This document shows, one piece after another, positions 1 to 64,000 of a stretch of 64,000 bases of DNA. Positions within the stretch are counted from its first letter, which is position 1. Every line of letters starts with the position of its first letter. The notes below the pieces were generated by a model. The model did not search any database. It was not told the origin of the DNA and saw only the letters and a program-made list of their open reading frames with translations. The translations under genes and the position numbers were made by a program. The stretch is from the NCBI GenBank assembly GCA_964016885.1, contig OZ024743.1, forward strand, positions 134,354,001-134,418,000. Direction: 5' to 3'. Source of the DNA: Eledone cirrhosa (Eukaryota).

Positions 1-815
1 AAACACCAAACACCAAGCACCAATCACCAAACACCAAGCACCAAGCGCCAAGCACCAGACACCAAGCACCAAGCACCAAACACCAAGCACCAAGCACCAA
101 ACACCAAGCACCAAGCACCAAGCACCAAGCACCAAGCACCAAACACCAAGCACCAAGCACCAAACAGCAAACACCAACCAGCAAACACCAAACACCAAAC
201 ACCAAACAGCAAACACCAAACAGCAAACACCAAACAGCAAACAGCAAACACCAAACACCAAGCACCAAGCACCAAGCACCAAGCACCAAGCACCAAACAC
301 CAAGCACCAAGCACCAAGCACCAAGCACCAAGCACCAAACACCAAGCACCAAGCACCAAACAGCATACACCAAGCACCAAACACCAAACACCAAGCACCA
401 AGCACCAAACACCAAACACCAAACACCAAGCACCAAGCCCCAAGCACCAAACACCAAGCACCAAGCACCAAACACCAAGCACGAAGCACCAAGCACCATG
501 CACCAAACACCAAGCACCAAGCACCAAACAGCAAACACCAAACAGCAAACACCAAACACCAAACACCAACCAGCAAACACCAAACACCAAACACCAAACA
601 GCAAACACCAAACAGCAAACACCAAACAGCAAACAGCAAACACCAAACACCAAACAGCAAATGCCAAAAAGCAAACGCCAAACCCCAAACGCCAAACAGC
701 AAATGCCAAACCCCAAACGCCAAACAGCAAACGCCAAGCGCCAAACGCCAAACACCAAGTGCCAAGCACCAAACACCAAACACCAAGCACCAAGCACCAA
801 GCACCAAACACCAAA

Positions 816-899
816 CAGCAAACGCCAAAAAGCAAACGCCAAACCCCATACGCCAAACAGCAAATGCCAAATCCCAAACGCCAAACAGCAAACGCCAAG
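816..899. repeat. Representative copy of an 84-bp (12-heptamer) divergent CpG-rich cassette
   Basis: Consensus CAGCAAA CGCCAAA AAGCAAA CGCCAAA CCCCATA CGCCAAA CAGCAAA TGCCAAA CCCCAAA CGCCAAA CAGCAAA CGCCAAG (this copy has TCCCAAA at unit 9). It recurs at about 1278, 1481, 2538, 2740, 4077, 4539, 5841, 6303 and many more sites up to ~24.8 kb, then at ~40197, 40400, 50330, 52460, 55745 and 57870. Confidence 0.93.
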
Positions 900-3800
900 C
901 ACCAAACACCAAACACCAAGCGCCAAGCACCAAACACCAAACACCAAGCACCAAGCACCAAACACCAAACACCAAGCACCAATCACCAAACACCAAGCAC
1001 CAAGCGCCAAGCACCAAACACCAAACACCTAGCACCAAGCACCAAGCACCAAACACCAAGTACCAAACACCAATCACCAAGCCCCAAGCACCAAACACCA
1101 AGCGCCAAGCACCAAACACCAAACACCAAGCACCAAGCACCCAGAACCAAGCACCAAGCACCAAACACCAAGCACCAAGCACCGAGCACCAAACACCAAG
1201 AACCAAGCACCAAGCTCTAAACACCAAACACCAAGCACCAAGCACCAAACACCAAACACCAAACACCAAACACCAAACAGCAAATGCCAAAAAGCAAACG
1301 CCAAACCCCAAACGCCAAACAGTAAATGCCAAACCCCAAACGCCAAACAGCAAACGCCAAGCGCCAAACGCCAAATACCAAGCGCCAAGCACCAAACACC
1401 AAACACCAAGCACCAAGCACCAAACACCAAACACCAAGCACCAAGTACCAAACACCAAACACCAAGCACCAAACACCAAACAGCAAACGCCAAAAAGCAA
1501 ACGCCAAACCCCATACGCCAAACAGCAAATGCCAAACCCCAAACGCCAAACAGCAAACGCCAAGCACCGAACACCAAACACCAAGAACCAAGCACCAAGC
1601 ACTAAACACCAAACACCAAGCACCAAGCACCAAACACCAAACACCAAGCACCAAGCACCGAGCACCAAACACCAAGAACCAAGCACCAAGCACTAAACAC
1701 CAAACACCAAGCACCAAGCACCAAACACCAAACACCAAGCACCAAACACCAAACAGCAAACGCCAAAAAGCAAACGCCAAACCCCATACGCCAAACAGCA
1801 AATGCCAAACTCCAAACGCCAAACAGCAAACGCCAGACACCAAACACCAAACACCAAGCGCCAAGCACCAAACACCAAACACCAAGCACCAAGCACCAAA
1901 CACCAAACACCAAGCACCAATCACCAAACACCAAGCACCAAGCAACAAACACCAAACACCAAGCACCAAGTACCAAACACCAAACACCAAGCACCAAACA
2001 CCAAACAGCAAACGCCAAAAAGCAAACGCCAAACCCCATACGCCAAACAGCAAATGCCAAACCCCAAACGCCAAACAGCAAACGCCAAGCACCGAACACC
2101 AAGCTCCAAGCACCAAACACCAAGCACCAAACACCAAACACCAAGCACCAAGCACCAAACACCAAGCACCAAGCGCCAAACACCAAACACCAAGCACCAA
2201 GCACCAAACACCAAGCACCAACCACCAAGCACCAAACACCAAGCACCAAGCACCAAGCACCAAGCACCAAACACCAAGCACCAAGCACCAAACAGCAAAC
2301 ACCAAGCACCAAACACCAAACACCAAGCACCAAGCAACAAACACCAAACACCAAGCACCAAACACCAAGCACCAAGCCCCAAGCACGAAACACCAAGCAC
2401 CAAGCACGAAACACCAAGCACCAAGCACCAAGCACCATGCACCAAACACCAAGCACCAAGCACCAAACAGCAAACACCAAACAGCAAACACCAAACAGCA
2501 AACACCAAACAGCAAACACCAAACAGCAAACACCAAACAGCAAACGCCAAAAAGCAAACGCCAAACTCCAAACGCCAAACAGCAAATGCCAAACCCAAAC
2601 GCCAAACAGCAAACGCCAAGCACAAAACACCAAACACCAAGCACCAAGCACCAAACACCAAACACCAAGCACCAAGCACCAAACACCAAACACCAAGCAC
2701 CAAGTACCAAACACCAAACACCAAGCACCAAACACCAAACAGCAAACGCAAAAAAGCAAACGCCAAACCCCATACGCCAAACAGAAAATGCCAAACCCCA
2801 AATGCCAAACGGCAAACGCCAAGCACCAAACACCAAACACCAAGCGCCAAGCACCAAACACCAAACACCAAGCACCAAGCACCAAACACCAAACACCAAG
2901 CACCAATCACCAAACACCAAACACCAAGCGCCAAACACCAAACACCAAACACCTATCACCAAGCACCAAGCACCAAACACCAAGCACCAAACACCAAGCA
3001 CCAAGCACCAAGCACCAAGCACCAAACACCAATCACCAAGCCCCAAGCACCAAACACCAAGCACCCAGCACCAAACACCAAACACCAAGCACCAAGCACC
3101 CAGAACAAAGCACCAAGCACCAGACACCAAACACCAAGCTCCAAGCACCAAACACCAAACACCAAGCACCAAGCACCAAGCACCAAACACCAAACACCAA
3201 GCACCAATCACCAAGCACCAAACACCAAGCACCAAACACCAAACACCAAACACCAAGCACCAAGCACCAAACACCAAACACCAAGCACCAAGCACCAAGC
3301 ACCAAGCACCAAACACCATACACCAAACAGCAAACGCCAAAAAGCAAACGCCAAACCCCATACGCCAAACAGCAAATGCCAAACCCCAAACGCCAAACAG
3401 CAAACGCCAAGCACCAAACACCAAACACCAAGCGCCAAGCACCAAACACCAAACACCAAGCACCAAGCACCAAACACCAAACACCAAGCACCAATCACCA
3501 AACACCAAGCACCAAGCGCCAAGCACCAGACACCAAGCACCAAGCACCAAACACCAAACACCAAGCACCAAGCACTAAACACCAAACACCAAGCACCAAG
3601 CACCAAGCACCAAGCACCAAGCACCAAACACCAAGCACCAAGCACCAAGCACCAAGCACCAAGCACCAAACACCAAGCACCAAGCACCGAACAGCAAACA
3701 CCAAGCACCAAACACCAAACACCAAGCACCAAGCACCAAACACCAAACACCAAACACCAAGCACCAAGCCCCAAGCACCAAACACCAAGCACCAAGCACC

Positions 3801-3919
3801 AAACACCAAGCACGAAGCACCAAGCACCATGCACCAAACAACAAGCACCAAGCACCAAACAGCAAACACCAAACACCAAGCACCAAGCACCAAACACCAA
3901 GCACGAAGCACCAAGCACC

Positions 3920-6900
3920 ATGCACCAAACAACAAGCACCAAGCACCAAACAGCAAACACCAAACAGCAAACACCAAACACCAAACACCAACCAGCAAAC
4001 ACCAAACACCAAACACCAAACAGCAAACACCAAACAGCAAACACCAAACAGCAAACACCAAACACCAAACACCAAACAGCAAACGCCAAAAAGCAAACGC
4101 CAAACCCCATACGCCAAACAGCAAATGCCAAACCCCAAACGCCAAACAGCAAACGCCAAGCACCGAACACCAAACACCAAGCGCCAAGCACCAAACACCA
4201 AACACCAAGCACCAAGCACCAAACACCAAACACCAAGCACCAATCACCAAACACCAAGCACCAAGCGCCAAGCACCAAACACCAAACACCTAGCACCAAG
4301 CACCAAGCACCAAACACCAAGTACCAAACACCAATCACCAAGCCCCAAGCACCAAACACCAAGCACCAAGCACCAAACACCAAACACCAAGCACCAAGCA
4401 CCCAGAACCAAGCACCAAGCACCAAACACCAAGCACCAAGCACCGAGCACCAAACACCAAGAACCAAGCACCAAGCACTAAACACCAAACACCAAGCACC
4501 AAGCACCAAACACCATACACCAAGCACCAAACACCAAACAGCAAACGCCAAAAAGCAAACGCCATACCCCATATGCCAAACAGCAAATGCCAAACTCCAA
4601 ACGCCAAACAGCAAACGCCAGGCACCAAACACCAAACACCAAGCGCCAAGCACCAAACACCAAACACCAAGCACCAAGCACCAAACACCAAACACCAAGC
4701 ACCAATCACCAAACACCAAGCACCAAGCGCCAAGCACCAAACACCAAACACCTAGCACCAAGCACCAAGCACCAAACACCAAGCACCAAACACCAATCAC
4801 CAAGCCCCAAGCACCAAACACCAAGCACCAAGCACCAAACACCAAACACCAAGCACCAAGCACCAAGGACCAAGCACCAAACACCAAGCACCAAGCACCG
4901 AGCACCAAACACCAAGAACCAAGCACCAAGCACTAAACACCAAACACCAAGCACCAAGCACCAAACACCAAACACCAAGCACCAAGTACAAAACTCCAAA
5001 CACCAAACACCAAGCACCAAGCACCAAATCCCAAGCACCAAACACCAAGCACCAATCACCAAACACCAAATACCAAGCACCAAGCACCAAACTCCAAAAA
5101 CCAAGCACCAAGCACCAAGCACCAAACACCAAACGCCAAACACCAAACACCAAGCACCAAGCACGAAACACCAAGCACCAAGCACCGAGCACCAAACACC
5201 AAGTACCAAGCACCAATCACCAAACACCAAGCACCAAGCACCAAACACCAAACACCAAGCACCAAGCACCAAGCATCAAGCACCAAGCACCAAACACCAA
5301 CCACCAAGCACCAAACACCAAACACAAAACAACAAGTACCAAGCACCAAACACCAAACACCAAACACCAAACACCAAGCACAAGACACCAAGCACCAAGC
5401 ACCAAGCACCAAGCACCAAAAACCAAGCACCAAGCTCCAAGCACCAAACACCAAGCACCAAACACCAAACACCAAGCACCAAGCAACAAACACCAAGCAC
5501 CAAGCACCAAGCACCAAGCACCAAACACCAAGCACCAACCACCAAACAGCAAACACCAAGCACCAAACACCAAACACCAAGCACCAAGCACCAAACACCA
5601 AACACCAAACACCAAGCACCAAGCCCCAAGCACCAAACACCAAGCACCAAGCACCAAACACCAAGCACGAAGCACCAAGCACCATGCACCAAACACCAAG
5701 CACCAAGCACCAAACAGCAAACACCAAACAGCAAACACCAAACACCAAACACCAACCAGCAAACACCAAACACCAAACACCAAACAGCAAACACCAAACA
5801 GCAAACACCAAACAGCAAACACCAAACACCAAACACCAAACAGCAAACGCCAAAAAGCAAACGCCAAACCCCATACGCCAAACAGCAAATGCCAAACCCC
5901 AAACGCCAAACAGCAAACGCCAAGCACCGAACACCAAACACCAAGCGCCAAGCACCAAACACCAAACACCAAGCACCAAGCACCAAACACCAAACACCAA
6001 GCACCAATCACCAAACACCAAGCACCAAGCGCCAAGCACCAAACACCAAACACCTAGCACCAAGCACCAAGCACCAAACACCAAGTACCAAACACCAATC
6101 ACCAAGCCCCAAGTACCAAACACCAAGCACCAAGCACCAAACACCAAACACCAAGCACCAAGCACCCAGAACCAAGCACCAAGCACCAAACACCAAGCAC
6201 CAAGCACCGAGCACCAAACACCAAGAACCAAGCACCAAGCACTAAACACCAAACACCAAGCACCAAGCACCAAACACCATACACCAAGCACCAAACACCA
6301 AACAGCAAACCCCAAAAAGCAAACGCCAAACCCCATATGCCAAACAGCAAATGCCAAACTCCAAACGCCAAACAGCAAACGCCAGGCACCAAACACCAAA
6401 CACCAAGCGCCAAGCACCAAACACCAAACACCAAGCACCAAGCACCAAACACCAAACACCAAGCACCAATCACCAAACACCAAGCACCAAGCGCCAAGCA
6501 CCAAACACCAAACACCTAGCACCAAGCACCAAGCACCAAACACCAAGCACCAAACACCAATCACCAAGCCCCAAGCACCAAACACCAAGCACCAAGCACC
6601 AAACACCAAACACCAAGCACCAAGCACCAAGGACCAAGCACCAAACACCAAGCACCAAGCACCGAGCACCAAACACCAAGAACCAAGCACCAAGCACTAA
6701 ACACCAAACACCAAGCACCAAGCACCAAACACCAAACACCAAGCACCAAGTACAAAACTCCAAACACCAAACACCAAGCACCAAGCACCAAATCCCAAGC
6801 ACCAAACACCAAGCACCAATCACCAAACACCAAACACCAAGCACCAAGCACCAAACTCCAAAAACCAAGCACCAAGCACCAAGCACCAAACACCAAACGC
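3920..6900. repeat. Direct repeat of ~1.2 kb at offset 1764 bp (252 heptamers): ~3920-5140 vs ~5684-6900
   Basis: Matching ORF pairs 4244..4474/6008..6238, 4478..4705/6242..6469 and starts 4587/6351. Shared rare markers CCCCATA-TGCCAAA, CGCCAGG, GACCAAG and TACAAAA-CTCCAAA. Confidence 0.85.
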
Positions 6901-9900
6901 CAAACACCAAACACCAAGTACCAAGCACCAAACACCAAGCACCAAGCGCCAAAGACCAAACACCAAGCACCAAGCACGAAACACCAAGCACCAAGCACCG
7001 AGCACCAAACACCAAGTACCAAGCACCAATCACCAAACACCAAGCACCAAGCACCAAACACCAAACACCAAGCACCAAGCACCAAGCATCAAGCACCAAG
7101 CACCAAACACCAACCACCAAGCACCAAACACCAAACACAAAACAACAAGTACCAAGCACCAAACACCAAACACCAAACACCAAACACCAAGCACCAAGCA
7201 CAAGACACCAAGCACCAAGCACCAAGCACCAAGCACCAAAAACCAAGCACCAAGCTCCAAGCACCAAACACCAAGCACCAAACACCAAACACCAAGCACC
7301 AAGCACCAAACACCAAGCACCAAGCGCCAAACACCAAACACCAAGCACCAAGCACCAAACACCAAGCACCAACCACCAAGCACCAAACACCAAGCACCAA
7401 GCACCAAGCACCAAGCACCAAGCACCAAACACCAAGCACCAAGCACCAAACAGCAAACACCAAGCACCAAACACCAAACACCAAGCACCAAGCAACAAAC
7501 ACCAAACACCAAGCACCAAACACCAAGCACCAAGCCCCAAGCACGAAACACCAAGCACCAAGCACGAAACACCAAGCACCAAGCACCAAGCACCATGCAC
7601 CAAACACCAAGCACCAAGCACCAAACAGCAAACACCAAACAGCAAACACCAAACAGCAAACACCAAACAGCAAACACCAAACAGCAAACACCAAACAGCA
7701 AACGCCAAAAAGCAAACGCCAAACTCCAAACGCCAAACAGCAAATGCCAAACCCAAACGCCAAACAGCAAACGCCAAGCACAAAACACCAAACACCAAGC
7801 GCCAAGCACCAAACACCAAACACCAAGCACCAAGCACCAAACACCAAACACCAAGCACCAAGTACCAAACACCAAACACCAAGCACCAAACACCAAACAG
7901 CAAACGCAAAAAAGCAAACGCCAAACCCCATACGCGAAACAGCAAATGCCAAACCCCAAATGCCAAACGGCAAACGCCAAGCACCAAACACCAAACACCA
8001 AGCGCCAAGCACCAAACACCAAACACCAAGCACCAAGCACCAAACACCAAACACCAAGCACCAATCACCAAACACCAAACACCAAGCGCCAAACACCAAA
8101 CACCAAACACCTATCACCAAGCACCAAGCACCAAACACCAAGCACCAAACACCAAGCACCAAGCACCAAGCACCAAGCACCAAACACCAATCACCAAGCC
8201 CCAAGCACCAAACACCAAGCACCCAGCACCAAACACCAAACACCAAGCACCAAGCACCCAGAACAAAGCACCAAGCACCAAACACCAAACACCAAGCTCC
8301 AAGCACCAAACACCAAACACCAAGCACCAAGCACCAAGCACCAAACACCATACACCAAACAGCAAACGCCAAAAAGCAAACGCCAAACCCCATACGCCAA
8401 ACAGCAAATGCCAAACCCCAAACGCCAAACAGCAAACGCCAAGCACCAAACACCAAACACCAAGCGCCAAGCAACAAACACCAAACACCAAGCACCAAGC
8501 ACCAAACACCAAACACCAAGCACCAATCACCAAACACCAAGCACCAAGCGCCAAGCACCAGACACCAAGCACCAAGCACCAAACACCAAACACCAAGCAC
8601 CAAGCACTAAACACCAAACACCAAGCACCAAGCACCAAGCACCAAGCACCAAGCACCAAACACCAAGCACCAAGCACCAAGCACCAAGCACCAAGCACCA
8701 AACACCAAGCACCAAGCACCAAACAGCAAACACCAAGCACCAAACACCAAACACCAAGCACCAAGCACCAAACACCAAACACCAAACACCAAGCACCAAG
8801 CCCCAAGCACCAAACACCAAGCACCAAGCACCAAACACCAAGCACGAAGCACCAAGCACCATGCACCAAACACCAAGCACCAAGCACCAAACAGCAAACA
8901 CCAAACAGCAAACACCAAACACCAAACACCAACCAGCAAACACCAAACACCAAACACCAAACAGCAAACACCAAACACCAAACACCAAACAGCAAACACC
9001 AAACACCAAACACCAAACCGCAAATGCCAAAAAGCAAACGCCAAACCCCAAACGCCAAACAGCAAATGCCAAACCCCAAACGCCAAACAGCAAACGCCAA
9101 GCGCCAAACGCCAAACACCTAGTGCCAAGCACCAAACACCAAACACCAAGCACCAAGCACCAAGCACCAAACACCAAACAGCAAACGCCAAAAAGCAAAC
9201 GCCAAACCCCATACGCCAAACAGCAAATGCCAAACCCCAAACGCAAAACAGCAAACGCCAAGCACCAAACACCAAACACCAAGCGCCAAGCACCAAACAC
9301 CAAACACCAAGCACCAAGCACCAAACACCAAACACCAAGCACCAATCACCAAACACCAAGCACCAAGCGCCAAGCACCAAACACCAAACACCTAGCACCA
9401 AGCACCAAGCACCAAACACCAAGTACCAAACACCAATCAGCAAGCCCCAAGCACCAAACACCAAGCGCCAAGCACCAAACACCAAACACCAAGCACCAAG
9501 CACCCAGAACCAAGCACCAAGCACCAAACACCAAGCACCAAGCACCGAGCACCAAACACCAAGAACCAAGCACCAAGCTCTAAACACCAAACACCAAGCA
9601 CCAAGCACCAAACACCAAACACCAAACACCAAACACCAAACAGCAAATGCCAAAAAGCAAACGCCAAACCCCAAACGCCAAACAGTAAATGCCAAACCCC
9701 AAACGCCAAACAGCAAACGCCAAGCGCCAAACGCCAAACACCAAGCGCCAAGCACCAAACACCAAACACCAAGCACCAAGCACCAAACACCAAACACCAA
9801 GCACCAAGTACCAAACACCAAACACCAAGCACCAAACACCAAACAGCAAACGCCAAAAAGCAAACGCCAAACCCCATACGCCAAACAGCAAATGCCAAAC

Positions 9901-12900
9901 CCCAAACGCCAAACAGCAAACGCCAAGCACCGAACACCAAACACCAAGAACCAAGCACCAAGCACTAAACACCAAACACCAAGCACCAAGCACCAAACAC
10001 CAAACACCAAGCACCAAGCACCGAGCACCAAACACCAAGAACCAAGTACCAAGCACTAAACACCAAACACCAAGCACCAAGCACCAAACACCAAACACCA
10101 AGCACCAAACACCAAACAGCAAACGCCAAAAAGCAAACGCCAAACCCCATACGCCAAACAGCAAATGCCAAACTCCAAACGCCAAACAGCAAACGCCAGG
10201 CACCAAACACCAAACACCAAGCGCCAAGCACCAAACACCAAACACCAAGCACCAAGCACCAAACACCAAACACCAAGCACCAATCACCGAACACCAAGCA
10301 CCAAGCGCCAAGCACCAAACACCAAACACCTAGCACCAAGCACCAAGCACCAAACACCAAGCACCAAACACCAATCACCAAGCCCCAAGCACCAAACACC
10401 AAGCACCAAGCACCAAACACCAAACACCAAGCACCAAGCACCAAGGACCAAGCACCAAACACCAAGCACCAAGCACCGAGCACCAAACACCAAGAACCAA
10501 GCACCAAGCACCAAACACCAAGCACCAAGCACCAAACACCAAGCACGAAGCACCAAGCACCATGCACCAAACACCAAGCACCAAGCACCAAACAGCAAAC
10601 ACCAAACAGCAAACACCAAACACCAAACACCAACCAGCAAACACCAAACACCAAACACCAAACAGCAAACACCAAACAGCAAACACCAAACAGCAAACAC
10701 CAAACACCAAACACCAAACAGCAAACGCCAAAAAGCAAACGCCAAACCCCATACGCCAAACAGCAAATGCCAAACCCCAAACGCCAAACAGCAAACGCCA
10801 AGCACCGAACACCAAACACCAAGCGCCAAGCACCAAACACCAAACACCAAGCACCAAGCACCAAACACCAAACACCAAGCACCAATCACCAAACACCAAG
10901 CACCAAGCGCCAAGCACCAAACACCAAACACCTAGCACCAAGCACCAAGCACCAAACACCAAGTACCAAACACCAATCACCAAGCCCCAAGCACCAAACA
11001 CCAAGCACCAAGCACCAAACACCAAACACCAAGCACCAAGCACCCAGAACCAAGCACCAAGCACCAAACACCAAGCACCAAGCACCGAGCACCAAACACC
11101 AAGAACCAAGCACCAAGCACTAAACACCAAACACCAAGCACCAAGCACCAAACACCATACACCAAGCACCAAACACCAAACAGCAAACCCCAAAAAGCAA
11201 ACGCCAAACCCCATATGCCAAACAGCAAATGCCAAACTCCAAACGCCAAACAGCAAACGCCAGGCACCAAACACCAAACACCAAGCGCCAAGCACCAAAC
11301 ACCAAACACCAAGCACCAAGCACCAAACACCAAACACCAAGCACCAATCACCAAACACCAAGCACCAAGCGCCAAGCACCAAACACCAAACACCTAGCAC
11401 CAAGCACCAAGCACCAAACACCAAGCACCAAACACCAATCACCAAGCCCCAAGCACCAAACACCAAGCACCAAGCACCAAACACCAAACACCAAGCACCA
11501 AGCACCAAGGACCAAGCACCAAACACCAAGCATCAAGCACCGAGCACCAAACACCAAGAACCAAGCACCAAGCACTAAACACCAAACACCAAGCACCAAG
11601 CACCAAACACCAAACACCAAGCACCAAGTACAAAACTCCAAACACCAAACACCAAGCACCAAGCACCAAATCCCAAGCACCAAACACCAAGCACCAATCA
11701 CCAAACACCAAACACCAAGCACCAAGCACCAAACTCCAAAAACCAAGCACCAAGCACCAAGCACCAAACACCAAACGCCAAACACCAAACACCAAGTACC
11801 AAGCACCAAACACCAAGCACCAAGCGCCAAAGACCAAACACCAAGCACCAAGCACGAAACACCAAGCACCAAGCACCGAGCACCAAACACCAAGTACCAA
11901 GCACCAATCACCAAACACCAAGCACCAAGCACCAAACACCAAACACCAAGCACCAAGCACCAAGCATCAAGCACCAAGCACCAAACACCAACCACCAAGC
12001 ACCAAACACCAAACACAAAACAACAAGTACCAAGCACCAAACACCAAACACCAAACACCAAACACCAAGCACCAAGCACAAGACACCAAGCACCAAGCAC
12101 CAAGCACCAAGCACCAAAAACCAAGCACCAAGCTCCAAGCACCAAACACCAAGCACCAAACACCAAACACCAAGCACCAAGCACCAAACACCAAGCACCA
12201 AGCGCCAAACACCAAACACCAAGCACCAAGCACCAAACACCAAGCACCAACCACCAAGCACCAAACACCAAGCACCAAGCACCAAGCACCAAGCACCAAG
12301 CACCAAACACCAAGCACCAAGCACCAAACAGCAAACACCAAGCACCAAACACCAAACACCAAGCACCAAGCAACAAACACCAAACACCAAGCACCAAACA
12401 CCAAGCACCAAGCCCCAAGCACGAAACACCAAGCACCAAGCACGAAACACCAAGCACCAAGCACCAAGCACCATGCACCAAACACCAAGCACCAAGCACC
12501 AAACAGCAAACACCAAACAGCAAACACCAAACAGCAAACACCAAACAGCAAACACCAAACAGCAAACACCAAACAGCAAACGCCAAAAAGCAAACGCCAA
12601 ACTCCAAACGCCAAACAGCAAATGCCAAACCCAAACGCCAAACAGCAAACGCCAAGCACAAAACACCAAACACCAAGCGCCAAGCACCAAACACCAAACA
12701 CCAAGCACCAAGCACCAAACACCAAACACCAAGCACCAAGTACCAAACACCAAACACCAAGCACCAAACACCAAACAGCAAACGCAAAAAAGCAAACGCC
12801 AAACCCCATACGCGAAACAGCAAATGCCAAACCCCAAATGCCAAACGGCAAACGCCAAGCACCAAACACCAAACACCAAGCGCCAAGCACCAAACACCAA

Positions 12901-15393
12901 ACACCAAGCACCAAGCACCAAACACCAAACACCAAGCACCAATCACCAAACACCAAACACCAAGCGCCAAACACCAAACACCAAACACCTATCACCAAGC
13001 ACCAAGCACCAAACACCAAGCACCAAACACCAAGCACCAAGCACCAAGCACCAAGCACCAAACACCAATCACCAAGCCCCAAGCACCAAACACCAAGCAC
13101 CCAGCACCAAACACCAAACACCAAGCACCAAGCACCCAGAACAAAGCACCAAGCACCAAACACCAAACACCAAGCTCCAAGCACCAAACACCAAACACCA
13201 AGCACCAAGCACCAAGCACCAAACACCATACACCAAACAGCAAACGCCAAAAAGCAAACGCCAAACCCCATACGCCAAACAGCAAATGCCAAACCCCAAA
13301 CGCCAAACAGCAAACGCCAAGCACCAAACACCAAACACCAAGCGCCAAGCAACAAACACCAAACACCAAGCACCAAGCACCAAACACCAAACACCAAGCA
13401 CCAATCACCAAACACCAAGCACCAAGCGCCAAGCACCAGACACCAAGCACCAAGCACCAAACACCAAACACCAAGCACCAAGCACTAAACACCAAACACC
13501 AAGCACCAAGCACCAAGCACCAAGCACCAAGCACCAAACACCAAGCACCAAGCACCAAGCACCAAGCACCAAGCACCAAACACCAAGCACCAAGCACCAA
13601 ACAGCAAACACCAAGCACCAAACACCAAACACCAAGCACCAAGCACCAAACACCAAACACCAAACACCAAGCACCAAGCCCCAAGCACCAAACACCAAGC
13701 ACCAAGCACCAAACACCAAGCACGAAGCACCAAGCACCATGCACCAAACACCAAGCACCAAGCACCAAACAGCAAACACCAAACAGCAAACACCAAACAC
13801 CAAACACCAACCAGCAAACACCAAACACCAAACACCAAACAGCAAACACCAAACACCAAACACCAAACAGCAAACACCAAACACCAAACACCAAACCGCA
13901 AATGCCAAAAAGCAAACGCCAAACCCCAAACGCCAAACAGCAAATGCCAAACCCCAAACGCCAAACAGCAAACGCCAAGCGCCAAACGCCAAACACCTAG
14001 TGCCAAGCACCAAACACCAAACACCAAACACCAAGCACCAAGCACCAAGCACCAAACACCAAACAGCAAACGCCAAAAAGCAAACGCCAAACCCCATACG
14101 CCAAACAGCAAATGCCAAACCCCAAACGCAAAACAGCAAACGCCAAGCACCAAACACCAAACACCAAGCGCCAAGCACCAAACACCAAACACCAAGCACC
14201 AAGCACCAAACACCAAACACCAAGCACCAATCACCAAACACCAAGCACCAAGCGCCAAGCACCAAACACCAAACACCTAGCACCAAGCACCAAGCACCAA
14301 ACACCAAGTACCAAACACCAATCAGCAAGCCCCAAGCACCAAACACCAAGCGCCAAGCACCAAACACCAAACACCAAGCACCAAGCACCCAGAACCAAGC
14401 ACCAAGCACCAAACACCAAGCACCAAGCACCGAGCACCAAACACCAAGAACCAAGCACCAAGCTCTAAACACCAAACACCAAGCACCAAGCACCAAACAC
14501 CAAACACCAAACACCAAACACCAAACAGCAAATGCCAAAAAGCAAACGCCAAACCCCAAACGCCAAACAGTAAATGCCAAACCCCAAACGCCAAACAGCA
14601 AACGCCAAGCGCCAAACGCCAAACACCAAGCGCCAAGCACCAAACACCAAACACCAAGCACCAAGCACCAAACACCAAACACCAAGCACCAAGTACCAAA
14701 CACCAAACACCAAGCACCAAACACCAAACAGCAAACGCCAAAAAGCAAACGCCAAACCCCATACGCCAAACAGCAAATGCCAAACCCCAAACGCCAAACA
14801 GCAAACGCCAAGCACCGAACACCAAACACCAAGAACCAAGCACCAAGCACTAAACACCAAACACCAAGCACCAAGCACCAAACACCAAACACCAAGCACC
14901 AAGCACCGAGCACCAAACACCAAGAACCAAGTACCAAGCACTAAACACCAAACACCAAGCACCAAGCACCAAACACCAAACACCAAGCACCAAACACCAA
15001 ACAGCAAACGCCAAAAAGCAAACGCCAAACCCCATACGCCAAACAGCAAATGCCAAACTCCAAACGCCAAACAGCAAACGCCAGGCACCAAACACCAAAC
15101 ACCAAGCGCCAAGCACCAAACACCAAACACCAAGCACCAAGCACCAAACACCAAACACCAAGCACCAATCACCAAACACCAAGCACCAAGCGCCAAGCAC
15201 CAAACACCAAACACCTAGCACCAAGCACCAAGCACCAAACACCAAGCACCAAACACCAATCACCAAGCCCCAAGCACCAAACACCAAGCACCAAGCACCA
15301 AACACCAAACACCAAGCACCAAGCACCAAGGACCAAGCACCAAACACCAAGCACCAAGCACCGAGCACCAAACACCAAGAACCAAGCACCAAG
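5631..15393. repeat. Near-identical tandem duplication, unit ~4878-4885 bp (copy 1 ~5631-10508, copy 2 ~10509-15393)
   Basis: Equal-length ORF pairs at constant offset 4878 (5684/10562, 6351..9122/11229..14000, 7089/11967, 8114/12992). The offset becomes 4885 after one extra heptamer near 14020 (9346/14231, 10056/14941). Confidence 0.93.
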
Positions 15394-16229
15394 CACTAAA
15401 CACCAAACACCAAGCACCAAGCACCAAACACCAAACACCAAGCACCAAGTACAAAACTCCAAACACCAAACACCAAGCACCAAGCACCAAATCCCAAGCA
15501 CCAAACACCAAGCACCAATCACCAAACACCAAACACCAAGCACCAAGCACCAAACTCCAAAAACCAAGCACCAAACACCAAGCACCAAACACCAAGCACC
15601 AAGCGCCAAAGACCAAACACCAAGCACCAAGCACGAAACACCAAGCACCAAGCACCGAGCACCAAACACCAAACACCAAGCACCAAGCACCAAGCATCAA
15701 GCACCAAGCACCAAACACCAACCACCAAGCACCAAACACCAAGCACCAAGCACCAAACACCAAACACCAAGCACCAAGCACCAAGCATCAAGCACCAAGC
15801 ACCAAACACCAACCACCAAGCACCAAACACCAAACACAAAACAACAAGTACCAAGCACCAAACACCAAACACCAAACACCAAACACCAAGCACCAAGCAC
15901 AAGACACCAAGCACCAAGCACCAAGCACCAAGCACCAAAAACCAAGCACCAAGCTCCAAGCACCAAACACCAAGCACCAAACACCAAACACCAAGCACCA
16001 AGCACCAAACACCAAGCACCAAGCGCCAAACACCAAACACCAAGCACCAAGCACCAAACACCAAGCACCAACCACCAAGCACCAAACACCAAGCACCAAG
16101 CACCAAGCACCAAGCACCAAGCACCAAACACCAAGCACCAAGCACCAAACAGCAAACACCAAGCACCAAACACCAAACACCACGCACCAAGCAACAAACA
16201 CCAAACACCAAGCACCAAACACCAAGCAC

Positions 16230-19200
16230 CAAGCCCCAAGCACGAAACACCAAGCACCAAGCACGAAACACCAAGCACCAAGCACCAAGCACCATGCACC
16301 AAACACCAAGCACCATGCACCAAACAGCAAACACCAAACAGCAAACACCAAACAGTAAACACCAAACAGCAAACACCAAACAGCAAACGCCAAAAAGCAA
16401 ACGCCAAACTCCAAACGCCAAACAGCAAATGCCAAACCCAAACGCCAAACAGCAAACGCCAAGCACAAAACACCAAACACCAAGCGCCAAGCACCAAACA
16501 CCAAACACCAAGCACCAAGCACCAAACACCAAACACCAAGCACCAAGTACCAAACACCAAACACCAAGCACCAAACACCAAACAGCAAACGCAAAAAAGC
16601 AAACGCCAAACCCCATACGCCAAACAGCAAATGCCAAACCCCAAATGCCAAACGGCAAACGCCAAGCACCAAACACCAAACACCAAGCGCCAAGCACCAA
16701 ACACCAAACACCAAGCACCAAGCACCAAACACCAAACACCAAGCACCAATCACCAAACACCAAACACCAAGCGCCAAACACCAAACACCAAACACCTATC
16801 ACCAAGCACCAAGCACCAAACACCAAGCACCAAACACCAAGCACCAAGCACCAAGCACCAAGCACCAAACACCAATCACCAAGCCCCAAGCACCAAACAC
16901 CAAGCACCCAGCACCAAACACCAAACACCAAGCACGAAGCACCCAGAACAAAGCACCAAGCACCAAACACCAAACACCAAGCTCCAAGCACCAAACACCA
17001 AACACCAAGCACCAAGCACTAAACACCAAACACCAAGCACCAAGCACCAAACACCAAACACCAAGCACCAAGCACCGAGCACCAAACACCAAGAACCAAG
17101 CACCAAGCACTAAACACCAAACACCAAGCACCAAGCACCAAACACCAAACACCAAGCACCAAACACCAAACAGCAAACGCCAAAAAGCAAACGCCAAACC
17201 CCATACGCCAAACAGCAAATGCCAAACTCCAAATGCCAAACAGCAAACGCCAGGCACCAAACACCAAACACCAAGCGCCAAGCACCAAACACCAAACACC
17301 AAGCACCAAGCACCAAACACCAAACACCAAGCACCAATCACCAAACACCAAGCACCAAACGCCAAGCACCAAACACCAAACACCTAGCACCAAGCACCAA
17401 GCACCAAACACCAAGCACCAAACACCAATCACCAAGCCCCAAGCACCAAACACCAAGCACCAAGCACCAAACACCAAACACCAAGCACCAAGCACCAAGG
17501 ACCAAGCACCAAACACCAAGCACCAAGCACCGAGCACCAAACACCAAGAACCAAGCACCAAGCACTAAACACCAAACACCAAGCACCAAGCACCAAACAC
17601 CAAACACCAAGCACCAAGTACAAAACTCCAAACACCAAACACCAAGCACCAAGCACCAAATCCCAAGCACCAAACACCAAGCACCAATCACCAAACACCA
17701 AACACCAAGCACCAAGCACCAAACTCCAAAAACCAAGCACCAAACACCAAGCACCAAACACCAAGCACCAAGCGCCAAAGACCAAACACCAAGCACCAAG
17801 CACGAAACACCAAGCACCAAGCACCGAGCACCAAACACCAAGTACCAAGCACCAATCACCAAACACCAAGCACCAAGCACCAAACACCAAACACCAAGCA
17901 CCAAGCACCAAGCATCAAGCACCAAGCACCAAACACCAACCACCAAGCACCAAACACCAAACACAAAACAACAAGTACCAAGCACCAAACACCAAACACC
18001 AAACACCAAACACCAAGCACCAAGCACAAGACACCAAGCACCAAGCACCAAGCACCAAGCACCAAAAACCAAGCACCAAGCTCCAAGCACCAAACACCAA
18101 GCACCAAACACCAAACACCAAGCACCAAGCACCAAACACCAAGCACCAAGCGCCAAACACCAAACACCAAGCACCAAGCACCAAACACCAAGCACCAACC
18201 ACCAAGCACCAAACACCAAACACCAAGCACCAAGCATCAAGCACCAAGCACCAAACTCCAAAAACCAAGCACCAAACACCAAGCACCAAACACCAAGCAC
18301 CAAGCGCCAAAGACCAAACACCAAGCACCAAGCACGAAACACCAAGCACCAAGCACCGAGCACCAAACACCAAACACCAAGCACCAAGCACCAAGCATCA
18401 AGCACCAAGCACCAAACACCAACCACCAAGCACCAAACACCAAGCACCAAGCACCAAACACCAAACACCAAGCACCAAGCACCAAGCATCAAGCACAAAG
18501 CACCAAACACCAACCACCAAGCACCAAACACCAAACACAAAACAACAAGTACCAAGCACCAAACACCAAACACCAAACACCAAACACCAAGCACCAAGCA
18601 CAAGACACCAAGCACCAAGCACCAAGCACCAAGCACCAAAAACCAAGCACCAAGCTCCAAGCACCAAACACCAAGCACCAAACACCAAACACCAAGCACC
18701 AAGCACCAAACACCAAGCACCAAGCGCCAAACACCAAACACCAAGCACCAAGCACCAAACACCAAGCACCAACCACCAAGCACCAAACACCAAGCACCAA
18801 GCACCAAGCACCAAGCACCAAGCACCAAACACCAAGCACCAAGCACCAAACAGCAAACACCAAGCACCAAACACCAAACACCACGCACCAATCAACAAAC
18901 ACCAAGCCCCAAGCACGAAACACCAAGCACCAAGCACGAAACACCAAGCACCAAGCACCAAGCACCATGCACCAAACACCAAGCACCATGCACCAAACAG
19001 CAAACACCAAACAGCAAACACCAAACAGTAAACACCAAACAGCAAACACCAAACAGCAAACGCCAAAAAGCAAACGCCAAACTCCAAACGCCAAACAGCA
19101 AATGCCAAACCCAAACGCCAAACAGCAAACGCCAAGCACAAAACACCAAACACCAAGCGCCAAGCACCAAACACCAAACACCAAGCACCAAGCACCAAAC

Positions 19201-20890
19201 ACCGAACACCAAGCACCAAGTACCAAACACCAAACACCAAGCACCAAACACCAAACAGCAAACACAAAAAAGCAAACGCCAAACCCCATACGCCAAACAG
19301 CAAATGCCAAACCCCAAATGCCAAACGGCAAACGCCAAGCACCAAACACCAAACACCAAGCGCCAAGCACCAAACACCAAACACCAAGCACCAAGCACCA
19401 AACACCAAACACCAAGCACCAATCACCAAACACCAAACACCAAGCGCCAAACACCAAACACCAAACACCTATCACCAAGCACCAAGCACCAAACACCAAG
19501 CACCAAACACCAAGCACCAAGCACCAAGCACCAAGCACCAAACACCAATCACCAAGCCCCAAGCACCAAACACCAAGCACCCAGCACCAAACACCAAACA
19601 CCAAGCACCAAGCACCCAGAACAAAGCACCAAGCACCAAACACCAAACACCAAGCTCCAAGCACCAAACACCAAACACCAAGCACCAAGCACTAAACACC
19701 AAACACCAAGCACCAAGCACCAAACACCAAACACCAAGCACCAAGCACCGAGCACCAAACACCAAGAACCAAGCACCAAGCACTAAACACCAAACACCAA
19801 GCACCAAGCACCAAACACCAAACACCAAGCACCAAACACCAAACAGCAAACGCCAAAAAGCAAACGCCAAACCCCATACGCCAAACAGCAAATGCCAAAC
19901 TCCAAACGCCAAACAGCAAACGCCAGGCACCAAACACCAAACACCAAGCGCCAAGCACCAAACACCAAACACCAAGCACCAAGCACCAAACACCAAACAC
20001 CAAGCACCAATCACCAAACACCAAGCACCAAGCGCCAAGCACCAAACACCAAACACCTAGCACCAAGCACCAAGCACCAAACACCAAGCACCAAACACCA
20101 ATCACCAAGCCCCAAGCACCAAACACCAAGCACCAAGCACCAAACACCAAACACCAAGCACCAAGCACCAAGGACCAAGCACCAAACACCAAGCACCAAG
20201 CACCGAGCACCAAACACCAAGAACCAAGCACCAAGCACTAAACACCAAACACCAAGCACCAAGCACCAAACACCAAACACCAAGCACCAAGTACAAAACT
20301 CCAAACACCAAACACCAAGCACCAAGCACCAAATCCCAAGCACCAAACACCAAGCACCAATCACCAAACACCAAACACCAAGCACCAAGCACCAAACTCC
20401 AAAAACCAAGCACCAAACACCAAGCACCAAACACCAAGCACCAAGCGCCAAAGACCAAACACCAAGCACCAAGCACGAAACACCAAGCACCAAGCACCGA
20501 GCACCAAACACCAAGTACCAAGCACCAATCACCAAACACCAAGCACCAAGCACCAAACACCAAACACCAAGCACCAAGCACCAAGCATCAAGCACCAAGC
20601 ACCAAACACCAACCACCAAGCACCAAACACCAAACACAAAACAACAAGTACCAAGCACCAAACACCAAACACCAAACACCAAACACCAAGCACCAAGCAC
20701 AAGACACCAAGCACCAAGCACCAAGCACCAAGCACCAAAAACCAAGCACCAAGCTCCAAGCACCAAACACCAAGCACCAAACACCAAACACCAAGCACCA
20801 AGCACCAAACACCAAGCACCAAGCGCCAAACACCAAACACCAAGCACCAAGCACCAAACACCAAGCACCAACCACCAAGCACCAAACACC
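16230..20890. repeat. Direct repeat of ~2.0 kb at offset 2673 bp (~16230-18215 vs ~18903-20888)
   Basis: ORF pairs 16294..17022/18967..19695, 17019/19692, 17219/19892 and 17429/20102. Shared double CACCATG and CAGTAAA markers. Confidence 0.88.
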
Positions 20891-23800
20891 AAGCACCAAG
20901 CACCAAGCACCAAGCACCAAGCACCAAACACCAAGCACCAAGCACCAAACAGCAAACACCAAGCACCAAACACCAAACACCACGCACCAAGCAACAAACA
21001 CCAAACACCAAGCACCAAACACCAGCACCAAGCCCCAAGCACGAAACACCAAGCACCAAGCACGAAACACCAAGCACCAAGCACCAAGCACCATGCACCA
21101 AACACCAAGCACCAAGCACCAAACAGCAAACACCAAACAGCAAACACCAAACAGCAAACACCAAACAGCAAACACCAAACAGCAAACGCCAAAAAGCAAA
21201 CGCCAAACTCCAAACGCCAAACAGCAAATGCCAAACCCAAATGCCAAACAGCAAACGCCAAGCACCAAACACCAAACACCAAGCGCCAAGCACCAAACAC
21301 CAAACACCAAGCACCAAGCACCAAACACCAAACACCAAGCACCAAGTACCAAACACCAAACACCAAGCACCAAACACCAAACAGCAAACGCAAAAAAGCA
21401 AACGCCAAACCCCATACGCCAAACAGCAAATGCCAAACCCCAAATGCCAAACGGCAAACGCCAAGCACCAAATACCAAACACCAAGCGCCAAGCACCAAA
21501 CACCAAACACCAAGCACCAAGCACCAAACACCAAACACCAAGCACCAATCACCAAACACCAAACACCAAGCGCCAAACACCAAACACCAAACACCTATCA
21601 CCAAGCACCAAGCACCAAACACCAAGCACCAAACACCAAGCACCAAGCACCAAGCACCAAGCACCAAACACCAATCACCAAGCCCCAAGCACCAAACACC
21701 AAGCACCCAGCACCAAACACCAAACACCAAGCACCAAGCACCCAGAACAAAGCACCAAGCACCAAACACCAAACACCAAGCTCCAAGCACCAAACACCAA
21801 ACACCAAGCACCAAGCACCAAGCACCAAACACCAAACACCAAGCACCAATCACCAAACACCAAGCACCAAGCGCCAAACACCAAACACCAAACACCTAGC
21901 ACCAAGCACCAAGCACCGAACACCAAGCACCAAGCACCAAGCACCAAGCACCAAGCACCAAACACCAATCACCAAGCCCAAGCACCAAACACCAAGCACC
22001 AAGCACCAAACACCAAACACCAAGCACCAAGCACCAAGCACCAAGCACCAAACACCATACACCAAACAGCAAACGCCAAAAAGCAAACGTCAAACCCCAT
22101 ACGCCAAACAGCAAATGCCAAACCCCAAACGCCAAACAGCAAACGCCAAGCACCAAACACCAAACACCAAGCGCCAAGCACCAAACACCAAACACCAAGC
22201 ACCAAGCACCAAACACCAAACACCAAGCACCAATCACCAAACACCAAGCACCAAGCGCCAAGCACCAAACACCAAACACCTAGCACCAAGCACCAAGCAC
22301 CAAACACCAAGCACCAAACACCAATCACCAAGCCCCAAGCACCAAACACCAAGCACCAAGCACCAAACACCAAACACCAAGCACCAAGCACCCAGAACCA
22401 AGCACCAAGCACCAAACACCAAGCACCAAGTACCGAGCACCAAACACCAAGAACCAAGCACCAAGCACTAAACACCAAACACCAAGCACCAAGCACCAAA
22501 CACCAAACACCAAGCACCAAGTACCAAACTCCAAACACCAAACACCAAGCACCAAGCACCAAATCCCAAGCACCAAACACCAAGCACCAAACACCAAACA
22601 CCAAGCACCAAGCACCAAACTCCAAAAACCAAGCACCAAGCACCAAGCACCAAACACCAAACGCCAAACACCAAACACCAAGTACCAAGCACCAAACACC
22701 AAGCACCAAGCGCCAAAGACCAAACACCAAGCACCAAGCACGAAACACCAAGCACCAAGCACCGAGCACCAAACACCAAGTACCAAGCACCAATCACCAA
22801 ACACCAAGCACCAAGCACCAAACACCAAACACCAAGCACCAAGCACCAAACACCAAACACCAAGCACCAAGCCCCAAGCACCAAACAGCAAGCACCAAGC
22901 ACCAAACACCAAACACCAAGCACCAAGCACTAAACACCAAACACCAAGCACCAAGCACCAAGCACCAAGCACCAAGCACCAAACACCAAGCACCAAGCAC
23001 CAAGCACCAAGCACCAAGCACCAAACACCAAGCACCAAGCACCAAACAGCAAACACCAAGCACCAAACACCAAACACCAAGCACCAAGCACCAAGCCCCA
23101 AGCACCAAACACCAAGCACCAAGCACCAAACACCAAGCACGAAGCACCAAGCACCATGCACCAAACACCAAGCACCAAGCACCAAACAGCAAACACCAAA
23201 CAGCAAACACCAAGCACCAAACACCAACCAGCAAACACCAAACACCAAACACCAAACAGCAAACACCAAACAGCAAACACCAAACAGCAAACACCAAACA
23301 CCAAACACCAAACAGCAAATGCCAAAAAGCAAACGCCAAACCCCAAACGCCAAACAGCAAACGCCAAGCGCCAAACACCAAACACCAAGCGCCAAGTACC
23401 AAACACCAAACACCAAACACCAAGCACCAAGCACCAAACACCAAACACCAAGCACCAAGTACCAAACACCAAACACCAAGCACCAAACACCAAACAGCAA
23501 ACACCAAAAAGCAAATGCCAAACCCCATACGCCAAACAGCAAATGCCAAACCCCAAACGCCATACAGCAAACGCCAAGCACCGAACACCAAACACCAAGC
23601 GCCAAGCACCAAACACCAAACACCAAGCACCAAGCACCAAACACCAAACACCAAGCACCAATCACCAAACACCAAGCACCAAGCGCCAAGCACCAAACAC
23701 CAAACACCTAGCACCAAGCACCAAGCACCAAACACCAAGTACCAAACACCAATCACCAAGCCCCAAGCACCAAACACCAAGCACCAAGCACCAAACACCA

Positions 23801-25084
23801 AACACCAAGCACCAAGCACCCAGAACCAAGCACCAAGCACCAAACACCAAGCACCAAGCACCGAGCACCAAACACCAAGAACCAAGCACCAAGCACTAAA
23901 CACCAAACACCAAGCACCAAGCACCAAACACCAAACACCAAGCACCAAACACCAAACAGCAAACGCCAAAAAGCAAACGCCAAACCCCATACGCCAAACA
24001 GCAAATGCCAAACCCCAAACGCCAAACAGCAAACGCCAGGCACCAAACACCAAACACCAAGCGCCAAGCACCAAACACCAAACACCAAGCACCAAGCACC
24101 AAACACCAAACACCAAGCACCAATCACCAAACACCAAGCACCAAGCGCCAAGCACCAAACACCAAACACCTAGCACCAAGCACCAAGCACCAAACACCAA
24201 GCACCAAACACCAATCACCAAGCCCCAAGCACCAAACACCAAGCACCAAGCACCAAACACCAAACACCAAGCACCAAGCACCAAGGACCAAGCACCAAAC
24301 ACCAAGCACCAAGCACCGAGCACCAAACACCAAGAACCAAGCACCAAGCACTAAACACCAAACACCAAGCACCAAGCACCAAACACCAAACACCAAGCAC
24401 CAAGTACCAAACTCCAAACACCAAACACCAAGCACCAAGCACCAAATCCCAAGCACCAAACACCAAGCACCAATCACCAAACACCAAACACCAAGCACCA
24501 AGCACCAAACTCCAAAAACCAAGCACCAAGCACCAAGCACCAAACACCAAACGCCAAACACCAAACACCAAGTACCAAGCACCAAACACCAAGCACCAAG
24601 CGCCAAAGACCAAACACCAAGCACCAAGCACGAAACACCAAGCACCAAGCACCGAGCACCAAACACCAAGTACCAAGCACCAAACACCAAACACCAAGCA
24701 CCAAGCACCAAACACCAAACACCAAGCACCAAGTACCAAACACCAAACACCAAACACCGAACACCAAACAGCAAACGCCAAAAAGCAAACGCCAAACTCC
24801 AAACGCCAAACAACAAACGCCAAGGACCAAACACCAAACACCAAGCGCCAAGCACCAAACACCAAACACCAAGCACCAAGCACCAAACACCAAACACCAA
24901 GGACCAATCACCAAACACCAAGCACCAAACACCAAGCACCAAACACCAAGCACCAAGCACCAAGCGCCAAACACCAAACACCAAACACCTAGCACCAAGC
25001 ACCAAGCACCAAACACCAAGCACCAAACACCAAGCACCAAGCACCAAGCACCAAGCACCCAGCACCATACACCAAACACCAAGC

Positions 25085-26450
25085 ACCAAGCACCCAGAAC
25101 AAAGCACCAAGCACCAAACACCAAACACCAAGCTCCAATCACCAAACACCAAACACCAAGCACCAAGCACCAAGCACCAAGCACCAAACACCAAACACCA
25201 AGCACCAAGCACCAAACACCAAACACCAAGCACCAATCACCAAACACCAAGCACCAAGCGCCAAACACCAAACACCAAACACCTAGCACCAAGCACCAAG
25301 CACCGAACACCAAGCACCAAACACCAAGCACCAAGCACCAAGCACCAAGCACCAAGCACCAAACACCAATCACCAAGCCCCAAGCACCAAACACCAAGCA
25401 CCAAGCACCAAACACCAAACACCAAGCACCAAGCACCCAGAACCAAGCACCAAGCACCAAACACCAAACACCAAGCACCAAGCACCAAACCCCAAACACC
25501 AAGCACCAAGCACCAAGCACCAAGCACCAAACACCATACACCAAGCACCAAGCACCAAACACCAAAAACCAATCACCAAGCACCAAAGAGCAACACCAAG
25601 CCCCAAGCAACAAACACCAAACACCAAACACCAAAAAGCAAACACTAAACACCAAACACCAAATAGCAAACACCAAACACCAAATAGCAAACACCAAACA
25701 CCAACCAGGAAACACCAAACAGCAAACACCAAACAGCAAACGCCAAACAGCAAACACAAACACCAAACACCAAACACCAAGCACCAAGCACCAAGCACAA
25801 AACCCCAAGCACCAAGCGCCAAGCACCCAGAACAAAGCACCAAGCACCAAACACCAAACACCAAGCTCCAATCACCAAACACCAAACACCAAGCACCAAG
25901 CACCAAGCACCAAGCACCAAACACCAAACACCAAGCACCAAGCACCAAACACCAAACACCAAGCACCAATCACCAAACACCAAGCACCAAGCGCCAAACA
26001 CCAAACACCAAACACCTAGCACCAAGCACCAAGCACCGAACACCAAGCACCAAACACCAAGCACCAAGCACCAAGCACCAAGCACCAAGCACCAAACACC
26101 AATCACCAAGCCCCAAGCACCAAACACCAAGCACCAAGCACCAAACACCAAACACCAAGCACCAAGCACCCAGAACCAAGCACCAAGCACCAAACACCAA
26201 ACACCAAGCACCAAGCACCAAACCCCAAACACCAAGCACCAAGCACCAAGCACCAAGCACCAAACACCATACACCAAGCACCAAGCACCAAACACCAAAA
26301 ACCAATCACCAAGCACCAAAGAGCAAACACCAAGCCCCAAGCAACAAACACCAAACACCAAACACCAAAAAGCAAACACTAAACACCAAACACCAAATAG
26401 CAAACACCAAACACCAAATAGCAAACACCAAACACCAACCAGGAAACACC
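25085..26450. repeat. Tandem duplication at offset 733 bp at the domain A/B transition
   Basis: Identical 111-aa ORFs 25237..25572 and 25970..26305. Shared CTCCAAT, CCCCAAA, CAACAAA and double TAGCAAA markers. Confidence 0.85.
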
Positions 26451-29409
26451 AAACACCAAACACCAAACACCAAACAGCAAACACCAATCACCAAAAACCA
26501 GACACCAAACACCAAGCAACAAGCACCAATCACCAAGCACCAAGCACTAAACACCAAACACCTAGCACCAAGCACCAAGCACCAAACACCAAGCACCAAG
26601 CACCAAGCACCAAACACCAAGCACCAAAGACCAAGCCCCAAATACCAAGCACCAAGCACCAAACACTAATCACCAGGGACCAAGCACCAAACACCAAGAA
26701 CCAAGCACCAAGCACTAAACACCAAACACCAAGCACCAAGCACCAAACACCAAACACCAAGCACCAAGTACCAAACTCCAAACACCAAACACCAAGCACC
26801 AAGCACCAAATCCCAAGCACCAAACACCAAGCACCAATCACCAAACACCAAACACCAAGCACCAAGCACCAAACACCAAAAACCAAGCACCAAGCACCAA
26901 GCACCAAACAGCAAACGCCAAACACCGAACACCAAGTACCAAGCACCAAACACCAAGCACCAAGCGCCAAAGACCAAACACCAAGCACCAAGCACGAAAC
27001 ACCAAGCACCAAGCACCGAGCACCAAACACCAAGTACCAAGCACCAATCACCAAACACCAAGCACCAAACACCAAACACCAAACAGCAAGCACCAAGCAC
27101 CAAACACCAAACACCAAGCACCAAGCACCACACACCAACTACCAAGCACCAAGCACTAAACACCAAACACCAAGCACCAAGCACCAAGCATCAAGCACCA
27201 AGCACCAAACACCAAGCACCAAGCACCAAGCACCAAACATAAAACAACAAGTACCAAGCACCAAACACCAAACACCAAACACCAAACACCAAGCACAAAG
27301 CACCAAACACCAAACACCAAGCACCAAGCACCAGACACCAAGCACCAAGCACCAAGCACCAAGCACCAAAAACCAAGCACCAAGCACCAAGGACCAAACA
27401 CCAAGCACCAAACACCAAACACCAAGCACCAAGCACCAAACACCAAACACCAAGCACCAAACACCAAACACCAAGCACCAATCACCAAACACCAAGCCCC
27501 AAGCGCCAAACACCAAACACCAAACACCTAGCACCAAGCACCAAGCACCGAACACCAAGCACCAAACACCAAGCACCAAGCACCAAGCACCAAGCACCAA
27601 GCACCAAGCACCAAACACCAATCACCAAGCCCGAAGCACCAAACACGAAGCACCAAGCACCAAACACCAAACACCAAGCACCATGCACCCAGAACCAAGC
27701 ACCAAGCACCAAACACCAAGCACCAAGCACCAAACACCAAACACCAAGCACCAAGCACCAAGCACCAAACACCATACACCAAGCACCAAGCACCACACAC
27801 CAAAAACCAATCACCAAGCACCAAAGAGCAAACACCAAGCCCCAAGCACCAAACACCAAACACCAAACACCAAACAGCAAACACTAAACACCAAACACCA
27901 AACAGCAAACACGAAACACCAAATAGCAAACACCAAACACCAACCAGGTAACACCAAACAGCAAACACCAAACAGCAAACACCAAGCACCAAGCACCACA
28001 CACCAAAAACCAATCACCAAGCACCAAAGAGCAAACACCAAGCCCCAAGCACCAAACACCAAACACCAAACACCAAACAGCAAACACGAAACAGCAAACA
28101 CCAAACAGCAAACACCAAACAGCAAACACCAAACAGCAAGCACCAAACACCAAACACCAAACACCAAGCACCAAGCACCAAACACCAAGCACCAAGCAAC
28201 AAGCACCAATCACCAAGCACCAAGCACTAAACACCAAACACCTAGCACCAAGCACCAAGCACCAAACACCAAGCACCAAGCACCAAGCACCAAACACCAA
28301 GCACCAAAGACCAAGCCCCAAATACCAAGCACCAAGCACCAAACACCAGTCACCAGGCACCAAGCACCAAACACCAACAACCAAGCACCAAGCACTAAAC
28401 ACCAAACACCAAGCACCAAGCACCGAACACCAAACACCAAGCACCAAGTACCAAACTCCAAACACCAAACACCAAGCACGAAGCACCAAATCCCAAGCAC
28501 CAAACACCAAGCACCAATCAACAAACACCAAACACCAAGCACCAAGCACCAAACACCAAAAACCAAGCACCAAGCACCAAGCACCAAACACCAAACACCG
28601 AACACCAAGTACCAAGCACCAAACACCAAGCACCAGGCGCCAAAGACCAAACACCAAGCACCAAGCACGAAACACCAAGCACCAAGCACCGAGCACCAAA
28701 CACCTAGTACCAGGCACCAATCAACAAACACCAAGCACCAAGCACCAAATACCAGACAGCAAGCACCAAGCACCAAACACCAAACACCAAGCACCAAGCA
28801 CCAAACACCAAGCACCAAGCGCCAAACACCAAACACCAAGCACCAAGCACCAAACACCAAGCACCAACCACCAAGCACCAAACACCAAGCACCAAGCACC
28901 AAACACCAAGCACCAATCACCAAACAGCAAACACCAAGCACCAAACACCAAACACCAAGCACCAAGCACCAAACACCAAGCACCAAGCACCAAACACCAA
29001 GCACCAAGCACCAAACACCAAAAACCAATCACCAAGCACCAAAGAGCAAACACCAAGCCCCGAGCACCAAACACCAAACACCAAACACCAAATAGCAAAC
29101 ACTAAACACCAAACACCAAACAGCAAACACAAAACACCAAATAGCAAATACCAAACAGCAAACACCAAACACCAAACAGCAAACACCAAGCACCAACCAG
29201 GAAACACCAAACACCAAGCACCAAACACCAAGCACCAAGCCCCAAGCACCAAACACCAAGCACCAAGCACCAAATACCAAGCACCAAGCACCATGCACCA
29301 AACACCTAGCACCAAGCACCAAACAGCAAACACCAAACAGCAAACACCAAACACCAACCAGCGAACACCAAGCACCAAACACCAAACACCAAGCACCAAG
29401 CACCAAACA

Positions 29410-32400
29410 CCAAACACCAAGCACCAAGCACCACACACCAAATACCAAGCACCAAGCACTAAACACCAAACACCAAGCACCAAGCACCAATCACCAAGCA
29501 CCAAGCACTAAACACCAAACACCTAGCACCAAGCACCAAGCACCAAACACCAAGCACCAAGCACCAAGCACCAAACACCAAGCACCAAAGACCAATCCCC
29601 AAATACCAAGCACCAAGCACCAAACACTAATCACCAGGGACCAAGCACCAAACACCAAGAACCAAGCACCAAGCACTAAACACTAAACACCAAGCACCAA
29701 GCACCAAACACCAAACACCAAGCACCAAGTACCAAACTCCAAACACCAAACACCAAGCACCAAGCACCAAATCCCAAGCACCAAGCACCAAGCACCAATC
29801 ACCAAACACCAAACACCAAGCACCAAGCACCAAACACCAAAAACCAAGCACCAAGCACCAAGCACCAAACACCAAGCACCAAGCACCAAACACCAAACAG
29901 CAAGCACCAAGCACCAAACACCAAACACCAAGCACCAAGCACCACACACCAACTACCAAGCACCAAGCACTAAACACCAAACACCAAGCACCAAGCACCA
30001 AGCATCAAGCACCAAGCACCAAACACCAAGCACCAAGCACCAAGCACCAAACATAAAACAACAAGTACCAAGCACCAAACACCAAACACCAAACACCAAA
30101 CACCAAGCACAAAGCACCAAACACCAAACACCAAGCACCAAGCACCAGACACCAAGCACCAAGCACCAAGCACCAAGCACCAAAAACCAAGCACCAAGCA
30201 CCAAGGACCAAACACCAAGCACCAAACACCAAACACCAAGCACCAAGCACCAAACACCAAACACCAAGCACCAAACACCAAAAACCAAGCACCAATCACC
30301 AAACACCAAGCACCAAGCGCCAAACACCAAACACCAAACACCTAGCACCAAGCACCAAGCACCGAATCCCAAGCACCAAACACCAAGCACCAAGCACCAA
30401 GCACCAAGCACCAAGCACCAAACACCAATCACCAAGCCCGAAGCACCAAACACGAAGCACCAAGCACCAAACACCAAACACCAAGCACCATGCACCCAGA
30501 ACCAAGCACCAAGCACCAAACACCAAACACCAAGCACCAAGCACCAATCACCAAACACCAAGCACCAAACACCAAGCACCAAGCACCAAACACCATACAC
30601 CAAGCACCAAGCACCAAACACCAAAAACCAATCACCAAGCACCAAAGAGCAAACACCAAGCCCCAAGCACCAAACACCAAACACCAAACACCAAACAGCA
30701 AACACTAAACACCAAACACCAAACAGCAAACACGAAACACCAAATAGCAAACACCAAACACCAACCAGGAAACACCAAACAGCAAACACCAAACAGCAAA
30801 CGCCAAACAGCAAACATAAACACCAAACACCAAACACCAAGCACCAAGCACCAAGCACAAAACACCAAGCAACAAGCGCCAAGCACCAAACGCCAAACAC
30901 CAAACACCAAACAGCAAACACCAATCACCAAACACCAAACACCAAACACCAAACAGCAAACACGAAACAGCAAACACCAAACAGTAAACACCAAACAGCA
31001 AACACCAAACACCAAGCACCAAGCACCACACACCAAATACCAAGCACCAAGCACTAAACACCAAACACCAAGCACCAAGCACCAATCACCAAGCACCAAG
31101 CACTAAACACCAAACACCTAGCACCAAGCACCAAGCACCAAACACCAAGCACCAAGCACCAAGCACCAAACACCAAGCACCAAAGACCAATCCCCAAATA
31201 CCAAGCACCAAGCACCAAACACTAATCACCAGGGACCAAGCACCAAACACCAAGAACCAAGCACCAAGCACTAAACACTAAACACCAAGCACCAAGCACC
31301 AAACACCAAACACCAAGCACCAAGTACCAAACTCCAAACACCAAACACCAAGCACCAAGCACCAAATCCCAAGCACCAAACACCAAGCACCAATCACCAA
31401 ACACCAAACACCAAGCACCAAGCACCAAACACCAAAAACCAAGCACCAAGCACCAAGCACCAAACACCAAGCACCAAGCACCAAACACCAAACAGCAAGC
31501 ACCAAGCACCAAACACCAAACACCAAGCACCAAGCACCACACACCAACTACCAAGCACCAAGCACTAAACACCAAACACCAAGCACCAAGCACCAAGCAT
31601 CAAGCACCAAGCACCAAACACCAAGCACCAAGCACCAAGCACCAAACATAAAACAACAAGTACCAAGCACCAAACACCAAACACCAAACACCAAACACCA
31701 AGCACAAAGCACCAAACACCAAACACCAAGCACCAAGCACCATACACCAAGCACCAAGCACCAAGCACCAAGCACCAAAAACCAAGCACCAAGCACCAAG
31801 GACCAAACACCAAGCACCAAACACCAAACACCAAGCACCAAGCACCAAACACCAAACACCAAGCACCAAACACCAAACACCAAGCACCAAGCGCCAAACA
31901 CCAAACACCAAACACCTAGCACCAAGCACCAAGCACCGAATCCCAAGCACCAAACACCAAGCACCAAGCACCAAGCACCAAGCACCAAGCACCAAACACC
32001 AATCACCAAGCCCGAAGCACCAAACACGAAGCACCAAGCACCAAACACCAAACACCAAGCACCATGCACCCAGAACCAAGCACCAAGCACCAAACACCAA
32101 ACACCAAGCACCAAGCACCAATCACCAAACACCAAGCACCAAACACCAAGCACCAAGCACCAAACACCATACACCAAGCACCAAGCACCAAACACCAAAA
32201 ACCAATCACCAAGCACCAAAGAGCAAACACCAAGCCCCAAGCACCAAACACCAAACACCAAACACCAAACAGCAAACACTAAACACCAAACACCAAACAG
32301 CAAACACGAAACACCAAATAGCAAACACCAAACACCAACCAGGAAACACCAAACAGCAAACACCAAACAGCAAACGCCAAACAGCAAACATAAACACCAA

Positions 32401-32560
32401 ACACCAAACACCAAGCACAAAGCACCAAGCACAAAACACCAAGCAACAAGCGCCAAGCACCAAACGCCAAACACCAAACACCAAACAGCAAACACCAATC
32501 ACCAAACACCAAACACCAAACACCAAACAGCAAACACGAAACAGCAAACACCAAACAGTA
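29410..32560. repeat. Tandem duplication, unit ~1574-1595 bp
   Basis: ORF pairs 29491..29676/31086..31271 (1595) and 30490..30708/32064..32282 (1574). Shared GACCAAT-CCCCAAA, double CACTAAA and CACCGAA-TCCCAAG markers. Confidence 0.88.
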
Positions 32561-32599
32561 AACACGAAACAGCAAACACCAAACAGCAAACACCAAACA

Positions 32600-34720
32600 C
32601 CAAACACCAAACACCAAGCACCAAGCACCAAACACCAAGCACCAAGCAACAAGCACCAATCACCAAGCACCAAGCACTAAACACCAAACACCTAGCACCA
32701 AGCACCAAGCACCAAACACCAAGCACCAAGCACCAAGCACCAAGCACCAAACACCAAGCACCAAAGACCAAGCCCCAAATACCAAGCACCAAGCACCAAA
32801 CACCAGTCACCAGGCACCAAGCACCAAACACCAACAACCAAGCACCAAGCACTAAACACCAAACACCAAGCACCAAGCACCAAACACCAAACACCAAGCA
32901 CCAAGTACCAAACTCCAAACACCAAACACCAAGCACCAAGCACCAAATCCCAAGCACCAAACACCAGGCACCAATCACCAAACACCAAACACCAAGCACC
33001 AAGCACCAAACACCCAAAACCAAGCACCAAGCACCAAGCACCAAACACCAAACACTGAACACCAAGTACCAAGCACCAAACACCAAGCACCAAGCGCCAA
33101 AGACCAAACACCAAGCACCAAGCACGAAACACCAAGCACCAAGCACCGAGCACCAAACACCAAGTACCAGGCACCAATCAACAAACACCAAGCACCAAGC
33201 ACCAAATACCAGACAGCAAGCACCAAGCACCAAACACCAAACACCAAGCACCAAGCACCAAACACCTAGCACCAAGCACCAAGCACCGAATCCCAAGCAC
33301 CAAACACCAAGCACCAAGCACCAAGCACCAAGCACCAAGCAACAAACACCAATCACCAAGCCCGAAGCACCAAACACGAAGCACCAAGCACCAAACACCA
33401 AACACCAAGCACCATGCACCCAGAACCAAGCACCAAGCACCAAACACCAAACACCAAGCACCAAGCACCAATCACCAAACACCAAGCACCAAGCACCAAG
33501 CACCAAGCACCAAACACCATACACCAAGCACCAATCACCAAACACCAAGCACCAAACACCAAGCACCAAGCACCAAACACCATACACCAAGCACCAAGCA
33601 CCAAACACCAAAAACCAATCACCAAGCACCAAAGAGCAAACACCAAGCCCCAAGCACCAAACACCAAACACCAAACACCAAACAGCAAACACTAAACACC
33701 AAACACCAAACAGCAAACACGAAACACCAAATAGCAAACACCAAACACCAACCAGGAAACACCAAACAGCAAACACCAAACAGCAAACGCCAAACAGCAA
33801 ACATAAACACCAAACACCAAACACCAAGCACCAAGCACCAAGCACAAAACACCAAGCAACAAGCGCCAAGCACCAAACGCCAAACACCAAACACCAAACA
33901 GCAAACACCAATCACCAAACACCAGACTCCAAACACCAAACAGCAAACACCAAACACCAAACAGCAAACACCAAACACCAAACACCAAACAGCAAACACG
34001 AAACAGCAAACACCAAACAGTAAACACCAAACAGCAAACACCAAACAGCAAACAGCAAACACCAAACACCAAACACCAAGCACCAAGTACCAAACACCAA
34101 GCACCAAGCAACAAGCACCAATCACCAAGCACCAAGCACTAAACACCAAACACCTAGCACCAAGCACCAAGCACCAAACACCAAGCACCAAGCACCAAGC
34201 ACCAAGCACCAAACACCAAGCACCAAAGACCAAGCCCCAAATACCAAGCAACAAGCACCAAACACCAGTCACCAGGCACCAAGCACCAAACACCAACAAC
34301 CAAGCACCAAGCACTAAACACCAAACACCAAGCACCAAGCACCAAACACCAAACACCAAGCACCAAGTACAAAACTCCAAACACCAAACACCAAGCACCA
34401 AGCACCAAATCCCAAGCACCAAACACCAAGCACCAATCACCAAACACCAAACACCAAGCACCAAGCACCAAACACCCAAAACAAAGCACCAAGCACCAAG
34501 CACCAAACACCAAACACTGAACACCAAGTACCAAGCACCAAACACCAAGCACCAAGCGCCAAAGACCAAACACCAAGCACCAAGCACGAAACACCAAGCA
34601 CCAAGCACCGAGCACCAAACACCAAGTACCAGGCACCAATCAACAAACACCAAGCACCAAGCACCAAATACCAGACAGCAAGCACCAAGCACCAAACACC
34701 AAACACCAAGCACCAAGCAC
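32600..34720. repeat. Direct repeat at offset 1462 bp (~32600-33260 vs ~34060-34720)
   Basis: ORF pair 32692..33177/34154..34639. Shared CACCAGT-CACCAGG, CACTGAA, TACCAGG and TACCAGA-CAGCAAG markers. Confidence 0.82.
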
Positions 34721-34769
34721 CAAACACCAAGCACCAAGCGCCAAATACCAAACACCAAGCACCAAGCAC

Positions 34770-37700
34770 CAAACACCAAGCACCAACCACCAAGCACCAA
34801 ACACCAAGCACCAAGCACCAAACACCAAGCACCAATCACCAAACAGCAAACACCAAGCACCAAACACCAAACACCAAGCACCAAGCACCAAACACCAAGC
34901 ACCAAGCACCAAACACCAGGCACCAAGCACCAAACACCAAAAACCAATCACCAAGCACCAAAGAGCAAACACCAAGCCCCAAACACCAAACACCAAACAC
35001 CAAACACCAAATAGCAAACACTAAACACCAAACACCAAACAGCAAACACAAAACACCAAATAGCAAATACCAAACAGCAAACACCAAACACCAAACAGCA
35101 AACACCAAACACCAACCAGGAAACACCAAACACCAAGCACCAAGCCCCAAGCACCAAACACCAAGCACCAAGCACCAAACACCAAGCACCAAGCACCATG
35201 CACCAAACACCAAGCACCAAGCACCAAACAGCAAACACCAAACAGCAAACACCAAACACCAAACACCAACCAGCAAACACCAAGCACCAAACACCAAACA
35301 CCAAGCACCAAGCACCAAACACCAAACACCAAGCACCAAGCACCACACACCAAATACCAAGCACCAAGCACTAAACACCAAACACCAAGCACCAAGCACC
35401 AAGCATCAAGCACCAAGCACCAAACACCAACCACCAAGCACCAAGCACCAAACACAAAACAACAAGTACCAAGCACCAAACACCAAACACCAAACACCAA
35501 ACACCAAGCACCAAGCACCAGACACCAAGCACCAAGCACCAAGCACCAAGCACCAAAAACCAAGCACCAAGCTCCAAGCACCAAACACCAAGCACCAACC
35601 ACCAAGCACCAAACACCAAGCACCAGGCACCAAGCACCAAGCACCAAGCACCAAACACCAAGCACCAAGCACCAAACAGCAAACACCAAGCACCAAACAC
35701 CAAACACCAAGCACCAAGCAACAAACACCAAACACCAAGCACCAAACACCAAGCACCAAGCCCCAAGCACCAAACACCAAGCACCAAGCACCAAACACCA
35801 AGCACCAAGCACCAAGCACCAAGCACCAAGCACCAAGCACCAAACACCAATCACCAAGCCCCAAGCACCAAACACCAAGCACCCAGCACCAAACACCAAA
35901 CACCAAGCACCAAGCACCCAGAACAAAGCACGAAGCACCAAACACCAAGCACCAAGCACCAAGCACCAAGCACCAAGCACCAAACACCAATCACCAAGCC
36001 CCAAGCACCAAACACCAAGCACCAAGCACCAAACACCAAACACCAAGCACCAAGCACCCAGAACCAAGCACCAAGCACCAAACACCAAACACCAAGCACC
36101 AAGCACCAAACACCAAACACCAAGCACCAAGCACCAAGCACCAAGCAAAAAACACCATACACCAAGCACCAAGGACCAAACACCAAAAACCAATCACCAA
36201 GCACCAAAGAGCAAACACCAAGCCCCAAGCACCAAACACCAAACACCAAACACCAAATAGCAAACACTAAACACCAAACACCAAACAGCAAACACAAAAC
36301 ACTAAATAGCGAACACCAAACAGCAAACACCAAACACCAAACAGCAAACACCAAACACCAACCAGGAAACACCAACCAGGAAACACCAAACACCAAGCAC
36401 CAAGCCCCAAGCACCAAACACCAAGCACCAAGCACCAAACACCAAGCACCATGCACCAAGCACCATGCACCAAACACCAAGCACCAAGCACCAAACAGCA
36501 AACACCAAACAGCAAACACCCAACACCAAACACCAACCAGCAAACACCAAACACCAAACACCAAACAGCAAACACCAAACACCAAACACCAAGCACCAAG
36601 CACCCAGAACCAAGCACCAAGCACCAAACACCAAACACCAACCACCAAGCACCAGGCCCAAACACCAAGCACCAATCACCAAGCACCAAGCACCAAGCAA
36701 CAAACACAAAGCACCAATCACCAAGCACCGAGCACCAAGCACCAAGCACCAAGCACCAAACACCAAGCACCAAGCACTAAACACCAAGCACCAAGCACCA
36801 ATCACCAAACACCAAGCACCAAGCACCAAACACCAAACAGCAAGCACCAAGCACCAAACACCAAACACCAAGTACCAAGCCCAAAGCACCAAACACCAAG
36901 CACCTAGCAGCAAGCACCAAACACCAAACACCAAGCACCAAGCACCAAGCACCAAGCACCAAGCACCAAGCACCAAGCACCAAACACCAATCACCAAGCC
37001 CCAAGCACCAAACACCAAGCACCAACCACCAAGCACCAAACACCAAGCACCAAGCACCAAACACCAAGCACCAATCACCAAACAGCAAACACCAAGCACC
37101 AAACACCAAACACCAAGCACCAAGCACCAAACACCAAGCACCAAGCACCAAACACCAGGCACCAAGCACCAAACACCAAAAACCAATCACCAAGCACCAA
37201 AGAGCAAACACCAAGCCCCAAACACCAAACACCAAACACCAAACACCAAATAGCAAACACTAAACACCAAACACCAAACAGCAAACACAAAACACCAAAT
37301 AGCAAATACCAAACAGCAAACACCAAACACCAAACAGCAAACACCAAACACCAACCAGGAAACACCAAACACCAAGCACCAAACACCAAGCACCAAGCCC
37401 CAAGCACCAAACACCAAGCACCAAGCACCAAACACCAAGCACCAAGCACCATGCACCAAACACCAAGCACCAAGCACCAAACAGCAAACACCAAACAGCA
37501 AACACCAAACACCAAACACCAACCAGCAAACACCAAGCACCAAACACCAAACACCAAGCACCAAGCACCAAACACCAAACACCAAGCACCAAGCACCACA
37601 CACCAAATACCAAGCACCAAGCACTAAACACCAAACACCAAGCACCAAGCACCAAGCATCAAGCACCAAGCACCAAACACCAACCACCAAGCACCAAGCA

Positions 37701-39250
37701 CCAAACACAAAACAACAAGTACCAAGCACCAAACACCAAACACCAAACACCAAACACCAAGCACCAAGCACCAGACACCAAGCACCAAGCACCAAGCACC
37801 AAGCACCAAAAACCAAGCACCAAGCTCCAAGCACCAAACACCAAGCACCAACCACCAAGCACCAAACACCAAGCACCAGGCACCAAGCACCAAGCACCAA
37901 GCACCAAACACCAAGCACCAAGCACCAAACAGCAAACACCAAGCACCAAACACCAAACACCAAGCACCAAGCAACAAACACCAAACACCAAGCACCAAAC
38001 ACCAAGCACCAAGCCCCAAGCACCAAACACCAAGCACCAAGCACCAAACACCAAGCACCAAGCACCAAGCACCAAGCACCAAGCACCAAACACCAATCAC
38101 CAAGCCCCAAGCACCAAACACCAAGCACCCAGCACCAAACACCAAACACCAAGCACCAAGCACCCAGAACAAAGCACGAAGCACCAAACACCAAGCACCA
38201 AGCACCAAGCACCAAGCACCAAGCACCAAACACCAATCACCAAGCCCCAAGCACCAAACACCAAGCACCAAGCACCAAACACCAAACACCAAGCACCAAG
38301 CACCCAGAACCAAGCACCAAGCACCAAACACCAAACACCAAACACCAAGCACCAAACACCAAACACCAAGCACCAAGCACCAAGCACCAAGCAAAAAACA
38401 CCATACACCAAGCACCAAGGACCAAACACCAAAAACCAATCACCAAGCACCAAAGAGCAAACACCAAGCCCCAAGCACCAAACACCAAACACCAAACACC
38501 AAATAGCAAACACTAAACACCAAACACCAAACAGCAAACACAAAACACTAAATAGCGAACACCAAACAGCAAACACCAAACACCAAACAGCAAACACCAA
38601 ACACCAAACAGGAAACACTAACCAGGAAACACCAAACACCAAGCACCAAGCCCCAAGCACCAAACACCAAGCACCAAGCACCAAACACCAAGCACCATGC
38701 ACCAAGCACCATGCACCAAACACCAAGCACCAAGCACCAAACAGCAAACACCAAACAGCAAACACCCAACACTAAACACCAACCAGCAAACACCAAACAC
38801 CAAACACCAAACAGCAAACACCAAACACCAAACACCAAGCACCAAGCACCCAGAACCAAGCACCAAGCACCAAACACCAAACACCAACCACCAAGCACCA
38901 GGCCCAAACACCAAGCACCAATCACCAAGCACCAAGCACCAAGCAACAAACACAAAGCACCAATCACCAAGCACCGAGCACCAAGCACCAAGCACCAAGC
39001 ACCAAACACCAAGCACCAAGCACTAAACACCAAGCACCAAGCACCAATCACCAAACACCAAGCACCAAGCACCAAACACCAAACAGCAAGCACCAAGCAC
39101 CAAACACCAAACACCAAGTACCAAGCCCAAAGCACCAAACACCAAGCACCTAGCAGCAAGCACCAAACACCAAACACCAAGCACCAAGCACCAAGCACCA
39201 AGCACCAAGCACCAAGCACCAAGCACCAAACACCAATCACCAAGCCCCAA
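34770..39250. repeat. Tandem duplication, unit ~2239-2253 bp (copy 1 ~34770-37010, copy 2 ~37010-39250)
   Basis: ORF pairs 35991..36263/38237..38509, 36451/38697 and 36302..37186/38548..39432 (all offset 2246). Shared CAAAAAA, TAGCGAA, CACCAGG-CCCAAA and CACCTAG-CAGCAAG markers. Confidence 0.9.
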
Positions 39251-42200
39251 GCACCAAACACCAAGCACCAAGCGCCAAACACCAAACACCAAGCACCAAG
39301 CACCCAGAACCAAGCACCAAGCACCAAACACCAAACACCAACCACCAAGCACCAAACACCAAACACCAAGCACCAAGCACCAAGCACCAAGCACCAAACA
39401 CCAAACACCAAACACCAAACACCAAGGACCAATCACCAAACACCAAGCACCAAGCACCAAACACCAAACACCAAACACCTAGCACCAAGCACCAAGCACC
39501 AAACACCAAGCACCAAACACCAAGCACCAAGCACCAAGCACCAAGCACCAAGCACCAAACACCAATCACCAAGCCCCAAGCACCAAAGACTAAGCACCCA
39601 GCACCATACACCAAACACCAAGCACCAAGCACCCAGAACAAAGCACCAAGCACCAAACACCAAACACCAAACACCAAACACCAAGCACCAAGCACCAGAC
39701 ACCAAGCACCAAGCACCAAGCACCAAGCACCAAAGACCAAGCACCAAGCTCCAAGCACCAAACACCAAGCACCAAACACCAAACACCAAGCACCAAGCAC
39801 CAAACACCAAGCACCAAGCGCCAAACACCAAACTCCAAGCACCAAGCACCAAACACCAAGCACCAACCACCAAGCACCAAACACCAAGCACCAGGCACCA
39901 AGCACCAAGCACCAAGCACCAAGCACCAAACACCAAGCACCAAGAACCAAAGAGCAAACACCAAGCACCAAACACCAAACACCAAGCACCAAGCAACAAA
40001 TACCAAACACCAAGCACCAAACACCAATCACCAAGCCCCAAGCACCAAACACAAAGCACCAAGCACCAAACACCAAGCACCAAGCACCAAGCACCATGCA
40101 CCAAACACCAAGCACCAAGCACCAAACAGCAAACACCAAACAGCAAACACCAAACAGCAAACACCAAACAGCAAACACCAAACACCAAACACCAAACAGC
40201 AAACGCCAAAAAGCAAACGCCAAACTCCAAACGCCAAACAGCAAATGCCAAACCCCAAACGCCAAACAGCAAACGCCAAGCACCAAACACCAAACACCAA
40301 GCGCCAAGCACCAAACACCAAACACCAAGCACCAAGCACCAAACACCAAACACCAAGCACCAAGTACCAAACACCAAACACCAAGCACCAAACACCAAAC
40401 AGCAAACGCAAAAAAGCAAACGCCAAACCCCATACGCCAAACAGCAAATGCCAAACCCCAAATGCCAAACAGCAAACGCCAAGCACCAAACACCAAACAC
40501 CAAGCGCCAAGCACCAAGCACCAAGCACCAAGCACCAAGCACCAAGCACCAAACACCAAACACCAAGCACCAATCACCAAACACCAAACACCAAGCGCCA
40601 AACACCAAACACCAAACACCTAGCACCAATCACCAATCACCAAACAGCAAGCACCAAACGCCAAGCACCAAGCACCAAGCACCAAGCACCAAGCACCAAA
40701 CACCAATCACCAAGCCCCAAGCACCAAACACCAAGCACCCAGCACCAAACACCAAACACCAAGCACCAAGCACCCAGAACAAAGCACCATGCACCAAACA
40801 CCAAGCACCAAGCACCAAGCACCAAGCACCAAACACCAATCACCAAGCCCCAAACACCAAACACCAAGCACCAAGCACCCAGAACCAAGCACCAAGCACC
40901 AAACACCAAACACCAAGCACCAAGCACCAAACACCAAACACCAAGCACCAAGCACCAAGCACCAAGCACCAAACACCATACACCAAGCACCAAGGACCAA
41001 ACACCAAAAACCAATCACCAAGCACCAAAGAGCAAACACCAAGCCCCAAGCACCAAACACCAAACACCAAACACCAAATAGCAAACACTAAACACCAAAC
41101 ACCAAACAGCAAACACAAAACACCAAAAAGCAAACACCAAACAGCAAACACCAAACACCAAACAGCAAACACCAAACACCAACCAGGAAACACCAACCAG
41201 GAAACACCAAACACCAAGCACCAAGCCCCAAGCACCAAACACCAAGCACCAAGCACCAAACACCAAGCACCATGCACCAAGCACCATGCACCAAACACCA
41301 AGCACCAAGCACCAAACAGCAAACACCAAACAGTAAACACCAAACACCAAACACCAACCAGCAAACACCAAACACCAAACACCAAACAGCAAACACCAAA
41401 CAGCAAACACCAAACAGCAAACACCAAACACCAAACACCAAACAGCAAACGCCAAAAAGCAAACGCCAAACTCCAAACGCCAAACAGCAAACGCCAAGGA
41501 CCAAACACCAAACACCAAGCGCCAAGCACCAAACACCAAACACCAAGCACCAAGTACCACACATCAAACACCGAGCACCAAACATCAAACACCAGGCCCA
41601 AACACCAAGCACCAATCACCAAGCACCAAGCACCAAGCAACAAACATAAAGCACCAATCACCAAGCACCGAGCACCAAGCACCAAGCACCAAGCACCAAA
41701 CACCAAGCACCAAACACTAAACACCAAGCACCAAGCACCAATCACCAAACACCAAGCACCAAGCACCAAGCACCAAACACCAAACAGCAAGCACCAAGCA
41801 ACAAACACCAAACACCAAGTACCAAGCCCAAAGCACCAAACACCAAGCACCTAGCAGCAAGCCCCAAACACCAAACACCAAGCACCAAGCACCAAGCACC
41901 AAGCACCAAGCACCAAGCACCAAGCACCAAACACCAATCACCAAGCCCCAAGCACCAAACACCAAGCACCAAGCACCAAACACCAAACACCAAGCACCAA
42001 GCACCCAGAACCAAGCACCAAGCACCAAACACCAAACACCAACCACCAAGCACCAAACACCAAACACCAAGCACCAAGCACCTAGCACCAAGCACCAAAC
42101 ACCAAACACCAAACACCAAACACCAAGGACCAATCACCAAACACCAAGCACCAAGCACCAAACACCAAACACCAAACACCTAGCACCAAGCACCAAGCAC

Positions 42201-42779
42201 CAAACACCAAGCACCAAACACCAAGCACAAAGCACCAAGCACCAAGCACCAAACACCAATCACCAAGCCCCAAGCACCAAACACCAAGCACCCAGCACCA
42301 TACACCAAACACCAAGCACCAAGCACCCAGAACAAAGCACCAAGCACCAAATACCAAACACCAAGCTCCAAGCACCAAACACCAAACACGAAGCACCATG
42401 CACCAAGCACCAAGCACCAAACACCAAACACCAAGCACCAAGCACCAAACACCAAACACCAAGCACCAATCACCATACACCAAGCACCAAGCACCAAACA
42501 CCAAACACCAAGCACCAATCACCATACACCTAGCACCAAGCACCAAGCACCAAACACCAAGCACCAAACACCAAGCACCATGCACCAAGCACCAAGCACC
42601 AAGCACCAAACACCAATCACCAAGCCCCAAGCACCAAACACCAAGCACCAAGCACCAAACACCAAACACCAAGCACCAAGCACCCAGAACCAAGCACCAA
42701 GCACCAAACACCAAACACAAAGCACCAAGCACCAAACACCAAACACCAAGCACCAAGCACCAAGCACCAAGTACCAAAC

Positions 42780-45700
42780 ACCATACACCAAGCACCAAGC
42801 ACCAAACACCAAAAACCAATCACCAAGCACCAAAGAGCAAACACCAAGCCCCAAGCACCAAACAACAAACACCAAACACCAAAAAGCAAACACTAAACAC
42901 AAAACACCAAACAGCAAACACAAAACACCAAATAGCAAACACCAAACACCAACCAGGAAACACCAAACAGCAAACACCAAACAGCAAACGCCAAACAGCA
43001 AACACAAACACCAAACACCAAACACCAAGCACCAAGCACCAAGCACAAAACACCAAGCACCAAGCGCCAAGCACCAAACACCAAACACCAAACACCAAAC
43101 AGCAAACACCAATCACCAAACACCAGACACCAAACACCAAACAGCAAACACCAAACACCAAACAGCAAACACCAAACACCAAACACCAAACAGCAAACAC
43201 CAAACAGCAAACACCAAACACCAAACACCAAACAGCAAACACTCAAACAGCAAACAGCAAACACCAAACTCCAAACACCAAGCACCAAGCACCAAACACC
43301 AAGCACCAAGCAACAAGCACCAATCACCAAGCACCAAGCACTAAAAACCAAACACCTAGCACCAAGCACCAAGCACCAAACACCAAGCACCAAGCACCAA
43401 GCACAAAACACCAAGCACCAAAGACCAAGCCCCAAATACCAAGCACCAAGCACCAAACACTAATCACCAGGGACCAAGCACCAAACACCAAGAACCAAGC
43501 ACCAAGCACTAAACACCAAACACCAAGCACCAAGCACCAAACACCAAACACCAAGCACCAAGTACCAAACTCCAAACACCAAACACCAAGCACCAAGCAC
43601 CAAATCCCAAGCACCAAACACCAAGCACCAATCACCAAACACCAAACACCAAGCGCCAAGCACCAAACACCAAGCACCAAGCACGAAACACCAAGCACCA
43701 AGCACCGAGCACCAAACACCAAGTACCAAGCACCAATCACCAAACACCAAGCACCAAGCACCAAACACCAAACAGCAAGCACCAAGCACCAAGCACCAAA
43801 CATAAAACAACAAGTACCAAGCACCAAACACCAAACACCAAACACCAAACACCAAGCACAAAGCACCAAACACCAAACACCAAGCACCAAGCACCAGACA
43901 CCAAGCACCAAGCACCAAGCACCAAGCACCACAAACCAAGCACCAAGCTCCAAGGACCAAACACCAAGCACCAAACACCAAACACAAAGCACCAAGCACC
44001 AAACACCAAACACCAAGCACCAAGCACCAAACACCATACACCAAGCACCAATCACCAAACACCAAGCACCAAGCGCCAAACACCAAACACCAAACACCTA
44101 GCACCAAGCACCAAGCACCGAACACCAAGCACCAAACACCAAGCACCAAGCACCAAGCACCAAGCACCAAACACCAATCACCAAGCCCCAAGCACCAAAC
44201 ACCAAGCACCAAGACCCAAACACCAAACACCAAGCACCATGCACCCAGAACCAAGCACCAAGCACCAAACACCAAACACCAAGCACCAAGCACCAAACAC
44301 CAAACACCAAGCACCAAGCACCAAACACTATACACCAAGCACCAAGCACCAAACACCAAAAACCAATCACCAAGCACCAAAGAGCAAACACCAAGCCCCA
44401 AGCACCAAACACCAAACACCAAACACCAAAAAGCAAACACTAAACACAAAACACCAAACAGCAAACACCAAACACCAAATAGCAAACACCAAACACCAAC
44501 CAGGAAACAGCAAACACCAAACAGCAAACGCCAGACAGCAAACACAAACACCAAACACCAAACACCAAGCACCAAGCACCAAGCACAAAACACCAAGCAC
44601 CAAGCGCCAAGCACCAAACACCAAACACCAAACACCAAACAGCAAACACCAATCACCAAACACCAGACACCAAACACCAAACAGCAAACACCAAACACCA
44701 AACAGCAAACACCAAACACCAAACACCAAACAGCAAACACGAAACAGCAAACACCAAACAGCAAACACCAAACAGCAAACAGCAAACACCAAACTCCAAA
44801 CACAAAGCACCAAGCACCAAACACCAAGCACCAAGCAACAAGCACCAATCACCAAGCACCAAGCACTAAACACCAAACACCTAGCACCAAGCAACAAGCA
44901 CCAAACACCAAGCACCAAGCACCAAGCACCAAACACCAAGCACCAAAGACCAAGCCCCAAATACCAAGCACCAAGCACCAAACACTAATAACCAGGGACC
45001 AAGCACCAAACACCAAGAACCAAGCACCAAGCACTAAACACCAAACACCAAGCACCAAACACCAAACACCAAGCACCAAGTACCAAACTCCAAACACCAA
45101 ACACCAAGCACCAAGCACCAAATCCCAAGCACCAAACACCAAGCACCAATCACCAAACACCAAACACCAAGCGCCAAGCACCAAACACCAAGCACCAAGC
45201 ACGAAACACCAAGCACCAAGCACCGAGCACCAAACACCAAGTACCAAGCACCAATCACCAAACACCAAGCACCAAGCACCAAACACCAAACAGCAAGCAC
45301 CAAGCACCAAGCACCAAACATAAAACAACAAGTACCAAGCACCAAACACCAAACACCAAACACCAAACACCAAGCACAAAGCACCAAACACCAAACACCA
45401 AGCACCAAGCACCAGACACCAAGCACCAAGCACCAAGCACCAAGCACCAAAAACCAAGCACCAAGCTCCAAGGACCAAACACCAAGCACCAAACACCAAA
45501 CACAAAGCACCAAGCACCAAACACCAAACACCAAGCACCAAGCACCAAACACCAAACACCAAGCACCAATCACCAAACACCAAGCACCAAGCGCCAAACA
45601 CCAAACACCAAACACCTAGCACCAAGCACCAAGCACCGAACACCAAGCACCAAACACCAAGCACCAAGCACCAAACACCAAGCACCAAGACCCAAACACC

Positions 45701-47900
45701 AAACACCAAGCACCATGCACCCAGAACCAAGCACCAAGCACCAAACACCAAACACCAAGCACCAAGCACCAAACACCAAACACCAAGCACCAAGCACCAA
45801 GCACCAAGCACCAAATACCATACACCAAGCACCAAGCACCAAACACCAAAAACCAATCACCAAGCACCGAAGAGCAAACACAAAGCCCCAAGCACCAAAC
45901 ACCAAACACCAAACACCAAAAAGCAAACACTAAACACAAAACACCAAACAGCAAACACCAAACACCAAATAGCAAACACCAAACACCAACCAGGAAACAC
46001 CAAACAGCAAACACCAAACAGCAAACGCCAAACAGCAAACACAAACACCAAACAACAAACACCAAGCACCAAGCACCAAGCACAAAACACCAAGCACCAA
46101 GCGCCAAGCACCAAACACCAAACACCAAACACCAAACAGCAAACACCAATCACCAAACACCAGACACCAAACACCAAACAGCAAACACCAAACACCAAAC
46201 AGCAAACACCAAACACCAAACAGCAAACACGAAACAGCAAACACCAAACAGCAAACACCAAACAGCAAACACCAAACAGCAAACAGCAAACACCAAACTC
46301 CAAACACCAAGCACCAAGCACCAAACACCAAGCACCAAGCAACATGCACCAATCACCAAGCACCAAGCACTAAACACCAAACACCTAGCACCAAGCACCA
46401 AGCACCAAACACCAAGCACCAAGCACCAAGCACCAAACACCAAGCACCAAAGACCAAGCCCCAAATACCAAGCACCAAGCACCAAACACTAATCACCAGG
46501 GACCAAGCACCAAACACCAAGAACCAAGCACCAAACTCTAAACACCAAACACCAAGCACCAAGCACCAAACACCAAACACCAAGCACCAAGTACCAAACT
46601 CCAAACACCAAACACCAAGCACCAAGCACCAAATCCCAAGCACCAAACACCAAGCACCAATCACCAAACACCAAACACCAAGCGCCAAGCACCAAACACC
46701 AAGCACCAAGCACGAAACACCAAGCACCAAGCACTGAGCACCAAACACCAAGTACCAAGCACCAATCACCAAACACCAAGCACCAAGCACCAAACACCAA
46801 ACAGCAAGCACCAAGCACCAAGCACCAAACATAAAACAACAAGTACCAAGCACCAAACACCAAACACCAAACACCAAACACCAAGCACAAAGCACCAAAC
46901 ACCAAACACCAAGCACCAAGCACCAGACACCAAGCACCAAGCACCAAGCACCAAGCACCAAAAACCAAGCACCATGCTCCAAGGACCAAACACCAAGCAC
47001 AAAACACCAAACACAAAGCACCAAGCACCAAACACCAAACACCAAGCACCAAGCACCAAACACCAAACACCAAGCACCAATCACCAAACACCAAGCACCA
47101 AGCGCCAAACACCAAACACCAAACACCTAGCACCAAGCACCAAGCACCGAACACCAAGCACCAAACACCAAGCACCAAGCACCAAGCACCAAGCACCAAG
47201 CACCAAACACCAATCACCAAGCCCCAAGCACCAAACACCAAGCACCAAGACCCAAACACCAGAAACCAAGCACCATGCACCCAGAACCAAGCACCAAGCA
47301 CCAAACACCAAACACCAAGCACCAAGCACCAAACACCAAACACCAAGCACCAAGCACCAAGCACCAAGCACCAAACACCATACACCAAGCACCAAGCACC
47401 AAACACCAAAAACCAATCACCAAGCACCAAAGAGCAAACACCAAGCCCCAAGCACCAAACACCAAACACCAAACACCAAACAACAAACACTAAACAACAA
47501 ACACCAAACAGCAAACACCAAACACCAAATAGCAAACACCAAACACCAACCAGGAAACACCAAACAGCAAACACCAAACAGCAATCGCCAAACAGCAAAC
47601 ATAAACACCAAACACAAAACAGCAAGCACCAAGCACCAAGCACAAAACACCAAGCACCAGGCGCCAAGTACCAAACACCAAACACCAAACACCAAACAGC
47701 AAACACCAATCACCAAACACCACACACCAAACACCAAACAGCAAACACCAAACACCAAACAGCAAACACCAAACACCAAACACCAAACAGCAAACACCAA
47801 ACACCAAACACCAAACAGCAAACACCAAACAGCAAACACCAAACACCAAACACCAAACACCAAGCACCAAGCACCAAACACCAAGCACCAAGCAACAAAC
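42780..47900. repeat. Three or more tandem copies of a ~1.5-kb HOR
   Basis: Marker CACTAAT-(C/A)ACCAGG-GACCAAG at 43458, 44983 and 46487 (offsets 1525, 1504). 104-aa ORFs at 43737, 45255 and 46766 (offsets 1518, 1511). Confidence 0.88.
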
Positions 47901-49289
47901 ACCAATCACCAAGCACCAAGCACTAAAAACCAAACACCCAGCACCAAGCACCAAGCACCAAAGACCAAGCACCAAGCACCAAGCACCAAACACCAAGCAC
48001 CAAAGACCAAGCCCCAAATACCAAGCACCAAGCACCAAACACCAATCACCAGGCACCAAGCACCAAACACCAAGAACCAAGCACCAAGCACTAAACACCA
48101 AATACCAAGCACCAAGCACCAAACTCCAAACACCAAGCACCAAGTACCAAACTCCAAACACCAAACACCAAGCACCAAGCACCAAATCCCAAGCACCAAA
48201 CACCAAGCACCAATCACCAAACACCAAACACCAAGCACCAAGCACCAAACACCAAAAACCAAGCACCAAGCACCAAGCACCAAACACCAAACGCCAAACA
48301 CCGAACACCAAGTACCAAGCGCCAAACACCAAGCACCAAGCGCCAAAGACCAAACACCAGGCACCAAGCACGAAACACCAAGCACCAAGCACCAAACACC
48401 AAGAACCAAGCACCAAACACCAGACAGCAAGCACCAAGCACCAAACACCATGCACCCAGAACCAAGCACCAAACACCAAACACCAAACACCAAGCACCAA
48501 GCACCAAACACCAAACACCAAGCACCAAGCACCAAGCACCAAGCACCAAACACCATACACCAAGCACCAAGCACCAAACACCAAAAACCAATCACCAAGC
48601 ACCAAAGAGCAAACACCAAGCCCCAAGCACCAAACACCAAACACCAAACACCAAACAACAAACACTAAACACCAAACAACAAACAGCAAACACCAAACAC
48701 CAAATAGCAAACACCAAACACCAACCAGGAAACACCAAACAGCAAACACCAAACAGCAAACGCCAGACAGCAAACACAAACACCAAACACCAAACACCAA
48801 GCACCAAGCACCAAGCACAAAACACCAAGCACCAAGCGCCAAGCACCAAACACCAAACACCAAACACCAAACAGCAAACACCAATCACCAAATACCAGAC
48901 ACCAAACACCAAACAGCAAACACCAAACACCAAACAGCAAACACCAAACACCAAACACCAAACAGCAAACACGAAACAGCAAACACCAAACAGCAGACAC
49001 CAAACAGCAAACACCAAACAGCAAACACCAAACACCAAACACCAAACACCAAGCACCAACCACCAAACACCAAGCACCAAGCAACAAACACCAATCACCA
49101 AGCACCAAGCACCAAACACCAAGCACCAAGCACCAAGCACCAAACACCAAGCACCAAAGACCAAGCCCCAAATACCAAGCACCAAGCACCAAACACCAAT
49201 CACCAGGCACCAAGCACCAAACACCAAGAACCAAGCACCAAGCACTAAACACCAAATACCAAGCACCAAGCACCAAACACCAAGCACCA

Positions 49290-52200
49290 ATCACCAAACA
49301 CCAAACACCAAGCACCAAGCACCAAACACCAAAAACCAAGCACCAAGCACCAAGCACCAAACACCTAACGCCAAACACCGAAAACCAAGTACCAAGCACC
49401 AAACACCAAGCACCAAGCGTCAAAGACCAAACACCTAGCACCAAGCACGAAACACCAAGTACCAGGCACCAATCACCAAACACCAAGAACCAAGCACCAA
49501 ACACCAGACAGCAAGCACCAAGCACCAAACACCAAACTCCAAGCACCAAGCACCAAACACCAAGCACCAAGCGCCAAAGACCAAACACCAGGCACCAAGC
49601 ACGAAACACCAAGCACCAAGCACCAAACACCAAGAACCAAGCACCAAACACCAAACACCAAGCACCAAGCACCAAACACCAAGCACCAAGCGCCAAACAC
49701 CAAACACCAAGCACCAAGCACCAAACACCAAGCACCAACCACCAAGCACCAAACACCAAGCACCAAGCACCAAACACCAAGCACCAATCACCAAACAGCA
49801 AGCACCAAGCACCAAACACCAAACACCAAGCACCAAGCACCAAACACCAAGCACCAAGCACCAAACACCAAGCACCAAGCACCAAACACCAAAAACCAAT
49901 CACCAAGCACCAAAGAGCAAACACCAAGCCCCAAGCACCAAACACCAAACACCAAACACCAAATAGCAAACACTAAACACCAAACACCAAACAGCAAACA
50001 CAAAACACCAAATAGCAAATACCAAACAGCAAACACCAAACACCAAACAGCAAACACCAAACACCAACCAGGAAACACCAAAGACCAAGCACCAAACACC
50101 AAGCACCAAGCCCCAAGCACCAAACACCAAGCACCAAGCACCAAACACCAAGCACCAAGCACCAAGCACCATGCACCAAACACCAAGCACCAAGCACCAA
50201 ACAGCAAACACCAAACAGCAAACACCAAACACCAAACACCAACCAGCAAACACCAAACACCAAACACCAAACAGCAAACACCAAACAGCAAACACCAAAC
50301 AGCAAACACCAAACACCAAATACGAAACACCAAACGCCAAAAAGCAAACGCCAAACCCCAAACGCCAAACAGCAAATGCCAAACCCCAAACGCCAAACAG
50401 CAAACGCCAAGCGCCAAACACCAAAGACCAAGCGCCAAGCAACAAACACCAAACACCAAGCACCAAGCACCAAACACCAAACACCAAGCACCAAGTACCA
50501 AACACCAAACACCAAGCACCAAACACCAAACAGCAAACGCCAAAAAGCAAACGCCAAACCCCAAACGCCAAACAGCAAACGCCAAGGACCAAACACCAAA
50601 CACCAAGCGCCAAGCACCAAATACCAAACACCAAGCACCAAGCACCAAACACCAAACACCAAGGACCAATCACCAAACACCAAGCACCAAGCGCCAAACA
50701 GCAAACACCATACACCTAGCACCAAGCACCAAGCACCAAACACCAAGCACCAAGCCCCAAGCACCAAATAGCAAGCACCCAGCACCATACACCAAACACC
50801 AAGCACCAAGCACCCAGAACAAAGCACCAACCACCAAACACCAAACACCAAGCTCCAAGCACCAAACACCAAACACCAAGCACCAAGCACCAAGCACCAA
50901 GCACCAAACACCAAACACCAAGCACCAAGCACCAAACACCAAGCACCAAGCGCCAAACACCAAACACCAAACACCTAGCACCAAGCACCAAGCACCGAAC
51001 ACCAAGCACCAAACACCAAGCACCAAGCACCAAGCACCAAGCACCAAGCACCAAACACCAATCACCAAGCCCCAAGCACCCAGAACCAAGCACCAAGCAC
51101 CAAACACCAAACACCAAGCACCAAGCACCAAACACCAAACACCAAGCACCAAGCACCAAGCACCAAGCACCAAACACCATACACCAAGCACCAAGCACCA
51201 AACACCAAAAACCAATCACCAAGCACCAAAGAGCAAACACCAAGCCGCAAGCACCAAACACCAAACACCAAACAGCAAACACTAAACACCAAACACCAAA
51301 CAGCAAACACCAAACAGCAAATAGCAAACACCAAACACCAACCAGGAAACACCAAACAGCAAACACCAAACAGCAAACGCCAAACAGCAAACACAAACAC
51401 CAAACACCAAGCACCAAGCACCAAGCACAAAACACCAAGCACCAAGCGCCAAGCACCAAACACCAAACACCAAACACCAAACACCAAACACCAATCACCA
51501 GACACCAGACACCAAACACCAAACAGCAAACACCAAACACCAAACAGCAAACACCAAACACCAAACACCATGCACCCAGAACCAAGCACCAAGCACCAAA
51601 CACCAAACACCAAGCACCAAGCACCAAACACCAAACACCAAGCACCAAGCACCAAGCACCAAGCACCAAACACCATACACCAAGCACCAAGCACCAAACA
51701 CCAAAAACCAATCACCAAGCACCAAAGAGCAAACACCAAGCCCCAAGCACCAAACACCAAACACCAAACACCAAACAACAAACACTAAACACCAAACACC
51801 AAACAGCAAACACCAAACACCAAATAGCAAACACCAAACACCAACCAGGAAACACCAAACAGCAAACACCAAACAGCAAACGCTAAACAGCAAACACAAA
51901 CACCAAACACCAAACACCAAGCACCAAGCACCAAGCACAAAACACCAAGCACCAAGCGCCAAGCACCAAACACCAAACACCAAACACCAAACAGCAAACA
52001 CCAATCACCAAATACCAGACACCAAACACCAAACAGCAAACACCAAACACCAGACAGCAAACACCAAACACCAAACACCAAACAGCAAACACGAAACAGC
52101 AAACACCAAACAGCAGACACCAAACAGCAAACACCAAACAGCAAACACCAAACACCAAACACCAAACACCAAGCACCAACCACCAAACACCAAGCACCAA

Positions 52201-55200
52201 GCAACAAACACCAATCACCAAGCACCGAGCACTAAAAACCAAACATCTAGCACCAAGCACCAAGCACCAAACACCAAGCACCAAGCACCAAGCACCATGC
52301 ACCAAACACCAAGCACCAAGCACCAAACAGCAAACACCAAACAGCAAACACCAAACACCAAACACCAACCAGCAAACACCAAACACCAAACACCAAACAG
52401 CAAACACCAAACAGCAAACACCAAACAGCAAACACCAAACACCAAACACGAAACACCAAACGCCAAAAAGCAAACGCCAAACCCCAAACGCCAAACAGCA
52501 AATGCCAAACCCCAAACGCCAAACAGCAAACGCCAAGCGCCAAACACCAAAGACCAAGCGCCAAGCAACAAACACCAAACACCAAGCACCAAGTACCAAA
52601 CACCAAACACCAAGCACCAAACACCAAACAGCAAACGCCAAAAAGCAAACGCCAAACCCCAAACGCCAAACAGCAAACGCCAAGGACCAAACACCAAACA
52701 CCAAGCGCCAAGCACCAAATACCAAACACCAAGCACCAAGCACCAAACACCAAACACCAAGGACCAATCACCAAACACCAAGCACCAAGCGCCAAACACC
52801 AAACACCATACACCTAGCACCAAGCACCAAGCACCAAACACCAAGCACCAAGCCCCAAGCACCAAATAGCAAGCACCCAGCACCATACACCAAACACCAA
52901 GCACCAAGCACCCAGAACAAAGCACCAACCACCAAACACCAAACACCAAGCTCCAAGCACCAAACACCAAACACCAAGCACCAAGCACCAAGCACCAAGC
53001 ACCAAACACCAAACACCAAGCACCAAGCACCAAACACCAAGCACCAAGCGCCAAACACCAAACACCAAACACCTAGCACCAAGCACCAAGCACCGAACAC
53101 CAAGCACCAAACACCAAGCACCAAGCACCAAGCACCAAGCACCAAGCACCAAACACCAATCACCAAGCCCCAAGCACCCAGAACCAAGCACCAAGAACCA
53201 AACACCAAACACCAAGCACCAAGCACCAAACACCAAACACCAAGCACCAAGCACCAAGCACCAAGCACCAAACACCATACACCAAGCACCAAGCACCAAA
53301 CACCAAAAACCAATCACCAAGCACCAAAGAGCAAACACCAAGCCCCAAGCACCAAACACCAAACACCAAACAGCAAACACTAAACACCAAACACCAAACA
53401 GCAAACACCAAACAGCAAATAGCAAACACCAAACACCAACCAGAAAACACCAAACAGCAAACACCAAACAGCAAACGCCAAACAGCAAACACAAACACCA
53501 AACACCAAGCACCAACCACCAAGCACAAAACACCAACCACCAAGCGCCAAGCACCAAACACCAAACACCAAACACCAAACACCAAACACCAATCACCAGA
53601 CACCAGACACCAAACACCAAACAGCAAACACCAAACACCAAATAGCAAACACCAAACACCAAACACCATGCACCCAGAACCAAGCACCAAGCACCAAACA
53701 CCAAACACCAAGCACCAAGCACCAAACACCAAACACCAAGCACCAAGCACCAAGCACCAAGCACCAAACACCATACACCAAGCACCAAGCACCAACCACC
53801 AAAAACCAATCACCAAGCACCAAAGAGCAAACACCAAGCCCCAAGCACCAAACACCAAACACCAAACACCAAACAACAAACACTAATCACCAAACACCAA
53901 ACAGCAAACACCAAACACCAAATAGCAAACACCAAACACCAACCAGGAAACACCAAACAGCAAACACCAAACAGCAAACGCCAAACAGCAAACACAAACA
54001 CCAAACACCAAACACCAAGCACCAAGCACCAAGCACAAAACACCAAGCACCAAGCGCCAAGCAACAAACACCAAACACCAAACACCAAACAGCAAACACC
54101 AATCACCAAATACCAGACACCAAACACCAAACAGCAAACACCAAACACCAAACAGCAAACACCAAACACCAAACACCAAACAGCAAACACGAAACAGCAA
54201 ACACCAAACAGCAGACACCAAACAGCAAACACCAAACAGCAAACACCAAACACCAAACACCAAACACCAAGCACCAACCACCAAACACCAAGCACCAAGC
54301 AACAAACACCAATCACCAAGCACCGAGCACTAAAAACCAAACATCTAGCACCAAGCACCAAGCACCAAACACCAAGCACCAAGCACCAAGCACCAAACAC
54401 CAAGCACCAAAGACCAAGCCCCAAATACCAAGCACCAAGCACCAAACACCAATCACCAGGCACCAAGCACCAAACACCAAGAACCAAGCACCAAGCACTA
54501 AACACCAAATACCAAGCACCAAGCACCAAACACCAAACACCAAGCACCAAGTACCAAACTCCAAACACCAAACACCAAGCACCAAGCACCAAATCCCAAG
54601 CACCAAACACCAAGCACCAATCACCAAACACCAAACACCAAGCACCAAGCACCAAACACCAAAAACCAAGCACCAAGCACCAAGCACCAAACACCTAACG
54701 CCAAACACCAAACACCAAACACCAAGCACCAAGCACCAAACACCAAAAACCAAGCACCAAGCACCAAGCACCAAACACCTAACGCCAAACACCGAAAACC
54801 AAGTACCAAGCACCAAACACCAAGCACCAAGCGTCAAAGACCAAACACCTAGCACCAAGCACGAAACACCAAGTACCAGGCACCAATCACCAAACACCAA
54901 GAACCAAGCACCAAACACCAGACAGCAAGCACCAAGCACCAAACACCAAACTCCAAGCACCAAGCACCAAACACCAAGCACCAAGCGCCAAAGACCAAAC
55001 ACCAGGCACCAAGCACGAAACACCAAGCACCAAGCACCAAACACCAAGAACCAAGCACCAAACACCAAACACCAAGCACCAAGCACCAAACACCAAGCAC
55101 CAAGCGCCAAACACCAAACACCAAGCACCAAGCACCAAACACCAAGCACCAACCACCAAGCACCAAACACCAAGCACCAAGCACCAAACACCAAGCACCA

Positions 55201-58200
55201 ATCACCAAACAGCAAGCACCAAGCACCAAACACCAAACACCAAGCACCAAGCACCAAACACCAAGCACCAAGCACCAAACACCAAGCACCAAGCACCAAA
55301 CACCAAAAACCAATCACCAAGCACCAAAGAGCAAACACCAAGCCCCAAGCACCAAACACCAAACACCAAACACCAAATAGCAAACACTAAACACCAAACA
55401 CCAAACAGCAAACACAAAACACCAAATAGCAAATACCAAACAGCAAACACCAAACACCAAACAGCAAACACCAAACACCAACCAGGAAACACCAAAGACC
55501 AAGCACCAAACACCAAGCACCAAGCCCCAAGCACCAAACACCAAGCACTAAGCACCAAACACCAAGCACCAAGCACCAAGCACCATGCACCAAACACCAA
55601 GCACCAAGCACCAAACAGCAAACACCAAACAGCAAACACCAAACACCAAACACCAACCAGCAAACACCAAACACCAAACACCAAACAGCAAACACCAAAC
55701 AGCAAACACCAAACAGCAAACACCAAACACCAAATACGAAACACCAAACGCCAAAAAGCAAACGCCAAACCCCAAACGCCAAACAGCAAATGCCAAACCC
55801 CAAACGCCAAACAGCAAACGCCAAGCGCCAAACACCAAAGACCAAGCGCCAAGCAACAAACACCAAACACCAAGCACCAAGCACCAAACACCAAACACCA
55901 AGCACCAAGTACCAAACACCAAACACCAAGCACCAAACACCAAACAGCAAACGCCAAAAAGCAAACGCCAAACCCCAAACGCCAAACAGCAAACGCCAAG
56001 GACCAAACACCAAACACCAAGCGCCAAGCACCAAATACCAAACACCAAGCACCAAGCACCAAACACCAAACACCAAGGACCAATCACCAAACACCAAGCA
56101 CCAAGCGCCAAACAGCAAACACCATACACCTAGCACCAAGCACCAAGCACCAAACACCAAGCACCAAGCCCCAAGCACCAAATAGCAAGCACCCAGCACC
56201 ATACACCAAACACCAAGCACCAAGCACCCAGAACAAAGCACCAACCACCAAACACCAAACACCAAGCTCCAAGCACCAAACACCAAACACCAAGCACCAA
56301 GCACCAAGCACCAAGCACCAAACACCAAACACCAAGCACCAAGCACCAAACACCAAGCACCAAGCGCCAAACACCAAACACCAAACACCTAGCACCAAGC
56401 ACCAAGCACCGAACACCAAGCACCAAACACCAAGCACCAAGCACCAAGCACCAAGCACCAAGCACCAAACACCAATCACCAAGCCCCAAGCACCCAGAAC
56501 CAAGCACCAAGCACCAAACACCAAACACCAAGCACCAAGCACCAAACACCAAACACCAAGCACCAAGCACCAAGCACCAAGCACCAAACACCATACACCA
56601 AGCACCAAGCACCAAACACCAAAAACCAATCACCAAGCACCAAAGAGCAAACACCAAGCCCCAAGCACCAAACACCAAACACCAAACAGCAAACACTAAA
56701 CACCAAACACCAAACAGCAAACACCAAACAGCAAATAGCAAACACCAAACACCAACCAGGAAACACCAAACAGCAAACACCAAACAGCAAACGCCAAACA
56801 GCAAACACAAACACCAAACACCAAGCACCAAGCACCAAGCACAAAACACCAAGCACCAAGCGCCAAGCACCAAACACCAAACACCAAACACCAAACACCA
56901 AACACCAATCACCAGACACCAGACACCAAACACCAAACAGCAAACACCAAACACCAAACAGCAAACACCAAACACCAAACACCATGCACCCAGAACCAAG
57001 CACCAAGCACCAAACACCAAACACCAAGCACCAAGCACCAAACACCAAACACCAAGCACCAAGCACCAAGCACCAAGCACCAAACACCATACACCAAGCA
57101 CCAAGCACCAAACACCAAAAACCAATCACCAAGCACCAAAGAGCAAACACCAAGCCCCAAGCACCAAACACCAAACACCAAACACCAAACAACAAACACT
57201 AAACACCAAACACCAAACAGCAAACACCAAACACCAAATAGCAAACACCAAACACCAACCAGGAAACACCAAACAGCAAACACCAAACAGCAAACGCCAA
57301 ACAGCAAACACAAACACCAAACACCAAACACCAAGCACCAAGCACCAAGCACAAAACACCAAGCACCAAGCGCCAAGCACCAAACACCAAACACCAAACA
57401 CCAAACAGCAAACACCAATCACCAAATACCAGACACCAAACACCAAACAGCAAACACCAAACACCAGACAGCAAACACCAAACACCAAACACCAAACAGC
57501 AAACACGAAACAGCAAACACCAAACAGCAGACACCAAACAGCAAACACCAAACAGCAAACACCAAACACCAAACACCAAACACCAAGCACCAACCACCAA
57601 ACACCAAGCACCAAGCAACAAACACCAATCACCAAGCACCGAGCACTAAAAACCAAACATCTAGCACCAAGCACCAAGCACCAAACACCAAGCACCAAGC
57701 ACCAAGCACCATGCACCAAACACCAAGCACCAAGCACCAAACAGCAAACACCAAACAGCAAACACCAAACACCAAACACCAACCAGCAAACACCAAACAC
57801 CAAACACCAAACAGCAAACACCAAACAGCAAACACCAAACAGCAAACACCAAACACCAAACACGAAACACCAAACGCCAAAAAGCAAACGCCAAACCCCA
57901 AACGCCAAACAGCAAATGCCAAACCCCAAACGCCAAACAGCAAACGCCAAGCGCCAAACACCAAAGACCAAGCGCCAAGCAACAAACACCAAACACCAAG
58001 CACCAAGTACCAAACACCAAACACCAAGCACCAAACACCAAACAGCAAACGCCAAAAAGCAAACGCCAAACCCCAAACGCCAAACAGCAAACGCCAAGGA
58101 CCAAACACCAAACACCAAGCGCCAAGCACCAAATACCAAACACCAAGCACCAAGCACCAAACACCAAACACCAAGGACCAATCACCAAACACCAAGCACC

Positions 58201-60120
58201 AAGCGCCAAACACCAAACACCATACACCTAGCACCAAGCACCAAGCACCAAACACCAAGCACCAAGCCCCAAGCACCAAATAGCAAGCACCCAGCACCAT
58301 ACACCAAACACCAAGCACCAAGCACCCAGAACAAAGCACCAACCACCAAACACCAAACACCAAGCTCCAAGCACCAAACACCAAACACCAAGCACCAAGC
58401 ACCAAGCACCAAGCACCAAACACCAAACACCAAGCACCAAGCACCAAACACCAAGCACCAAGCGCCAAACACCAAACACCAAACACCTAGCACCAAGCAC
58501 CAAGCACCGAACACCAAGCACCAAACACCAAGCACCAAGCACCAAGCACCAAGCACCAAGCACCAAACACCAATCACCAAGCCCCAAGCACCCAGAACCA
58601 AGCACCAAGCACCAAACACCAAACACCAAGCACCAAGCACCAAACACCAAACACCAAGCACCAAGCACCAAGCACCAAGCACCAAACACCATACACCAAG
58701 CACCAAGCACCAAACACCAAAAACCAATCACCAAGCACCAAAGAGCAAACACCAAGCCGCAAGCACCAAACACCAAACACCAAACAGCAAACACTAAACA
58801 CCAAACACCAAACAGCAAACACCAAACAGCAAATAGCAAACACCAAACACCAACCAGGAAACACCAAACAGCAAACACCAAACAGCAAACGCCAAACAGC
58901 AAACACAAACACCAAACACCAAGCACCAAGCACCAAGCACAAAACACCAAGCACCAAGCGCCAAGCACCAAACACCAAACACCAAACACCAAACACCAAA
59001 CACCAATCACCAGACACCAGACACCAAACACCAAACAGCAAACACCAAACACCAAACAGCAAACACCAAACACCAAACACCATGCACCCAGAACCAAGCA
59101 CCAAGCACCAAACACCAAACACCAAGCACCAAGCACCAAACACCAAACACCAAGCACCAAGCACCAAGCACCAAGCACCAAACACCATACACCAAGCACC
59201 AAGCACCAAACACCAAAAACCAATCACCAAGCACCAAAGAGCAAACACCAAGCCCCAAGCACCAAACACCAAACACCAAACACCAAACAACAAACACTAA
59301 TCACCAAACACCAAACAGCAAACACCAAACACCAAATAGCAAACACCAAACACCAACCAGGAAACACCAAACAGCAAACACCAAACAGCAAACGCCAAAC
59401 AGCAAACACCAAACACCAAACACCAAACACCAAGCACCAAGCACCAAGCACAAAACACCAAGCACCAAGCGCCAAGCACCAAACACCAAACACCAAACAC
59501 CAAACAGCAAACACCAATCACCAAATACCAGACACCAAACACCAAACAGCAAACACCAAACACCAAACAGCAAACACCAAACACCAAACACCAAACAGCA
59601 AACACGAAACAGCAAACACCAAACAGCAGACACCAAACAGCAAACACCAAACAGCAAACACCAAACACCAAACACCAAACACCAAGCACCAACCACCAAA
59701 CACCAAGCACCAAGCAACAAACACCAATCACCAAGCACCGAGCACTAAAAACCAAACATCTAGCACCAAGCACCAAGCACCAAACACCAAGCACCAAGCA
59801 CCAAGCACCAAACACCAAGCACCAAAGACCAAGCCCCAAATACCAAGCACCAAGCACCAAACACCAATCACCAGGCACCAAGCACCAAACACCAAGAACC
59901 AAGCACCAAGCACTAAACACCAAATACCAAGCACCAAGCACCAAACACCAAACACCAAGCACCAAGTACCAAACTCCAAACACCAAACACCAAGCACCAA
60001 GCACCAAATCCCAAGCACCAAACACCAAGCACCAATCACCAAACACCAAACACCAAGCACCAAGCACCAAACACCAAAAACCAAGCACCAAGCACCAAGC
60101 ACCAAACACCTAACGCCAAA
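49290..60120. repeat. Near-identical tandem duplication, unit 5414 bp, each copy containing an internal ~2098-bp duplication
   Basis: ORF pairs at offset 5414: 49435/54849, 50171/55585, 52297/57711, 53668/59082. The offset is 5415 after ~59400 (54103/59518). Internal offset 2098: 50670..51215/52768..53313 and 56084/58182. Confidence 0.93.
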
Positions 60121-60575
60121 CACCAAACACCAAACACCAAGCACCAACCACCAAACACCAAGCACCAAGCAACAAACACCAATCACCAAGCACCGAGCAC
60201 TAAAAACCAAACATCTAGCACCAAGCACCAAGCACCAAACACCAAGCACCAAGCACCAAGCACCAAACACCAAGCACCAAAGACCAAGCCCCAAATACCA
60301 AGCACCAAGCACCAAACACCAATCACCAGGCACCAAGCACCAAACACCAAGAACCAAGCACCAAGCACTAAACACCAAATACCAAGCACCAAGCACCAAA
60401 CACCAAACACCAAGCACCAAGTACCAAACTCCAAACACCAAACACCAAGCACCAAGCACCAAATCCCAAGCACCAAACACCAAGCACCAATCACCAAACA
60501 CCAAACACCAAGCACCAAGCACCAAACACCAAAAACCAAGCACCAAGCACCAAGCACCAAACACCTAACGCCAAA
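59660..60575. repeat. Local tandem duplication of 455 bp (65 heptamers)
   Basis: CACCTAA-CGCCAAA at 60107 and 60562. CACCGAG-CACTAAA-AACCAAA-CATCTAG at ~59736 and ~60191. Confidence 0.87.
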
Positions 60576-63500
60576 CACCGAAAACCAAGTACCAAGCACC
60601 AAACACCAAGCACCAAGCGTCAAAGACCAAACACCTAGCACCAAGCACGAAACACCAAGCACCAAGCACCGAGCACCAAAGACCAAGTACCAGGCACCAA
60701 TCACCAAACACCAAGAACCAAGCACCAAACACCAGACAGCAAGCACCAAGCACCAAACACCAGACAGCAAGCACCAAGCACCAAACACCAAACTCCAAGC
60801 ACCAAGCACCAAGCACCAAGCGCCAAACACCAAACACCAAGCACCAAGCACCAAACACCAAGCACCAACCACCAAGCACCAAACACCAAGCACCAAGCAC
60901 CAAACACCAAGCACCAATCACCAAACAGCAAACACCAAGCACCAAACACCAAACACCAAGCACCAAGCACCAAACACCAAGCACCAAGCACCAAACACCA
61001 AGCACCAAGCACCAAACACCAAAAACCAATCACCAAGCACCAAAGAGCAAACACCAAGCCCCAAGCACCAAACACAAAACACCAAATACCAAATAGCAAA
61101 CACTAAACACCAAACACCAAACAGCGAACACCAAACACCAAACAGCAAACACCAAACACCAACCAGGAAACACCAAATACCAAGCACCAAACACCAAGCA
61201 CCAAGCCCCAAGCACCAAACACCAAGCACCAAGCACCAAACACCAAGCACCAAGCACCAAGCACCATGCACCAAACACCAAGCACCAAGCACCAAACAGC
61301 AAACACCAAACAGCAAACACCAAACACCAAACACCAACCAGCAAACACCAAACACCAAACACCAAACAGCAAACACCAAACAGCAAACACCAAACAGCAA
61401 ACACCAAACACCAAACACCAAACACCAAACGCCAAAAAGCAAACGCCAAACCCCAAACGTCAAACAGCAAACGCCAAGGACCAAACACCAAACACCAAGC
61501 GCCAAGCACCAAATACCAAACACCAAGCACCAAGCACCAAACACCAAACACCAAGGACCAATCACCTAACACCAAGCACCAAGCGCCAAACACCAAAAAC
61601 CAAACACCTAGCACCAAGCACCAAGCACCAAACACCAAGCACCAAGCCCCAAGCACCAAACAGCAAGCACCCAGCACCATACACCAAACACCAAGCACCA
61701 AGCACCCAGAACAAAGCACCAAGCACCAAACACCAAACACCAAGCTCCAAGCACCAAACACCAAACACCAAGCACCAAGCACCAAGCACCAAGCACCAAA
61801 CACCAAACACCAAGCACCAAGCACCAAACACCAAGCACCAAGCGCCAAACACCAAACACCAAACACCTAGCACCAAGCACCAAGCACTGAACACCAAGCA
61901 CCAAACACCAAGCACCAAGCACCAAGCACCAAGCACCAAGCACCAAACACCAATCACCAAGCCCCAAGCACCAAACACCAAGCACCAAGCACCAAACACC
62001 AAACACCAAGCACCAAGCACCCAGAACCAAGCACCAAGCACCAAACACCAAACACCAAGCACCAAGCACCAAACACCAAACACCAAGCACCAAGCACCAA
62101 GCACCAAGCACTAAACACCATACACCAAGCACCAAGCACCAATCACTAAACACTAAACACCAAGCACCAAGCACCAAACACAAACACCAAGCACCAAGTA
62201 CCAAACTCCAAACACCAAACACCAAGCACCAAGCACCAAATCCCAAGCACCAAACACCATTCACCATAAAACAAACACCAAACACCAAGCATGAAGCACC
62301 AAGCACCAAATACCAATCACCAAGCACCAAAGAGCAAACACCAAGCCCCAAGCACCAAACACCAAACACCAAACACCAAACAGCAAACACTAAACACCAA
62401 ACACCAAAGAGCAAACACCAAACACCAAATAGCAAACACCAAACACCAACAAGGAAACACCAAACAGCAAACACCAAACAGCAAACGCCAAACAGCAAAC
62501 ACAAACACCAAACACCAAACACCAAACACCAAACACCAAGCACCAAGCACAAAACACCAAGCACCAAGCGCCAAGCACCAAACACCAAACACCAAACACC
62601 AAACACCAAACACCAATCACCAAACACCAGACACCAAACACCAAACAGCAAACACCAAACACCAAACAGCAAACACCAAACACCAAACACCAAACAGCAA
62701 ACACCAAACAGCAAACACCAAACAGCAAACACCAAACAGCAAACAGCAAACACCAAACACCAAACACCAAGCACCAAGCAGCAAACACCAACACCAAGCA
62801 ACAAGCACCAATCACCAAGCACCAAGCACTAAACACCAAACACCTAGCACCAAGCACCAAGCACCAAACACCAAGCACCAAGCACCAAGCACCAAACACC
62901 AAGCACCAAAGACCAAGCCCCAAATACCAAGCACCAAGCACCAAACACCAATCACCAGGCACCAAGCACCAAACACCAAGAACCAAGCACCAAGCACTAA
63001 ACACCAAACACCTAGCACCAAGCACCAAACACCAAGAACCAAGCACCAAGCGCAAACACCGAACACCAAGCACCAAGCACCAAACACCAAGCACCAACCA
63101 CCAAGCACCAAACACCAAGCACCAAGCACCAGACACCAAGCACCAAGCACTAAGCACCAAGCACCAAAAACCAAGCACCAAGCTCCAAGCACCAAACACC
63201 AAGCACCAAACACCAAACACCAAGCACCAAGCACCAATCACCAAGCACCAAGCACCAAATACCAAGCACCAAGCAACAAGCACCAAACACCAAACACAAA
63301 ACACCAAACACCAAACACCAAGCACCAAACACCAAACACCAAGCACCAATCACCAAACACCAAACACCAAGCACCAAGCACCAAACACCAAGCACCAAGC
63401 ACCAAAGAGAAAAAAACCAAGCACCAAGCATCAAACACCAAACACCAAACACCACACAGCAAACAGCAAACAGCAAACACCAAACAGCAAACACCAAATA

Positions 63501-64000
63501 GCAAACACCAAACAGCAAACACCAAACACCAAACAGCAAACACTAAACACCAAACACCAAGCACCAAGCACCAAGCACCAAACAACAAGCACCAAGCACC
63601 AAGCACCAAGCACCAAACACCAAACACCAATCGCCAAACACCAAACACCAAGCATCAAGCACCAAACACCAAACACCAAGCACCAAGCACCAAGCACCAA
63701 ACACAAAACACCAAGTACCAAGCACCTACCACAAAACACCAAACACCAAACACCAAGCACCAGACACCAAGCACCAAGCACTAAGCACCAAGCACCAAAA
63801 ACCAAGCACCAAGCTCCAAGCACCAAACACCAAGCACCAAGCACCAAGCACCAAACTCCAAGCACCAAGCACCAAGCACCAAACACAAAGCACCAAGCAC
63901 CAACCACCAAGCAGCAAGCACCAAGCACCAAGCACCAAACACCAAGCACCAAGCACCAAACACCAAACACCAAGCACCAATCACCAAACACCAAACACCA

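Follow-up and report, generated by a model that had tools for sequence, protein, structure and literature searches.

Human HSat2 and HSat3 both go back to (CATTC)n and consist of multi-kilobase nested tandem repeats in pericentromeric position (10.1101/2021.07.12.452052). These satellites, which include DYZ1, are restricted to few chromosomes, where their arrays measure 12.7-27.6 Mb (10.1101/2021.07.12.452052; 10.1101/2022.12.01.518724), and at human Yq12 iterative tandem duplications of up to 5 Mb have been ascribed to unequal exchange (10.1101/2022.12.01.518724). The macro-dyads of Tribolium madens and T. freemani include thousands of inversion sites on all or nearly all chromosomes, with dyads reaching 75 kb, subarrays that are roughly symmetric and long monomers (PMC13081366; 10.1101/2024.12.02.626372). 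In T. freemani, the satellites also occur on extrachromosomal circles (10.1101/2024.12.02.626372). According to PMC13081366, macro-dyad satellites are documented only in Tribolium. A 7-bp monomer, single-base variants and megabase arrays are features of the satellites of Drosophila virilis, which occupy more than 40% of that genome (10.1101/693077).

The locus described here belongs to the octopod Eledone cirrhosa. The window, i.e., the whole stretch of 64,000 nucleotides that was analysed (C4:134,354,001-134,418,000; contig OZ024743.1), lies inside a 2,996-Mb assembly. TRF reports period 7 over positions 1-64000 as a single array (9,147 copies, 84% matches), and a monomer parse yields 9,148 CACCAAR-type monomers, with 34 internal monomers that deviate from 7 bp by an indel. 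The most frequent forms are CACCAAG (33.4%) and CACCAAA (32.3%), which together make up a canonical fraction of 66%, followed by CAGCAAA (5.6%) and CGCCAAA (3.1%). The window has a T content of 1.6% and a GC skew of about -0.63, i.e., a strong strand asymmetry. The initial annotation had proposed a heptamer satellite of at least 64 kb that continues past the window; TRF and the parse agree with an array over the whole window, and the complete block measures 14.6 Mb.

Periodicities were evaluated as the monomer match at a given lag relative to 30 monomer shuffles. In the window, the monomer match is raised at the 28-bp lag (0.353 vs 0.220 in the shuffles), lowered at the 14-bp lag (0.173 vs 0.222), and at background at the 84-bp lag (0.225 vs 0.222), which has one tandem pair. 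The match at 203 bp (0.246) and at 455/462 bp (0.229/0.234) is weak and of local extent, and no lag above 28 bp exceeds a monomer match of 0.28. Near-identical duplicates of at least 500 bp cover 73.5% of the window. Individual duplications are given in Table 1, and the one with the 5414/5415-bp offset contains older duplicates of 2098 bp. Nested higher-order repeats with periods of 7, 14/28, 84, 203/462, ~1500-2700 and 4878/5414 bp had been described from the initial inspection. The periods of 7 and 28 bp hold, while those of 14 and 84 bp are lost; those of 203/462 bp are present but no more than local. Spacings of 1.6-2.7 kb are real but patchy, and those of 4878 and 5414 bp exist, although each corresponds to one two-copy tandem duplication rather than to a higher-order repeat. 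As no unit runs through the array, the description as nested higher-order repeats was overstated. Because the 4878- and 5414-bp units are present in two copies and the other lags are local, the spacings are a record of local duplications, and the hierarchy is a layered duplication record superimposed on a 28-bp rhythm formed by the two main monomers. In an alpha-satellite-type array a fixed multi-monomer unit is maintained throughout; the heptamer, with its two-copy units of 4.9 and 5.4 kb, departs from this. Ordering of the duplications by divergence gave no order, all values overlapping.

Table 1. Coordinates of repeat features in the 64,000-nucleotide window.
Feature	Positions	Strand	Details
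Uninterrupted (CACCAAR)n array	1..64000	+	Whole window, within one 105-kb inverted island
Cassette-rich zone	657..24798	+	33 of the 39 window copies of the island-specific cassette
Tandem duplication, offset 4878/4885 bp, two copies	5626..15396	+	99.9% identical; 5626-10511 to 10504-15396
Local duplication, offset 2673 bp	16227..20929	+	2030 bp at 99.7%
Local duplication, offset 2246 bp	35803..39271	+	1223 bp at 99.7%
Tandem duplication, offset 5414/5415 bp, two copies	49292..60161	+	99.8% identical; 49292-54746 to 54706-60161

The block extends over C4:128,822,870-143,422,336, with both edges read, on a chromosome of 378.8 Mb, and the window represents 0.4% of it. Its position is interstitial, with the centre at 36% of C4 and an arm ratio of 1.78, and its left edge cuts a tandem 1.47-kb tRNA-Arg(TCG) unit. 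Of the megabase samples, all 15 between 129 and 143 Mb contain the satellite, and none of five outside. Reading covered 811 kb (5.6%) of the block, with the remainder interpolated from orientation samples, an approach in which paired switches or inclusions can be missed; the 811 kb hold no insertions longer than 100 bp except two inclusions of a 25/27-bp satellite. Genome-wide, (CACCAAR)5 has 415,474 matches, a prediction based on the mapped blocks gives about 445,000, and therefore there is no room for another large heptamer array; the plus-strand share of these matches is 29.6%, with 31% predicted. The heptamer accounts for about 0.5% of the genome. For (CACCAAG)8, 76 of 78 matches fall in the block and two at C4:205.37 Mb. 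The outlying pieces found are 71 kb on C2 and 40-90 kb at C4:205.36 Mb. C1 appears to be without (CACCAAR)5, since the first listed places are on C2, assuming that they follow contig order. Among the 17 contigs sized, C1-C4 measure 443, 416, 379 and 379 Mb, respectively, C5 135 Mb, C27 22 Mb and C30 57 kb. As a separate observation, the molluscan hemocyanin family PF14830 has 39 matches in the genome, and one hemocyanin functional unit scores 854.9 bits with 1js8_A, 738.3 bits with 4yd9_C and 513.8 bits with the best domain of 3j32_A, which we take to be octopus, squid and gastropod hemocyanin entries, respectively.

Prokaryotes, Tolypothrix and Nostoc among them, also have (CACCAAR)6, in at least 120 stretches. 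These repeats are STRR-like: among the matches listed, each locus has one to three matches of 42 bp, and some lie at contig ends, while the heptamer is carried by a 3.0-Gb animal genome and falls outside this class; the likeness between bacterial and octopod CACCAAR is likely convergent. With regard to sequencing runs, two labelled as other organisms hold 24-26% of the sampled words, and 15 runs with small shares hold 7-19%. The latter are mostly marine metagenomes, and six of them are RNA; the runs listed include no RNA run of the host organism. Their matches are likely short bacterial heptamer repeats and therefore say nothing about the distribution or expression of the satellite.

The 14.6-Mb block consists of 30 strand blocks, totalling 4.7 Mb on the plus and 9.8 Mb on the minus strand, with 27 sequence-contiguous joins, one 200-N gap (at 137.41 Mb) and one 100-kb inclusion between them. 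Copies of four joins make up 24 of the 27 (J1 and J2, ten each; J3 and J4, two each), and three joins are unique. J1 is represented by ten zero-spacer palindromic joins, nine of them exact and one with a single substitution, and all are copies of one join. In all nine exact copies the perfect mirror is only 20 bp, and the exact identity between like arms extends over 49-567 and 82-712 bases. The inverted islands, 105-256 kb long, have J2 and J1 as their boundaries, a megabase-scale level that cannot be recognised from within the window. Nine islands extend from J2 to J1 and one ends in a unique join; an extra J1 is located at 142.89 Mb without J2. The island of the window has its J2 at C4:134,326,983, 27.0 kb before the window start, and its J1 at C4:134,431,846, 13.8 kb after the window end. 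The blocks between islands measure up to 1.3 Mb, and forward copies of J2 lie 0.44-1.85 Mb apart; the amplified unit is therefore not regular. When a 301-bp piece of the window was searched, its 99%-identical matches, among those listed, fell in islands. A variant cassette composed of CGCCAAA/AAGCAAA monomers occurs five to eight times in each of the ten island loci and in none of 13 background megabase samples.

The cleanly aligned flanks of copied joins differ by about 0.2-1.3%, vs 11.3% for 29 random pairs, and flank pairs with local rearrangements reach scores of up to about 13%. The island copies differ by about 1%. In the alignment of J2 (1,176 columns; mean distance 1.0%), 58 of the 59 variable sites are singletons and one is shared, and every copy carries private substitutions. 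The alignment of J1 (403 columns) is less star-like, with eight singleton and seven shared sites, six of the latter in one 15-column cluster. At J2, the better-aligned join, the tree of the islands is star-like. The two arms of one join represent different subfamilies and share at most 2.2% of 60-mers, compared with 46-78% for one arm and its counterpart in the next copy in 16 of 18 comparisons. Because the arms are not mirror copies, an origin of the joins in fold-back or breakage-fusion-bridge cycles is excluded. An 80-base J1 stretch folds at -44.4 kcal/mol compared with -0.8 kcal/mol for a plain window stretch. Since any opposite-strand join of the heptamer would fold in this manner, the fold energy is no evidence for a functional hairpin.

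The commonest dinucleotide common to both strands is GC, with a frequency of 0.0061 out of a total of 0.0094. Among six joins compared with their parental sequence, the overlap is 2 bases at three (J1, J3 and the join at 134.467), 1-2 bases at J2, 1 base at one and none at one. These overlaps exceed chance (P=0.0004, with an estimated 2.8% expected per random join), which points to microhomology-assisted repair or template switching as the process by which the joins would have formed. In a reciprocal-breakpoint comparison of J1 and J2, the parent of J2's island arm was not found in the 690 kb searched.

Both inclusions in the read part of the block consist of the 25/27-bp satellite. On C4, this satellite is present directly after the 137.41-Mb gap and, behind an AT-rich spacer, within 140.04-140.14 Mb. 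On C2 it surrounds the heptamer block, whose ends show overlaps of 3 and 5 bases. The same heptamer to 25/27-bp transition junction is found at C4:137.412, C4:140.137 and C2:250.932, and its heptamer side shows 2-5 mismatches in about 1,370-1,400 bp. A 41-mer of the 25/27-bp satellite has 54,774 matches genome-wide; the total is estimated at about 17 Mb, part of it located. It occurs at relative positions of 57% on C1 and 60% on C2, and a second site on C4 is located at 205.5-206.0 Mb (54% of C4). Compared with the heptamer, the 25/27-bp satellite is the better candidate for a shared centromere repeat. Of four pieces of the heptamer block on C2, two have 43-45% of their 70-mers in common with C4 samples, and the other two 7% and 20%. 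Because this sharing is mostly with C4 background loci, the C2 block likely came from C4.

A 200-N gap precedes the outlying piece at C4:205.36 Mb, whose opening subfamily is the local one that runs up to the 137.41-Mb gap. The two share 83% of 60-mers, and 22 matched stretches have 0-10 mismatches each. The order in the 205.36-Mb piece is heptamer, spacer, 25/27-bp satellite, and the contig past the 137.41-Mb gap opens in that satellite. Based on the common subfamily and the matching order of repeats, the 205.36-206 Mb piece likely belongs in the 137.41-Mb gap. A spacer copy at C4:205.0 Mb, left of the scaffold gap, is 99.6% identical to the in-array spacer, which argues for a real neighbourhood at that site.

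In comparison with HSat2/3, the locus has in common a simple-repeat ancestry, multi-megabase arrays on few chromosomes and perhaps kilobase nested repeats, and the earlier analogy with these satellites is apt with respect to scale and perhaps to nesting (10.1101/2021.07.12.452052). However, the monomer is CACCAAR, not CATTC, the heptamers are still near their consensus, and the carrier is an invertebrate; the kilobase units are two-copy, local and one-off, without a dominant 3.6-kb unit. As in Tribolium, inversion sites are conserved in many copies, and two satellites are intermingled with conserved transition junctions that are also shared between chromosomes (here C4 and C2); the (peri)centromeric position is putative in both systems. 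In contrast to Tribolium, the inversion sites occur in about ten copies on one chromosome, not on all or nearly all, and the islands are spaced at 0.4-1.9 Mb, with arms from different subfamilies and a 7-bp monomer. The inverted subarrays are moreover unequal in total length. Owing to the different monomer in the one case, and to the restriction to one chromosome and the lack of symmetry in the other, the heptamer belongs to neither the HSat2/3 nor the Tribolium macro-dyad family. Although it shares monomer length, single-base variants and megabase arrays with the D. virilis satellites, the best rotation of ACAAACT matches 5 of 7 bases by inspection, so the heptamer is not ACAAACT-related, and its genomic share is about 0.5% as opposed to more than 40%.

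The block is an essentially single-locus, non-coding 7-bp satellite that has likely grown by copying at three scales, and the about ten near-identical copies of the flipped segment suggest that growth likely took place in a burst of megabase-sized duplications. In the proposed sequence of events, an old break would have been repaired at an overlap of 1-2 bases, mostly GC, with the flipping of a segment. A unit of 1-2 Mb with this flip would then have been amplified about tenfold in a brief burst. The probable route is unequal exchange or break-induced copying, while rolling-circle copying of a large circle is a possible but doubtful one. Later inversions and kilobase duplications may have reshuffled the block, and a 71-kb piece may have been exported to C2, likely through the 25/27-bp satellite. 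The joins themselves would have been passengers.

With respect to role, we lean somewhat towards the proposal that the block is putative pericentromeric heterochromatin around the C4 centromere, and not a shared centromere repeat. A position near the centromere is suggested by the scarcity of insertions in the block, the presence of the 25/27-bp satellite near the middle of C1 and C2, and the arm ratio of 1.78, which fits the mainly meta- and submetacentric karyotypes of octopods (PMC5646656). Because the C4 block accounts for the genome-wide copy count, the heptamer is neither a telomere nor a pan-centromeric repeat. As a genome-wide role, the centromere candidacy raised by the initial annotation is thus weakened, with copies almost wholly at one locus, and it can be entertained for C4 alone.

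Two other placements relative to the C4 centromere have to be considered, both of them unlikely. In the first, the heptamer is itself the putative CENP-A-bearing core of the C4 centromere, and the 25/27-bp repeat has been displaced or engulfed. Such a core would be consistent with a very large, young and insertion-poor array, with the interleaving of the heptamer and a multi-chromosome satellite via conserved junctions, as in the putative centromeres of Tribolium (PMC13081366), and with the short monomers of the centromere-proximal satellites of D. virilis (10.1101/693077). However, no other chromosome has a large heptamer array, and its closest counterpart in structure, human HSat2/3, is a pericentromeric satellite (10.1101/2021.07.12.452052). 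We regard as similarly doubtful a putative centromere turnover on C4, in which the heptamer, burst-amplified as a megabase unit, would have engulfed the 25/27-bp repeat marking the putative centromeres of the other large chromosomes, would carry CENP-A and would be invading the array of C2 via the shared junction.

In the second, the block is an intercalary heterochromatic knob and the putative centromere lies elsewhere on C4, e.g., in the satellite cluster at 205-210 Mb. The second 25/27-bp site could be the true C4 centromere, as its relative position resembles the 57-60% seen on C1 and C2. Further tandem arrays at 206.5, 207 and 210 Mb, as well as the spacer copy at 205.0 Mb, are in line with a centromere in this part of the chromosome, but the likely assignment of the 205.36-206 Mb piece to the 137.41-Mb gap argues against it.

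An assembly artefact, with inflated copies or fold-back reads, is very improbable. The gap inside the block, the likely misplaced piece and the resemblance of zero-spacer palindromic joins to fold-back artefacts could be taken in its favour. Against it are the short perfect mirror of J1, the different subfamilies of the join arms, the private substitutions in every J2 copy, and three sequencing runs of one sample that hold 76-78% of the sampled words, although these may derive from the source sample and not be independent. Finally, a telomere or subtelomere repeat, including the chromosome-end array suggested at first, or a giant protein-coding repeat, as might be read from the strand asymmetry and the long stop-free frames, is largely refuted by the interstitial position of the block, by the TTAGGG-type repeats that open three of 16 contig starts sampled (C7, C9 and C10), and by a composition so poor in T that it explains the stop-free lengths, 55 of 100 monomer shuffles yielding a frame at least as long as the longest one (1,370 codons) and each plus-strand frame of the window containing 64-104 stops.

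The preferred reading, i.e., pericentromeric heterochromatin of C4, concerns a satellite that was proposed to be undescribed, and no description was found in the literature searched; supplements of cephalopod genome papers may list tandem repeats. A search that combined cephalopod, centromere, CENP-A and satellite returned no paper, and the accessible portions of PMC8122249 and PMC12682272 contain nothing on this repeat. The megasatellite is real, occupies a single locus and is apparently undescribed. If it had no link to a centromere, it would add another large satellite to a genome already rich in them. The heptamer and the 25/27-bp satellite can both serve directly as probes and thereby allow a clear either/or test of where an octopod centromere is placed. 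The copied joins are natural barcodes of the growth of a 14.6-Mb array and point to amplification of megabase units in a burst. The macro-dyad-like layout is here found in a mollusc, and passive copying would explain its conserved inversion sites without a functional hairpin.

Four giant chromosomes (C1–C4), of 379–443 Mb each, make up 54% of the Eledone cirrhosa assembly, while the next largest chromosome measures 135 Mb; possibly the giants are products of fusion. Multi-unit hemocyanin genes are present, apparently in three copies, at C1:173.7–173.9 Mb and as an opposed pair at C26:21.9–22.0 Mb, and two hemocyanin unit matches occur at C27:61–67 kb.

The left edge of the interstitial heptamer array on C4 is adjoined by tandem tRNA-Arg(TCG) units of 1.47 kb each, which also carry decayed additional tRNA copies, and a tRNA-Lys gene lies 120 kb farther outside. 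In fission yeast centromeres, tRNA genes have a barrier role, and by analogy one might speculate that the tRNA units beside the heptamer array act similarly. Of the two long open frames at C4:145.0 Mb, the second encodes an Exo_endo_phos domain (E value 6.7e-15), and the pair is likely to represent a young non-LTR retrotransposon.

Features in and around the satellite blocks
Feature	Location	Pieces
Tandem array near large satellite block, 28-bp unit	C4:127.0 Mb	L012
Same, 227-bp unit	C2:245.0 Mb	L128
Same, 16-bp unit	C2:255.0 Mb	L134
Same, 37-, 59- and 55-bp units	C4:206.5–210 Mb	L151, L152, L154
tRNA features	C4:128.820–128.823 Mb	L088 489–561, L104 962–1037
tRNA feature		L061 1646–1718
Gap inside heptamer block	C4:137,411,371	
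AT-rich spacer	from C4:140,036,379, >5.6 kb	L209; also L140, L147
Two long open frames	C4:145.0 Mb	L030 3–2998
205.36-Mb piece, beginning at 200-N gap	C4:205,362,691–206.0+ Mb	L144–L150, L200
25/27-bp satellite	C1:251.19–252.0+ Mb; C2:248.0–251.0 Mb	L051, L123, L124, L129–L131, L148–L150, L214 (for all four loci together)
25/27-bp satellite	C4:140.04–140.14 Mb; C4:205.5–206.0 Mb	as in the row above

The heptamer subfamily that ends at the 137.41-Mb gap is matched by the 205.36-Mb piece, which is likely mis-scaffolded. The AT-rich spacer, whose internal, opposed arms of ~10-bp repeats resemble a foldback element, has copies at C4:205.0 and 205.45 Mb with 99.2–100% identity.

From its density, the 25/27-bp satellite is estimated to total ~17 Mb genome-wide, and at least two giant chromosomes carry it close to their middle. 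As a shared centromere repeat, it is a better candidate than the CACCAAR heptamer.
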